DNA of 63,209 bases, filler included, from Reclinomonas americana ATCC 50394 (taxonomy: Eukaryota), in the NCBI GenBank assembly GCA_048213135.1. It is 27 parts of 27 records of this genome, joined end to end, with 100 filler letters (N's around TTAATTAATTAA, not from the genome) between each part and the next. Parts side by side here need not be neighbours in the genome. Positions count along the whole stretch, not along the records: positions 15,695 to 19,603 come from AFZH01024463.1; positions 19,704 to 21,594 come from AFZH01024464.1; positions 21,695 to 22,936 come from AFZH01024465.1; positions 23,037 to 24,957 come from AFZH01024466.1; positions 25,058 to 26,326 come from AFZH01024470.1; positions 26,427 to 32,808 come from AFZH01024471.1; positions 32,909 to 34,089 come from AFZH01024473.1; positions 34,190 to 35,762 come from AFZH01024474.1; 19 more parts are not named here. One strand, given 5' to 3'. Below are positions 1-63,209 of this stretch, piece by piece (the first letter of the stretch is position 1; every line of letters begins with the position of its first letter). A model generated the notes under the pieces. It ran no database searches, was not told the origin of the DNA, and saw only the letters and a program-made list of their open reading frames with translations. The translations under genes and the position numbers were made by a program.

Positions 1-87
1 TTGGTTCGGTAGTTGGTAGGTTCGTTGGTTGTAAAGGTGTTACGGTAGTAGGTCGTCGGTACGGTAGTAGTAGTAGGAGTAGAAGTC

Positions 88-95
88 GAGAGAGA

Positions 96-126
<31 letters not shown>

Positions 127-127
127 G
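88..127. repeat. (GA)n microsatellite
   Basis: Seen directly; typical of the introns in the eukaryotic contigs. Confidence 0.9.
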
Positions 128-185
128 GAGGTGGTTTGAATCGGCGTGTTTGTTCGCGCGCTTACAGCAGCATGCATGTGTGCAG

Positions 186-1477
186 ATGGACCACAGACAC
201 GAAGCGGAGAACTCGAGTACCACACGAGCTCTTGCATGACTCAGTTCATGTCACTCTCAAGTTGCCTCGCGGGCGGCGTGTTTCTGGCAGGCGGAGCTAT
301 TCACCTGCTCCCTGATTCACAACAGTTCTTCGCGAACGCTGACCCTCAGGCAAGCTACCCTTGGTGGGCTGTCTGTGCTGTGGCCGGTGGCCTGCTGGTG
401 TTCCTTTGCGAGTCTGTGACCCTGCGAGTTCTTGCAGCGAGGACACCGAAGAGCGAGACTGCCGCCTTGTGGCATGTGCATCGACATGGTGGCACCGCCG
501 CATCCCACTTCACGACGCCGAGCACAAATGCTGCACTGTCCACTCCTCTGTTGCCTCAGGATCCACCAGTACCGGAGCAGAAGCGTACATATACGCGTGG
601 CCATGACTCCAAACAATCAACGACGATGGCAGGCGCAGCTCCCGGTAGTGTCGTCGACCGCGACGCAAGGTTCGTCACATGCACAACATGCATATGCACA
701 AGGGAGTGTACATGTGATTTGTGTTAATGTGTGCATGCAACACGCTCACCAGATCTGTCTCTTCCTCCCTTGTAGCGGGTCTGCCTCTGGTGCAGAGGTG
801 TCGGAGAGCAGCAACACGGGCGTGGAGTCATCAGCCGGTAGTGCTTCCGTGGCCAGTGTACTCGGAGCCGTCTCGTTGGCTATTGCTCTTTCCGTCCATT
901 CCTTGTTTGAAGGTGTGGCTCTTGGTGCCGAGACCGATGTCGGCAAGGTGCTCAGCGTTTTCGTGGCCATCATCGCACACAAGTTACTGGCAGCGTTTGC
1001 GTTGGGTGTTCGGTGCGTTGTGCTTTTTGAACAAAACTCATCTAGATCTGTGACCAATTGCAACATGTTAACATTCTCTTCGTCTCGGTTTAGGCTCACC
1101 CAGAGCGGAATGACGACAGCCTTCTTCGTGCTGAACATGGTTGTGTTTTGTTGCATGACTCCATGTGGTGTCCTTCTGGGTCTTCTCGCAGCAAGCTCTC
1201 TCAACGGATCCTCGGGCCAAACTGCGCAAGGTCTGTCGCATGTTTGTGGCTGCTGTAACTGTTTCATACTCGTTTCGGCACTTACACAATCCCTGATCAA
1301 TCCCAACAAGGCATTTTGGTTGGCATCTCTGCTGGAACGTTCCTGTACGTTGCAGTGGTGGAGATCCTCGGTAATGAGCTGCACGGCGTTGTCATTCCAC
1401 TGCGTCAGTTCTTTTTGCGGGTGGCGCTCGCAGTTACTGGTCTGGTTCTGATGGCTGTTCTGGCCATCTGGACATAG
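186..1477 (+). CDS. Eukaryotic ZIP-family zinc/iron transporter, multi-exon, 5' partial
   Basis: Motifs GGVFLAGGAIHLLPD, ALSVHSLFEGVALG, IIAHKLLAAFALG, GTFLYVAVVEI lie in exons split by short GT..AG introns. Stop TAG at 1475-1477. Confidence 0.9.
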
Positions 1478-1668
1478 TGTACTGTACCAGGTACCTGGTA
1501 CCCATGCCATGAGCCGTGTCGAGAGCACTACCACAAACGCATGCGCAGTAAAGATAAATACAACAACTTCAGTCACCAACAAACAAGCAACAGCTGTCTT
1601 GATGACCAAGTTCAAAGTTGTTTTTTTCGTGATGTCTGCAACAACAACAACAACTTTACTAATCCAAA

Positions 1669-1768
1669 NNNNNNNNNNNNNNNNNNNNNNNNNNNNNNNN
1701 NNNNNNNNNNNNTTAATTAATTAANNNNNNNNNNNNNNNNNNNNNNNNNNNNNNNNNNNNNNNNNNNN
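1669..1768. other. Artificial contig linker (first of 26 identical 100-nt linkers)
   Basis: N-run + TTAATTAATTAA (stops in all six frames) + N-run, repeated throughout. GC content and gene style change abruptly across linkers. Confidence 0.99.
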
Positions 1769-2063
1769 CTCGGGCGACGATCAGCGCAAGGGAAACCCCC
1801 GCTTCTCCCTCGGGAATCGCGAGAAGGTCGCCCGCTTGATGGAGGCCATCGAACCCGTCGCCGACGCGCATGCGGCGACGAAGGCGCAGATCGTGATCGC
1901 CTGGACGCTGCAGCAGCCCGGCATCACCTACTCGCTGTGCGGCGCGCGCAATCCGAAGCAGGCGAGGGAGAACGCCGCGGCCGGGCGCCTCCGGCTGTCG
2001 GACGACGACCTCACGCTGATCGATGCGGCCGTGGCCCTGCACGTGAACGATCTCGACGCATGA
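1769..2063 (+). CDS. Aldo/keto reductase, C-terminal fragment
   Basis: ATKAQIVIAWTLQQPGIT...GARNPKQARENAAA is a typical AKR C-terminus. ATGA overlap with the next gene. Confidence 0.85.
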
Positions 2064-3778
2064 ACGCCGCCAGGAGTGCCAGGTTCGACAGCATCCGCGC
2101 CGACGGAGCATTCGACGCGATCGTGGTCGGCGGCGGGATCAACGGCGTCGGAGCATTCCGCGAGCTGTCCCTCCAGGGACTGCGCGTGCTGCTCGTGGAA
2201 CGTGTGGACTTCTGCTCCGGATGCAGCGCCGCACCGTCGCGCATGATCCACGGCGGGCTCCGGTATCTGGAGAACGGCGAATTCGGCCTCGTGCGCGAAT
2301 CGCTGCGGGAGCGGGACGCCCTTCTCCGCAACGCGCCGCACATGGTCCGCCCGCTCGCGACGGTAGTGCCGATCACCTCGGTGTTCTCCGGGCTGTTCAA
2401 CGCGGCGGCGAGCTTCTTCCGCCTCTCGACCCGACCGGCCCGCCGCGGCGCTGTGCCGTTGCGGATCGGACTGAGCATCTACGACTGGGTCACCCGGACC
2501 CGACGGATGCTGCCTCGACACCGGTTCCTCGGCACACGTGCGGCGTTCCGTCGTTGGCCGAAACTGACGTCGCGCATGAAGTTCGCCGCGGTGTTCTACG
2601 ACGCGTGGATCAGCTACCCCGAGCGGCTGGGAGTCGAGCTCATCGTCGACACCGCGCGGATGGCTCCGGATTCCGTCGCGCTCAACTATGCCGAGATCGT
2701 CAGCGACGGGTCGGGGTTCGTGGTCACCGACAGCGAGACGGGCACGCGGTACCCGGTGACGACGAAGACGGTCGTGAATGCCACCGGCGCGTGGCTGGAC
2801 GAGTCGCTCTCGACGCTTCTTCCCGCCGGTGACCGCCCGAGTCAGCTGGTCGAGGGCACCAAGGGGTCGCACCTCGTGCTGGACAACCCCGAACTGTACG
2901 CCGCGCTCGACGGACACATGGTGTACTTCGACAACTCCGACGGCCGGATCTGCATCGCGTTCGGCTACCTCGGCCGGGTGCTCGCCGGTTCCACGGACAT
3001 CAAGGTCGAGCGTGCGGAGCGCGTGCGATGCGAAGACGACGAGCGCGACTACATCCTGGATTCCCTGCAGGCGGTCTTCCCCGCGGTGACGATGTCGGCG
3101 GACCAGATCGTGTATTCCTTCAGCGGCATCCGTCCCCTGCTCAAGAGCGAGCACGACTTCACGGGGCGGATCACCCGCGGCCACGACGTGAAGCGGATCG
3201 ACGGCGATGTTCCTCAGTACTGCATGATCGGCGGCAAGTGGACGACGTTCCGCGCGTTCGCTCAGGACCTCGCCGATGAGGTGCTCGAGGAGCTCGGGCG
3301 CGAACGCACCACGTCGACCGTGGAGCTCGGAATCGGCGGCGGAGCGGAATTCGTCGATGCGCCGCAGATCGAGACGGCGTTGATCGCGGAGTGGGGCGTG
3401 TCCGAGGACCGGGCGGCGCACCTCGCCGATGTCTACGGAACCCGCGCCGCCGAGGTGATGGAATTCTGCACCGCTCGCGACGACGATCAGCCGATCGGCC
3501 CTGGGGTCGCGCTCACAGCCGCCGAGGTCGCCTTCATGGTGCACCGCGAATACGCGACGAGGCTCGGCGACCTGATCCTCCGTCGCACCGCTGTCGCGAT
3601 CACCGGGGCGGTGGATGCCGGGCTGATCGAGGCGATCGCCACCGTCGCGGCCGCCGAACTGGACTGGAATGACGAACGCCGTCTCGCGGAGATCGGTGAA
3701 CTGGTGACGGATCTCGAGGACTACCACCGCGTCGACCGCGACGCCCTCGACCGTCGGACGATGGAAAGGACCCTGTGA
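2060..3778 (+). CDS. Glycerol-3-phosphate dehydrogenase/oxidase family FAD protein (GlpD/EryB-like)
   Basis: VGGGING FAD motif, SRMIHGGLRYLE, VNATGAW, KGSHL, GGKWTTFR. ATG at 2060 overlaps the upstream stop. Confidence 0.92.
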   Translation: MNAARSARFDSIRADGAFDAIVVGGGINGVGAFRELSLQGLRVLLVERVDFCSGCSAAPSRMIHGGLRYLENGEFGLVRESLRERDALLRNAPHMVRPLATVVPITSVFSGLFNAAASFFRLSTRPARRGAVPLRIGLSIYDWVTRTRRMLPRHRFLGTRAAFRRWPKLTSRMKFAAVFYDAWISYPERLGVELIVDTARMAPDSVALNYAEIVSDGSGFVVTDSETGTRYPVTTKTVVNATGAWLDESLSTLLPAGDRPSQLVEGTKGSHLVLDNPELYAALDGHMVYFDNSDGRICIAFGYLGRVLAGSTDIKVERAERVRCEDDERDYILDSLQAVFPAVTMSADQIVYSFSGIRPLLKSEHDFTGRITRGHDVKRIDGDVPQYCMIGGKWTTFRAFAQDLADEVLEELGRERTTSTVELGIGGGAEFVDAPQIETALIAEWGVSEDRAAHLADVYGTRAAEVMEFCTARDDDQPIGPGVALTAAEVAFMVHREYATRLGDLILRRTAVAITGAVDAGLIEAIATVAAAELDWNDERRLAEIGELVTDLEDYHRVDRDALDRRTMERTL

Positions 3779-4620
3779 TGCGCCTGAGCACCCTGGCCAG
3801 GATGAACCGTCTCTTCAGCGACGGCGGCTGTCTCGACGTCGCGATCGATCACGGCGTGTGCAACGAGCCCGGCTTCCTGATCGGGTTGGAGGACATGCCC
3901 GGCGTGGTCTCGTCGCTGGTCGACGCGAAGCCGGACGCCATCCAGATGGCCTATGGCCAGGCCGACCTGCTGCAGGCCGTGCCCGGCAAGGACAAGCCCG
4001 CCCTCGTCATGCGCATCGACATGGGGAACCCGTACAACGCGCAGAAGCACCGGGTGATGTGGTCGATGCTGCAGAACCATGACGAGCCGATCATCGGGGC
4101 ATTGGAGATGGACGCGGCCTGCGTGGTCGTGAATCTCTTCATGCTGCCGGACGAGCCCGAACTCTTCCGCCAGTGCGTCGAGAACATCAGCCGGGTGCGC
4201 GCGTCCTGCGCGAAGTACGGGATGCCGCTCATGATCGAGCCTCTGGTCATGCTGCCCAACGACGTCAGAGGCGGGTACCAGGTCGACGGCGACGCCGAGA
4301 AGATCGTGACACTCGTGCGGCTCGCCAGCGAGATGGGCGCCGACATCATCAAGGCCGACCCCACCGACGACCCCGAGGACTTCCACCGCGTGGTCGAGGC
4401 CGCTCGGGTGCCGGTGCTGGTCCGGGGCGGCGGTAAGGAGGGCCTCGACTCGGTGCTGACGAAGTCCGCGGCTCTCATGGCGCAGGGCGCATCGGGACTC
4501 GTCTACGGCCGCAACATCTACCAGCACGACAATCCGAAGGCCGTCGTCGACGCGCTGATGGCGATCGTGCACCGCGGCGCGTCCGGCGCCGAAGCATGGG
4601 ATCTCTACAATGCCGGGTGA
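3778..4620 (+). CDS. Class I aldolase (DhnA/FbaB/LsrF family)
   Basis: VAIDHG, GADIIK (Schiff-base Lys), PVLVRGG, GRNIYQ. SD GAAAGGA and TGATG overlap. Confidence 0.9.
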   Translation: MRLSTLARMNRLFSDGGCLDVAIDHGVCNEPGFLIGLEDMPGVVSSLVDAKPDAIQMAYGQADLLQAVPGKDKPALVMRIDMGNPYNAQKHRVMWSMLQNHDEPIIGALEMDAACVVVNLFMLPDEPELFRQCVENISRVRASCAKYGMPLMIEPLVMLPNDVRGGYQVDGDAEKIVTLVRLASEMGADIIKADPTDDPEDFHRVVEAARVPVLVRGGGKEGLDSVLTKSAALMAQGASGLVYGRNIYQHDNPKAVVDALMAIVHRGASGAEAWDLYNAG

Positions 4621-4758
4621 CGGGCAGCCGGGCGACGGGAAGCAGTNNNNNNNNNNNNNNNNNNNNNNNNNNNNNNNNNNNNNNNNNNNNTTAATTAATT
4701 AANNNNNNNNNNNNNNNNNNNNNNNNNNNNNNNNNNNNNNNNNNNNCGGCCGGGCTTT

Positions 4759-5727
4759 TCATGTAATAGGACGTCGATCGATAGAAGATCGCCTAAATGC
4801 GACGCGCCGGGTCGTGACACCACCTGGCGTCGCAACAATTTCAATGACCGCGTTGTTTTGGGCGTCGACCAAGAGCCGATTGAACACGGGCGGAAACTTC
4901 GGATGGGTGAACATCATCTGGGGTAGCTTGATGTCCGCCAGCGTCCCGGCCAGATAATCTGGCAAGCGTACGAATTCCGCATACTCCCTCACCCCATCCA
5001 TCCCCGGCGTCGCAAATCCGAATGTCGGCCGCCGCAGGTCGATCACGCCCGCCTTGCTGCGGCGGTTCATCTGGAAGAACAGCCAGCCGAGATCGAAGGC
5101 CACGCCACCGTGCCGGTCGAACATGGCGTCACGGTCGCTGATCCAGCGAATGCCGATCGGCGCTTTCGCCTCATTGATCATCCCGAAGACGACAGAGGCA
5201 AAAGACGCGACGAGAAAGATCTGACGCAGCAGCTTGAGAGATGGGTTCTTGCCCGCGAGCTCCGCAGCCAGGAGGGTCAATCGTCGATCAAGTGCGGCGT
5301 AGTAGGCCGCGTTTCCCGGCTCTTCCGCAGCCCAAGCCTGTAGGATGTCGCGCAGGCCATTCGTGAGACCCTGCATCTCTTCAAGATTGACCACATCTCG
5401 AAGGTAGGCGCTTTGCCGTTCAACCACGAAACTGACACTGAACGAGACAGGGCAGCTGAGATAGTCGAGAAGCCCGTCAGGCGGGCTTTTGGATGCCTTG
5501 ATGTCCTTGGGCGCCGTTGCAGCGATATAGGATGAAATATTCTCGAAAGTGTCGTGATTGAAAACAATAACGAACGAGAAGGCGTCGTTCTGCTTATTTC
5601 TGTCACCAACACTGTAATCCGATATCACATTCCAGACTATTGCGGCGGGGACCTTGCCGAACCATCTCCTGAAGTCAGAATGGATCGTCTGGCTAGATTT
5701 TTCGATTGTCTGGATGAACTCGAACAT
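4759..5727 (-). CDS. Hypothetical protein, possibly RNase H-like (DUF3800-like)
   Basis: 322-aa ORF with acidic motifs VISDYS, WISDRD and LPDYLAG spaced like RNase H-fold catalytic residues (inference). Confidence 0.6.
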   Translation of the reverse strand: MFEFIQTIEKSSQTIHSDFRRWFGKVPAAIVWNVISDYSVGDRNKQNDAFSFVIVFNHDTFENISSYIAATAPKDIKASKSPPDGLLDYLSCPVSFSVSFVVERQSAYLRDVVNLEEMQGLTNGLRDILQAWAAEEPGNAAYYAALDRRLTLLAAELAGKNPSLKLLRQIFLVASFASVVFGMINEAKAPIGIRWISDRDAMFDRHGGVAFDLGWLFFQMNRRSKAGVIDLRRPTFGFATPGMDGVREYAEFVRLPDYLAGTLADIKLPQMMFTHPKFPPVFNRLLVDAQNNAVIEIVATPGGVTTRRVAFRRSSIDRRPIT

Positions 5728-5888
5728 GCCCCCATGAGCCTCCTATGCTTCAAACAACGATGCCATGGCCAGACCTCAGGTAGCAACGCGCCTGTGGAGC
5801 CGCTGCGGGGCGAGCTTGAGGCAGGAGCTGGCACTGCCTACCCTGAGCTTCCTCGAATGGACGAAGAGACGGCGACGCTTGTGCAGGC

Positions 5889-6534
5889 ATGACGAAATCC
5901 AAAGCTGCTGGTGACGCTACCTCCCTGTCCGAATCCGAACTTTTCGACGCGTTGACCAGGAGTGCTTTTGAGTTTCTTCGGCGTGCGATCGACGAATTCG
6001 AGAGCTCTCCCAAATTTTCCACGGTCCACTTCGCCACGGCGATCGAGCTGTTTCTGAAGGCAAGGCTGATGCGGGAGCATTGGTCTCTGCTGCTCGACAA
6101 ACCTGATCAGGCAGACAAGGCAGCCTTCTTTAAGGGCGACGCCAAGACGGTGACACCGGAGCAAACCATCGAGCGGCTGCGCCGCATTGCTTCGGTTGTG
6201 GTCCCGCCAGCATCTCGCGAAGTCTTCGGAAACATCGCGAAGCACCGAAACAAGATGGTGCACTTCGTGCACGCGGGAGAGGCTGGAGCGAACGGCCAAG
6301 AGGAACTCGAGAAAGTCGCCGAGGAGCAATGCGCTGGCTGGCTGGCATTGCGCACGCTGTTGTCCGAATGGCCCGAATTTGCGAGCTATCAGCGAGATAT
6401 CCGGCAAGTCAGCACCAAAATGGAGCGATACCGCGCCTACCTCAGGAAGGCGTTCGAAGCGAAGCAGCCGGAGCTTCAGGCTCATCGCCGTGCTGGCGGT
6501 CGCGTCATCGCGTGTCCAAGTTGCTTCTTCGAAT
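5889..6534 (+). CDS. HEPN-like protein with zinc-ribbon start, 3' partial
   Basis: AIELFLKARL helix, RNKMVH (Rx4H) motif, CPSC near the contig end. Confidence 0.65.
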
Positions 6535-6634
6535 NNNNNNNNNNNNNNNNNNNNNNNNNNNNNNNNNNNNNNNNNNNNTTAATTAATTAANNNNNNNNNN
6601 NNNNNNNNNNNNNNNNNNNNNNNNNNNNNNNNNN

Positions 6635-7145
6635 TGCTGGCGGCGGTCCACGCCCATCGACGCCGGGCAGCTCCCAGCCGGCAAAAGGCGAGGCCGACAT
6701 CGCGGCGTCCGGTCGCGACGATCGCCGCGTCGAAGGAGAGGAACCAGCTGCTCTCGCCGTCGCTGAGGCCGGCGACGTGGCCGCGCAGCCAGCGCAGGCC
6801 CGGGCGCGGCGAGAACAGGCCCCAGACGGAAATGCCGAGCCGGACGTCGACGCCCGCCTCGAAGGCTTCCGCGATCCGCTCATCCGCTGCGGCGATGGTC
6901 TCGATCATCCGAGACTTGTTGCGGACTGCCCCGCCCATGCGCTGGCCGAAATGGAAGGGCACGTCCAGGCCCATGAGCGCATGATCGACCGGATGCTCGT
7001 CGACCAGCACGACCGCGACGCCGCGCCGGGCGGCTTCGAGCGCTGCCGACAGGCCGGCCGGGCCAGCTCCGATGACCAGTAGGCGTGCATGCTCACGGAC
7101 GGGCAACGGCTTGCCGGCCGTCGACCGCTCATCCAGGCGGGCCAT
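6635..7145 (-). CDS. FAD/NAD(P)-dependent oxidoreductase (sarcosine/opine oxidase subunit-like), 3' partial
   Basis: LLVIGAGPAGLSAA and IVATG. Apparent +1 homopolymer frameshift near 6685 before FAGWELPGV. Confidence 0.85.
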
Positions 7146-7296
7146 TCTGGAATTCTCCCGGCGCCCTCTCGACGGGCAGCGTTTGAAAGGAGGCTATGGA
7201 ACGGTGGCAGCTATGACTTTCAAGAAAGCGACATCTTTTCTCGATAGGCGACAGAGCTTTCGCGGCGTTGCAGCATCGCTTGACGGCGCCGGCGTC

Positions 7297-7959
7297 TCAA
7301 CGGTGGGCATGGAGGCGGTAGCGTAGCGGCGGCTTGCCGAAGGCGGTCCGGAACCGCGTCGCGAACTGCGCCTGGGATGGGTAGCCGCATTGCACTGCCA
7401 CGTCCGAGAGCGGGACGTCGGTTTCGACCAGGAGCTTGCGCGCGTGGCGCAGGCGCACGCCATCGTAATAGCGCTTGGGCGACATGCCGAACGCCTCGGT
7501 GAAAAGGCGTTCGAGCTGGCGGGTCGAGCAGCCGATCTCGCGGGCGATGGCCGTGATCGGGAGCGTCGCCTCGATATTGCGCTCCATCAGGGTCACTGCC
7601 CTGCGGACGGTCCGCGGCGTCGCCTGCGGGCTGCCGGCGGTGCCGCGCTGCTTCTCGTCGGAGGAGCGGATCCGGGCATGGATCAAGAGGTCCGCGACGC
7701 TGTCGGCCTGGGCGATGCCGAATTGCACCGCGACGAGATAGAGGATCATGTCGATGACCGCGACGCCGCCCGAGCAGGTGAGCCGGCGCCGGTCATGCAC
7801 GAAGATCTCGGGGCGCACCTCCACCAGAGGGAAGGTCGCGGAGAAGGACGGCAGGTCGTCCCAGTGGACGGCGCAGCGATAGCTGTCGAGCAGGCCGGCA
7901 CGGGCCACCTGCCAGATGCCGGTCGAGATCGCGCCGATGATGGCGCCGCGGCTGTCGAG
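7297..7959 (-). CDS. GlxA-family AraC transcriptional regulator, 5' partial
   Basis: DJ-1-like part (AVHW, LTCSGG) plus AraC HTH (STRQLERLF, VAVQCGY..F..RFR). Confidence 0.92.
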   Translation of the reverse strand, partial: LDSRGAIIGAISTGIWQVARAGLLDSYRCAVHWDDLPSFSATFPLVEVRPEIFVHDRRRLTCSGGVAVIDMILYLVAVQFGIAQADSVADLLIHARIRSSDEKQRGTAGSPQATPRTVRRAVTLMERNIEATLPITAIAREIGCSTRQLERLFTEAFGMSPKRYYDGVRLRHARKLLVETDVPLSDVAVQCGYPSQAQFATRFRTAFGKPPLRYRLHAHR

Positions 7960-8059
7960 NNNNNNNNNNNNNNNNNNNNNNNNNNNNNNNNNNNNNNNNN
8001 NNNTTAATTAATTAANNNNNNNNNNNNNNNNNNNNNNNNNNNNNNNNNNNNNNNNNNNN

Positions 8060-8932
8060 GACGCGCGGGAGGAGCGTGCGGAACTCGAGCCTCGCGAAGA
8101 TGTCGCGGACGGCCTGGGCATCGATCGGCGTCACCGCGAGATCGCCTGGTGCGACCGGAAGCTCGACGTCGGTGAGCAGGCGGTTCAGCTTGCGGTTGCG
8201 CCGTACATCGTCGATGTGGTCGCGCAGGTTGCCGCCGACGACGCCCTTGATGTCGTCGGCACGATCGAGCAGTTCGTCGAGCGTCCCGAACTGCGTGAGC
8301 CACTTCACGGCGGTCTTCTCCCCCACCTTGGGTACGCCCGGCAGGTTGTCACTGGTCTCGCCGACCAGCGCCGCGATGTCGGGATACTGCTCCGGCCGCA
8401 CGCCGTAACGCTCCTGCACCGTGGTCGGGTCGTAGCGCTTGAGCTGCGAGACGCCCTGAACATTCGGGTACAGCAGCGTGACCTCGTCATTGACGAGCTG
8501 GATGCTGTCACGGTCTCCCGAGACGATCAGCACGTCGTAGCCCTGCTCGACGCCCTGCGTCGACAGCGTGGCGAGGATATCGTCGGCCTCGATCCCTTCC
8601 TTCGTGAGGACGGGAATGGACATCGCGGCCAGGCAGTCCTGGAGCAGCGGGATCTGGCCGCGGAACTCCTGCGGAGTCTCGGACCTCGTCGCCTTGTACT
8701 CGGGATACTCGTCGGTGCGGAACGAGTGCCGCGAGGTGTCGAAGGCGATCGCCAGGTGGGTCGGCTGCTCGGCCTTGATCAGATTCACCAGCATCGACAG
8801 GAAGCCGTAGATGGCGTTCGTGTGCTGGTTGTCCTTGGTCGTGAAGTTCTCGACCGGAAGGGCGAAGAAGGCACGGTAGGCGAGCGAATGGCCGTCGATG
8901 ACCATGAGGGTAGGCTTTGCGGAGTCCGTCAC
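8060..8932 (-). CDS. polA: DNA polymerase I, N-terminal 5'-3' exonuclease domain (partial)
   Basis: IDGHSLAYRAFFAL, EADDILATL, GETSDNLPGVPKVGEKTA (actinobacterial type). Confidence 0.97.
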
Positions 8933-8977
8933 CCTGTCAGCCTAACGAGGACGACAGACACCCGCTGAGGAGGATTC

Positions 8978-9143
8978 ATGAGCGACGTCGCGACGAGCGA
9001 GGGACTCGACTGGGCGACAGCCCGCGGTATGGGGGCACTGGCTCAGAAGATGGGCATGGAGTTCCTCGAGTTCACCCTCGAGCGGTGCGTCGCCACCATG
9101 CCCGTCGAGGGCAACACGCAACCCGTCGGCCTCATGCACGGCG
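8978..9143 (+). CDS. PaaI-family hotdog thioesterase, partial
   Basis: MPVEGNTQPVGLMHG; divergent from polA; SD GAGGA. Confidence 0.85.
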
Positions 9144-9432
9144 NNNNNNNNNNNNNNNNNNNNNNNNNNNNNNNNNNNNNNNNNNNNTTAATTAATTAAN
9201 NNNNNNNNNNNNNNNNNNNNNNNNNNNNNNNNNNNNNNNNNNNAAGGAGGCCGAGCGCGAGGGCGGAGAGGATCGCGAGCCGCATGGTCTTGCTCCGGTC
9301 GAAAGAGCCAAAATAGGGGTGCTGCAGAGACATTCAAAGGGCAGGGAGCAGGGCAGAAGCCTCTGTGGGGACGGAGGGTGAATTTATCCCCGGTGCCGGC
9401 CCGACAATGCGCGCCGCGCAGAGGGGATGGCC

Positions 9433-10224
9433 ATGGCGCAAGCAGGTTTCGCAACTGCGTTGTTCGACATGCGGCTCGGCGTCGAGTGGATCGCCTTGGC
9501 GCTGCTGGAGTTACGACGCGACCTGCTCGTGAGGCCGCCTCCCAGGCCGATCGCATCCAAGTACAATCCTGATCAACCGCGCGTGCCGGCCGGCAATCCC
9601 GACGGTGGGCAGTGGACGAGCGGGGGTGGTGACGGAAGCTCCGGCGAGGACAGCTCAGTCCTTGAGACAGCCCTCGATGGCTTGGACGACGGCTCTCTCG
9701 ATTGGGCAACGGGCCGGTCGCGTGGAGGCGCCGTTGACTGGCCGAACGCGACGCCTGCCCAGCGGGCTCGACTCGTCGCGTCCGAGTTGCAGGCACAGGC
9801 GGCGATTCGCCGGGTGCAGGAAATCGATGCGCGTTGGAAACCGCCGGCCAGCATTTCGGAAGGAATCGAAGGCGCGATCGCGACGAACCAGGCTGCGGTT
9901 AGGCAAGCGGAGACGCGGCTACGTGAGCTTCAAGGGACGGGGATTGGGCCGGGTCCATTTGCGCAAGAATCGATACCGGCGCGAAGCATGGGCCGAAAGC
10001 TACAAAGAGAGGAACAGCAGGAGATAAATCGAATAGGATCAACCTATGGCTGCCATACCTGCGGTACGAGCCAACCTGGCACAAAGGCGGGAAACTTCGT
10101 CGGCGATCATCAGCTTCCAAACGCAATAGTGACGCCAGGTGGTTCGCAACGGCTGTTTCCGCACTGTCTGAGCTGTAGTTTGCGGCAGGGCGGTCGCATT
10201 ACCGGCATGAAGTGGAGACGATGA
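9433..10224 (+). CDS. Putative polymorphic toxin with C-terminal HNH-like Zn-binding nuclease
   Basis: N-terminal KYNPDQPRVPAGNPDGGQWT motif; C-terminal CHTC...DHQ...PHCLSCS.RQGG. SD GAGGGG 6 nt before ATG 9433 (alternative start 9427). Confidence 0.7.
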   Translation: MAQAGFATALFDMRLGVEWIALALLELRRDLLVRPPPRPIASKYNPDQPRVPAGNPDGGQWTSGGGDGSSGEDSSVLETALDGLDDGSLDWATGRSRGGAVDWPNATPAQRARLVASELQAQAAIRRVQEIDARWKPPASISEGIEGAIATNQAAVRQAETRLRELQGTGIGPGPFAQESIPARSMGRKLQREEQQEINRIGSTYGCHTCGTSQPGTKAGNFVGDHQLPNAIVTPGGSQRLFPHCLSCSLRQGGRITGMKWRR

Positions 10225-10592
10225 CGATGGCCCGGAAAGCAGTCATCTGCCCCAGCAACTCGCTCGTCATCGTATCAGGCGGTGGACCTGTCGACGTTCC
10301 TGAAGACCAGCCGATCGAACCGGTCGCCGCTTCACCGAGCTGCCTGCTGGTGGCCTGCATGCCGGAGGTGGACGGTGATACCGAGTTGACGATGGGTTCG
10401 GCTGCCGAGGTCGATCCGGGCTACGCACCGGGATTTGTCGGCGAGCTCCAGACGCCGAGGTTGCGGATTCTCGTCGAGACGGTCGATGACGAGGTTGTCT
10501 TCGATCAGCCGGTTTGCTCGGCTGTCACGCAGGTCCGCATCTGGTTCAGCCATCCGCGCTGGCCGGAGAAGGTCGTGATCGGGGTCGATTGA
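10221..10592 (+). CDS. Putative immunity protein 1
   Basis: Small acidic protein, ATGA-coupled to the toxin stop; paralog of the next gene. Confidence 0.65.
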   Translation: MTMARKAVICPSNSLVIVSGGGPVDVPEDQPIEPVAASPSCLLVACMPEVDGDTELTMGSAAEVDPGYAPGFVGELQTPRLRILVETVDDEVVFDQPVCSAVTQVRIWFSHPRWPEKVVIGVD

Positions 10593-10605
10593 TCAGGCTT
10601 TCATT

Positions 10606-10980
10606 ATGCCCCGCATTGTCGAAATTCGACCGGTCAACTCCACAGTGTTCGAGCATGGCGGCGGAGATTTTGAGGTCCCATCGGAGAGCTTCGAACCCAA
10701 GGTCAGCCTGGTGGCGGCCTCGTCCAGCTGTCTCATCGTCGGGCTGTTCCCCGAGATCGATGGGCCGACGCAGCTTCACATCGGTGCCGCCGAGGATGTC
10801 GATCCGGGCTGGCCGGCGGCTTTTGCAGGCATGGTCGAGACATCAGCCCATGCCTTGATCATCGATACTGTCGAAGAGGAGATCGTCCATCGCCAGGACG
10901 TGCCGTTAAAGATGACAGCCGTCAAAGTGTGGCTCAGCGATCATCGCTGGCCGGAGCCGGTATTTATTGGCATCGATTGA
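10606..10980 (+). CDS. Putative immunity protein 2 (paralog)
   Basis: Shares AAS.SCL.V...PE.DG.T.L..G....VDPG and W.S..RWPE.V.IG.D with 10221-10592. Confidence 0.65.
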   Translation: MPRIVEIRPVNSTVFEHGGGDFEVPSESFEPKVSLVAASSSCLIVGLFPEIDGPTQLHIGAAEDVDPGWPAAFAGMVETSAHALIIDTVEEEIVHRQDVPLKMTAVKVWLSDHRWPEPVFIGID

Positions 10981-11127
10981 GAGCAGGGGCGCTGGATTCG
11001 ACGTAGTACCTAAGTTGGGTCGCTGGACGGCTCACAGGAGCGACGGTATCGCTCAGATCGTCACCATCCCCACCGGAGCATCGAACGCGAAGCTTGGCAG
11101 CGGTCGATGTTGGCCATTATCTAGGAA

Positions 11128-11706
11128 ATGGACCACGTTGGGCAGGCACTCGGGTCGCAACCCTGCGATGGTTCCGTGCGCTCGAAGCCAAGCGAGGTCG
11201 CGGTGGCGAATGTCGAGCCGGACGGCAGCTCTTTCTTCGGCAGGGCGGCTTGGCCGCTTCTCATCCTGTCGGCCGTGCTGGCGGCTTATTTCGGGCTGTC
11301 TTCGCTCCTGCTGCCGTTCTTCGGGGTACCGGACCTCTATACGGGGATCGAACGCTGGATCGTCCCCGCATCAGGCGCGCTCCAGCTTGCGGCTGCTGCG
11401 GTGGCCATGATGCTTATCGCCCGGCGCGAGCTGCGCGGCGCGACCCTCGCCGTGGCCGCGTGCTGGATGATGGGATGGCTCGAGACGCTGCCATCCGTCA
11501 CTCGCAGCGGGCTCGACCTCAACGCCGAAGCGCGGCTCACATCGGCCTCTTTCGTCGCATTGCCCGTTATCGCACTCTCGGCCGCGGTGCTGGCATGGGG
11601 GAACCGTCATCCGGTCCTCGCCGCCCTCATCGTGACGGCACCGACCACGGCCGGCGTCCTGTTCGCCCTCGCCTTCGGGATCATGATCGCGATGTACCGC
11701 TTTTGA
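11128..11706 (+). CDS. Hypothetical integral membrane protein
   Basis: About five hydrophobic segments; start uncertain. Confidence 0.6.
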   Translation: MDHVGQALGSQPCDGSVRSKPSEVAVANVEPDGSSFFGRAAWPLLILSAVLAAYFGLSSLLLPFFGVPDLYTGIERWIVPASGALQLAAAAVAMMLIARRELRGATLAVAACWMMGWLETLPSVTRSGLDLNAEARLTSASFVALPVIALSAAVLAWGNRHPVLAALIVTAPTTAGVLFALAFGIMIAMYRF

Positions 11707-11784
11707 GCCGCGACGCCGGCGCCGCTTCCGCGCATGAGCGGACCTCCGCAACAGATTGATGAGCTGCCCGGAGGTCCGCCTTGA

Positions 11785-12759
11785 TCACGGCCAGACAGGT
11801 GCGCCGTCCAGTCCTGCGGTTTCCGGCAGGCCGCAGATCAGGTTCGCATTCTGCACCGCCTGGCCCGCCGCTCCCTTGCCCAGATTGTCGACGACGCCCA
11901 GCGCGATCACCAGGTTGCGCTCCGGATCGGCCGCATAGCTGACGAATGCGAGATTCGAGCCGGTCGCCCATTTGGTCTGCGGCGGCTTCTCGGTCACGCG
12001 GACGAAGGAGCGCCCGGCATAGAAGCGCCGGGCTGAATCCAGGCATTGCTCCGTGGTGGCGTGGCCGCGGCAGTAGATGGTGGCGAGGATGCCGCGGGTC
12101 ATCGGCACCAGATGCGGCGTGAACACCAGCCCGGCCGCGCTGCCGCCGCTCAGCCGCTCGATCGTCCGGGCGATCTCGGGCATGTGGGTGTGCCTGAGCA
12201 GGCCGTAGGGCACCAGGTTCTCGTTGCTCTCGGCGTAGCCGAACTTGCTGTCGCCGCCCCGGCCGGCGCCGGAGATGCCGCTCTTGACGTCGATGACGAT
12301 ATTGCCGGGCTCGATCAGCCTGTCGGCCAGCAGCGGCGCCAGCGCGGTCAGCGTCGCAGCGGGAAAGCAGCCGGGATTGGCGATGCGGGTCTGGCCCTCG
12401 ATCTGGGCCGGCCAGATATCGGCCAGGCCATAGGCCCAGCCGTTGACATAGCGGTGGTCGCCGCCGATATCGACGATCTTCACGTCCCTGGGGACGCGCG
12501 CCAGCGCCTCGGCCGAGGCGCCCGTGGGCAGCGAGGCGAACAGCAGGTCGAGCTTCGGCAGGGTCGCAGGGTCCCATTTCTCGATCACCAGCCCGGCCAG
12601 CTTGGTCGGCACACCGGGGAAACGGTCGACCAGACGGCTGCCGGCGCTGCTCTCGCCGGCGGCGTAGACCAGCTCGAAGGACGGGTGGCTCGCAATCAGG
12701 CGCAGCGCCTCGCCGCCGCCAAAACCGCTGATGCCGACAATGCCGACGCGAATGCTCAT
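11785..12759 (-). CDS. argC: N-acetyl-gamma-glutamyl-phosphate reductase (type 1 ArgC)
   Basis: IANPGCF, KSGISGAGR, FTPHLVPMTRGILAT, DNLGKGAAGQAVQNAN. SD AAAGGA. Confidence 0.97.
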   Translation of the reverse strand: MSIRVGIVGISGFGGGEALRLIASHPSFELVYAAGESSAGSRLVDRFPGVPTKLAGLVIEKWDPATLPKLDLLFASLPTGASAEALARVPRDVKIVDIGGDHRYVNGWAYGLADIWPAQIEGQTRIANPGCFPAATLTALAPLLADRLIEPGNIVIDVKSGISGAGRGGDSKFGYAESNENLVPYGLLRHTHMPEIARTIERLSGGSAAGLVFTPHLVPMTRGILATIYCRGHATTEQCLDSARRFYAGRSFVRVTEKPPQTKWATGSNLAFVSYAADPERNLVIALGVVDNLGKGAAGQAVQNANLICGLPETAGLDGAPVWP

Positions 12760-12783
12760 GGTGATGTCCTTTGGGGTTCGGGC

Positions 12784-12819
12784 AAAGAAAAACCCCCGGA
12801 GCCGAGGGCTGCGGAGGTT
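12784..12819 (-). terminator. Intrinsic terminator (attenuator) in the argC leader
   Basis: Minus strand reads AACCTCCGCAGCC-CTC-GGCTCCGGGGGTT then TTTCTTT, about 25 nt before the argC ATG. Confidence 0.85.
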
Positions 12820-12869
12820 CAGGAATGCGGGCCGGGGTCTTCCGGCGAGTGGGACCTACAGTGAGGCAG

Positions 12870-12968
12870 TCACCACGCGGAAGGACGCTGATCGACGCGC
12901 AGCCAGGAAGCCGCCGCTTGGATGAAGCGGCGTCGGCGTCGGTCGCAAAGGGTCCGGTTCCTGAGCAT
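12870..12968 (-). CDS. Putative Arg-rich leader peptide MLRNRTLCDRRRRRFIQAAASWLRVDQRPSAW
   Basis: 32 aa with 9 Arg, including five consecutive codons CGA CGC CGA CGC CGC (12927-12941). Lies between the promoter and the terminator. Confidence 0.75.
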   Translation of the reverse strand: MLRNRTLCDRRRRRFIQAAASWLRVDQRPSAW

Positions 12969-12975
12969 GTCCGAA

Positions 12976-13004
12976 ACAGTGTCGCTGCCTACATTCATCG
13001 TCAA
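12976..13004 (-). promoter_or_regulatory. Putative sigma70 promoter for the argC leader
   Basis: TTGACG-N17-CACTGT, then 7 nt to the leader ATG, suggesting a leaderless transcript. Confidence 0.6.
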
Positions 13005-13061
13005 GCGGAATGTCCGCTGGCCATCCAAGGCAGACGAGCCAAACTCTGCGGCCGAGCGCAC

Positions 13062-13095
13062 AAAACGAACCCGCGCCGCCCATCCGAGCGGCGCG
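13062..13095 (-). terminator. Probable terminator of malate synthase
   Basis: CGCGCCGC/GCGGCGCG stem followed by GGTTCGTTTT just after the aceB stop. Confidence 0.65.
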
Positions 13096-13107
13096 AGACC
13101 AGTCAAC

Positions 13108-13366
13108 TCAACCCAGCTTGCCGTAAGCCGGCACGGTCAAAAACTCCTCGAACTCCGGCGCCAGCGAAAGCTTCGAGAACAGGTCGATCGCCTCGGGGAA
13201 GCGGCCCTTGTCATAGGCCTCGGCGCCGAGCTCGCTTTTCACCCGGGCCATCTCCTCCGGCAGGCAGCGCTTGAAGAGGTCGGCATCGACCCTGGCGCCG
13301 CCTTCGAGTTCGACGCCGTACTGGACGAACTGCCAGATCTGGGCGCGGCTGATCTCGGCGGTCGCG
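13108..13366 (-). CDS. aceB: Malate synthase A, C-terminal fragment
   Basis: Manual translation ATAEISRAQIWQ...FEEFLTVPAYGKLG*; not in the ORF track. Confidence 0.9.
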
Positions 13367-13466
13367 NNNNNNNNNNNNNNNNNNNNNNNNNNNNNNNNNN
13401 NNNNNNNNNNTTAATTAATTAANNNNNNNNNNNNNNNNNNNNNNNNNNNNNNNNNNNNNNNNNNNN

Positions 13467-13886
13467 CCCTATCGTGGGTCGGCTCCCGCGATCAACGACC
13501 TCGTCGCCGGCCATGTCACGGCGATGATCGACGGTACCGCCGTGCCGATGGCACGCGAGGGCGCGCTGCGGGCGCTCGGCGTCACCGGGCCGAAGCGCTC
13601 GGCCGCCCTGCCGGATGTGCCTACCATCGCCGAGGCGGGCGCGCCAGGCTACGAGTTCGCCTCCTGGCACGGACTCTTCGTGCCGGCGAAGACGCCTGCG
13701 GCGATCGTCGGGCGGCTCAATGCCGAGCTCAACAAGGTCGTCGCCGACCCTGCGGTGCGCGAGCGCATGGCGGCACTCAACATCGATCTGGTCGGCGGCA
13801 CGCCGGCCGCCTTCGGCGATTTCATCAAGGCCGAGGCCGGCAAGATCGCGGAGCTCGTCCGCATCTCCGGCGCCAAGGCGAACTGA
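13467..13886 (+). CDS. Bug/TctC tripartite tricarboxylate transporter binding protein, partial
   Basis: LRALGVTG.KRS.ALPDVPTIAEAG, W.GLFVPAKTP. Confidence 0.93.
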   Translation, partial: PYRGSAPAINDLVAGHVTAMIDGTAVPMAREGALRALGVTGPKRSAALPDVPTIAEAGAPGYEFASWHGLFVPAKTPAAIVGRLNAELNKVVADPAVRERMAALNIDLVGGTPAAFGDFIKAEAGKIAELVRISGAKAN

Positions 13887-13896
13887 GGGCAGGACG

Positions 13897-14485
13897 ATGC
13901 CGGACGCAGCCGCCGACCGTTACGAGGAACTCGCCGGCGAGGCCGTTCCGCCGGCGCAGGCCGCGTCAGAGGTGCCCCGGCGCAACCACGTCCTGTTCGT
14001 GACGGTCGACCAATGGCCGGCGCGGCTGCTCGGCATCGCCGGCCATCCGGTGGTGGAGACGCCGACGCTCGACCAGATCGCCCGTGTCGGCACGCGCTAC
14101 ACCAACGCCTATGCCGAGTGTCCGATCTGCATCCCGGCGCGGCGCTCGATGATGACCGGCACCAGCCCGCGCGGCCATGGCGACCGCGAGTTCCAGCCGG
14201 CCCTGCCGATGCCGGCGCAGCTGCCGACCCTGGCGCAGAGCTTCCGCGACGCCGGCTACCAGACCGCGGCGGTCGGCAAGCTGCATGTCTATTCGCAGCG
14301 CAACCGCATCGGTTTCGAGGAGGCGCTGCTGGCGGAGGAGGGGCGCGGCCATCTCGGCGGCGTCGACGATTACGAGCTCTTCCTCGCCGATCGCGGCTAC
14401 CCCGGCCAGCAGTTCATGCACGGCATGAGCAACAATGAATATGGCTGGCGCAGCTGGCACCTGCCGGAGGAGCTGCACGTCACCA
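13897..14485 (+). CDS. Sulfatase, 3' partial
   Basis: TPTLD, CIPARRSMMTG (CxPxR), GYQT..VGKLH. Confidence 0.93.
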
Positions 14486-14585
14486 NNNNNNNNNNNNNNN
14501 NNNNNNNNNNNNNNNNNNNNNNNNNNNNNTTAATTAATTAANNNNNNNNNNNNNNNNNNNNNNNNNNNNNNNNNNNNNNNNNNNN

Positions 14586-14790
14586 AGGAATTCCCGAAGG
14601 TCTTGGAGAACAGCACCTCGTGGAAATTGAAGAGCACCGGCGAGAAGGCGACCTCGCCCATCAGCAGCGAGATCTGGGTGCGGAAGCCGGCGGCGACCGT
14701 CCAGATCACCGGCACCAGCACGATCGCCGCGCTGACGAGGAGGGCGACGTGGATCGGCCAGCCCGAGGGAGCGCCCGACCGGCCGCTCAT
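14586..14790 (-). CDS. Carbohydrate ABC permease 2, partial
   Basis: Hydrophobic N-terminus, overlapping the upstream permease stop. Confidence 0.8.
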
Positions 14791-15594
14791 GCCCGGCCCT
14801 CCGAGCGTCGGCGCGCCGACAGCGCCACCACCAGTAGCAGGCAGACCAGGAAGATCACCGTCACCGACATCGCCGAGCCGTAGCCTGCCTTGTCCTCGGT
14901 GAAGAAGCGCTGGTAGAGCGTGAAGCTGATGACTTCCGTCGCCGTGCCCGGCCCGCCCTTGGTCAGCAGATAGACCTCGTCGAAGACTTTGAAGGCGAGG
15001 ACGAGGCGGAAGGCGAAGGTGACGACGATGGTCGGCACCATCAGCGGCAGGGTGACATAGAGCAGCTCCTGCCAGGCATTGGCGCCATCGATCTTGGTGG
15101 CCTCGTAGACGTCCTGCGGCAGCGATTCCAGCCCGGCCAGGAAGAGCAGGAAGCAGAACGGCGTCCAGTGCCAGATATCGACCATGATGACCGAGAGCAG
15201 CGCGATCCGGCCATCGCCGAGCCAGTCGACCGGCCCGAGCCCGACGAGGCCGAGGATCTGGTTCGCCAGCCCGAAATCGAAATTGAGCATCAGCTTCCAG
15301 ATCGCGCCGATGACGATGCCGGGGATCAGGATCGGCAGAATGAAGATCGTCCGATAGAGCACGCGCGCCCGGCTGACCTTGCTGACCAGCAGCGCCAGCG
15401 AAAAGCCGAGCAGCATCTGCCCGGTCACCGCCCCGAGCGCGAACAAGCCGGTGTTCCAGAGGCCGGCGCCGAACAGCGCATCGCTGAACAGGGCCCGGTA
15501 GTGGTCGAGCCCGGCCCAGCTACGCACCGCCCGGCCCTCGGCCCAGGCGACGTTCTGGAAACTGGTGAGGACGAGCCCGACGAGCGGGATGATG
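14787..15594 (-). CDS. Carbohydrate ABC permease 1, partial
   Basis: EAA loop (DVYEATKIDGAN), FDEVYLLTKGGPG. Confidence 0.93.
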
Positions 15595-15694
15595 NNNNNN
15601 NNNNNNNNNNNNNNNNNNNNNNNNNNNNNNNNNNNNNNTTAATTAATTAANNNNNNNNNNNNNNNNNNNNNNNNNNNNNNNNNNNNNNNNNNNN

Positions 15695-18600
15695 CAGTGA
15701 CAGTTGGTGGCAACGGACTGCTGCTGCCGACGGGAACGCCGCCGTTCACGTTCAGTGTGTGCGTGCAGTACTCGCCGACACCTGGATCGTACTTCAAGGT
15801 CGGGACGACGGAGTTCACTGGAGGTGAGTTGATTGTGGGGGGAAGAGGGGAGGGGAATCGGAGGAGAAAATGAGTTGGATGGCTGACTGTGTGGCACACA
15901 ACAGTGTCGACGACGTCTGGATTCACTCCGAGTGTGATCAATCGAGTGGGAGCTGGAGCGGCGTTTACGATTCTCGGGCGCGGTCTGTCGACGAATGATG
16001 TTGTGCGACTGGAGGTGGGATCGACGTGCACGGCGAGTGGCGGCAGCTTCCCGGTGATGGTGAATGGATCGGTGAGCGGCGGACCGGGAGCGCGACAACT
16101 GGCGGTGACAGCGCAAGGTGCGACGGTGGCGACCGTGAGTGCTGGGAATTGTGCGGTGTGCATTCGGTTCGGCAACGTCGGCAACTTTTCACTGGTTGGA
16201 TCGGTACAACTTGCTGTGGCCGAGGTGACGTCTGTGAACCCAACGGCGATGGTGCGATTGAGTGGACGGAGTTTGCGGCTGTCGGGAACGGCGCTTGCGA
16301 ATGCTGGATCAGATGCACTGGCGTACCTCATCGCGGCAGACTGCACGGTACCGAGCACGGCTGCGCCGACTGCCGTGGGGACTTTGACACACACGTGGAC
16401 GAGTACGTCGCTGGTTGCACTTGTCGTTGACGCGACGAGCATTCCGGTGGGATCGTACAAGATCTGCGTGCGGTGGCAGTCGACGGCGCTGTACTCGACG
16501 ACCGCTGTGACGCTGATCAATGTTGGTGAGTTTTGCGAAGGAGCCTGGTGGTGTGCGTCTCTTGTGTTCCTGTTGTGCTTGTTCGCTGACTGATCCATCT
16601 CTCTGCGTGTCTCATCCAGTGTCATTCGGGTCGCTTGTGCCGCTTGCGGTGGGCGCTGTGGCATCGCAGCCGCTGAGTGTGACGGGTACGTGGTTTGTGA
16701 ACGTGTCTGGTGATGGAGCGGCGTTCGTGATTGCGACATCGTGCGGATCGACGGCGTCGGCGGCGGTGATTAGTGTGTCAAGCGGGACGTACCTCAGCGG
16801 GTCGACGAGCATGAGTCTGCTGTCGACTGCCAGTGGTGTTGCCGGCGGCGTGTACAGCTTGTGTGCGCGATGGAGCAATGCGACGCACGCGCAGTACTCG
16901 TTGGTGTCGCCGATCAACGTCAGTTGCGTGACTTGATTGTCTCGTTTTGGCAACGACGGGTGCTGACGTGATTTGTTGTGTGCGCGCTGCAGGTACATTC
17001 AGCACAACATCGGTGCCGGCTGTGAATGCGCGATCAGGCCAGGTGGTGACGCTGAATGGGGCGGGCTTCTTGGACCTGCGGTCAGTGACGCTTGGTGCGG
17101 CCTTTGATGCGTCGGCCATTATTATCGCGGCCAGCTGCTCGACCCCGACAGCGACAGCGCCGACTGTGGCAGCCAACACGTCTGTTGTTGTGAGTGGGTA
17201 TGCGGGGACGACGCAGATGACGTTGACGATTGATGCGACTGGAGCGACGGGAGCTGCGCGGCAGCTGTGTGTGCGATGGAGCAGCACGGTGCCGTACATT
17301 TCGGTGTTGCCGCTGAGTGTTGGTGAGTGAGTGTTTGTGCAATCTGAGTGGTCGAGGCGGAAGTGGGCGAAGAGGGATAGAGAGACAGGAGGGGAGTGGC
17401 TTGATGATAACTCACTGAGCGTGTTTCGCCGATGCAGCGTCATTCAGTGCCACGACACCGCCCACTGTGGAGCCGCTTGCGGGACGCACTGTGACTCTCT
17501 CGGGACTCGGCTTTGTGGATGTTTCGGCTGATAGCGGGGCGTTTGTGGTGGCAGCATCGTGCAGTGGGTCGCCGACGTCGGTGGCCACGGTGACCAGCAT
17601 CCAGTTTGTGAGCGCGGCGTCGATTGTGCTGACGGTGGATGCGAACGGAGCGAGCAGCATTGGTCAGCGGCGTGTGTGCGTGCGATGGGCGCCGTCGGAC
17701 CCGTACCAGGATGCCTTGCCGCTGAATATCGGTGAGCGGGCGTCGAAATTATGGAGTGGCGCTGAGTTGATGCTGACTCCGTTGTGTGCGTGTGATCAGC
17801 CAATGCAACTTCGTTCACGCCTGAGACGGTGCTGGCGGCGACGGCCAGTGCGCAGTTCACGATCACTGGCGTGTACATTGATGCGGCGAGCCAAGTGCGA
17901 TTCGAGCCGGGGACACTGTGCAGCGGCAGCGGGGGTGGTGTGATGGGAACCGTGAATGCCAGTGGCACATCGACACTTGGCGGTGGTGCGACGACACTGA
18001 CGATCAGCGTGGGTGGCGGCGGATTGCCGAGTGCTGAGTACAGCCTGTGCATTCGGTTCTCGGCACTGGGGACGTACTTCAAGGTGCCGGGCAACGTGTT
18101 TGTTCGTTGCGTGCGGCGGAGAATTGTGTTGCCATTGTGATGGAGGTCATCTGGCGCTGAGGTGGACTGACATGGTTGGTCTGTTGTTCTTCACACAGCG
18201 TCGACGCAAGGGTTTGGGCCAGTGTCTATCTCGGCGGAGGTTCCGACGGCGTCGGTGACGGTGAGTGGCGTTGCTCTTGACATTTCGCGGACGGTGACGC
18301 GAATGCGACTGGAGACCGGAACGAGCTGTGCGACGATGACGAGTGGCGGTCTTCAAGTGGCGACGCTGTCGTCGAATGTGGCGCGCACACAGATTGTGGG
18401 TGTGATTGGCGGGGTGGGTCTGCTGTTGCAGGCGACTCCTCCGGACACGTTCAGTGTGTGCGTGGAGTATCTGGCGCAGCCGGGTGTGTTTGTCAAGGTC
18501 GGGAGCACGGAGATTGTCGGAGGTGTGTGGCAGAGAGAGAAGGCGGGGGAAGAGATATGGTGCGGTGGACTCACTGTGAAGTGCGCAGTGGCACTTGGAA

Positions 18601-19603
18601 CGGCGTTTTCGCCGGCGCGCATCCGGGCCGAGGCTGGCGGCGACAAGTTCACCTTGAGTGGCCTCGCATTGCGGGCGTCGGATGTTGTGCGACTGGAGGC
18701 TGGTGTTTCGTGCACGCCTGGAGCTGGTGCTGCGGGAGCGCTTGCGTCGTTCCCTGCGACGGCACTGGTGATGGGCGGCATGGCTGGAGCACGTACAACG
18801 GTGATTACGGTGCCGACTGACGCGTGGGTTCCAGTGAATGCGTATGCGGTGTGGTGAGTGGGGTGAATGAGAGGAAAAGATGGAGGGTGGTCTGTTTAGC
18901 GACGATGATTTGCGGCGACATGTTGCTTACTGTGTGGATACGTGGTGCAGCATCCAGTATGGCGGCGCTGGCAGCTTCTCGCAGATCTCGACGACGCAGT
19001 TGACAGCATGTGAGTGGCGACGAGGATGATGATGATGATGATTGCAGGTTGTACCTGGATTGGTTTTGACGTTTTGCGGTGCACAGATCCGACGGCAGAA
19101 GGATTCCAGCCGAATCTGATCAATGCCGAGGAAGCGGGCGCTGCGCTGACGGTGCTCGGGCGTGGACTGGCAACACCAAACGTGGTGACCCTTGTCGCTG
19201 GCTCAACGTGTGCTGGAGTGGCGACACCTGTGCCGCTGCAGAGCACGGCCGAGACGGGCATTGCTGGAGCACGACAACTGGTGGCGAAAGCGGCGTCGGT
19301 GAACGACCTGCTTGCGGTGGGACCGTACAGCGTGTGTGTGCAGTTCCCTCCGGATCCGATAGTGTATCAGGCGGGAGCGAGTGTCATCACTGCAGGTGTG
19401 TGTGAGAGCGACAGAGTGTGTTTATTTGTCGTGTGTGTGTCTCATTTATAACCCTGTTTTGTGCTGCAGTGGGATCTGGCATCAACTTTTCACCTGTGAC
19501 GGTGTCGTTGGAGTTGGTGGGAGCGCCAGTGACTGTGACAGGTCGTGCACTGTCGCTGCTGGACACCATCACGCTGCAGAGTAGCGCTGCGTGTGATGGT
19601 TCT
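15695..19603 (+). CDS. Large eukaryotic multi-exon protein of tandem ~100-aa Cys-paired Ig/IPT-like repeats (partial)
   Basis: Recurring unit F(S/T)P..I...G...T(L/V).G.GL...C...GAR.L...G.Y.VC..W across GT..AG-bounded exons. Confidence 0.8.
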
Positions 19604-19703
19604 NNNNNNNNNNNNNNNNNNNNNNNNNNNNNNNNNNNNNNNNNNNNTTAATTAATTAANNNNNNNNNNNNNNNNNNNNNNNNNNNNNNNNNNNNNNNNN
19701 NNN

Positions 19704-21594
19704 GGATGCGCCTGCGATCCCACGTCTGGACGGTCGCATTGTGCGACTGAACGGTGCATTCATGGTGGATGTGTCGACTGACACATCGGCTCTGCTGATT
19801 GCTGCATCGTGCACGACTCCAAATTCGAATGCACCAACTGCGGTCGCGGGCTTGAGTGTTGTCAGCTCGTTTGTGAGCGGCACTGTGACGTCACTTGTTG
19901 TGAATGCATCAACGGTGACGAGTGGGTCGTACTCTGTTTGTGTACGATGGCTTCCAACGAGCGCGTATTCGACTGCGGCGGCGCTCAACGTCGGTAAGCT
20001 TGTTGTGTGTGTTGTGTGCTTGATTTTCTTGCAATCATGGCACTGAGCACTCTCTCTGTGCGCCTTGTTGCACAGTTACCACGACGTCGATTTCGCAGAC
20101 GACAGTGAGTGCGCTGGCCGGTCGTTCGCTGACTCTTGTCGGCGCCAATCTGGTGAGCGTATCGGGCGATGCGCTGGCGTTTGTGATCTCGCCATCATGT
20201 ACGACTGTGATGGCGGCTGCATCGACGTCGATTACGTCGGCGTTTGTGTCGTCGACACGGATCGACATGGTTGTGAACGCGGCGGGCGCGACGTCGGGAG
20301 CGTACAAACTGTTGCGTTCACTGGGAATGCAGAGTGCGGTGGATGTGATGAGTGCGGTTGACTGACGCCACAAGCATTGCGCGTGTGATTATTATGTGCA
20401 GGTGTGTGCGGTGGTCGTCGAGTGCGCATGTGCAGTACAGCGAAGTGTCGACGTTGAGCATTGGTGAGTTGTAATCGAGGTGATGACAGGGAGAGTGGCA
20501 AACGTCACTGACAGCGCATCATGCACGCAGCAACGTACACATCACTGTCGGTGGTGTATGTGAATGCGCGAGCGAATCAGGTGGTGACGCTCAGCGGCGG
20601 CGGATTCGCGGATCTGACGGCCGCAACACTGGGCGGCAGCTTCGACAGCGGGGCGATTGTGTTGTCGGCATCGTGCACCAGCACGCCGGTGGTGGCGGTG
20701 GCGAACAGCAGTGTGGTGTGCGCGCAGTACGGAGGCGTGGGAACGATGGTGTTGAATGTGGGTGCCAACATGGTGACGTCTGGCACATACAAGATGTGCA
20801 TTCGGTGGAAGAGCTCTGTGGCATACGATGACACTGGTCTCACGCTTGGAGTCGGTGAGTTTTTCCTTTCCCTTCCTCCGTTGCCTGTGTGCATGGGCGC
20901 AGCAGGTGATCAACTGACTCTGTGACGTGCACAATGCAGGCGGTGTGCAAGCCGTGTCGCCGCCAGCCGTGCTGCAGAAAGTGAACCAAGTTGTTTCGCT
21001 GACTGGCGCCGGGTTTGTGGACGTGAGCGGTGATGCGAATGCTGTGATTGTTGCGGCGTCGTGCTCGGTGCCGAACACGGTGGCTCCGACGGCAGCGGCA
21101 CCGGTCGTGGTGCAGTATGTGGATTCGTCGACGATCAAGCTGACAATTGATGGACGTTTGGCTGCGGCGGGGACGTATCGTGTGTGCACAAGATGGGCGC
21201 CGACGCAGGCGTACCAAGATGCGATTGCACTGAATGTCGGTACGTAGTGGAGGATGGATGTGTGATGGTGTAGACGCATTGGCTGAATTTGTACACGACA
21301 CAGCCACTGTGAGCATGGTGGTGCCGCCTGCGATGGGCACACGAGGAGTGGAGCGAGTGCGATTGATTGGTGGCGGTCTGCTGAGTACAGCGACGGATGC
21401 AAACTCGATCGTGTTGGCCACAGACACGACGTGCGCGACTGTGGTGCCGACGGTGAGCATCAGCAGCATCAGCAGTGTGAGCAGCAGCGAGGCTCGTGTG
21501 TCGGTGACGACGAATGCGACACCGGCCGGGTTCTATCCAGTGTGCATGCGATGGACGAGCAGTCTGCCGTACTTTGCGACAGACGTCGGTGTGC
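19704..21594 (+). CDS. Same repeat-protein family, partial
   Basis: AASC...P, G.Y..CVRW and GFVDVS.D units; phase-1 introns between domains. Confidence 0.8.
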
Positions 21595-21694
21595 NNNNNN
21601 NNNNNNNNNNNNNNNNNNNNNNNNNNNNNNNNNNNNNNTTAATTAATTAANNNNNNNNNNNNNNNNNNNNNNNNNNNNNNNNNNNNNNNNNNNN

Positions 21695-21843
21695 CTGAGC
21701 GCCGTGTCGACCTCACCCTTGTCGTAGCCGCGGAAGCCCACGGTGAACGCCGCCTGCGGCTCACGCGGGTTGGTCTCGATCAGCTGATCGAAGAAGTCGG
21801 GGGACCGCTCGTCGCGATCGGTGCTTCCGGAGGATTCGCTCAT
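21695..21843 (-). CDS. DivIVA-domain protein, N-terminal fragment
   Basis: FTVGFRGYDKGEVD motif. Confidence 0.75.
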
Positions 21844-22065
21844 GAGCTTCAAGCCTTTCTGGCGAGGCCACGTGGCGGAGCTGCGGCTCCGTCCCGCCGA
21901 GCGGGCAACACGTGGACCATGGGGGGAGGTCGTATGGGCTCACGCCGCGGCCGAGACCTGGTGGAGGTCAGGCCGTGCGCGGGCGCGCATACAGCCTAGT
22001 TCCGTCTCCTGCATCGTGCGCGGTCGGATTTCGTCGCGGTCATGGCGATCACCGCCGCCCGCTCG

Positions 22066-22371
22066 TCAGCGCGGGGCGACCAGGTGGTCCAGGACGAGTT
22101 CGCCCGTGGCGTTGAGGGCCTTCATCATGTCGGCGATCAGGTGCGGATCGACGGCGGGCGGCTCGGCGCTGTCGAATCCGAACTGCAGAGGGATCGCCGG
22201 ATGGATCCATACGGTGGCACGCTGATCCTCGCCGCCGTTGACAGGGCGCCACGTCATCATGAAGCTCTCCTGGCGGCGGAGCTTCGTCGCGATCACGATC
22301 TTCAGGTGCGCCAGGGTCTTGTCCTCGATGAGGATCGGATCCGAGGTGCCGTCGTACCGGAGTCTGCCCAT
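22066..22371 (-). CDS. Conserved Microbacteriaceae-type small protein
   Basis: MG.L.Y...IEDKTLAHLKIVIATKLRRQESF...WIHPAIPLQF pattern. Confidence 0.75.
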   Translation of the reverse strand: MGRLRYDGTSDPILIEDKTLAHLKIVIATKLRRQESFMMTWRPVNGGEDQRATVWIHPAIPLQFGFDSAEPPAVDPHLIADMMKALNATGELVLDHLVAPR

Positions 22372-22499
22372 CCTTGAACCGTACACCCGCGCGCACCCGT
22401 CTTTGCATGCCCGGGAATCGCCCGGCGCGCAATCCCCTTATGCCCCGACCCCCCTCGGGCTATTGTCACCGGATGACGGAGAACGGGGAGGCGAGTGGA

Positions 22500-22781
22500 A
22501 TGAGTGAGATGCGGACCATGGTGCGCACCCGGGTCACGGTCAACGACGTCGGGTTCTTCCTGGCGCAGGGACAGGATGTCGACGAACTGAAAGGGGAGAT
22601 CGAGTCCGCTGTCCGTGACGGTCCCCGGTTCGTCGAGTTCGTCGTGGTCGGCAACCGCTCGGTCAGCGTGCTCGTGTCGACGGCGACCCAGGTCGTGATC
22701 TCGGTCGACACCGTGCAGTACGACCATCGCGACAACGGCGATGACTCCGCTCCCTTCGGCGGGACGTTCGACCTGCTCTGA
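22500..22781 (+). CDS. Hypothetical protein
   Basis: High-GC codon pattern and SD GGAGG; start uncertain. Confidence 0.6.
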   Translation: MSEMRTMVRTRVTVNDVGFFLAQGQDVDELKGEIESAVRDGPRFVEFVVVGNRSVSVLVSTATQVVISVDTVQYDHRDNGDDSAPFGGTFDLL

Positions 22782-23036
22782 CCGTCGTGACGCGCGCACG
22801 GCGACACCCGGCATCCTCCGTCGACGTTCGCCGGTCGGCCGCATGCGCCCTGGTACGGTGACGGCGGAGGACACTGCGTCCCTGGGGCCGACCGAGCAAG
22901 AGAGTACGTCGAGATGAAGCGAGCATCCCGTTGGCGNNNNNNNNNNNNNNNNNNNNNNNNNNNNNNNNNNNNNNNNNNNNTTAATTAATTAANNNNNNNN
23001 NNNNNNNNNNNNNNNNNNNNNNNNNNNNNNNNNNNN

Positions 23037-24957
23037 TCCTCGCCCTGATCGTGGTGATCGTGGTGATCGTGCTGCTGGCTGCGGGAGCCGGAGTCGGACT
23101 CGTCGTCGGCGACGCCCTCGGGATCCGTGCGCAGCCCGCCGAGCGGATGGGTGGGGAGTCCCGCGCGGTCGAGACGGTGACGGCATCCGTCCCACCCCCT
23201 CGGATCACCGTGCTCGGCTACGGCGAGACCGAGCGGATGCGCGTCGCGGTCGACGAGCTCGACGCGGCGCTGTCCGCGGTCGAGACCAAGGGCAGCGCCA
23301 CGCTGACGATCGCGATGGGCGGTCCGCTCGCCGGCGAGATCGATGACGACACCTACGTCTTGACGGGCACGCCGGACGCACTGCGTATCGAGACGTCCGG
23401 CGAGGCCGGCGCGGCACGAGGCGTCTACGACATCGCGTCGGCGATCCGACAGGGGAAGGACATCGCGGCGGGCATCGGGATGCCGGTGACGTCGCGCCTC
23501 CCGTTCCGCATGGTCGATCTCGGCGCGGTCGGCGTGGCGGCCGATCCGGCCGAGTGGCTCCCGGGAACCGACTACTCGCACGCTTCAAAGGCGTTCGCGG
23601 ACGTGTTCCTCGCCGAGGCGCCGTACATCGACGAGGAGGCGCTCGCCGCGGCCTACGACGACTACGACGGATACCTCCGGAGGGTCATCGCGGACGGCTA
23701 CAACGCCATCTCCTTCCCCGGCTTCGTCGAGTTCGTGACCTTCGACGAGGTCGATGGCGTCTATGCGGACGGCGACGCGCACGTGGACAAGGCGCTCGCG
23801 CTGCGCGAAGCGTTCGGGCCGTTCTGGGACCGCGCCGAAGAGCTCGGGATGAAGGTGTTCCTGCGGACCGACATGCTCACGCTGACGTCGCCGCTCGAGG
23901 ACTACCTCACCGACCGTCTCGGTGCGCTCGACACCACGTCGCCGGAGCTCTGGGACGTGTACACCGCAGGGCTCGACGAGCTCTACGCGGCGGAACCCGC
24001 CCTCGACGGGGTGCTCATCCGCATCGGCGAGGCGGGGCGGGTGTACGACGTCGAGGGGTGGGACTACTACTCGGCGCTGGCCGTGACCACTCCCGAGGCG
24101 GTGCGGGCGATGCTCACGGCGCTCACCGGTCAGGCCGAGGAGTCCGGACGAGAGGTGATCTTCCGCACCTGGAGCGTCGGCGTCGGCGCCGTCGGTGACA
24201 TGCACACGAACGCCGCGTCGTACGAGGCCGTGCTCGGCGGGATCGACTCGCCCGCGCTGATCGTGTCGACGAAGTACACGCTCGGAGACTTCTACAGCTG
24301 GCTGCCGTTGAACGACACCCTGCAGCAGGGCGAGCAGCGGCGCATCGTCGAGTTCCAGAGCCGCCGCGAGTTCGAGAACAACGGGGCGTTCCCGAACGAC
24401 CTCGGCGCGGAGTACGCCTGGGCGCTGCAGGAGCTGCTCGCATCGAACGAGCACATCGAGGGCATCTGGGCGTGGGCGCAGGACGGCGGCCCGTGGCGCG
24501 CCGGGCCGATGATCCTCTACGACAAGGCGGGCTTCTGGCAGCTCGCGGATCTGAACTCGCAGCTGGCCGTGCAGCTCGCGCGCGATCCGGACGCGGACCC
24601 CGCCGAGATCACGGCCGGATGGGCGAGGGAGTGGTTCTCCGACGACCCGGCCACCGTTCAGGCGATCGCGGAGGCGATGGCGCTGTCGCGGACCGCGATC
24701 GAGCAGGGGCTGTACATCCCGCCGTTCGCCGAGCAGCGCGTCTCGGCGATCGGACCCGAGCCTCCGCCCATGATGTGGATCTTCGAATGGGACATCCTCA
24801 CCGGCGACTCCGCGGTGCTCGACGTGATCTACACGATCTCCCGGGACAGACTCGACGAGGCCGTGCAGGGCGGCGACGTGGCCTCCGAAGCCGTGGCGCG
24901 GATGCGCACGCTGATCGAGGGACCGACCCGTCGACCTGGCGCGACCCCGGGCTGCGG
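23037..24957 (+). CDS. Large membrane-anchored glycoside-hydrolase-like protein, partial
   Basis: N-terminal TM segment, then a GH20/GH67-like accessory domain (YVLTG...IET.GEAGAARGVY) and TIM-barrel-like segments. Confidence 0.6.
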
Positions 24958-25057
24958 NNNNNNNNNNNNNNNNNNNNNNNNNNNNNNNNNNNNNNNNNNN
25001 NTTAATTAATTAANNNNNNNNNNNNNNNNNNNNNNNNNNNNNNNNNNNNNNNNNNNN

Positions 25058-25242
25058 GCGGCGAGGTCGTCCTTGCGCAGGATGTACCAGCTCGTCGCAC
25101 CGCTCCAGGCCGTGGTCAGCGCCAGGAGACTGAGGCCGAGCAAGGCGGTCGAGCGGCGAACGGTGAAGCTGCGGCGGGCGAGGAGGCCGGTCACGGCAAG
25201 CTCGTGGCCTGCGGCTTGGGCACGGGAATCGAAGGAGGTCAT
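25058..25242 (-). CDS. Probable M23 peptidase N-terminus, partial
   Basis: TM segment with WS.ATSWYIL.KDDL; located downstream of bcp. Confidence 0.5.
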
Positions 25243-25342
25243 ACGCAAAACCGACAGTGACGCTGCGATAGGGTGATTAGACCTCGTTAGGGTTAATCAA
25301 TCGCAAATCGCACGGGGTTTTGCGGAGATCCGAGCCGTGGCC

Positions 25343-25807
25343 TCAGAGTTCGCGCACGGCTGCGAGCACGGCTTCGGCATGGCCCTTGACCCGGACCTTG
25401 GCCCAGACGCGGACGATCTTGCCGGCCTCGTCGATCAGGAAGGTGCTGCGCTCCACGCCCATATAATGGCGGCCATACATCTGCTTCTCGACCCAGAGGC
25501 CATAGGCCTCGATCGCCTTGCGCTCCTCGTCCGAGACCAGCGTCAGCTTCAGGCCATATTTCTGCTTGAACTTGTCGTGGCGCTTCACCGAATCCGGCGA
25601 GATGCCGAGCACCGTCGCACCGGCCGCGGCGAAGTCGTCGCGCAGCGCGTCGAATGACAGCGCCTCATTGGTGCAGCTCGTCGTGTCGTCCTGAGGGTAG
25701 GCATACAGCACGACCTTGCGTCCACGCAGGCTGGAGAGCGTGAGCGCGCCGCCGCCATCTGTCGGCAAGGTGAAGTCGGGGGCCGACATGCCTTCGTTCA
25801 ACGCCAT
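25343..25807 (-). CDS. bcp: Peroxiredoxin BCP/PrxQ
   Basis: YAYPQDDTTSCTNEA, GISPDS, RSTFLIDE.G, KVRVKGHAE. Confidence 0.93.
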   Translation of the reverse strand: MALNEGMSAPDFTLPTDGGGALTLSSLRGRKVVLYAYPQDDTTSCTNEALSFDALRDDFAAAGATVLGISPDSVKRHDKFKQKYGLKLTLVSDEERKAIEAYGLWVEKQMYGRHYMGVERSTFLIDEAGKIVRVWAKVRVKGHAEAVLAAVREL

Positions 25808-25996
25808 CTCCGCCTTCCTTTGGTCGCGTTCCCATGCAAGGGCCGGACAAGCCGCAAGCGATAAGCCGGCTCAGACCACAAACCAGATCCGCCGGGAACG
25901 AATCAGCTAGCTTGGCTGTTGCTGTACCGCTCCCGGGATCAGGCGCATCATGCGAACGGCGCGGCGGCCCTTGCACCAGCCATCGCATCGATCCGC

Positions 25997-26326
25997 ATGA
26001 TTCGAAAAGCAAGACAAGAAGCGATTCGTTGACCGACGACAGCAAGATCGAGACGCCCCCCGCATCCGGGCCTGCGCCCGACGCGGAATGCCAGGAAGTG
26101 GCCGCCGTCGCCAAGCGCGCCTGGCGCGGCATCGTCACCATTGCGCTCACGGTCTGCGTCGCGGTCGTGATGCTCGGTTTCGTGGCAGCCGCCTTGCTGG
26201 TCAGCGGCTTCATCCCGCTCTCGGGGCTCGAGGGCCGCATCTCCACGGCCATCGAGGAGCGGCTCGGGCCGAACTGGAAGGTCACGGCCGAGCACGCCCA
26301 GCTCGACCGGCTCGATGGCCGTTCGC
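25997..26326 (+). CDS. AsmA/YhdP-like protein N-terminus, partial
   Basis: TM helix then G.IPL..L..RI..AIEERLG; divergent from bcp; start uncertain. Confidence 0.5.
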
Positions 26327-26426
26327 NNNNNNNNNNNNNNNNNNNNNNNNNNNNNNNNNNNNNNNNNNNNTTAATTAATTAANNNNNNNNNNNNNNNNNN
26401 NNNNNNNNNNNNNNNNNNNNNNNNNN

Positions 26427-28362
26427 CATCCAGTGGCGTGCCGCCTCGAGTTCCACAACTGGCCTTTGTGCACAGTTCGGCGGCGCGCACCGATGATGTC
26501 GCCGGCTCGCCGCGCATGGCGGCAGATGGTATGGCGTCGCCTCCGCGCTCAGCACGGTCCACCATCAGCATGCAAGCCACGTTCCCCACACCACCGGCGA
26601 GCGCGCGTGGGCGTGCGTCTCCGAGTGCCATCAACGCGCTCCCGCAGGCCGCCATTCCTGCCCGCCTGGAGATGCCCACCATTCCGACGCTGCCGCTCGA
26701 AGTGATGGTGGTGGCTCCGGCCGGGCCCAATTCCGACAGACGGTCGGTGGCGTTGGACGGAACAGTGGCTGCACGCATGTACATTGTGCCGCCGGAGGCC
26801 GTGGGTCTGGAGAACACGCATGCGCCGCTGGTATGACGTGAAAATGTCCCCTCTGCTGCATTATCGTGTGTCTCGTGTGGCTGACTTGTGAATTGTGTGT
26901 GCGCAGCGGGTGAACTGCATTGGCGAGCTCGATTTCTACGAGTACTTTGTGCCGGCTGCCGATCGCATGCTCGTGGTCGACATGAACACCGACGAGGACT
27001 CCCCACCGCCAGCATCGGCTCCGAGTTCACGCCCTTCATCGCGGCAACGGCGTCGCCAGCACCCCTCGCCACGCACGTTCCTCGGCTCGAAGCCGCAAGG
27101 TTTGCACTTGTCACGATCGTCCACGAATCGTGATGGCTGGCTCATGTCTCTGCGACGCACAGTACCATTCGTGTCGTCGGTGATTAGTCCGCGAGTGACG
27201 GAAAAGCTCGAGTTTGAGCGACAGCGACAATTGTCGCCGGAGCTGCTCGAGGAGTACACGCCGCGAGTCAGGTACACTTACTGTCTGTGTGTGTGTGTGT
27301 GTGTGAGTGCACTCTCGCTGGCAGGGAGCATTCTTTAATTACTGTCGTGCCAGACCTGTAAGTGCCACGTACTGGGCATCGGGACCGACCAGCCCGCAGC
27401 GCAGGCGCGTTGAATCGCAGCAAGGCAACCGTGTACGCCGCAAGCCGACGGTGCACGAGATCCTGACCAAGGACAATGTGCCAACCGTCCGCCGTGCCTT
27501 CAAGCGCTCGCTCGACCGCTTCGTGACGATGAACGCTCGTCGACAGATGGAGTTTGCACGCGAGCATCGATACCAGCAGCGACAGACGCTCTTCCAGCAC
27601 CCATCGGAATTCGCCATTTCTGCCGAACACCCACTGCCGCGCATCTCACCGCGCTGGCGACGCGAGACGCCAGCAGACCCGGTACGCCCGCGTTGTGTGA
27701 TGCTTGTGTACTTTTATGCTTGCGCCCTTACTAATTTTGTGTCGAGTAGATGACTCGCGGAGACGAGTTCATGTCGACCTCACCAGTCGTTGCGTCTCTC
27801 CTCTCTTCTGTCTTTCAATACGTTTCTGTTCCTCACACGGCGTGTCCATTGTTGCAGGAGCCGCCTTCACCCCTGACGCCGTCGGAAGTGACGCTGCGTG
27901 CGCCGGTGCGACGGGGAGCGTTCCGACCGCCTTCGTCGACGCGAGGGGGTGCCGACGACAGTGAGTCGTCACAGCCGTCGCCGCCGACACCGGGACCGCC
28001 ACCGAGTTTGAGCGATCGCGACAGCGTCAAGGCGTCGGTAAGTGCACGGAGTGGCGAGGTGGTGGTGCTCTCTTGCTGCAAGCGATCAACTCAACTCACC
28101 GAGTTGGTTGTGCGCGCGCCAGGGTGTTACATTCTTCCGCACCCGCCGCATTGTGTACTCGCCCTCACAGCATCGCACCGGTCGTGTGAAGGACACATCG
28201 GGCGACTTGTACATTGACTCGTCTTCGCGGCGCGTCGGCAGTCGCCAGTCGCCGCCGTCGAGAAACGAGCACGATTTTGATCAGTGGCGCCACCAAGGCC
28301 CCTACCCCGAGGTCACCCTCGATGAGTTGTCGCAGCTCTCCGACGGCTACGATGACTATTAG
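26427..28362 (+). CDS. Unknown eukaryotic multi-exon Pro/Ser-rich protein, 5' partial
   Basis: Coding-like blocks separated by GT..AG introns; ends ...SDGYDDY*. Confidence 0.55.
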
Positions 28363-28496
28363 AAACGGTGGCAGCACCTGTTGTTGTTGTTGTCGTCGTC
28401 GTCAAGTTGTTGTAACGCGTAATTGAAAAATATGGAACTGTTTATTGTTGTGCATCAACCTCTCCCGGTCGCGACTGCCATTCGTCGTGCGGCTGC

Positions 28497-31082
28497 TCAC
28501 AGCGGAACGTTGTCGAGGAAGCGCTGGAACATGTTCATCGATCTCTCTGGTTGCGTGGCGGGCGCCAAGTGGCCTGCAACACAACAACGCAATCAGTAAC
28601 CACGAATCGGCTTGGCAATCAGTGGAAAGAAGAGCGTACGCACCGGCGAAACGAACAGTGGTGAAGGTGATGACCTTGCGACCAGTCGGATCCGTGTACT
28701 CCTCGACACGGCCGCCGACCTGGTTGTTGATGGTCCACGCACGGTAGTTGACGCTGCGCGTCAGAAGCTGACCGAGCCAAGTGCGAGTGGAGGTGAATGG
28801 CACCACACTGCATGTCGAACACGTCAATGGCGTCAGTGCATTGCAGCGAGACGGGGGAAGAGGGGGGGAGCATGCATCACCTGTCGACATCGCCAGAGTA
28901 CAGCAGAATGCGCAGCTGGTAGGGGAAGAGCTGCACGTACGTCGGCAACATCGAGCGCGCAATGCTGTCCTGCGAGTAGTTGACTGCGTCGCTGCAAATG
29001 TTCCAGCGGAACTTGGGCGGCAGCGTGCGGCGATTCACGTGGAGCGCCGCCTGCACATCAGGGCGGTTGAGGTAGCCTGTGTAGCAATACACATAGCAGT
29101 GAGCGCGTCGGTGTGCTCGGCAACCTGTGACAGAGACTTGATAAACAAACCAGACACCCAGTTGTCAATGCACGGGTCGGCCGGTGTGTCGCCGACACGC
29201 GCCGACTGCTGCACGCGATCGTGGACATCGCGAACGACGCGGTAGGGTGAGTGCGGGTTGGCCTCGGCGATCTTGCGCACAAGACGGTGGGCGGCGTTCT
29301 AAACGCAAAAAATGGTGAGCAACTGATCACTGCTCCCAGTGCGACAACACACGGACACGCAACGTCGCCACTGCTGAGGCACACTGGGCGGTACAGGTCG
29401 TCTGTAGGAGAGAGGAGAGGCATGAGCGACGTCGCCATCACTTCGTGTCGGGCGGAAAGGGGGACAAAACGCAACACATGTCAATGTTGCCGGCCTCCTT
29501 GCTTGCCACCTGCTGCGCGGCATCACACTCGGCCGGATCCACCGACGGTGCAAACGGACCACCGCAGTACTGGTTGAGGCTGGTGTAGGTAGAGTTGGAG
29601 ATGGTGGCCGTGTTCCACCACATGCGAGTGGTGCCCCACTGCAGCACAACGTGAGATCGACAGTGTTTGAAAAAGTGTACGAATATACACAAACACACAC
29701 AAACCTGGTTGACGTCTCCCCATGTGTACGGGTTGCCTGCGATCGACGGTCGTCAGCGACAGTGGGGGAGGACACAAACACACTCGACAAGCACACACCA
29801 ATCATAAAGCCGACCAGGTTGATGTCAATCTACACGCGCGAAGAGAGATTGTGTTAATAACAACAACAGGCGCAAGCAAACTCCTCTCTACGCACGTTGC
29901 GGCGATCGGCATTGCCTTGCAGAATAGCCATGGCCAGGTCGGGGACGTAGTGACCGGCTGCAGACACAATAACAGACATTAGCACAAGCACAAGTGACAA
30001 GCTCACCGACAGCACTGAGATCTCACTCACCATACGATTCGCCAGTGATCCAGAACGGGCGACCCTGCAGATCGGGGTACTTGGCAAAGAACTTTTGCAA
30101 AAATAGGTACGAGTCGGCTGCGATGGATTGATGAGCACCACGTGCAAACCGCGAAAAGAGGCAGTGCAGACACGAATGCACGCAACAAGCCGTCTTGTTG
30201 TCATTCGTCGTGTAATCCTGCATGTTATCCGAGTAGCTGAAGCCCACACCCGCCGGGCTCTCCAAGTACAGCATGTTCGCGTAGCGGTTCCAGCTGAACG
30301 GGTTGGGTTGCACATTCAGGTCCTGCGGCGCACATAAAATGAGCACGGTTATCGCTCGTGCTTGGTTGTGCACGTCAAGCTCACCGGATTCGGCCAGAAG
30401 GGACCTGTAACACGAGTGAGAACGTGTGCAGCAAGGAATAGCAGGCGGCGGAGGGAACGCACCATTCTCCTCGAGCGCGGCAGTCAGTGACGAGCAGCCA
30501 GGGCCACCTGTTGTACACACACAGAGATAGAGTGAGCACGAGATGGTGAAGGGGTGAGTTGTGCGAGTAATGTGCACACCATTGAGCCACAACACAACCG
30601 GATCAGTGGCAGGGTTGCGTTGGCTCTGGAAGTACCAGTAGAACAGATTGCTGCACAAGAGAGTGGAAAAATGAGGCCCGACGCACGCATCTTCCCTCAC
30701 TCAAAAACACACACACAAACCGATTGTGAGAAGCATCCACAGTCAAGTACCCAGCGTAGTGCTTGAATGGCACTTGCTGATCGTATCCAGGCAAGTCAGT
30801 GACACGATCACTCTCTGTGCGTGCATGATGAGTGGGGGTCAATGTCAAGGATTCTCCGACAAACTCCCCCCTCTGCATGCAAACTCGTGGCAGACAGCAG
30901 AACGACGGAGAACATGTGTGTGTGCGTGCAAGGAGTCACGTGACTGCGTGGTGTGTGTCTGTTTGTGTGCGTGTGCGTGTGTGAAAGTGCGGACCATCTG
31001 CCATGGCGCTTGACACCGCCACCGCAAGCAGCAGCGCAACCACGGTTGCTGCGCCAACAGTCCACACAGACCGAGAACGCAT
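28497..31082 (-). CDS. Serine carboxypeptidase (peptidase S10), multi-exon
   Basis: Signal peptide, LFYWYF, WLNGGPGCSS, SPAGVGFSY, GESY (catalytic Ser), YSGDVD, FAGH (catalytic His). Confidence 0.95.
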
Positions 31083-32007
31083 GTCTCTCTCAAAAACAAA
31101 CGACGAAGAGAACGAGGTGGCGAGCGTGTTCCGGCGCGAGTCTGTCCCACTGTAGACTGCGTTTCTATTCTCATGGCCGCTGCAGCGAGTGCAAGTCGTG
31201 CTTTCGACCTCGGTGAATCCAGAGAGGCAGCCGAGATTGCGGTGCGTGCTTGGTCGTGAAGAGTGCGGCACGTCGCAGCTGCAGATGATCGCCGCAGCGA
31301 TTGCGACCAACTGCAGCTGCATGCGGATCCGGAGTCTCTTTGATCTCGAGCTCGTGTACCGAGACATAACACCTCAGGTGATGGGTGTAGTACTCACTGC
31401 CGCTTTGCGTGTGCAGTCCACCTCGTGGCCGGCGCCGATATCGCGATCGATCGTGCATGTCGCTATTGAGATCTCTGCTGCAGCGGTGCCGGCCGACGTG
31501 GAGCTCGAGGATCGGGTACAGAGGCACCGGTACGCACTCGAGCAGCGAGTGGCAGCGATTATGGTCCGGCACCAGCGTCCTCCTCGATCAGTGCGTGTTG
31601 CGATCGGATTCGTTTGAATTCGCAAACGAGGCTGCGAAACCTGTTAATCTGGCGGCACACAGAGGTTCTGCACATCGCATGTGCACACGTATGTGCACCG
31701 GGGATAACTCGCCGGCGATGGATCGGGAGACGACGTCGACGTCGAGCGCAGCGCTCGCTGCGCTGCGGCAAATGAATTCAAATTTCGCGATCGTAATCGC
31801 CAACGATGTGCAGTTCTACTCCACCACGCTATCCACCGCCGCACCCGCAGTACACACACGCTCAAGGCAACTGTTTTTCACTCACTCACAAATCCACCCA
31901 TCCACCGAGCCGACCGGTATTTGGCGTTGTGTGTCCTTGGGCGGGAAAAAAACTTGTGAAGTGTGTGTGTGTGTGCGTGCGAGTGAGTGCGTCACAGCAG
32001 CAGCGCA

Positions 32008-32808
32008 ATGGCCACGACGACCGACAGTGGCAAGGTGGTGCCTGCGGGCATCAAGCCGCTGTTTGTGACAGAAACGACACAAAAGATGTTTGCGATTGTG
32101 CCTGGTGAGGATGTGAGCGAGGCGGCGCGGTGGAAGTTTCTTCGACGCGACGACATGTTGGCTGATCAACACGGCTCCAAACGCGGTGTGACAAGCTGTT
32201 GGCGCGCGGCCAAGGCCGAGCTGGAGGACTTCAAGGGCGAGGAAGTGCTCATTGTCTTTGACCCTGACTGGGTCTACGACACCAACTTTTATCTGTGTCT
32301 CACCCCGGAGACCATCGAGGCTGAGATGCAGGTGTGTGTCTGTTTGTGTGCGCGCATTGCAATCACAAAATCGATCAGTCATTCTCTCCTCTCTTTCTTC
32401 TTCTTCTTCTCTCGCTCACACACGCTCACTCTCCCTCCTTCTCCTTCCTCTTCTTCTTCTCTCTCTCTCTCTCTCTCTTGCTCTTCGTCTCACGCCACCC
32501 TTCTCCTTTCAGCGAAAACGCGACATGGAGGCAGCAGCGGCGGCGGCGGCTGATGCGGCGGCTGACAAGGGCGACGAGGCGGCCTCTGGCGAGGATAAGA
32601 AGGTGGTGCCCGACCGGTGGATCTCTCTCGGCAGTGAGTACGAGATCGATGCGCAAAAGGTGGTCCCGCGACGCGAACGACTCGTCTACGAGGTGGCCAG
32701 GCGGCGCAAGTTCTTCAACAGGCAGTTGCAGGTTCGCGCGCGCGTGTGCATGTGTTTATGTGGGCTTTTTCTGCGTTGTTCTCGCTGTTCTCACTTGTCG
32801 CGCGCGCG
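32008..32808 (+). CDS. DNAI3: Axonemal dynein intermediate chain DNAI3/WDR63 (IC140), N-terminal part
   Basis: PLFVT..TQ.MF...GEDV, VLIVFD.DW.Y..NFYLC.T, WISLGSE.EI; recognised from family memory, not a search. Confidence 0.8.
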
Positions 32809-32908
32809 NNNNNNNNNNNNNNNNNNNNNNNNNNNNNNNNNNNNNNNNNNNNTTAATTAATTAANNNNNNNNNNNNNNNNNNNNNNNNNNNNNNNNNNNN
32901 NNNNNNNN

Positions 32909-33970
32909 GCCCGATGCGGCGGCCAAGGCGGCCGTGCTAGAGGCGGCGCGTGCGGCGCTATCCGGCGGCCAGGTCGTCGACCGGACCGTGATCGAGGCGA
33001 GCCCGCGCGGTGGTCCCGACTATGGCGAGGCGACGCGTTTTGCCCTCGGTCTCCTCGGCAAGATGGCGCAAGGCAGCGTCTCGCTGGCCGGATCCGCCCT
33101 CAGCCTCACCGGCGCGGTGGCGGACAAGGCCGGCTGGCAAGCCTTGGAGGACACCCTGAAGGGCAAGGTGCTGCCGGCAGGGCTCGCGCTTTCGGGCCGG
33201 CCGGCGCTCACCTTGCTCAGCTACGGCTTCAGTGCCTCGATCGACAGGTCCGGCGGCTATCTCAGCGGCTATTGCCCGACACGGCGGCCAAGGAGGCGAT
33301 CGCGACGCTGATCGAGGCCTCGCCTTTGCGTGGCCGGATCAGCGACGAGACCGAGATCCTGCCGGCGGCGCCGACCGGGTTCGGGGTTGCCGCACGTGGT
33401 GTGGTGCAGGATCTGCTGCGGCTCGATCTGGGCTCGGCCAGCGTGGTCGATCGCGAGGTCAATGTCCGCGGATTGACCTGCCGCGGGCTGATCCGCGACG
33501 AGGTCGAGACCAATCTGGCGAGTGGCCTGCCTGACGGCTTCTCCGGCAAGGCCGAGGTCGGGATGCGCCAGACCGGCTGCGTCATCGATCCGCCGAGCAC
33601 CTGCCAGAACGAGCTCGATGCGTTGACCCAGCGCTACTACGTGATGTTCGGCCAGGGGACCGCTGTGGTGACGCTCGATCCGGTGACGGAGCGGGCCATG
33701 ACCGAGGCGGCCGCCATCCTCAAGCAGTGCCCGACCTCGCGCGTCACCATCGAGGGGCACGCCAATCTCGATGGCGAGCGCAGCGGCTTCAACAATCTCG
33801 ACCTGTCGAACCGGCGGGCGTTGCGGGTTCGCGAGGAGCTGCTGCGCCGCGGCATCGGCCCGGCCCAGCTCGAGGTCAAGGGCTACGGCACCGATCGGCC
33901 GCTGGTTGCCCATGGCGATCCGGAGGCGCGGGTGAAGAACCGCCGCGTCCAGTTCACCGTGTCGAAATAG
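32909..33970 (+). CDS. OmpA-family protein with BON-like repeats, partial, apparent frameshift near 33270
   Basis: C-terminal IEGH...NLDLSNRRA..V...GYG..RP...NRRVQF. Confidence 0.85.
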   Translation, partial: ARCGGQGGRARGGACGAIRRPGRRPDRDRGEPARWSRLWRGDAFCPRSPRQDGARQRLAGRIRPQPHRRGGGQGRLASLGGHPEGQGAAGRARAFGPAGAHLAQLRLQCLDRQVRRLSQRLLPDTAAKEAIATLIEASPLRGRISDETEILPAAPTGFGVAARGVVQDLLRLDLGSASVVDREVNVRGLTCRGLIRDEVETNLASGLPDGFSGKAEVGMRQTGCVIDPPSTCQNELDALTQRYYVMFGQGTAVVTLDPVTERAMTEAAAILKQCPTSRVTIEGHANLDGERSGFNNLDLSNRRALRVREELLRRGIGPAQLEVKGYGTDRPLVAHGDPEARVKNRRVQFTVSK

Positions 33971-34189
33971 GAGACTGGCGATGCTCTATCTCGCGACCCA
34001 GTTCGCCTGGTTCCTCCTCGCCGCCTTCGCGATGGGCCTGGTCTTCGGCTGGCTGACCGGCCGCGGCGGCCCGCGCGGCTTCGCCAGTGNNNNNNNNNNN
34101 NNNNNNNNNNNNNNNNNNNNNNNNNNNNNNNNNTTAATTAATTAANNNNNNNNNNNNNNNNNNNNNNNNNNNNNNNNNNNNNNNNNNNN

Positions 34190-34544
34190 GTGCCATGGTC
34201 AGGAGTCCGCCGCGCGAGGTTCCGACGAAGACGCCGTCCTCGACCCCGGTCGCCGCCAGGACCTGCATGAGGTCGTCGAGTTCGACGCGGATGTCGTAGT
34301 CGTGCCAGTCCTTGGCGTAGTCGGAGCGGCCGCGGCCACGATAGTCGAGCGCCAGCACCCGCCGCGGTCCGTCCTCCGCCAGCGCCAGCGCGAGCTCGTG
34401 GAAATCGGCGGAGGTGCGGGCGAGTCCAGGCAGGCAGATGATCGGCAGTAAGGAAGCCGCTTGCGGCCCATATTCGCGGACATGCAGCTTCAGCCCGTCA
34501 CGGGCGCTGATGAAATGGGAGCGGAAGCCGGTATCGGAATTCAT
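34190..34544 (-). CDS. Alpha/beta hydrolase, partial
   Basis: CLPGLAR, DYRGRGRS, GTSRGG nucleophile elbow. Confidence 0.9.
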
Positions 34545-34640
34545 GCGGGAGGACTCGAAGCAGGGCGGGCGTCTTGCACCTAACCATGCTGGTGCGGTGG
34601 ACGAAAGCGCGGCTCGGCTCTGCGATTCAGCGGCAACGCT

Positions 34641-35063
34641 TTACGACGCCCCCCAGCCCCTCAGCTTGGCGATGCAGCGGTTGAAGACCGCGAGCTCGTC
34701 CGGCGTGAGTGCGGAGAGGAAGTCGCGTTCCATCACCTCGCCGAGCCGGTCGGCCTCCTGCCTGACGCTCTCGCCCTTCGCTGTCAGGCGCAGCGCCACG
34801 CGCCGCGCATCGGCGTTTTCGAGATCGCGCCGGATATAGCCCTCGGCAATGAGCTTGCGCAGATGCTTGGAGACCAGCGTCTGCTCGATGAAGCTGGCCT
34901 CCGACAGTGCCTTGGACGAGAGGCCGGGCCGGTCGCCGATCGTCCTGATCACCCGCAATTCGCGAATGTTCAGGCCGAGTTTCTCCTTGTAGACCCGCGA
35001 GGCGCGCGCCATCGCGGTCTGGTTGACCTGGTCGATCCGGAAGGTCAGGAACGATTCGGGCAG
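34641..35063 (-). CDS. MarR-family regulator
   Basis: VSKHLRKL...GYI.R....DARRV.LRLT.KG; start at CTG 35063 or ATG 35012. Confidence 0.88.
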   Translation of the reverse strand: MPESFLTFRIDQVNQTAMARASRVYKEKLGLNIRELRVIRTIGDRPGLSSKALSEASFIEQTLVSKHLRKLIAEGYIRRDLENADARRVALRLTAKGESVRQEADRLGEVMERDFLSALTPDELAVFNRCIAKLRGWGAS

Positions 35064-35120
35064 GTCGAGCCTCCTTCTCGTACTGGCTGCGCCAGTCCTA
35101 GCCGACTTCGCAGGCCCGGC

Positions 35121-35762
35121 TCAACGCCGGGCCTCGCCGCGATCGGCTTGCCAGAGCGCGAGCAGCGCCAGGCCCGTGCAGGCGAGCAGGTAATAGGACG
35201 GCAACAGGTCCGATCCCGTCTTGGCCACCAGCCAGGTCAGGGTGAAGGGCGCGAGCCCGCCGAACAGCAGCACCACCATGTTGTAGGCGATCGACATGCC
35301 GGTCGAGCGGACGGTGGTCGGAAACATTCCGGCCAGCAGCCCCGGCGTCGGCGCCCAAATCGCCGCGATCGGCAAAGCGCAGATCGCCTGCACGATCAGG
35401 AGACGCTCGAAGCTCGGTACCGCCACGACATAGGACAGCAGCGGATAGGACAGCAGCGCGAAGGCGAGCATACCGCAGAGCCAGACACGGCGCGGGTTCC
35501 AGCGATCGGCGAGCTGGCCCATGATCGGCACGAAGATGAAGAGCAGGATGCCGCCGATCAACGAGCTCAGCATCGCGCTGGTGAAGGGTAGCTTCAATTG
35601 CCGCACGACATAGCCCGGCAGGAAGATGAACCAGACATAGTTCGAGGCGGTGCCGGGGATCATGATGGCGCAGCTGCGCAGCAGGGCGCTGCGATGCTCG
35701 GCCAGCACGGTCAGGAACGGCGTCTGCTTGACCTTCGGGCCGCTGTCCTTCTCGTATTCCGG
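35121..35762 (-). CDS. MFS transporter (MHS/ProP-like), partial
   Basis: GQLADRW, MFPTTVRSTGMSIAYN...FGG.AP. Confidence 0.9.
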   Translation of the reverse strand, partial: PEYEKDSGPKVKQTPFLTVLAEHRSALLRSCAIMIPGTASNYVWFIFLPGYVVRQLKLPFTSAMLSSLIGGILLFIFVPIMGQLADRWNPRRVWLCGMLAFALLSYPLLSYVVAVPSFERLLIVQAICALPIAAIWAPTPGLLAGMFPTTVRSTGMSIAYNMVVLLFGGLAPFTLTWLVAKTGSDLLPSYYLLACTGLALLALWQADRGEARR

Positions 35763-35862
35763 NNNNNNNNNNNNNNNNNNNNNNNNNNNNNNNNNNNNNN
35801 NNNNNNTTAATTAATTAANNNNNNNNNNNNNNNNNNNNNNNNNNNNNNNNNNNNNNNNNNNN

Positions 35863-36999
35863 GTGCCTTGCAGCGTCTGGACGATCTGGTTGCCGCGCTC
35901 GTCGAGCAGGGTGATCAGGCCGGTGCCCTTGCTGTCGAACAGGGCGCGCAGTTCCTCGGTGCGATCGCCGAGCGAACCGGCGATCGAATCGGCGGTGCCC
36001 TGCAGGGTCAGCGCGATCTGGCTGCCGCGCGCGTCGAGCGTGCCGGAGACCGTGTCGAGCCGGTTGACGACGCGCTCCTCGAACCGCGCCACGCTCTGGT
36101 CGAGCGTGTCGGCGATCTGCAGGGCGCGCCCGCCCAGCGTCGCATTGATGCTGTCGGCTTTCTCGGCAAGCGTCTGCGTCAGCGCCTCGCTCTTCGTGGT
36201 GACGATCTCGCCGATCTCGTCGGCCTTGGCGGTGAGGGCACGGGTGACCTCGCGCCCGCCCTCGGCCATGACACGGGCGATGTCGACCGTGCGCTCGACC
36301 AGCGCCTCGTTGAGCGCCGTGGCGCGCGAACCGAGATTGCCGTCGATGCGGGCGATGAGCCCGTCGAGCGAGCTTGCGATCTCGGCGCTCTTGGCGCTGG
36401 AACGCTCCTCGAAGATCTTGATCTGCGTCTCCATGGCGGCGGCCGCTTCCTGCGTGCGGGCCATCATGGTCTCGGCGGCGTGCTGCGAGCGCTCGCCGAT
36501 CCGCTCGGCCAGCGCCTGGCCTTCCTCGCCGAGCAGCTTCTCGACCTGACCGAGGCGCAGCGTCACCGAATCGGTGAAGGAGCGGGCGTCGTTGCCGAGC
36601 TTGGCGGCGAGCGTGCCGCCGCGGGTGACGATGATCTCCTCGAAGGCGCCGAGGCGGGCGCCGATCGTGGCTTCGATCTCGCGGCCCTGGACGTCGAAGA
36701 GGCGGTTCAGCGCGTCATGCTTACTGGCGAGCGACTCGTTGAGCGCCTGCGAGCGGGCATCGACCGAGCGCAGCAGCGACTCGGCATTGGCGGCGAGCGC
36801 CTGGTTGACGCGTCCGCCCTGCTGGGTGAGGGCGACGACCTCATCCTTGCCGGTCGCGGCGAGCAGGCTGCTGGCGCGCTCGGCCTCGGTGGTGAAAGTG
36901 CCGCGCAGCGCGTCCGCGGCTTCCGAAACGCGGTCGGCAATCTCGCGCCCGTCGACATTGATCGCATCGGAGAGAGCCTTGGTCGCCTCGCCGAGGCGG
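35863..36999 (-). CDS. Large apolipoprotein-like helical-repeat protein (GPR/RgsE-like), internal fragment
   Basis: Stop-free Ala/Glu/Arg/Thr amphipathic repeats of about 11/22 aa. Confidence 0.65.
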
Positions 37000-38161
37000 N
37001 NNNNNNNNNNNNNNNNNNNNNNNNNNNNNNNNNNNNNNNNNNNTTAATTAATTAANNNNNNNNNNNNNNNNNNNNNNNNNNNNNNNNNNNNNNNNNNNNT
37101 AACAATAGTTCATATATAGAATCTCATCATCGAAGAAGCAAACACATGATCAAACCAGAAAAAAAAGATGGAAAGAAAAACAATGAGGACAGAAATGACA
37201 GCTTTTCAAATTCAACATCTGCATGAAATCCATGCTCTTTGTAAGTGCCAGAATCAAACCAAAAAGAAACGTAACAGAGATGACGATTTCTTTTCGGATT
37301 TCACCGTCACGAAATCAAGATCAGAACGATTCATAAATTCTCGTACAATAAGGCAGCCTCAGTCATTTCATACTTTTTTGGCACTGAAAACGTGATTTCT
37401 TGGCTTCAAAGTGTTCACTCAGCGTGGTGATCACCAGGTAACATTGGTGCAAACACACACGCGAGGAACCTGCTGCTGCCGCCACAAGACTGGCGCCTGT
37501 GTTGATGATTTGGATATGGTTGAAATCGGCCATCAACGCGGCTGATGCTTGCTTGTTGGTGAATGAATTTGTTGTTGTTGGAATAGAAAAAAATACTGGT
37601 CAATGTGCTACTCAAACACGCATCAAATCGTTCTGTTTTGTTGTCCGCGAAATTGTGCACCATCAACTGCAAAGATAGTTGAAAACAGGGGAGTTGGAAA
37701 GGAAACTAAACACAAGAATGATTTGGAAACGGAGAGCAGCGGAAACGTACATCGACATGTTTGAAAAAAAACAATAGTCAAGGAACAGAGCATCAAAGAC
37801 GGAAACTGATGCAACAGAGTGACGAGCGAGACGAAAATAAGCAGCAAACAGGTACTCAAAAGTAAAATCTATAGCCAGGAAAGAAACCGGACATGGAACA
37901 AACCGAACGAAACAATACTGGACGAAGGGGTCTCCACACACATCAAATCGTCATGACAAACACAGAATCTCGAAGCACGTGCATTTCTGCAAAGGATTCG
38001 AACATCAGAAACGGACGGCAAAAAACACGAGAAAGCACCAGGAGGAGACACAATGGCAGCTGCTCATAGACCACGGAAACACACGACAAGGCCGAACAAG
38101 GGCACAAAAACTCACGCACCTACACAAAACACAATCAATTGCATCTAACAAACAGATTATG

Positions 38162-39031
38162 AGTAGTAGTAGTAGTAGTAGTAGTACATTGTCGTGACGC
38201 TTTCTCCTAGTATCTGGCGGAGGGGGAGACTTCCTCTCAACTCCTCCACGCCTCCCCTAGGAGAGAGGCCTTATCGCCAGAAAGCGTGGGAAGTAAAATA
38301 CTGCACATTAAAGCTCTTCCGCAAAACTAAGACACTGAGAAAAAAAAATCTGATTCATCTGCGTCTTCTAGAGACGCAGACTACATCGACGGCGAGACGT
38401 AAGGGTCCCGCCCCCAGACTTAGAAAAGGGCAAATGAAAAGTATGAGCTAACCACACGCCGTACCCGCGGTGTGGCGGCGGGGCGACTAGCTGCACCCCG
38501 CCTTCGCTGTACATACCGCCCTGGTGTCTGTGGTTCCGGTCGGGCCTACACCCCGACCGAGTAACACAGTAAAAAAAACAGTGTCCGGCTGGGTCAAAGA
38601 TCTGTTGCCGGCAAGATCGACCTCATAGGCTCAAGGGTACGGCGAAGGCGACAGTCAAAACCCACTGCCCTGCACGGAGCGGCTGCTCTCTGGTTTACAC
38701 CCACGACTTCGCGAGTGCATATCCCGTAGACTTGGCACATAGGGCGGTCTTTGGTTGTTGTTGCAAAGAGAGCTCCCTCGTTACCGAACCGCCGTCGCTC
38801 GAGAGTAAAGGCGACCAGCAAGCCTACTCGAGCCGTTCAGCAGCGAGTTGTCATTACCCCTCCCCGAGGTGTAGTGACAGTGGAGAAGTGGGGAATGGGG
38901 GGAGAGAGGGGGGAGGGGGAGAGAAGGGGGAGGGGGGAGAAGGGGGAGGGAGGGGGGAGAAGGGGGTGAGTAAACAAGAATGGGATTGACACAAGTGTGA
39001 GAGGTGGCGTAAGTGGGGGCGCGTGATGGGG
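38162..39031 (-). mobile_element. 3' end of a LINE copy with (TAC)n tail
   Basis: 38452-39031 is nearly identical to 39132-~39712 of the RT contig; ends in (AGT)8 next to an unrelated AT-rich flank. Confidence 0.75.
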
Positions 39032-40624
39032 NNNNNNNNNNNNNNNNNNNNNNNNNNNNNNNNNNNNNNNNNNNNTTAATTAATTAANNNNNNNNNNNNN
39101 NNNNNNNNNNNNNNNNNNNNNNNNNNNNNNNCCACACGCCGTACCCGCGGTGTGGCGGCGGGGCGACTAGCTGCACCCCGCCTTCGCTGTACATACCGCC
39201 CTGGTGTCTGTGGTTCCGGTCGGGCCTACACCCCGACCGAGTAACACAGTAAAAAAAAACAGTGTCCGGCTGGGTCAAAGATCTGTTGCCGGCAAGATCG
39301 ACCTCATAGGCTCAAGGGTACGGCGAAGGCGACAGTCAAAACCCACTGCCCTGCACGGAGCGGCTGCTCTCTGGTTTACACCCACGACTTCGCGAGTGCA
39401 TATCCCGTAGACTTGGCACATAGGGCGGTCATTGGTTGTTGTTGCAAAGAGAACTCCCTCGTAACCGAACCGCCGTCGCTCGAGAGTAAAGGCGACCAGC
39501 AAGCCTACTCGAGCCGTTCAGCAGCGAGTTGTCACTACACCTCCCCGAGGTGTAGTGACAGTGGAGGGGTGGGGAATGGGGGGGGGAGGGGAGAGGGGGA
39601 GAGAGGGGGGAGAGGGGGGAGAAGGGGGAGGGAGGGGGGAGAAGGGGGTGAGTAAACAAGAATGGGATTGACACAAGTGCGAGAGGCGGCGTAAGTGGGG
39701 GCGCGTGGTGGGGGGCGACGGTGAAAACAGTCGCTCCACCCATACGGCCATTGTTGATGATGATGGTGATGATGATGATGATGATGATGATGGTGATGGT
39801 GGTGGTGATGGTGGAGGGGTGTTGTTGCAGATGGTGACAGTTGATGTTGATGTTGATGATGAATGTTACCAGTGTTGATGGTGGGCGGTGTCGATGGTGG
39901 GGCGGCTGGATTGTGGTACACCACGTGGACCTTGTCAGTGGTGGTGGTGAAGTTGATGTGCCGACGAGGGTGGCGACGAAAGCGCAGTACTGCACAGCAG
40001 GTAGTACAGCAGGGGGTTGCCCCGACATCGGTGTAGCCGCAGCGCTGGTAGAGACGTTGGTTGTGGTGGCAGACATCTGCCGACGAGCGTCACCGTTGAT
40101 GCTGTTGTTGAATTCGGAGAGCGGGTGATGACGGCCAAGCGTGGGTGTTGGTGTCCGCGCTGGCGGTGGTGATTGGTGTCTGGCGTCTACATACGCCGCA
40201 TCGTGTCGACAGCGTCGCCGATTTGACCAGGGGTGGGTGGTGATGAAAGTTGCGCAGTCGTAGTTGGAGGGAGCATGCATGTAGTTGGTGTCGGTGAGGG
40301 GGTGATGGAGTCGTTGTGGGTGTGGGCGGGAGGAGGTCCACACTGATGTTGTACATGTGGTTGTCGAGGTTGGGGGGCACTGTTGTTGTTGTTGTTGGCG
40401 AAGTGAGGGCAGGAGGGGGTGTTGGTGGCTGCCACTCGTCGGAGGTAGCTATAGCGCGCCACTGGCAGTTGCAGTCATCATCGGTGATGAGATGTCGACG
40501 TCGTGGTGGTGGAGGTCGTGGTGGTGGAGGTTGAAGGTGGGTATTGTTGATGCGGTTCCGTGAGGAGGAGGGTGAACATGTCTGCTGATGCCATCGTTGA
40601 TGTTGTTGCTGTTGATTGATTGAT

Positions 40625-40725
40625 TGTTGTTGTTGTTGTTGCTGCTGTTGCTGCTGTTGTTGCTGCTGTTGTTGTTGTTGTTGTTGTTGCTGTTGTTGTT
40701 GTTGTTGTTGTCTTTGTTGTTGTTG
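40625..40725. repeat. (GTT/GCT)n trinucleotide tract in the LINE 3' region
   Basis: Seen directly. Confidence 0.9.
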
Positions 40726-40872
40726 GTGGCGCGCGGTGGCGGTGGTGTTGGCTCCATGTATGCTCAAAGCCCTCTACCACTGGCGGGGTCGCAGCACAAG
40801 CGTGTCTTCCACTCGCATCGACAGTGAGGGAGGCATTGGTGTGGAGTAGAATAACAACAACAATGTTGCATT

Positions 40873-42958
40873 TTATTCACACCCGTTACCATTCGCCTCG
40901 TCTACCATCTCAGGGGCGGCACCGGCGGCCTCCTGGTGCTGCAGGCGGCGCTTGAGAGCATCTCGCAGTCTGTTGCGGAAATGCAAGGGAGTCGTTCGCC
41001 ACGCCAGCGTGTGGTGGGACATTAGTTCCTCCCGCGCTGGGATGACATGGCCGAACCAACTGGCGACGGCCTTGACAAGGTTGCTGTTGCAGGGCGGAGA
41101 GGCGAGCGAAACGTGCCGTGTGTGCGGGGTGCCGGGGTGGAGAGTGACGATGCCGCCGAGAACAAAGGTGACCACTTGCTCCGGCAGCGCTGGTGTGTCC
41201 GTGCCGAGTACGCGTGTGACCAGGTCAGGGAGACTCGGTTCCGTACAGCCGTGGCTCCGCGTCAGTGTTGTCCAGTGCGGACAGTAGAGCAGGTGCGTCA
41301 ACGATTCGCCGCCGTCGAGAGCCTGCATGCACGCTGGGCATACGCCGTAGAGTGTCGGTTGCAGCATGTCGGCGTGGACGAGTTGGTTCGCAAACCATAA
41401 GTCGCTCAGTCGGGCTCTGTTCCACTGGAGCACCGCGTCGTTGTTGATTCGGGGGGAGAGTGACAGTATGCGGCGGAGGGCCCGGGCGGGTGCCACCTCG
41501 TCCTGCCGTCTAGCCAGGTAACGCGAAAGAGACGTGCTGTGGAGCAGGTGCCTCTCGCGGTCCGCCAAGAATGCGTCAACCGCGTCCACCATGTCGTCGA
41601 GCAGTCTCGTCCGTTCCTCGACCGCCGCTGGCGTCAGTCGGGGGTCGTGTATGTCACGAACAAAGTCGACAAGGCGGTTGAGGGCCGTTCTCGTGCGTTC
41701 GTTCGCCGTCGTGACCCAGTGCAGACACGCATGTGTCCACGTATTGTGCGGCGAGTTGGTGGTGAAGTTGCCAGTCCGAAGCGTGCTCTGTAGCAGATCT
41801 GCCAGCACCGTCTGCGACGAGAGGCCGCGTCGTATGAGCCGGACCATCGCACCAGTGAATCTCGAAAACAGAGTGCGTACGCCAAGCTCGGCACAGAGGG
41901 TGTCGAGGGCGGCGTGTTTCGTGCCAAGCAGTGTGTGGAAGGCGGCGCGCAGCTCCTTCACCAGTGCCGTGTCGTTGGTCAGTGACAGCTGACCTCCAAT
42001 CAGGGCTCCTCCGTAGTCGATGACCGAGAGCAGCAGCGCTTGAACCAATGTACAGCGCGTTTCCAACGGTGCAGAGTGGCTGCCAAGCAGGTCGGTAATC
42101 GCCCCGCGTGCCGCCCTTGTCCGCAATACCCGATCCGCCGTCAGGGTTCGCAGCGAGAGCGCAGAGTCGACACACAGGCCGAGGTAGGAGAACTTGACGA
42201 CAACCTCGAAACGTTGCGACTGGATCTCCAAGTGGCCGAACTCAGGCAGTTGCAAGTGGCGAGGCAGCGGGCGCGACATGCGTTCTCTGGCCACCGCGTA
42301 GACGTGTTCCTCTGACGGCCGTCGTTGACGACCGGCAAGCCGTCCGGGGACAAGCATGCCGACCGTCTTACGGTGATTGGCGGTGAAGCCGTTCAGCGTC
42401 AACATTGTGGAGAGCAGTGACAGAGCCCGTGACATGTTGGCTGCTGAGTCCGAGATCAAGGCGATGTCGTCGGCGTACAGCAGGAGCGCGAGGTGTCTGC
42501 GCAGTGCGGGGAAGAACGGGGCAACATCGTTCCAACACAGCGCCTCAGCACGGCGGCTGTTTCCGTCCACCGTCACCATCCATTTGCGCGTCGGCTGCAC
42601 AATATCGACCAGCGCCACTGAAAATAAGAGGGCCGAGAGCGCGCAACCTTGTAGCAGGCCTGACTTGATGTGGGGCCGCCACGTAGTGTCGTCCCCGGTT
42701 ACGTAGTGTCGGCCTCCAGCCGTCGCCATGACAACGAGCGGCTTGTCGTACAGAACCTCCCGAACGCAGACCGCCAGCGCGGCCAAGCGTGGGATGCCGA
42801 TCCACGTTAATTTCTCCCACAGTGCGGTGCGGCATACGTGGTCGAAGGCATTGGAGATGTCGACAAACGTCAGATACGTGTCCTCTCCGGCGAGTTGGCG
42901 TGAGCCGACCGCTTCGTACAACGTCGCACAGGCCATGGTCGTGTCGGTGGATGCTCAA
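40873..42958 (-). CDS. LINE ORF2: reverse transcriptase plus C-terminal CCHC knuckle, 5' partial
   Basis: FVDISNAFD, GLLQGCALS.LLF, YADD, KFSYLG, CPAC...ESLTHLLYC. Confidence 0.93.
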
Positions 42959-43119
42959 NNNNNNNNNNNNNNNNNNNNNNNNNNNNNNNNNNNNNNNNNN
43001 NNTTAATTAATTAANNNNNNNNNNNNNNNNNNNNNNNNNNNNNNNNNNNNNNNNNNNNGCGACGCGTGCCCTCTCGCCCAACCAACCAACAAAGTCGCTC
43101 AACATAACATAACATAACA

Positions 43120-43557
43120 ATGAGCGGCGGCCGTCGCTCTCGCAAGGTGACCAGTGAGAACCAGGCAGTGGAGAAGGTGTGTGTGTGTTGGTGTGAGTGC
43201 GTAAGTGTCGTTGGTGGGCTTTGTTTTGACGCAAGCGGGAAAGCAGCCGTGGAAGGAGGAGAGCTTTGGGCGGCCACTGGTGCCGTTCTACATGCCCACC
43301 TCTGAGGCACAGTGGGTGGTCAACGATGGACTGCAGCTGGCGCCGGGTGCTGCGGCGCGAGTGACCACTGAGGACCTGTTGGCGCGCATTCCTGTGCGAC
43401 AGTTTGTCGATGGCTACTTTGAGGATGCGAAGAGTGTGCCCGTGTATCAACAGCAACAGCAGCAGCAACAGGGCGGTGGTGGTGGAAGAGCAGGAGGCGG
43501 GAAGAAGCAGCAGCAGCAACAGCAGCAGCAGAGAAAGAGCAAGCCGCAGCACCAGCA

Positions 43558-43589
<32 letters not shown>

Positions 43590-44371
43590 CGCGAGGTGAC
43601 TTGTCTGCGAGTGCTGGTCAAGAGCAGCAGCTGGCGGCGCTGCAGGCGGTGACGGAGGAGGAGCTGCTGCGTGCGATTCTTCGCGCAGCTCAGCCGCATC
43701 ATCATCGTCAGCAACAGCAGCAACAGCACGACAAGAGCGGTCGGCGTGGCAATGCAGGCGCTGCTGCTGCTGCGTCGTCACGGTCGGCCACCACCACCAC
43801 CACCACCACCACCACCACATCAGTGGCGAAGTACGCGGGCGCAGACTTTTCACGGTCGCCGCAGCCGTCGTCCATCCCGCTGCCTGTCAATCTGTTGGAG
43901 AAGCGCCGACAACGGGCGGCCGCTGCGTCTGCCGCTGCCGCTCCTGCTCCCGCTCTCGTGGCGCCTCCTCGTGCAGCCCCCGCTCCTGTGGCACCGCCTC
44001 GTGCAGCTCCCACTCCTGTGGCGCCGCCGCCGCCGCCGCCCGCGGCGCAGTCACCGCCGTTGTTGACGTTGGTGGGTCCACGAGTGAACCCCACGACTCG
44101 CCTGGCGACCTCGGTGGCCCCCGCACCAGTGCCGGCACCGGTCAAGAGTGTCAACCCGCCTGCTACTGCTGCTGCTACTGCTACGCCTGCCGCACCACCG
44201 TCTGGCAATCTCCTGTCGCTGCTTTTCCAGACTCCCGCCCCCGCCCCCGCTCCCGTTGTGCCAGCGCCGCAGCCTGCGCCGATGGTTGCGGCGAGCATTC
44301 TGCCGCCGCCGCCGCCTCCGTCTGCCAACGTGGCGACGAACCACTTGAAGAATCTCCTCGGCATTCAGTAG
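43120..44371 (+). CDS. PNRC/Edc1-like low-complexity protein (decapping co-activator motif)
   Basis: KYAGADFSRSPQPSSIPLP and terminal ATNHLKNLLGIQ; poly-Q/P tracts; one predicted intron near 43177-43247. Confidence 0.7.
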
Positions 44372-44587
44372 TGCGCGGCCATGGCGCAGAAAAAAGTATG
44401 CCAGCAAAAAATGAACCAGCGTGTAATCATTTGCTCGCTTGCGCTGTTTAATAATCGTCGTCCACGACCGCATGGTGTGCAGCGCCTGGTCGGTCGGCGC
44501 CCAACACACTCGGTGTGTACAGACCGTCGGGGTCGAGTGACGGTTGCAGCCGTGATTGCGAGAGATCTGCAGAACGCCAATGTCAAA

Positions 44588-45919
44588 TCAACCACCACCG
44601 CCGCTGCCACGCGCAAGACGCACCATGCATTTCCACCGAGGTGACGGCCCAGCGCGCTCGTCCCTCGTCGTCCTCCTGCACCTCGACCGTAATGACGGCA
44701 AAGTTACCGTCCCTGTGCAACACGATGAGCAAACAATGGAGGTGTGTGGCTCGCACTCCTCCCCGATCGTCGTACGCAACAGCAGACTGCCGGGGTTGAC
44801 GACTTGGACGCGGCCAATCAGCGACGTGCCACGGCTGTTGTGCACATGTCCGTGAATGTTGGCAATAATGTTCTGCTGCGACGACGGCATGCCCAGAAAG
44901 TGTGACAGCGCAATGGAACCGGCGTTGATCGGCGGATCCACCACGCTGTCCACACTGGTGACCGATTCTGACGGCCCGAAGTGCGTCAGCAGCAGCACAC
45001 AGTCGTCCTCCTCAATCACACCCGAGCCGTCTCGCGGTGACGAGAACAACTCCGAGAGCAGCGGCTCGATCTGCTCCTCGTCCTGGAACGGGAAGCCCTC
45101 CCACTCGTCGTTGAGTGAGGGAATGGAACCACCGAGACCTGGAGCACAGTCAGCCGACAAAGAGAGAAGAGAGGTAGAGAGGGCAGTGAACGAACCGGCC
45201 ACCACCAGCCCGTCGGCCAGTCGATGCACAGCCAGGTGCACGTTCCTCGAGTACGGCGTCAAGCGCGGCGCTCTGCCATTCGACATGCGTACGGGGTGCC
45301 GTTTCGACGGACCCTCCATGCCGAGAAGGGTCCACGCGTCATGCTGCATGCATACAAAAGCAACGAGGTAAGCAAGCGCCGTGGCCAGTCAAGCTCACCA
45401 CCCGCACGCAACATTGCCGGGCACATAGACGACATTGGTGACAATGTTCTCCAGCTCCGACAAGACGCAGCTGGCATCGCCCTCGCCCGCATAAAACCGC
45501 TCAGGCACCAACTGATCGGCGGTGGTGAGCTCAGCCAGGTCGCCCGGGCAGATGATCATATCGATCCCGCCGGAGCCGAGCGCCTCATCGTCGCGCACAT
45601 CCATCTCATCAAACGACTCGTCGAGCCCCACCGGTGCCAGTAACCCAGACGAAGACGGCAGTGGCGCAGGAGGTGGAGGTGGAGGCGGAGGAGTCGATGG
45701 TGGCACAGCACCAGCGTCACCACTCATCGCCACATCATCATCATCACCGGCATTGGCATCGAGTCGTCGCTGCTGATGCTGCTTCTGCAGCTCCTGCTCG
45801 TAGGTGACCACCCAATCGCTCAGCTGGTGGATGCGCTCCAGTGCGTTGTGAATGTCGCTGGCCAGCAGAATGCGCAAGCAGCGCACGGGTGCACGTGGCC
45901 ACGTAAACGGTGCAGTCAT
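44588..45919 (-). CDS. Calcineurin-like metallophosphoesterase, multi-exon (3' end approximate)
   Basis: SDIH, PGDL, VPGN|HD (joined across an intron), LTH.GP, HGHVH, NPGSL. Confidence 0.88.
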
Positions 45920-46142
45920 TTTCTTCTCGTGGTCGTCGAAGATGAGACAACTCGTTGTGTCGGTCGATCGCGCGTGTGCGTGGGCACTGAAGAAGGAGAG
46001 GTGTGCGTGTGTGCGAGTACGTGTGTGTGCGCGCCTGTCAGTGCACAGAAGGGGCGTGATGTGCTCACACACAGCTTCTTCTTCCTATTCACTCATAACA
46101 TCGACTAACTGATTGGATGATGGTGGCACAGCACAGCGATGT

Positions 46143-46289
46143 TCACGCATTGCCTCTTGTTGCTGACGAGTCTGGTACCGGCGATGATGATGATGATGCA
46201 GCAGTTGCTGGCCAGTGCGGAGGCGGCTCTGTTCTCATTTCCCACACTGGATTGCTTGGTGGCTTGGTGTATCGATAGCGCAAGTCCTG

Positions 46290-46323
<34 letters not shown>

Positions 46324-46709
46324 CTGTCACTCGTCGTCCTGTGCAGGTGCTCTCCATCTCCTCACTCACCTGCTCTGACTTGGCGTCGCGGTTGTACTTG
46401 AGTTTCATGCAGTCGACCATATCACGCCACGCATGCCCGCAGTCGTCCACGCGACCAAAGCGATAGTAGCTGCGGAACTGATTGGCTGGAGCTGCATGCA
46501 AATGCAACAACGCTTGAGTGGCGCTTCATCGTGGGCCGTGTGCGGATGAGGGACGAAGTGTGAGAGTAACTGAAGCAGTACCACAACTCGTCCATGTACT
46601 CCCAGCACTTGAGTGGCGCTTGCGGTGGATCGCTGGGTGAGCGAGGTGGGTAATGGGCAGTCACCCACCGTGGCCCCGAGTGCATCGGCTTGTCGTCGCC
46701 CTCTGACAT
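46143..46709 (-). CDS. EMI1/DUF3128-like small Cys protein, 3 exons
   Basis: CWEYMDELWYCF|TPANQFRSYYRFG..DDC...W.DMVDC; last exon contains VWEMR.EPP. Confidence 0.75.
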
Positions 46710-46895
46710 GACTATGAAGACGAGGGACGGAGGACTTTGACTACCAAGGACGACGACGTTCGGCAAGGCTGCAGGGCTCAGGCTCTGTAGACCACTGTTT
46801 TCCCTTCCCCCTTCCCCGTCCGTGTAAGGACGCAAACTCTGGAGGAAACTGTGAAATCAAACAGCGCCGACAAAGTTGTAATATAAGCGTTCTTG

Positions 46896-49240
46896 TCAGT
46901 GAGCTCTGCGTCGACTGGGAATGATGAGCGCCTCGAGACTCATGAATGGTCGCTCCACGAGCAAGTACAACAGGTACGATCCCAAGTAGGCAAAGAAGAT
47001 GTTGCCGCAGCACTCCACCGTGATTGCCTGCATTTAAGAGAGTGTCAGCAACCTCTCCGCACACAGTGGCCAATGGATGGCGCGTACCGGAATCGAGTAC
47101 TGCACAGTGAACACAAGACTTTTAGTCACAGTGCGGAGGACAAGATTGCACCGAGTATTGCTCACCTCGAGGAAGTGCGTGCGCAGTGAATACGAGATCA
47201 AGATCCCTGCGACAATCGATACGGTGGGTGACAGGAAGAACTCAAAATCGACACAAAACACGCGTTGACGCACAGGCCGGATGCAGCAGGTAGGCGCCGT
47301 ACGTGAGCCGTGCCAGTGGTGTCCAGTATTCTGCACATCACACGCAACGTCAACATCTTACCACGCAACCCCACTTGACACGCAACAACTCACCCGCCGA
47401 CAGGAATCGACGCCACAGATTCGTCACAATCACGAACCGGAACGAACTGCCAAGACAAGTATCCGCATCAGCGTTTGCGCAGACAGAGGAGAAGAAGCGT
47501 GTTCGAGACTTGCCTCTTCTTCACACTCTCAATCATCAAGTACAGCATCACCGCCAGCGCGAGACACCAGGCCGGACGACTGAACGTAATGTACATGATC
47601 TGGTGGTAGTGGTAGTGTGAGATACAACACGCATCAGAAACTCTCGCAGCGACGAAACATTGTTGATATCGCCCGGCGTCCAGTTCTGACCCAGTGACTC
47701 GTACAGATTCACCGGACCAAAGACGCACGCACCAAACACCGCAAAGCACGCCAGGTACAGCAGCCAGTGCACCGCAACCACCGACCGCGACTCGGAGGTT
47801 TGTTCGGCCGCCAGCTTGCCGGTGCGGAATGCCTCCAGTTCACGCTCACGCGCCGCCTCACGCTCGTGCAACACAAACGCCAGACCCTGCAAGAATGACG
47901 AAGAGTCAGCCTCACTCTTCCCACCATTGACGAACAGAGATAGACGCACCACGCCAACCAGGTAGGCGGGAACTCGGGCCCACGGTCGTCCATAGTAATA
48001 ATTCCTGCGTTGATTCTGAGAACAGGCCACGCGCGGTGCTGCACACATGCACGTGTACATACCAGTAGCTGTCAGTGGGAGCAATGATGTAGAACGAGAT
48101 GTCCTTGAAGTGCACCACGAGTGCCTGGTCCACCGAAGAAATGAGCAAACATCGACTCGACATCAAATCTGCAATCACAACTCACCGACGACAAGAGGCT
48201 GCCAAACATCACCACTCCAACCAGCGTCCAGCCAAACCACCGTCGACGAGCGTACGCGAACAAGAAGATCGGTGTAATGGCAAACGCCCAAAAGTCACAG
48301 GCCAGGTACCTGTGCAGGTGCGTGCAACTCTGTAATGAATTCACGGATGGACATCGCACACGAGAGTGACGCACCACACCCAGCTAACGCATTGATTGGA
48401 GAAGCTCCACGGGTAAAATGCGTTGAGGAAGAGCAGCGGCTGTCGACGCGAAAAATGATCGTGGCTGAGAGCGAGCAGCGACATGGCAAAGCACACGACA
48501 TCGCAGCACTAAACAAACCGTCCACCAATACTGATCACACGTCTGGTGATACATCTGCTGATACTGAGGCCAGAACGGTCCATCGCCCACGTAAGGTGTC
48601 AACTGTGAAAACAACAACGACGACGGTGGTGGTGAACTCCAAGATGCTCACCAGCACCAAGCTTTCACAACCGCAACACTCACCTTCCACACCACAAAGA
48701 TCATCACCGCCAGACTCGGAGTCAGTCGCCAGATGCGATGGAAGTAGTACAGCAGCAGGTTGAGCGATCCGCGCTTCGGTGGCTCTGTGTGGCGACGACG
48801 ACAGGAGTGTCAGCTGCAAATCATGTCGGTGGTGAAAGCATTAGAGAGAAGAGACCATCCAGTCGCTGGTGTGGCAGCAGCGCTCCGAGGGCCAGATGCG
48901 CCACCAACAGGCCCGACAGCATGAAGAACGTGTCGACCGCGAACCTGTGTGCCTGTGTGTGTTAGAAGCGAGTGACAGCACTGTCTGGCATGTACGTGAC
49001 ACGGAACTCAGCTGCAAACAGCAACACATGGGTGAGCACGATTCGTGACATTCATGAGGAAGAAAGACAAGCCACTCACCGCCGGCGATGAGAGCAATGG
49101 GCCACTGCGTGCCGAATCCACCCGGCAAGAAGACAGACACCACATTGTAGACGTACTGCAGCGAGAACGAGTGCGTGTGGCCAAGTACGCTGGTACGTGA
49201 TACAGTTTGTTTGTCAGAAAATGGAAAGCATGAAGAACAA
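46896..49240 (-). CDS. Acyltransferase-3 (NRF-6/OAC-like), multi-exon, 5' partial
   Basis: VDTFFMLSGLL, GDGPFW, WYLACDF, YYYGRPWAR, terminal YLLVERPF. Confidence 0.8.
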
Positions 49241-49340
49241 NNNNNNNNNNNNNNNNNNNNNNNNNNNNNNNNNNNNNNNNNNNNTTAATTAATTAANNNN
49301 NNNNNNNNNNNNNNNNNNNNNNNNNNNNNNNNNNNNNNNN

Positions 49341-49789
49341 CTCCGGCTGCGCCGCCGACGGTCGCAGGTGAGATCGACGCCGACGAGGCGCAGCTCACCA
49401 TCCAGACCGCGCTGGCCGCGCCGATCGGCACCGCCGGTACGTCGGCTGATCTGGCCGCCGTGCTGAAGGACGTCGCGGTCGACGCCTATGCGGCCGAGGT
49501 CGAGGCGCAGTGGCAGGAACTCATCTCGCAGGGCTGGAGCATCGACGGCTCGCCCACGCTGGTGTCGACCGAGGTCACGAGCCTCTCCGCCGATGCCGAA
49601 CCTCCGACGGCGGAGATCACCGCCTGCGTCGACTCGTCCGCAGTGACGATGCTCGACGCGAACGGCGCTCCGATCGGCGACGACTCGGCGAAGACGCCCC
49701 GCGCCCTCCACCTCTTCACTCTCATCCAGGGAACTGACGACATCTGGCGGATCTCCGCCCACAGCTTCCCCAACGACCCGACATGCTGA
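49341..49789 (+). CDS. Hypothetical actinobacterial secreted/lipoprotein, partial
   Basis: ITACVDSS.V...D.NG...WRI pattern. Confidence 0.6.
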
Positions 49790-49818
49790 ACACGGCTGCT
49801 GACGAAAGGCGCCCTGCA

Positions 49819-51769
49819 ATGACTCGCTCCACCTCACGTCGCTCCGGCCGCATCGCGGTCGCCGCTGCGACCGCTGCCCTCACGATCGCAGCGCTGTTCA
49901 CTCCGGTGTCGGCCGCCACGGCGGCAGAACCCACGCTCCCGACGGCCGATGGCCTGACCGAGATCACGGCCGCCGCGTCGTGCTGGGAGATCAAGCAGCG
50001 CAACCCGCAGTCGCAGAACGGGGTCTACTGGCTCAAGACGCAGGCCATGGTCGCTGCCGACCAGTTCTACTGCGACCAGACCTCCAACGGCGGCGGCTGG
50101 GTGCTCGTCGGACGCGGACGCGAGGCATGGGCGACATCGACCAACGGCTCGGGCTCTCCCGAGCAGGTGCGCACCGACGTGACCGGCGAAGCGGCCTTCA
50201 AGCCCCGCCAGCTGCCCGGTGAACTGATCGATCAGCTGGCCAACAACCAGCCGATCAAGAACCTCGCCGACGGCGTCCGCCTCGTGCGCGCCACGAACAC
50301 GGCCGGCACGACGTGGCAGGATCTGACCTTCACCTTCTCGAGCCCGCGCGACAAGTGGACGTGGATGTTCAACAACGAGCAGCGCGTCAATCAGTACAAG
50401 GTGAACGGTGTCACCCGCAGCGGCGGCAACACCGCCAACTTCGGCAACGACAACAACTACATCCGCGTGCGCACCATCACCGGCTCCGCCGAGGGCTACG
50501 CGATGGGCTTCGGCTTCGGCCCCAACATCCGCGGCAACCCCGCGAGCTCGAGCTACCTCTGGTCGAAGGACACGAACACCGGCTCCGCCCGTCCGTTCAC
50601 GCAGGTCTTCATCCGTCCGCAGCTCTCGACGGCTTCGTTCGAGAGCATCCCGGCATCCGGCTCCGCAGCCATCACGAACCAGGCGGTCGTCGACAGCTTC
50701 GCCCAGACGCAGAACTGGGGTGTCGCCGGTCTCGGCGCAGGCGCCGCCTCGACGGAGGGCAGCAACGAGGTCTCGGCATTCACCGAGGTCGGCAGCACGG
50801 TCTTCGTCGGAGGCAACTTCACCACCGTGCAGAAGACGGCGGGCGGGGGCAGCGCGCAGTCGCAGGCCTACCTCGCCGCTTTCCAGCGCGATACTGCCGA
50901 GTTCATCCCGACCTTCCGTCCGACCTTCAACAACCAGGTCAAGGCGCTCGCGCCGCTTCCCGGCAACCGCGTCGCGGTCGGCGGGTTCTTCACCCAGGTG
51001 AACGGCCAGAACGCTGCGGGCCTCGTGGTCCTCAACGCGACAACGGGTGCGATCGACACCGCATTCACGGGGCGACTGATCAACGCGCTCAGCGGCGGCG
51101 TTCCCGTCGTGCGGACGCTCGACGTGCAGGGCGGATGGCTGTACGCGGCCGGCGTCTTCACGCACTCCACGGGCGGAACCTCCAGCGTGCAGAGCTACAC
51201 GCGCGGCGCCGTGCGCTTCAACGTGACCAACGGCACGCCCGACGGCACGTGGAACCCGGAGTTCAACGGCACGGTCATGAGCGTGGATGCATCCGCACAG
51301 GGTGACCGCGCGTACTTCGCCGGCTTCTTCACGATGTCGAAGTCCCGCCCGGCCGACAAGGCCGCGGCGATGTCGACGGCGAACACCGACCTGTTCCCGT
51401 GGGCGGTCGTCTTCTCGAACCGCAACAGCGGCCGGACCGGCTACCAGCAGGCGGTCCTCGAGGTCGGCAACCGCGTCTGGCTGGGAGGATCCGAGCATTC
51501 GCTGTTCAGCTACTCCCGTGACGGCCTCACGCTGCAGAGCTCGTCGGTCGGAAACGCCGGCGGCGACTTCCAGGCGATCGCCACCGACGGCAACGCCGTC
51601 TACGGCGGATGCCACTGCTTCGAGACGCAGTACGACGGATCGACGACCTGGAACCCGGTCGGCACGGCCTGGACCGCCGCGGATGCCGTCTACGGCTCCG
51701 GCGCGTGGAGTGCCTCGACGGGCGCTCGCATCCCGAGCTTCAACGGCGACTTCGACACCAACCGCGGTG
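49819..51769 (+). CDS. Secreted protein with fibrinogen-like N-domain and beta-propeller repeats, partial
   Basis: Signal peptide; SCWEIK...NGVYWL...FYCDQ..NGGGWVLV; repeated VGG.F blades. Confidence 0.85.
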
Positions 51770-51869
51770 NNNNNNNNNNNNNNNNNNNNNNNNNNNNNNN
51801 NNNNNNNNNNNNNTTAATTAATTAANNNNNNNNNNNNNNNNNNNNNNNNNNNNNNNNNNNNNNNNNNNN

Positions 51870-52883
51870 GTTGACGGCGGTGGGCGACGTCTCCGTGCGG
51901 TGCGTCGCGTCGATGACGAGGACCGTCGTTCCCAGATAGATGTCGACGAGAAGACGCTCGCGGGTGACACGCAGCGAATCCGCCGCGGCACCGCGCGCCG
52001 GCACGTCTTCACGCCGCGCATCCACCGTCGCGAACACCGGGGCGCGGAGAGCACGTGACATCTCCCTGGCGTTGCGCAGCCGACGATCGAACGGATTCCA
52101 GATGAACGCCGCGATGAGTCCGAGAACGAGTCCTGCGGCTATGCCGGTGAGCAGCGTCACCGTGCGCCCAGGGGCGAAGCCGAGCTCGTTGTCCTCGGCG
52201 GCCGAGAGGACGATGCCGCCGGTCGTGTCGACGCTCTGCAGCCCGTTGCGCTGCGAGAGCAGTCCGTCGAGCTCGGTGAGGATCTGCTGACGCTGCGTCG
52301 TCGCCTGCGCATAGGCGGCGCTGGTCACATCGGCGCTGACGAGCGCCTGGTTGGCCTCGCCGAGAGTCGTGTTGAGCGCGTCGATGCGCTCGGTGAGGCT
52401 CGTGACCATGACATCGATGCGCTCATCGGCCTGATCGCTGCGGAAGGAGAGGTAGGCGGAGGCGACGGCATCCGCACCCTTGATCGCCTCGGCGGCGTTG
52501 TCCGCGTCGAAGTCGACCGTCACGACGGCAGCGCCGGACGAGGTCGTCACCGTGGACGCGGCGCGGATCTCACTCGCCTTCATCGCACCGTCGAGCAGGT
52601 CCGACGCCCGCGACGCGACGACGTGCGATCGGGCGATGGCCGTCTCGGTCGCATCGTCGAGCAGACCGGACGCGGCCTTCTGCGCGCTGAACGGCTCGGT
52701 CGTGATCACATTGAGGTTGATCGTGGTGGTGGCTGTGACCGTCTGCTGCGCGACCACGAGGTATCCCGCTGCCGCGATGCCCCCGAGCACCGTCGCGGCG
52801 AGGATCACCCGCCACTGTCGCTTGAGCACGAAAACGTACTGCTCGAATCCGAGCGTCGCCGTGCTTCCCTGATCCTCGTCCAT
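51870..52883 (-). CDS. Polysaccharide chain-length determinant (Wzz/Wzc-like), partial
   Basis: LKRQWRVI TM segment, coiled coil, second TM GLVLGL..A, then DRRLRN. Confidence 0.8.
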
Positions 52884-52997
52884 CAACGATCTTCCCCTCG
52901 ACTGCGAGCGCGCCTGTGCCGACCCCACGGGCTCCCAGCCCTCTTCTTGTCCGTGGGCCTATCCTAGGGGCGGAGCCTGAGTGATAACGGAGGACGC

Positions 52998-53179
52998 GTG
53001 CGTACGGATCTCGCCGTCGTCGGTGCGACGCCCCCGTCGACTGTCGCCCGCGCCGCCCTGCCCCGGTGGCCGTTCACGGCGATGCTCGCGCTGTTCCCTC
53101 TCTGGTGGGCCCTCGGGGTCGCCGAGATGGCCTGGATCCCGCTGGCCGGATGCATGGTCGTGCTCATGGTCAGGCGCGG
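52998..53179 (+). CDS. Membrane protein (polysaccharide polymerase/ligase-like), partial
   Basis: Hydrophobic WP...FPLWWALG; divergent from the Wzz-like gene. Confidence 0.5.
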
Positions 53180-53279
53180 NNNNNNNNNNNNNNNNNNNNN
53201 NNNNNNNNNNNNNNNNNNNNNNNTTAATTAATTAANNNNNNNNNNNNNNNNNNNNNNNNNNNNNNNNNNNNNNNNNNNN

Positions 53280-56200
53280 CTCTCCACTCGTACTCACAGA
53301 CGGTAAGTTGGCCACCGGTGACGGCAGTGAACGATCCGACGCCACCAAACTGAATGCTGTAATACACAGTGTGAGTGAATGGAATACGCTGACTCAAACT
53401 CGCTTCTCGCAGAGAGTAAGAGGAAGGAAAACGAGCTTTTTACGCAAAGAAACCACCGCCGAAGACGACCAAGAATGCTCATTCAGTCGATGCAAATGTC
53501 TCCAGTCTACAAAGTCCATCCACTATCCTCTGCAATACAGGGCTCTATTCCAACGTAATCTCGTGCACCTCGCTCAACATACATGCTTTCATCCACAGTG
53601 TCTCTCTGGCCACATAACGCATCTCACAACTCACTCATTCTGTTCACCGTTGCTTCCCATTCCTCCTCCCTTCACCTCCTTTTTATCCGTGCCGGCTGAG
53701 CTGGTCTAACTCTCTCGCCCTCGCTCACTAACTCACGTCTACACGCACATCACACTGGACAAGCTGTCGCACACGGAAACAACCGCACAATCTCATTGGT
53801 CCCAGTTTCTATTCACTCCATCTCACTTCTCACCTCCTCTTTTCTCTCTCTTCTTCCCCTCTCCTCTTCCCTTCTCTTCTCTTCCCCCACCTCCCTTCTC
53901 ATCTCTTCCCCTCCATTCCCTTCTCCTCCCTTCTCCCCCCTCTCCTCCTTTCCCTTCTCCTCCATTCCCTTCCCGTCCATTCCCTTCTCCTCCCCCCTCT
54001 CCCTTTTCCTCCCTCCTCGCACCACACATAGAATGATCCAACTGGAACAGAGTTCTCCGCAGTCGTCGCCACGACGACCTCACGAGCCGACGCCACTCCA
54101 CCAAACGACTGCGCTGCGAGACGATAGGCAGTCGCCCCCGAACACGTTCCAGAGGGCATCAGCTGCACGTTATCCGATGCCAGCAATCCGTGACCGGTAA
54201 CAGTCAGCAGCGCGCCAGCCAGCTGGCCAGTAATGGTGGAAGGAGTGAAAGCATCGGCACTCGACACTGGTCACACAAGCACGGTGAGGGAACGGAAGCC
54301 GCAGTGGTTTCCAAACACGGAAAGGAAGCTGTTTACATACCGACTACGAGAGCCGAAGTCGGGACCATGACGTACGGGTAACCGAGTGCACCCACAAAGT
54401 GATAGCTGTTGATCGAAAGAAATTTAAGTACCAAGCAGTGGAGATGCACAAAGTTACTTCATGGATTGTGATGGATGACTGACCAAACAGCATAGTAGCC
54501 ACGTGGCAGGAAACTCGTGTCCAGTGTCACAATCTTGTGCAACCCACCAGCCACTGACGTCGACGTGAGCGAGTACGATGTGGCAGTGTCGCAAGACACG
54601 AAAACACTCGTGCCCAAGAAGAGTGCAGCAGTATCTGTCAGTTGCAAACCGGCACCCGTAATCGTTAACTGCACTCCGGCAGTCTCCGCGACGATGGTTG
54701 CCGGACTGTAGCCGGTAACTACCAGAGGAGTCACTGGACGACAAGTACATGAGCAACGACGTGGCAACGACCATGATGCACGATGCGCGACATCAACGTA
54801 CCAACGGAAATTTCAGTCGTGCCGACTTTAGAGTACGCGCCTCCGGTCGGATACGTCAGTTGAACGCTGTGACGGGATATCGACGATAAGCACAGCAAAT
54901 ACGATGACAAGTAAATGAGCAGCGCAGATAGGGGATGCACAAGCACGACAGACGCGACATAGCGAGATGGCAAAACACCTATTCTGCTTCTCTGTAAGCA
55001 CCCGAGGTGAAATAAAGAAGATAGAAAGTACAAACAAAGGGCGTCTGAGCTGACAAAGATCGCGATGAATTGAGCGTAGAGAGACAGCCCAGCGCTTCTC
55101 CAAAACAAACCACACAGAGTAGGTGCCATTTGTGAGACTGGTATCTGGTGTGAATGCCGTCTTCAGCCGCGCTCCTGCCACGCCAGCTGTTGCAGCACTC
55201 GGAGTCAAAGGGAACTGCGGACTGCCGCTGCAAGTCGTCCCAGACACCAGCTTGACTGCATCGGCCGCAAGAAGGCCGTGCCCCGTAATGGTAACCACTT
55301 GGTTGGCGGTTCCGGAGAAAATCGTGGCAGGCGAGAAAGCATCGGCCGTCTCGGCTGTTTTACAGCAGAACAGCGACAAGGAACCCAAGATGTAATGTGA
55401 GGCAGCACAATCAATGCCCATTGAGACCGTGATATGCACGTACCAGCAGTAATCGTGCCGCCAGAAACCGCCACATAGCCGGTGGTATAACTGAACTGAA
55501 TGCTGAAAGCGAAGAAACTTTGAGAGAGGAAGAAGAGGAGAGGATCATATGCAGTGCGCATTAGACTAGAAACGTGCATCCACTAACCAAATAGTGTAAA
55601 GACCCGCCGGAATGGTGAGACCAGGAGTGGAAACCGTCAAAACTCGCGCACCCGCCGATCCGCTAAATGAGCCCGGAGACAGGTTGTACGTTGTACCCGC
55701 GCATCCGACACCGGCAGCAAGTTGCACAGAATCGGAACCGGCAAGGCCGTGACCAGTTACGGAAATCACCTCGCCACTGGTCTCGGAGCGTATCGATGAA
55801 GGAGTGAAGGAGTCGCCGCTTGCACCTGTGGTAATAAATAGATTTTGAGAAGAAGGATAGACATGGGGAAACGAAAAGGAGACAAGGTAACAACGAGAAA
55901 AAAGAGGACGGCATGTGTGTGAACGCACCAACTTCCAATGCACTGCCGACACTGACAAGACTGCCAGCAGCATCGTACTGATAACTATGAGAAGAGTAAA
56001 GCAGAACCGAGTGAGCACAACCGACATCCGCAGCAGCAAGAGACCACCAAATCCAAAGCATACCACACAGTGTAAAATCCCGCAGCGATCGCAGTGCTCG
56101 ATGTGGTGAATCGAACCGTGCGCGCACCCGCACTACCACCGACTGTACCAGTTATCAACGTGAATGAAGTCGAACCACCACAAGTCGCACCGAACACAAG

Positions 56201-57208
56201 TCGCACAGCATCTGTGTTTGACAAAGCACGTCCAGTTACTGTCACGACTTCGCCAGTCGTCTCTGCAGTGATCTTTGACGGCGAGTATGACGTTGCCGAT
56301 TTGGCTGTAATGGAGCGCACAACCAGTTAGCGGAAAAGAACTAAAACTAGACCTTGAATCAAGAAAACAGTACGCAACAGACGGTCAGTGCTCCCGCCAA
56401 CGCCACAAACGATCCAGTGTTGTTGTACTTGTAGCTGTTCCATGCACAACACGTCAGTCGAAACAGCAGAAAATCGCATTAAAAGAGAATCACCTTGCAA
56501 AAAACACAACAAAACTACAACAGGCACGCCAGCCCAATCCCACCACCCACCGCATCCCATCTCATCTCTCCACACACACACTCACCACACTACATACGAT
56601 CCGGCCGGCGTCAGGTTCACATTCGCCGCAGTACCAACCACAGTCCGTGCTCCCGCAACACCACCCGCCGATCCCACCGTCAGATCGTACGTCGTCGCTC
56701 CGCCACACGAAGCACCGAGCACCAGACGAATCGCATCGGCCGTCGTCAGACCGCGCCCACTCACCGTGATCGTCTGTCCACTCGTCTCCGCCACAATCGA
56801 ACTCGGCGTAAACGTCTCCGCAAGTTTGTCTGCACAACAGAGGAGAGAAACCGAAAGAAAACCGAAGGGGAGAGGGGACGAGTGGAGACGCAAGCGTGTT
56901 AGATCCTTCGACATGTACAACTTCAGACACACTTACTCTCCCACACTCTCATTCTCTCTCACACACACATTCTTTCTCTTTCCACATAATCACTCAACTG
57001 ACATTCAAAAGCGTCGATGTCACTTGCACATATGCCCCCGTGCCGTTGAACCGATAGCTGCATGAGTGTCAGACACAATACACGAAGAAAAACACACAAA
57101 CACAACCACATCAAGTCAGTAAAATGCCGACTTTTCCTTTCCAAGCAAGAGCAGTATGTGCAAAACAGACAAGAACTACCCACAACCACCACCCATGGTG
57201 CAAACGTA
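53280..57208 (-). CDS. Cys-paired repeat-protein family member, multi-exon, partial
   Basis: Exons FSP..I.AE..G...TVTG.GL...D.V.L..G..C...AGAR...G.Y.V(C) repeated at least 6 times. Confidence 0.8.
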
Positions 57209-57308
57209 NNNNNNNNNNNNNNNNNNNNNNNNNNNNNNNNNNNNNNNNNNNNTTAATTAATTAANNNNNNNNNNNNNNNNNNNNNNNNNNNNNNNNNNNN
57301 NNNNNNNN

Positions 57309-57359
57309 TGCCCACCTCCACTCGTACAAGTAACTAGAACAATAAACAAAACAACAAAC

Positions 57360-57395
<36 letters not shown>

Positions 57396-58720
57396 AACAA
57401 CAATGTCATCAGCAAAAAAAAAACACACAAACATCATGCATCACGAGTCCTAGTTCACAAACCACACAAGATACGATCCACCCGCAAGACTGCTGTCGCC
57501 GGTCGACACTGTCAGTGTGCGTGCTCCCGCCGATCCACCCACTGCTCCGCTCGTCATGTTGTACGTCGTCGTGCCCGTCGTACACGTGCCGCCGCCACCA
57601 GACACCAGTCGCACAACATCAATCGCAGTCAGTGCTCGACCAGTCACCGTCACCGTCTGTCCAGCTGTACTGGCACCGATTGCAGCTGGAGAGAACGACT
57701 CCGCCAGCTTGGCTGTGATGCAATGCACAATGAAACACAATCCAACAACATCACAACAACATAAAACAACAACAATGAAAGAAACAGTACGCAACACACG
57801 CTCAGTGCTCCCGACAGCGCCACAAACGACCCAGTGTTGTTGTACTTGTAGCTGTTCCATGCACAACACGTCAGTCGAAACAGCAGAAAATCGCATTAAA
57901 AGAGAATCACCTTGCAAAAAACACAACAAAACAACAACAGGCACGCCAGCCCAATCCCCCCACACCGCATCCCATCTCATCTCTCCACACACACACTCAC
58001 CACACCACATACGATCCGGCCGGCGTCAGGTTCACATTCGCCGCAGTACCAACCACAGTCCGTGCTCCCGCAACACCACCCGCCGATCCCACCGTCAGAT
58101 CGTACGTCGTCGCTCCGCCACACGAAGCACCGAGCACCAGACGAATCGCATCGGCCGTCGTCAGACCACGTCCAGTCACCGTGATCGTCTGTCCACTCGT
58201 CTCCGCCACGATCGCACTTGGCGAGAATGACTCCGCCAGTTTGCCTACAAAAAAAAAAGAATCAGAAATAAAGGAAAGAGTGGCGGTGCAGCAGCGCATC
58301 CAGTTTGCAAGTACTCTCTCTCACTCACTCTCTCACTCTCACTCTCACCCTCCCTCTCCCCTCTCCCCTCTCCCTCCATATCATGACGCAACTGACTGTC
58401 AGCAGCGTCGATGTCACTTGCACATATGCCCCAGTGCCGTTGAATCGATAGCTGCATGAGTGTCGGACACAAAGCACGCAGGAAAACACATACAGCCACC
58501 ACATCAAGTTAGTGAAATGCCGACTTTTCCTTTCCAAGCAAGAGCAGTATGTGCAAAACAGACAAGAACTACCCACAACCACCACCCATGGTGCAAACGT
58601 ACCACACAGAATACTGTCCCGCCGGCGTCAGATTCACATCACTCGTCGTCACCGTCAATGTCCATGCACCCGCTGACCCGCCCAGCGATCCACTCGTCAT
58701 GCTGTACGACGGCGATTCAG
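57309..58720 (-). CDS. Cys-paired repeat-protein family member, partial
   Basis: Same unit; about 0.8 kb largely shared with 56363-57208. Confidence 0.8.
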
Positions 58721-58820
58721 NNNNNNNNNNNNNNNNNNNNNNNNNNNNNNNNNNNNNNNNNNNNTTAATTAATTAANNNNNNNNNNNNNNNNNNNNNNNN
58801 NNNNNNNNNNNNNNNNNNNN

Positions 58821-59434
58821 AGCGACGCCATGAAGTACAGGGTGAGGATCAGGACGATCGTGATGCCGGTGAAGCCGCCGGCGATGCCGGCACCCACCGC
58901 GAACACGCCACCGCCGATGTCGGCGAAGTTGCCGGGATCCTGGACGAAGCTCAGCACGCCCTGGACCGCATCCTCGATGGTGGAGCCGAACTGACCGCTG
59001 ACGTCCTTGAACCAGTCGGTGTTCATGAAGTCCTGGATCATCGTCGGACCGTTCTTGATCAGATTGCTGATCTGCTCGACGAGGAGCGGAACGATCGCCA
59101 GGATGATGCCCGCGAAGGCGAGTACGACGGCGGCCACGACGATGGCGACCGCGGCGGCACGGGGGAGCTTCTTCTCGATGAAGGTGACGATCGGGTCGAG
59201 GCCGAGCGCGAGGAAGATGGCCACGCCGATGTAGACGAGGACCGTGGCGAGCTGGTCGACGATCCCGCCGATCACGAGCGCGACCAGCACGCCGAGCGCG
59301 CCGAGCAGGCCGAACATGAACGGGTTCGTCCGCGCGTACGCGGCGACACCGTTGGACGGCTGGGAGCGCTTCACCTCCGGCGTTCCGATGACCGGAGCAG
59401 CATCCGTCTTCGCGATCACTCTTCTACGCCGCAT
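58821..59434 (-). CDS. AI-2E family transporter, partial
   Basis: FLALGLDPIV..., P.LVEQI..L, ILTLYF. Confidence 0.88.
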
Positions 59435-59517
59435 GATTCCCCCGGTCGGTTGTAAGACTCACCCGTCGATCATCCCTCATCAGCGCGGACAACCGGCCGG
59501 ACACGCGAGGGGCAGCA

Positions 59518-59676
59518 TCAGGCTTTCGGGGTGCGATTGCGGATGACGCCGAAGAGGATCGTCCCGACGAAGAGGATGATGCCGATGATGGCGATCCACA
59601 GCAGACCCTCGATCGCGAAGCCCACGACGGCGACGATGGCCCAGGCGACGAGCAGGATGATCAGTACGGTCCACAT
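59518..59676 (-). CDS. Small two-TM membrane protein
   Basis: MWTVLIILLVAWA...GFAIEGLLWIAIIG. Confidence 0.7.
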   Translation of the reverse strand: MWTVLIILLVAWAIVAVVGFAIEGLLWIAIIGIILFVGTILFGVIRNRTPKA

Positions 59677-59749
59677 GCTGTGAAGGTACGGCGCCGACGC
59701 GGCGTCGCGCAGGCCCTTGACGGGGAGAGCGACGCCGCGTAGCGACCGG

Positions 59750-60238
59750 TCACTTGCCGGAGAGTTCGACAGTCTCGTTCTCGGCGTCGTACGGCTCACC
59801 CGTGATCTTCGACTTCACGAAGCTGAAGAGCGAGGCGATCTTCCCGCCCGGGCTGTCCCAGTACTCGGCTGATTCGGCGGAGAACTTCAGCAACCCGACG
59901 TCGGGGTCGTCCGGACCGTTCGTGAACCAGGCTTCGACGGTCGGGCTCCAGAGCTCCTTCACCTTGGCCTTGTCCTCGACGAGCTCGGCGGTGCCGGAGA
60001 GCGACACCCAGGAGTCGTTCGAGCTCAGGGAGATCCCGACTCGCTCGTCCTTCGCGATGTCGGCGACGAGGGATGCGCTGCGGGAGACGAGGAACCAGAG
60101 ATCCCCGTCGAACTCCGCCTCCTGCACGGTGAGCGGGTGGGAGACCAGTCGATCGTTGGCGTTGCGCGTGGTGAACATCGCGAAGCGGAAGTCCTTGATC
60201 AGTTCGGCGACCCGCTGGGTGGGGGTGGTGTCGGTCAT
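59750..60238 (-). CDS. Pyridoxamine 5'-phosphate oxidase-like general stress protein
   Basis: AMFTT, SHPL, GDLWF, WVSLSG.A, WF..GP.DP, AEYWDSPG; SD AAAGGGA. Confidence 0.9.
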   Translation of the reverse strand: MTDTTPTQRVAELIKDFRFAMFTTRNANDRLVSHPLTVQEAEFDGDLWFLVSRSASLVADIAKDERVGISLSSNDSWVSLSGTAELVEDKAKVKELWSPTVEAWFTNGPDDPDVGLLKFSAESAEYWDSPGGKIASLFSFVKSKITGEPYDAENETVELSGK

Positions 60239-60559
60239 GAGAGTCGTCCCTTTCGCATCGGTGGAACTCCCATCCTGTTCTCCTCGTCCCGCTCCGTCGA
60301 AGGGGTTGCGTATCAGCGCCCCTCGCGTTAGACCGGCCGGAGCCTGCCCCCTCACCCTGCAGACGGGACGGTGAACGCTATCCGACAATCGCGGACGCAT
60401 TCTGCGATGTCGCCGAGCCCGCTCACGACGTGCCCGAGCAGGTACACATCGTCGGTGTGNNNNNNNNNNNNNNNNNNNNNNNNNNNNNNNNNNNNNNNNN
60501 NNNTTAATTAATTAANNNNNNNNNNNNNNNNNNNNNNNNNNNNNNNNNNNNNNNNNNNN

Positions 60560-61341
60560 CCGCCCAGGACGCCGCGGTTTCGCCGTGGTCGAAGGCGGCC
60601 TACTCGTCGATGCGCCTGATCGCGGGCGCGACCGCGCCGTCGGGCAAGCAGCGCGTCGGCGTCGAGATCACGATGTCCCCGGGCTTCAAGACCTATTGGC
60701 GCAGCCCGGGCGATGCCGGCGTGCCGCCGGTCTTCGACTGGAGCGGCTCGGAGAATGTCGGCGGGCTCGACGTGCGCTGGCCCACCCCGGAACGCTTCGA
60801 CGACGGAGCCGGCTCCGGCATCGGCTATGTCGGCGAGGTGGTGGTGCCGGTCTCCGTCCAGCCGATCGACCCGGCACGGCCGGTCACCGTGGTGCTGAAG
60901 CTCGACTATGCGGTCTGCGACAAGATCTGCGTTCCGGCCAAGGGCGAGGCGCGTCTCTGGCTGGAACCGGGCGTCACCTCGGTGACCTCGCCCCGACTCG
61001 AGCAGTTCGAGGCGCGGATTCCGCACGGGGTCAAGCTCGGCGCGGCCGATGACCGCCTGTCGATCCTCGAAGTCACCCATAGCGACGCCGCGGTGAAGCT
61101 CCTGCTGAAGGCACCCGAGGGCGGCTCGGTCGACGACGTCTTCGTCGAGGGCGCCGGCATGTGGTCCTTCGGCCGGCCGATGCTGACGCCGCAGCCGGAC
61201 GGCACGGTCACCGCCAAGCTCAAGATCGTAGAGCGCCCCAAGGGCGCGACCGGCCCCACCCCCCTGATCATCACCGTGCGCGGAAAACCCCAATCGGTCG
61301 AGACGCGGCTCGAACTCGACATCGGCAGCGCGAAGCCGTAA
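60560..61341 (+). CDS. DsbD N-terminal (protein-disulfide reductase) domain protein, partial
   Basis: GFKTYWRSPGDAGVPP.FDWSGS.N, WPTP.RF, CDKICVP. Confidence 0.9.
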
Positions 61342-61380
61342 CCCTGCGCTCGAAGCGGCACGACGCCGCGAACCGGAGAC

Positions 61381-61872
61381 ATGGCGATGGCGATCAAGGT
61401 CGGTGACAAGCTTCCGCAGGCGACGTTTCGCGTGATGACGGCCGACGGGCCGGCCGCCAAGACCACGGACGACCTGTTCAAGGGCCGCAAGATCGTGCTC
61501 TTCGCGGTGCCGGGCGCCTTCACGCCGACCTGCCACAAGAACCATCTGCCGGGCTATGTGAACAAGGCGGCCGAGATCAAGGCCAAGGGCGTCGAGGAAA
61601 TCTTCGTCACCGGCGTCAACGACGTCTTCGTCATGGACGCCTGGTCGAAGGCGACCGGCGGGGCCGGCGTCATCACCTTCCTCTCCGACGGGAATGCCGA
61701 CTTCGCCAAGGAGATCGGCCTGTCGATGGACGGTTCGGGCTTCGGCCTCGGCACCCGCTCGCAGCGCTATTCGATGGTCGTCGAGGACGGAGTGGTCACC
61801 GCGCTCAATGTCGAGGACGCGCCGGGCAAGGCCGACGTCTCCGGCGCCGAGGCGATGCTCAACCAGCTCTGA
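61381..61872 (+). CDS. Peroxiredoxin (Prx5 type)
   Basis: VPGAFTPTCHKNHLPG, VNDVFVM.AW, RSQRYSM. Confidence 0.95.
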   Translation: MAMAIKVGDKLPQATFRVMTADGPAAKTTDDLFKGRKIVLFAVPGAFTPTCHKNHLPGYVNKAAEIKAKGVEEIFVTGVNDVFVMDAWSKATGGAGVITFLSDGNADFAKEIGLSMDGSGFGLGTRSQRYSMVVEDGVVTALNVEDAPGKADVSGAEAMLNQL

Positions 61873-61989
61873 GCTGCAAGGTCACACGGNNNNNNNNNNN
61901 NNNNNNNNNNNNNNNNNNNNNNNNNNNNNNNNNTTAATTAATTAANNNNNNNNNNNNNNNNNNNNNNNNNNNNNNNNNNNNNNNNNNNN

Positions 61990-63209
61990 TCGACGCGAAC
62001 CGGGGCGATTCACTGCTCCCGGGCCACCGCGTCGCACCGAAGACCCAGCGGCTGGAGGCCGTGGTCGCCGCGGTGCTCACCGGCGACGGCGTGATCGATT
62101 CGTCCTCCGTGCTCGATCTGTCCGAGCGCGTCGACGGAGAGAGTCTCGACTGGGAGCCCGCCGATGACCGGGACTGGCGGATCTTCGTCTTCTGGGCCCA
62201 CGGGACGGGCCAGACGGCGGCGCCTTCCGCCACCGTCAACTACACCGTCAACTACCTGGAGCGGGCGGGCGTCGACGCCGTGATCGACTACTGGTCCGAG
62301 GTCGTCCTCACCGCGGAGCTGCGCGAGCAGATCGCACGGAATCCGCGCGCGCAGATGTACATGGACTCCCTGGAGCTGACCATCTGGGGTGCGGGCGGCA
62401 TGTTCTGGGGCCAGAGCATCCGCGACGAGTTCCGCCGGCGCCGCGGCTACGACATCGTGCCGTGGCTGCCGTTCCTCATCCGCGAGATCCGCATGATGGC
62501 GGCCGCGACCACCTACCACTACGACGCGGAGAGCGCGCAGCAGCCCGAGGTGGAGAAGGTGCGCCACGACTACGCGCAGACCCTCACCGACCTCTACATC
62601 GAGAACATGCTCGAGCCGTTCGCCGCGTTCCTGCACGAGAACGGGATCACGCTGCGCGCGGAGATCAGCTACGGACTGCCCTTCGAGCTCACCCGCCCCG
62701 GGCCCGCCGTGGACGGCATCGAGACCGAGTCCCTCGAGTTCGGATCGCAGATCGACGCATACCGGCTGCTGGCCGGACCCGCGCACCTCTTCGGCAAGCA
62801 GTACTCGTCCGAGACCGGGGCGACGACTCGCAACCACATGCTCGACCACCGGTTCTTCGACCAGATCATCCGCACCCAGCTCGCCGCCGGGGTGACGCGA
62901 ACCGTGCTGCACGGCTGGGCCAGCACCGTCGGCGCCGAAGGGGCGACCCAGTGGCCGGGGCACGAGGGCATGTGGCCGATGTTCTCGGAGCGGTTCGACA
63001 CGCGCCAGCCCGCGTCGGAGTTCTACCCGCTGTGGAACGACGCGATCGGGCGCTACCAGTACCTGCTCCGCCAGGGACGGCCGCGCATCGATGTCGGCAT
63101 CCTCCGCACCGACCACTTCGTCGACAACCTCTCGGGCCTGGTCTTCGTCGAGGAGGACGGCACGCGGGTCCCCGACGAGGTCGCCTACGGCCGGTGGTGG
63201 ATGCGCAAC
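61990..63209 (+). CDS. GH106-like alpha-L-rhamnosidase, internal fragment
   Basis: Plus-strand frame absent from the ORF track: YMDSLE, EFRRRRGYDIVPWLP, ETESLEF, AHLFGKQYSSETGA, VLHGW, YLLRQGRPRIDV. Confidence 0.8.

Follow-up and report, generated by a model that had tools for sequence, protein, structure and literature searches.

The locus studied here carries an argC gene behind a short reading frame with a run of arginine codons and an intrinsic terminator, and the question it raises is whether this leader senses arginine. For tryptophan, histidine, leucine, threonine, phenylalanine and the branched-chain amino acids, attenuation by a leader peptide belongs to textbook knowledge (trpL, hisL, leuL, thrL, pheL, ilvL). 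According to the data presented below, the leader is rather likely to be a ribosome-mediated transcription attenuator which senses charged tRNA-Arg and controls an accessory argC gene.

The window, i.e. the whole stretch of 63,209 nucleotides that was analysed, is composed of 27 short contigs whose joints are 100-base N blocks carrying the TTAATTAATTAA linker (e.g. 9144-9243 and 13367-13466). Leader and argC are situated on the contig at 9244-13366, all on the minus strand. The spacer between the malate synthase A gene and argC comprises 348 nt. Past argC, the ORFs are on the opposite strand and point towards it, and they revealed no match to Pfam or NCBIfam families; since no recognised family follows and these ORFs are convergent, argC stands alone behind its spacer in the window. 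On the plus strand, three ORFs are located at 9427-10980. The first (265 aa) has Cys/His motifs towards its end; the two small ones behind it (10212-10592 and 10606-10980) by eye resemble paralogues of each other. This trio, which is without a Pfam or NCBIfam match, could be toxin-immunity-like. A poly(A) RNA-seq run yielded an identical contig of 3,673 nt which covers 11600-13366 and may be the origin of this DNA, such contigs carrying neither strand, ends nor level; the contigs from other RNA runs cover only parts of the argC stretch. The contigs of run X15 end precisely at the terminator hairpin (12791-12820), where a loose end enters other sequence; this suggests that the sample contains the 30-nt hairpin in at least two contexts.

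The elements of the leader and of its surroundings are compiled in the table. Every feature that the sequence-only reading had listed (promoter, ORF, Arg codons, hairpin, the GGCTGCG/CGCAGCC complementarity, terminator, Shine-Dalgarno (SD) sequence and start codon) was recovered at its position; the long-range helix P0 is an addition to that list.

Table. Position of the argC leader elements and neighbouring features in the window
Feature	Position	Strand	Basis or remark
Malate synthase A, last 85 codons	5' of argC spacer	-	Family profile match
Malate synthase A terminator	13097-13070	-	Terminator scan
-35 box TTGACG	13004-12999	-	Sequence
-10-like box CACTGT	12981-12976	-	Sequence; 17-nt spacer from -35
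Mini-ORF, 32 aa + TGA (12872-12870)	12968-12870	-	ATG 12968-12966, 7 nt past -10
Early Arg codons AGG (codon 3), CGG (codon 5)	12962-12960, 12956-12954	-	Sequence
Segment a, sensor: five Arg codons CGA-CGC-CGA-CGC-CGC	12941-12927	-	Sequence
Hairpin a:b (protector, 1:2), 8 bp	12932-12925 with AAGCGGCG 12919-12912	-	5' strand is the 3' half of the run
Segment b, GCGGCGG	12917-12911	-	May pair with terminator 5' arm 12817-12811 (antiterminator 2:3)
Segment c, GGCTGCG	12904-12898	-	Complementary to b and to CGCAGCC 12813-12807
Helix P0, long-range	12963-12957 (codons 2-4) with 12826-12820, just 5' of terminator	-	Alignment covariation
Middle hairpin, encloses leader stop TGA 12872-12870	12876-12849	-	Leader MFE fold
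Intrinsic terminator, loop CTC, T run to 12784	Stem 12819-12807 with 12803-12791	-	Terminator scan (called stem 12810-12791 and T run; full stem with outer pairs 12819-12791)
argC SD AAGGA	12771-12767	-	Sequence
Accessory argC, 324 aa, ATG at 12759	12759-11785	-	TIGR01850
Hairpin just 3' of argC stop, without T run	11779-11738	-	Read from sequence

The 219-nt leader folds with -87 kcal/mol (z = -2.84), a value reached by three of 200 shuffled sequences. An E. coli-type promoter scan did not call a promoter at the leader; the promoter assignment follows from the invariant TTGAC and its fixed spacing to the ATG. In a search of positions 12000-14000 against Rfam 15 with E values up to 10, no family, T-boxes included, matched the leader, and two weak matches were located elsewhere. 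Arg runs as such are frequent in this DNA. The window has a GC content of 61%, and its six frames (126,414 residues) contain 34 runs of at least five and 122 runs of at least four Arg residues. For this reason, a single run is weak evidence. The conservation of ATG, run and terminator, in matching places in all 41 aligned leaders, is not weak evidence.

This alignment is based on a scan of one genome per species, by which 80 loci encoding close relatives of the accessory ArgC were obtained. The same terminator motif was detected at 40 of them, and all 40, like the window, possess an ATG-started ORF with three to six consecutive Arg codons at an equal distance upstream. The design is present at four further loci missed by the pattern, L005 and the sequence-divergent L035, L042 and L056, the leaders of L042 and L056 having little in common beyond the design. 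The Arg-run ORF which had been expected upstream of argC homologues was thus found, together with the terminator, at 44 of the 80 loci. A DNA pattern scan, which proved too loose for GC-rich genomes, returned 17 true leaders among the 106 matches listed, and at least nine new loci beyond the 44. The 40 loci and the window were aligned; of these 41 rows, 25 belong to subtype A, the window among them, and 16 to subtype B. Invariant or nearly so are the TTGAC of the -35 box, the ATG, the run, GCGGCGG (b), GCTGCG (c) and both arms of the terminator (e and f). Segments c and e are separated by 80 nt that occur in two unrelated versions, by which the subtypes are defined; the middle hairpin sequence is subtype-specific, and the -10 sequences of the two subtypes are not alike. 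TTGAC is found in 41 of 41 leaders, and its distance to the ATG is 37 nt in 31 leaders, 36 nt in seven, 35 nt in one and 38 nt in two. The run comprises three codons in three leaders, four in 20, five in 17 and six in one. At least one Arg codon precedes the run in 34 of the 41 leaders; that these early codons are not invariant is explained by the same bases belonging to P0, where they covary. Upstream of the -35 box, a block of approximately 20 nt (GGYCAGCRGACATTCC, 13005-13025 on the minus strand) is kept in the subtype A loci L009, L019, L021, L033, L037 and L060 and might serve as an UP element or as a site for a regulator.

Several properties of the alignment bear on translation. Between ATG and run, the sole indel is one of 6 nt in L034, at the start of the run. 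On the 3' side of the run there are several 1-nt indels and the peptide tails vary. The distance from the ATG to the stop codon is 94-112 nt in 40 of 41 leaders, and two different frames are used. A frame that is kept up to the run and shifted in the tail fits a translation sensor rather than a functional peptide, and the sequences as a whole fit a requirement for translation up to the run and for release within a set zone, the peptide itself being unconstrained. An SD-like motif was identified in one of the 41 leaders. From this scarcity and from the distance between promoter and ATG, the mini-ORF is probably leaderless. The 180 codons of the runs are, without exception, CGA (37%), CGC (49%) or CGT (14%); in the 41 argC genes, CGG accounts for 28% and CGA for 2% of the Arg codons. 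Under the wobble rules, CGA, CGC and CGT are all decoded by a single inosine-bearing tRNA-Arg.

Covariation was examined for the pairings of the leader. In P0, six of seven pairs have changed on both sides and 74.6% of the alignment cells are paired; the helix is predicted with P = 0.5-0.8 in subtype A. In the hairpin a:b (-14.8 kcal/mol in the window; mean -14.6 in subtype A and -18.7 in subtype B), 86.7% of the cells are paired and three pairs have changed on both sides. The terminator (-17.5 kcal/mol) is paired in 99.8% of the cells. None of 500 shuffles reached the covariation score of the counted structure. Covarying stems had been anticipated for both terminator and antiterminator. For the former, this applies to one compensatory change (G-C to A-U in L033); the antiterminator pairings b:e (six pairs, 99.6% paired) and c:e (90.9% paired) consist of invariant bases and are without covariation. 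The change in L033 is compensated inside the terminator, yet it disrupts one c:e pair. If its own 3' arm is set aside, the terminator 5' arm pairs best with c in 38 of 41 leaders (-11 to -18 kcal/mol), and b usually ranks second. Segments b and c may also pair with each other (mean -12.6 kcal/mol).

Taken as an attenuator, the leader would work as follows. Transcription probably starts at or beside the ATG of the 32-codon mini-ORF, and the 3' half of the five-codon Arg run (a) would pair with GCGGCGG (b). With ample arginine, the ribosome would reach the stop codon approximately 100 nt from the start, whereupon the a:b hairpin may reform, P0 may close the leader by joining codons 2-4 to its 3' strand immediately before the terminator, and formation of the terminator would keep argC off. 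When tRNA-Arg is uncharged, the ribosome should stall at the Arg run, or already at the early AGG/CGG codons, and thereby occupy a (or the P0 strand). Segments b and c would then be free to take the terminator 5' arm before its 3' arm is made, which would result in read-through into argC. The sequences show the anatomy of the leader, its conservation, the complementarities and the covariation of P0 and a:b, whereas we infer the leaderless translation, the direction of the switch and the choice of b or c as the working antiterminator.

In these models, the ribosome was represented by a mask from A-15 to A+12, and equilibrium folding was used to ask for the partner of the terminator 5' arm before the 3' arm exists. 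Over the 41 leaders, pairing of the arm with c amounted to 0.51 in subtype A and 0.40 in subtype B when the ribosome was placed on codon 4. On the first Arg codon of the run, pairing with b was 0.16 in subtype A and 0.50 in subtype B. Once the ribosome had moved 10 codons beyond the first codon of the run, pairing of the arm with b or c was about 0 in both subtypes; with the ribosome at the stop codon or absent, it was no more than 0.08 (A) and 0.07 (B). The picture was clearest in the divergent leaders. In L042 and L056, whose Arg run covers codons 8-11, upstream pairing of the arm had P = 0.99 for A sites on codons 8-13; for A sites at codons 15-22, and in the absence of a ribosome, P was 0.41-0.50. 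Its partner is GGCGCG, which pairs with the Arg-run region if no ribosome is present and is covered by a ribosome at the stop codon. In L035, where b is the partner, arm pairing was 0.60 on the Arg codons 10-13 and ranged from 0.15 to 0.43 at the other positions. The modelled logic of these divergent leaders is that of trp, the run being segment 1, b segment 2 and the terminator arms segments 3 and 4. The arginine attenuator put forward by the sequence-only reading has thus gained support: the design recurs before close argC homologues at 44 of the 80 loci, including three divergent forms whose antiterminator-favouring modelled positions lie on Arg codons.

For the window leader, the same mask gave less. 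With the ribosome on the Arg codons 10-14, pairing of the arm with b or c was 0.00-0.08. This near-zero value results from the formation of P0, which excludes arm pairing in a nested model; b:e reached 0.39-0.52 only if the 5' end behind the stalled ribosome was also taken as unavailable. The pairing c:e appeared with the ribosome on codons 2-9, most strongly on codons 4-8, and again on codons 15-16. The antiterminator GGCTGCG:CGCAGCC that had been proposed for this leader therefore keeps its place as the strongest partner of the arm in nearly all leaders; in the window model it forms only at those ribosome positions, and it is missing from L035. A family-wide role as antiterminator strand is, according to the models, better attributed to GCGGCGG (b), which can pair with either the run or the terminator 5' arm. 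Two further approaches gave no clear distinction. A crude co-transcriptional simulation (stepwise MFE, findpath barriers, moving or stalled ribosome mask; 41 leaders in eight scenarios, without pseudoknots) did not discriminate between the scenarios: with the ribosome kept at the fourth Arg codon, the terminator formed in 21 of 38 cases, as compared with 24-30 of 41 in each of the others. Plain MFE folding with masks revealed no consistent antiterminator across the leaders; here, P0 and c:e cross and a nested model cannot hold both. From the models taken together, read-through when the ribosome is held at the Arg codons is the most likely direction.

The window values may also be taken to mean that the switch follows the opposite or a different logic. 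A ribosome on the run would free b, b:c would form and with it the terminator, and read-through would need uninterrupted translation or a stall at the first codons. Such a course agrees with the chain of pairings a:b, b:c, c:e and e:f, in which a ribosome on a would permit b:c and leave the terminator free, as well as with the model of the window leader, in which the standard mask yields c:e for a ribosome at codons 2-9 and 15-16 and none for codons 10-14. We nevertheless regard it as improbable, since the models of L042, L056 and L035 put the antiterminator-favouring positions on Arg codons, subtype B shows b:e at 0.50 on the first Arg codon of the run, and it seems to be of no evident use to turn off an arginine-synthesis enzyme when arginine is short.

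Somewhat less probable still is a structured 5' leader with a constitutively leaky terminator, whose Arg codons would be a by-product of CGN repeats in a GC-rich hairpin and would sense nothing. The run bases double as the 5' strand of a:b, so that RNA structure alone could keep them, and the frequency of Arg runs of four or more in the six frames of the window shows how common they are in GC-rich DNA. An explanation by RNA structure does not, on the other hand, account for an invariant ATG at a set distance from the promoter, for a frame that is held up to the run but not beyond, or for stop codons confined to a narrow zone in two different frames; moreover, the in-frame Arg run recurs where hairpins and terminators differ. 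The invariance of long blocks (b, c, the terminator arm and the stretch preceding it), together with the covariation in the closing helix P0, would also suit a conserved RNA that binds a protein or a small molecule in the manner of a riboswitch or a T-box, the mini-ORF being incidental. This is the least probable of the readings and, in our opinion, very improbable: the Rfam search gave no family at E values up to 10, T-boxes included, the middle 80 nt are wholly different between the subtypes, and in L042 and L056 little more than the design has been kept.

The arginine attenuator has relatives among known systems. In classical attenuators, as in the argC leader, a short ORF contains a run of codons for the end-product amino acid, the protector hairpin includes the control codons, the antiterminator overlaps the terminator 5' arm (in our case by prediction) and an intrinsic terminator is situated just 5' of the gene. 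By contrast, the argC leader would be specific for arginine, its ORF is apparently leaderless and without SD and extends approximately 55 nt beyond the control codons, an extra covarying helix links the 5' end of the leader to the base of the terminator, and its target would be a single accessory, horizontally spread gene instead of a housekeeping operon. A leader-peptide attenuator of alphaproteobacteria has been described with Sinorhizobium trpL (10.1101/606483). For Salmonella speF, Ben-Zvi et al. (2019, PMC6386406) report that pausing at consecutive Arg codons of orf34 at low arginine selects alternative mRNA structures. Like the argC leader, orf34 is a bacterial upstream ORF with consecutive Arg codons. 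It differs in having two of them and in its effects on an ornithine decarboxylase mRNA, namely Rho-dependent termination, accessibility of the ribosome-binding site and decay by RNase G; an intrinsic terminator before an arginine-synthesis gene is not involved. The cysS uORF motif of Rhodobacterales (Brewer et al. 2021, PMC8632094) has a conserved AUG and tandem cognate codons, and the authors interpreted it as ribosome-mediated attenuation. This motif, too, is alphaproteobacterial with a conserved start and tandem cognate codons; it differs in that it contains cysteine codons, precedes a tRNA synthetase gene and is unrelated in sequence to the argC leader.

The name argL, which had been proposed for the leader, should not be reused, as it is taken by an E. 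coli smORF (Weaver et al. 2019, 10.1101/511675). This translated smORF overlaps the 5' end of argF in another frame, and its translation affects argF. Both it and the mini-ORF are small ORFs upstream of a gene of the arginine pathway; the E. coli argL differs in overlapping argF, and neither an Arg-codon run nor a terminator is described in the passages on it. RNA control by arginine is known for T-boxes (Seliverstov et al. 2005, PMC1262725), with which the leader would share the sensing of arginine status at the RNA level. T-boxes differ by binding uncharged tRNA directly, and the argC leader has no T-box match. The relationship to the fungal arginine attenuator peptide lies in arginine sensing by an upstream ORF; there, ribosomes stall at high arginine and translation is lowered. 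A description of an arginine leader-peptide attenuator of an arginine-synthesis gene was not encountered in Rfam or in the searched full texts, which lie mostly outside the subscription journals. The argC leader is real and conserved, and it is probably an arginine version, apparently undescribed so far, of a known mechanism.

The gene itself was identified as argC by a match of its product, the predicted N-acetyl-gamma-glutamyl-phosphate reductase, to TIGR01850 (288.1 bits against a cut-off of 233.6, residues 3-324). To that extent the sequence-only reading was right; what it did not anticipate is that this is not the housekeeping gene. In five of five tested genomes (a Reyranella, a Bosea, a Pseudoroseomonas, a Thalassovita and a Methylobacterium), a canonical argC of the TIGR01851 type was detected elsewhere with scores above the curated cut-off; there is no canonical argC inside the window. 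In these five genomes, the leader-linked ArgC proteins are 87-91% identical to each other across orders, the canonical ones 46-74%, and leader-linked and canonical ArgC of the same genome 32-36%. The leader occurs once in each of the five genomes, solely before the accessory argC. Flanking genes vary by locus, and a close homologue is present in four of 301 evenly sampled genomes of the class, the genome of the query included. The presence of a canonical copy, the high identity across orders and the varied flanks argue for an accessory cassette that has spread horizontally with its own sensor, and it is as such a unit, and not as housekeeping argC, that we read the locus from these sequences. 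Conservation of the cassette extends from approximately 20-25 nt before the -35 box to approximately 55 nt past the argC stop codon; a related contig parts from the window sequence at 13023. The hairpin behind argC likely marks the 3' end of the conserved cassette, and sequence akin to this region also follows argC at the subtype A loci L019, L021, L033, L034 and L060. Direct repeats at the cassette ends were considered and rejected, as shuffled sequences shared words at least as long as the longest ones at these ends (5-9 nt). Among the loci found, the closest ArgC relatives outside the alphaproteobacteria belong to Phycisphaerae (66-77% identity).

At five loci, L031 (929-1501), L087, L135, L165 and L167, a gene for a GNAT acetyltransferase of approximately 190 aa is situated between leader and argC. 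DNA encoding the same conserved GNAT motif was found 3' of argC at L006, L011, L016 and L029. The NCBIfam matches of this protein are weak and mixed and include N-acetylglutamate synthase at an E value of approximately 1e-3. It is conceivable, albeit unlikely, that promoter, leaderless sensor, attenuator, foreign-type ArgC and sometimes GNAT constitute a self-contained mobile back-up cassette, present alongside the argC of the host, that would be on only when charging of tRNA-Arg fails. Its trigger might then be a block of the ArgC step of the host (TIGR01851 type) by the antimetabolite of a competitor or by stress, and the cassette would be a starvation-triggered target-bypass module that moves its own sensor between hosts.

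To our knowledge, alphaproteobacteria mostly lack the ArgR repressor. The argC leader family offers a compact and testable case of arginine attenuation in this class, with two unusual traits, a sensor ORF which is apparently leaderless and a sensor which moves with a single accessory enzyme gene among distant hosts. That it travels with argC alone raises the question of what a spare inducible by arginine starvation is worth to its host. As an element of 230 nt, the leader could act as a portable arginine-responsive switch.

Two further observations concern the relatives of the accessory argC. A second semialdehyde-dehydrogenase (ArgC-like) gene is located directly 5' of the accessory argC at L006 (325-1404), L011 (356-1405) and L025 (84-1169), and at these three loci no leader lies between the two genes. 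Close homologues without the leader, at L002, L012, L025, L027, L030, L054, L057 and other loci, have in common the ribosome-binding region CACTCCAGCAG-AGGACACCACC-ATG and a tail behind the stop codon, TGAGATCTTTTG..., which points to a second lineage of leaderless cassettes.

Follow-up and report, generated by a model that had tools for sequence, protein, structure and literature searches.

Frequent GT-AG introns with a donor signal displaced by one base in contigs assigned to Reclinomonas americana ATCC 50394

Among the 79 introns curated in the window, i.e. the whole stretch of 63,209 nucleotides analysed herein (GCA_048213135.1), 13 (16%, approximately one-sixth) begin with GTTG[CA]GT, and the donors of this class match the organism's own donor profile when the profile is placed one base deeper in the intron. 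We put at roughly 0.5 the probability that the class represents genuine GT-AG introns of the major spliceosome in a very intron-dense protist, the reader of ordinary donors docking on them in its usual frame and tolerating one mismatch. The 13 introns are spread over seven genes on six contigs, and 12 of the 54 grade A introns, defined as those backed by a Pfam match, a homologue alignment, or a paralogue pattern, belong to the class.

The window consists of 27 contigs of 1-6 kb each, in which high-GC bacterial contigs and intron-rich eukaryote contigs occur together as a mixed assembly. The shared donor pattern makes it plausible that the eukaryote contigs come from one genome. With respect to base composition, the GC contents of contigs 23 and 24 were 6-7 points below those of contigs 9, 10, 14, and 20. 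All the intron data derive from about 30 kb of this single fragmentary assembly, and visual judgement by a curator who was aware of the GTTG[CA]GT motif contributed to the catalogue; 25 of the 79 introns were accepted solely on splice signals and an open frame. Because of ambiguity, the catalogue omits the region 31170-31990 as well as one 5' intron in an acyltransferase-like gene. Because several class introns are paralogous to each other, the independent cases number about 8-10. Minus-strand donors are designated below by the higher coordinate, which is the G of the donor, and a slash within a sequence marks the exon-intron border.

A preceding sequence-only reading had listed 11 GTTGCGT donors and one GTTGAGT donor, all of which were found at the coordinates and on the strands that it gave, each opening a short GT-AG intron (65-169 nt). 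A thirteenth member, absent from that list, was added at 27789 (+). The raw count of GTTGCGT was 19 against 12.2 ± 3.2 in shuffled sequences, with 6 of 100 shuffles reaching 19, and that of GTTGAGT was 5 against 6.7, so that neither heptamer was significantly in excess over the shuffles. The signal is positional and does not lie in raw frequency: 12 of the 17 GTTGCGT copies in the eukaryote contigs are intron starts, three fall within one other intron (47393-47331), and two are antisense to carboxypeptidase exons, while the remaining two copies are located in bacterial contigs.

The positions of the junctions were assessed at the protein level. When 14 introns downstream of 30800 were excised, an unbroken frame of an S10 serine carboxypeptidase was obtained. 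Within this gene, the class intron at 30118-30186 (minus strand, 69 nt; ctt/GTTGCGTG) has its TA-S-DSY junction fixed by homologue alignment, and the same holds for the IDM-Y-DLY junction of the intron at 29402-29475 (minus strand, 74 nt; tgt/GTTGCGTT), as had been claimed from the motif; in the alignment with 40 homologues, the spacing was the same across 30186 in nearly all rows and across 29475 in about two thirds of them. The intron at 29299-29363 (minus strand, 65 nt; gac/GTTGCGTG) keeps a conserved Cys and lies in a variable stretch, where the junction is only consistent with the homologues.

The genes encoding TIG-like (Ig-like) repeats provided a second line of evidence, since their paralogous domains showed an equal residue pattern across class junctions and ordinary junctions. 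Alignment of the paralogues at the seven TIG-like sites fixed the junctions at 20311, 56378, 57795, 58392, and 56998 and supported that at 16923. The last of these, an intron at a domain boundary in the contig 9 gene (16923-16992, plus strand, 70 nt, phase 1; tca/GTTGCGTG), is accompanied in the same gene by the intron at 18106-18198 (plus strand, 93 nt, phase 1; ttc/GTTGCGTG), which was placed by the reading frame alone. A GTTCGT donor 4 nt upstream of 18106 was considered and rejected, as it would break the frame. In contig 10, excision of the intron at 20311-20401 (plus strand, 91 nt, phase 2; act/GTTGCGTT) produced the G-x-Y-x-L-C-V-R-W spacing found in eight paralogous domains, which confirmed the YKL-CVRW junction proposed earlier. 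The intron at 56305-56378 (minus strand, 74 nt; tct/GTTGCGTA), situated at a domain boundary of the contig 23 gene, and that at 57713-57795 (minus strand, 83 nt; tgt/GTTGCGTA) of the contig 24 gene were already regarded as paralogous copies in the sequence-only reading, and the paralogue alignment agreed. A second paralogous pair was identified in the introns at 56830-56998 (minus strand, 169 nt; tca/GTTGAGTG) and at 58245-58392 of contig 24 (minus strand, 148 nt; tca/GTTGCGTC), which have diverged to the extent that GTTG[CA]GT is kept and the remainder of the intron can no longer be aligned. The codon split at 58392 encodes Ser (A+GC), and those of the copies at 57795 and 56378 likewise encode Ser (T+CC). 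Read-through at 56998 would lead to an immediate TGA.

The other class introns were less firmly placed. In a metallophosphoesterase-like gene, the intron at 45344-45412 (minus strand, 69 nt; aat/GTTGCGTG) had been taken as fixed by the motif VPGN/HD; the GN/HD split was indeed observed, and the end of exon 1 coincides with position 69 of the Metallophos profile, the last one matched; this match, however, is weak (E 0.007-0.009) and below the Pfam cut-off. The NPGSL-L-DGNF junction of the intron at 44713-44780 in the metallophosphoesterase-like gene (minus strand, 68 nt; gct/GTTGCGTA), for which the same claim had been made, turned out to be frame-consistent and not fixed by homologues. The intron at 27789-27857 (plus strand, 69 nt, phase 0; gtc/GTTGCGTC) belongs to a gene without homologues and was placed by splice signals and an open frame only.

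If these junctions were misplaced, the GC located three bases downstream, or other nearby sites, would be the ones truly used, and the heptamer would be a by-product of annotation. At each of the 12 GTTGCGT sites, the GC at +4/+5 would preserve the frame, homologues do not pin down the exact junction at 27789, 44780, 29363, and 18106, and the window does contain one true GC-AG intron (47513, gag/GCAAGT). The GC reading would, however, add one residue, for which neither the homologues at 30186 and 29475 nor the paralogues at the TIG-like junctions show an equivalent, and at 56998 the bases in question are GA instead of GC. In addition, GCGTNN is far from the AG/GCAAGT consensus seen at 47513, and a gene-structure program whose knowledge of donors was limited to GT/GC picked 9 of the 13 class donors unaided, missing those at 20311, 45412, 56998, and 27789. 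Splicing at the downstream GC, which the sequence-only reading had named as an outcome that would overturn it, was thus excluded where testable (30186, 29475, the TIG-like paralogues, and 56998), and we regard misplacement as highly improbable. Even less credible is an artefact in which the extra T arose from a sequencing or assembly error, or the genes are dead. Although an assembly in 27 contigs of 1-6 kb is fragmentary, TT is not a homopolymer run prone to length errors, and the error would need to have hit 13 donors, solely those without an exon-final G, and to have arisen separately in each of the paralogous copies of contigs 23 and 24, while all the gene frames stay open. Splicing of the RNA at the class positions is presumed from protein-level continuity in the genuine-intron reading preferred here.

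Apart from the donor, the class introns resembled the other introns of the organism. All 13 were bounded by GT and AG and had a YAG acceptor, the length range was the same, and a branch-like motif CT[CGA]A[CT] was present 7-50 nt from the 3' end in 10/13 class introns and 40/64 other introns. Neither the U12-type donor [G/A]TATCCTT (0/13) nor the U12-type branch site TTCCTT[G/A]AC (0/13) was found in the class introns, the motifs being those defined for Physarum (bioRxiv 10.1101/2020.10.12.336362). An all-versus-all BLAST search of 77 introns, each trimmed of its initial 9 nt, showed no introner-like similarity of the intron bodies, the matches being one recent paralogous pair of ordinary introns (56585 and 58000) and two microsatellite matches.

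The donor itself is nearly invariant: positions +1 to +4, +6, and +7 were identical in 13/13, and +5 was C in 12/13. The last exon base was G in 0/13 class introns as compared with 59/66 other donors (Fisher p = 2.9e-10), in accordance with the earlier statement that it is never G. Against a donor profile built from 65 ordinary GT donors of the same organism, the class scored between -6.6 and -10.1 bits in the normal register; moved to the +1 register, and with the "+1" slot disregarded, it scored between +7.8 and +10.1 bits, the ordinary mean over the same slots being 7.08; in the +1 register, the class surpassed the average donor at every position save the slot of the usual first intron G. 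"Shifted register" is a sound description of the class. The absence of exon-final G follows from it, because the shift puts the last exon base in the ordinary -2 slot, in which G occurs in only 2/65 ordinary donors. A related offset donor with another core (47600-47658, minus strand, 59 nt; aat/GTTTCGTC) was recognised in the acyltransferase-like gene by its profile register, since this GTTTCGT scored -1.6 bits in the normal and +7.5 bits in the +1 register and fits the latter only.

The class had been described as ordinary GTGCGT/GTGAGT with an extra T, which is supported in that the donor signal reads one base further in. Given that GTGAG outnumbers GTGCG among ordinary donors (19 versus 10), however, GTTGCGT should on this description be no commoner than GTTGAGT, which is at odds with the C at +5 in 12/13. 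The same C also counts against an identical reader that is simply shifted, because ordinary donors vary in the corresponding slots, showing GA, GC, TT, GT, or AC.

In the preferred reading, the class would be written as H/GUUGCGU (H = not G), with the whole donor signal lying one base deeper in the intron. The usual exon-final G is the first intron base in the class, a U stands where the first intron G is normally found, and the bases that ordinary donors carry as U(+2), G(+5), and U(+6) lie at +3, +6, and +7. The docking with one tolerated mismatch proposed above would be performed by the 5' end of a U1-type snRNA as the presumed reader, and the catalytic spliceosome would then cut at the only GU available to it, which is one base upstream of where it normally cuts.

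The predicted pairing with the textbook U1 5' end does not readily accommodate this scheme. The mean predicted binding energy of the class was -1.05 kcal/mol, as opposed to -5.06 for G/GTGCGT and -10.6 for G/GTGAGT; whichever register is used, the class is predicted to pair less well than all common types of ordinary donor, and it is the weakest-pairing donor group among those of three or more members. Better pairing was predicted when GTGCGT, GTGAGT, or GTTGAGT was placed after the same exon ends. With the textbook U1, from which that of this organism may differ, a good shifted duplex was predicted for GTTGAGT at 56998 only (-6.4 kcal/mol), the values for the 12 GTTGCGT sites being +0.5 to -2.0 kcal/mol. 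The suggestion that the shifted register is routine in this lineage agrees with the frequency of 13/79 and sits poorly with the pairing predicted for a textbook U1.

A bulged register, in which the first intron G pairs normally on U1, one U forms a bulge, and the remaining pairs are those of GUGCGU, appears improbable. A bulge at +2/+3 has been validated in human cells (PMC4856993), and the downstream pairs are identical to those of the shifted register. On the other hand, an exon-final G would still pair and be favoured, as it is in ordinary donors and not in the class; the predicted duplexes are unstable, and G at -1 before class donors is as rare as G at -2 before ordinary donors in the small set here.

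Considering the near-invariance of the class over seven positions, which carries more information than ordinary donors do, the dominance of C at +5 despite GTGAG exceeding GTGCG among ordinary donors, and the very poor predicted pairing with textbook U1, we tentatively weigh a dedicated reader, possible though distinctly less probable than tolerated mismatch. Here, a second U1-type snRNA or one altered U1 fully complementary to GUUGCGU would form a co-evolved pair with the class; the altered form, an equally tentative variant, would differ from the textbook 5' end at two pseudouridine positions and at position 8. The class nevertheless agrees with the profile of ordinary donors at slot -2 as well, a match that a separate reader would not require, and GTTGAGT (56998) and GTTTCGT (47658) would match such a variant imperfectly. 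The U1 5' end, moreover, is in general nearly invariant across eukaryotes. Two U1 specificities, namely a standard U1 and a variant with full complementarity to GUUGCGU and almost full complementarity to GUGCGU, are possible at the same low level of likelihood. Were they to exist, approximately one-sixth of the introns would constitute a third discrete class within the major spliceosome, distinguished by an snRNA and a splice site that co-evolved and by a cut one base upstream of the normal position in the U1 frame. Co-evolution of the U12 snRNA and the branch site in Physarum offers a precedent (bioRxiv 10.1101/2020.10.12.336362).

The U1 binding site normally dictates the position of the spliceosomal cut and vice versa, and the few exceptions in humans came to light one by one. 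If the preferred reading is true, a lineage whose recognition frame and cut differ by one base in one-sixth of its introns would amount to a natural experiment bearing on cleavage-site choice after U1 leaves, on tolerance of a mismatch at the first intron base, and on diversification of snRNA 5' ends, and gene prediction by programs trained on GTNNGT donors would be wrong for about one-sixth of the introns in such genomes. For now, its value is that of a lead, drawn from protein-level evidence over about 30 kb.

In human cells, pairing of U1 in shifted or bulged registers is well established, and shifted-register 5' splice sites are described there as a rare exception proven with suppressor U1 snRNAs (PMC4856993; PMC9311317). 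Like the class described herein, those sites are GU-AG with a poor normal fit and a good fit when moved by one position, and the cut stays at the first GU; unlike them, the present class makes up 16% of a small curated set, has a near-invariant heptamer and a strictly non-G exon end, is predicted to pair poorly with textbook U1, and is read from DNA sequence. The human bulge +2/+3 register, given as 68 (54 after curation) of 201,541 sites, or about 0.03% (PMC4856993, Tan et al. 2016), shares the extra U after GU and downstream pairs as in an ordinary donor, but would favour an exon-final G, which is found in 0/13 here. The expanded and transformed U12-type introns of Physarum polycephalum are likewise a second, abundant, and sharply defined class in one genome (Larue, Elias and Roy, bioRxiv 10.1101/2020.10.12.336362), although they are introns of the minor spliceosome, carrying [G/A]TATCCTT donors and a branch site of their own; the present class has neither and holds its branch and acceptor signals in common with ordinary introns. 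Finally, the non-canonical introns of the tunicate Fritillaria borealis (PMC13326754) also represent a lineage-wide departure of the donor in which a shifted U1 register is in question; whereas the GT/AG rule is abandoned there in 95% of introns, GT-AG is kept in the present class and only the flanking signal is displaced.

The donor class considered here, predicted introns that begin with GTTGCGT or GTTGAGT, concerns the eukaryote part of what is a mixed bin and not one organism: bacterial and intron-rich eukaryote contigs occur together in the window (63,209 bases; 27 contigs of 1.0-6.4 kb each, with N spacers such as 1669-1768), and the 'genome' therefore holds more than one organism. The high-GC contigs (65-71% G+C) carry unsplit bacterial genes, including those for an AraC regulator, OmpA, DsbD, an ABC permease, and a sulfatase, and contigs 1, 9, 10, 14, 20, 23, and 24 (52-60% G+C) carry split eukaryote genes, namely those for a ZIP transporter, an S10 serine carboxypeptidase, and metallophosphoesterase-like, acyltransferase-3-like, and PANTS-like twin-CX9C proteins, together with three more that encode Ig-like (weakly TIG-like) repeats. 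Contig 19 also bears a reverse-transcriptase ORF of 693 residues (39132-42958, -) adjoining an Asn-rich low-complexity stretch, which is probably a retroelement of the eukaryote; its 66 matches among metagenome contigs included no confirmed one, and no relatives were found there.

In all, 79 introns were curated; automatic gene models made many errors at in-frame alternative donors (e.g., 19994, 58602, 56063, and 47393), and these were corrected by hand from paralogue patterns. Grade A went to the 54 introns backed by a homologue alignment, a paralogue pattern, or a Pfam match, and grade B to the 25 that had signals and an open frame only; the region 31170-31990 and, in the acyltransferase-like gene, the first intron or introns were excluded as ambiguous, and contigs 3, 18, and 19 yielded no introns. 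GTTG[CA]GT starts accounted for 13 of the 79 introns (16%; 12 of the 54 in grade A) in seven genes on six contigs, of which about 8-10 are independent cases owing to paralogy. The frequent use asserted by the sequence-only reading was thus confirmed at the level of sequence and extended by a 13th member at 27789 (+; gtc/GTTGCGTC, the slash marking the exon-intron boundary), which is based on signals and frame only, its gene having no homologues. Intron length was mostly 57-115 nt, and intron density was very high, one 1.4-kb coding sequence holding 15 introns.

Several other introns were unusual in their own right. By far the longest of the set was a 666-nt intron, mostly GA-rich low-complexity sequence (53357-54022, -), and the sole non-GT donor among the curated introns belonged to a GC-AG intron with a strong consensus (47447-47513, -; gag/GCAAGT). 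Two introns apparently end in AAG instead of YAG (1231-1310, +, and 27272-27362, +), the former, in the ZIP transporter gene, being required by both the frame and the Pfam match. A gene without homologues (31170-31420, +) may contain introns of 39-43 nt with good donors (GTGCGT and GTGATG), which are uncertain and were left uncatalogued.

All 12 heptamers that had been proposed as intron starts were present at the coordinates given for them, each beginning a 65-169-nt stretch with YAG at its end. The raw abundance of the motifs is unremarkable (19 copies of GTTGCGT in the window versus 12.2 ± 3.2 in shuffles, and 5 of GTTGAGT versus 6.7); the remarkable part is the position of the copies, since 12 of the 17 GTTGCGT copies in the eukaryote contigs are intron starts, with three within one other intron and two antisense to exons. 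Ten of the 13 class introns had a CT[CGA]A[CT] motif 7-50 nt from the 3' end, a feature also of the organism's other introns. A dynamic-programming gene model, whose score was built from codon usage and intron length together with the branch motif and acceptor and which accepted any GT or GC as donor, picked nine of the 13 class donors unaided. A role of GTTGCGT as a general intronic enhancer was rejected, as 6380 nt of intron bodies contained two copies versus 0.85 expected, a number reached by 21% of shuffles. The only gene-sense class motifs that do not themselves start an intron are three copies of the octamer GTTGCGTG, spaced 17-21 nt apart in an ordinary 63-nt intron of the acyltransferase-like gene (47331-47393, -; cgg/GTGAGTTG), which could serve as decoys or as alternative donors, or else represent a small tandem repeat.

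Homologue alignment allowed individual junctions to be assessed. In the S10 carboxypeptidase gene, 15 introns were placed manually, the first (30994-30815) by eye, and removal of the 14 downstream of 30800 gave an unbroken frame with the family motifs. When the spliced product was aligned with 40 full-length homologues (400-520 residues) drawn from 120 returned, the spacing at junction 30186 (TA-S-DSY) was kept in nearly all of the 40 rows and that at 29475 (IDM-Y-DLY) in about two-thirds; a cut at the GC three bases further on would, at either junction, insert a residue absent from those rows and was accordingly dismissed. Junction 29363 kept the conserved Cys, but the junction itself falls in a variable stretch. 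In the metallophosphoesterase-like gene, junction 45412 divides GN from HD, and the match of exon 1 to the Metallophos profile (positions 1-69) runs to the very end of the exon but is weak, below the Pfam cut-off; a PDB search with this exon gave matches confined to low-complexity stretches.

The repeat genes provided a further series of junctions. This secreted-looking family on contigs 9, 10, 23, and 24 (15695-21594; 53280-58720) consists of Ig-like repeats of about 100 residues with two conserved Cys residues and weak TIG matches. Each domain corresponds to one exon or exon pair, and introns occupy two fixed places: those at the domain boundary are in phase 1, and those that split the codon of the second Cys are in phase 2. 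Relative to this Cys position, intron 20311 is displaced upstream by one codon, and its removal gave the G-x-Y-x-L-C-V-R-W spacing that eight paralogous domains show. Over the domain boundary, the contig 23 and 24 copies read V-[S/N]-K-[L/S]-A with ordinary and class donors alike; two copies split the Ser codon as T+CC and another as A+GC. The GTTGAGT donor at 56998, with GA and not GC at +4/+5, is directly followed by an in-frame TGA. The gene copies on contigs 23 (56435-57208, -) and 24 (57852-58720, -) are near-identical, one exon pair being 95% identical in protein and the intron pair 56585/58000 97% identical, and their class introns 56998 and 58392 have diverged past alignment; this pattern suggests patchy gene conversion.

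The 66 ordinary donors followed the grammar G/GT-NN-G-T: the exon ended in G in 59, +5 was G in 61, +6 was T in 49, and no donor had G at +4, the common cores being GTGAGT (15), GTGCGT (9), GTTTGT (6), GTGTGT (4), and GTACGT (4). As had been claimed, an exon-final G was absent throughout the class (0/13 versus 59/66; Fisher p = 2.9e-10), which supplied 13 of the 20 donors lacking it, and because this base is never G, the boundaries cannot be slid by one base. Against a profile from 65 ordinary GT donors, the class scored -6.6 to -10.1 bits in the normal register and, one base downstream with the first-intron-base slot omitted, +7.8 to +10.1 bits versus an ordinary mean of 7.08 over the same slots. 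In ordinary donors G occupied -2 in 2 of 65, and since this slot holds the last exon base of the class when shifted, the lack of an exon-final G needs no explanation of its own. The donor at 47658 (aat/GTTTCGTC) has a different core and behaved alike (-1.6 bits in the normal versus +7.5 bits in the shifted register). An ordinary signal lying one base further in, with cleavage at the only available GU, is thus an accurate description of the sequence grammar, and as such the shifted register of the sequence-only reading holds. In the small PANTS-like gene (46287-46685, -; PF11326, E 1.8e-10), the donor of the first intron, tca/GTTACTCT, is unusual and suits neither register.

Plain shifted reading, in which the ordinary machinery would read the donor signal one base further in and cut at the only GU available, ranks first as the best available mechanism, with a probability of about one in two. 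The lack of an exon-final G speaks against a bulged register, with U bulged at +2/+3. The proposal that the class is ordinary GTGCGT/GTGAGT plus an extra T fitted in the shifted frame but not in the middle slots, which held GC except for a single GA among the 13, though GTGAG outnumbers GTGCG (19 versus 10) among ordinary donors; such a near-fixed core, which points beyond a simple shift, is unlikely to be due to chance even with only about eight independent cases. Duplex energies calculated for a textbook U1 5' end, which may not be that of the host, and without regard to pseudouridine and proteins, averaged -1.05 kcal/mol for the class, with a good shifted duplex only for GTTGAGT (-6.4), versus -5.06 for G/GTGCGT and -10.6 for G/GTGAGT; joined to GTGCGT, GTGAGT, or GTTGAGT, the class exon ends would pair better than in the actual donors. 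The fixed GC core and weak duplexes together suggest either strong protein help or reading by a variant U1 that presents G and C to the two middle positions. A dedicated variant snRNA as reader of the class is a tentative second choice that we consider rather improbable beside plain shifted reading. A search of the whole window for snRNA genes gave no Rfam family at gathering score.

Other origins were rejected. With the motifs given in bioRxiv 10.1101/2020.10.12.336362, U12-type donor and branch motifs each occurred in 0 of 13 class introns, and the class introns lacked similarity past their first nine bases, unlike a mobile introner family. Sequencing or homopolymer error is not plausible, as the same change would be needed at 13 donors sorted by exon end, including paralogues on two contigs.

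As for the host, the best S10 homologues showed at most 52% identity, and the named ones included many from plants, vertebrates, and other animals, the named protists being mostly Amoebozoa plus one heterolobosean. The protist homologues included Difflugia, Mastigella, and Vermistella (EukProt), Acanthamoeba, and Planoprotostelium, and the Amoebozoa among them may give a weak hint, but only that, to affinity. A TIG-like exon gave 598 pattern matches among metagenome contigs and a 206-aa TIG-like exon 180 among genome contigs, none confirmed in either case, and ESM Atlas matches were unnamed eukaryote clusters only. Further protein searches gave no hits, and a dynein intermediate chain as the product of the gene at 32008 gained no support.

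Among the papers listed by full-text literature searches, which did not extend to Roca and Krainer (2009) or Roca et al. (2012), none described a donor class of the GTTGCGT/GUUGCGU type. As a candidate, the class is of real interest for splicing specialists. For comparison with human, table 3 of PMC4856993 projects the bulge +2/+3 register for 68 of 201,541 donors, of which 54 remain after curation.
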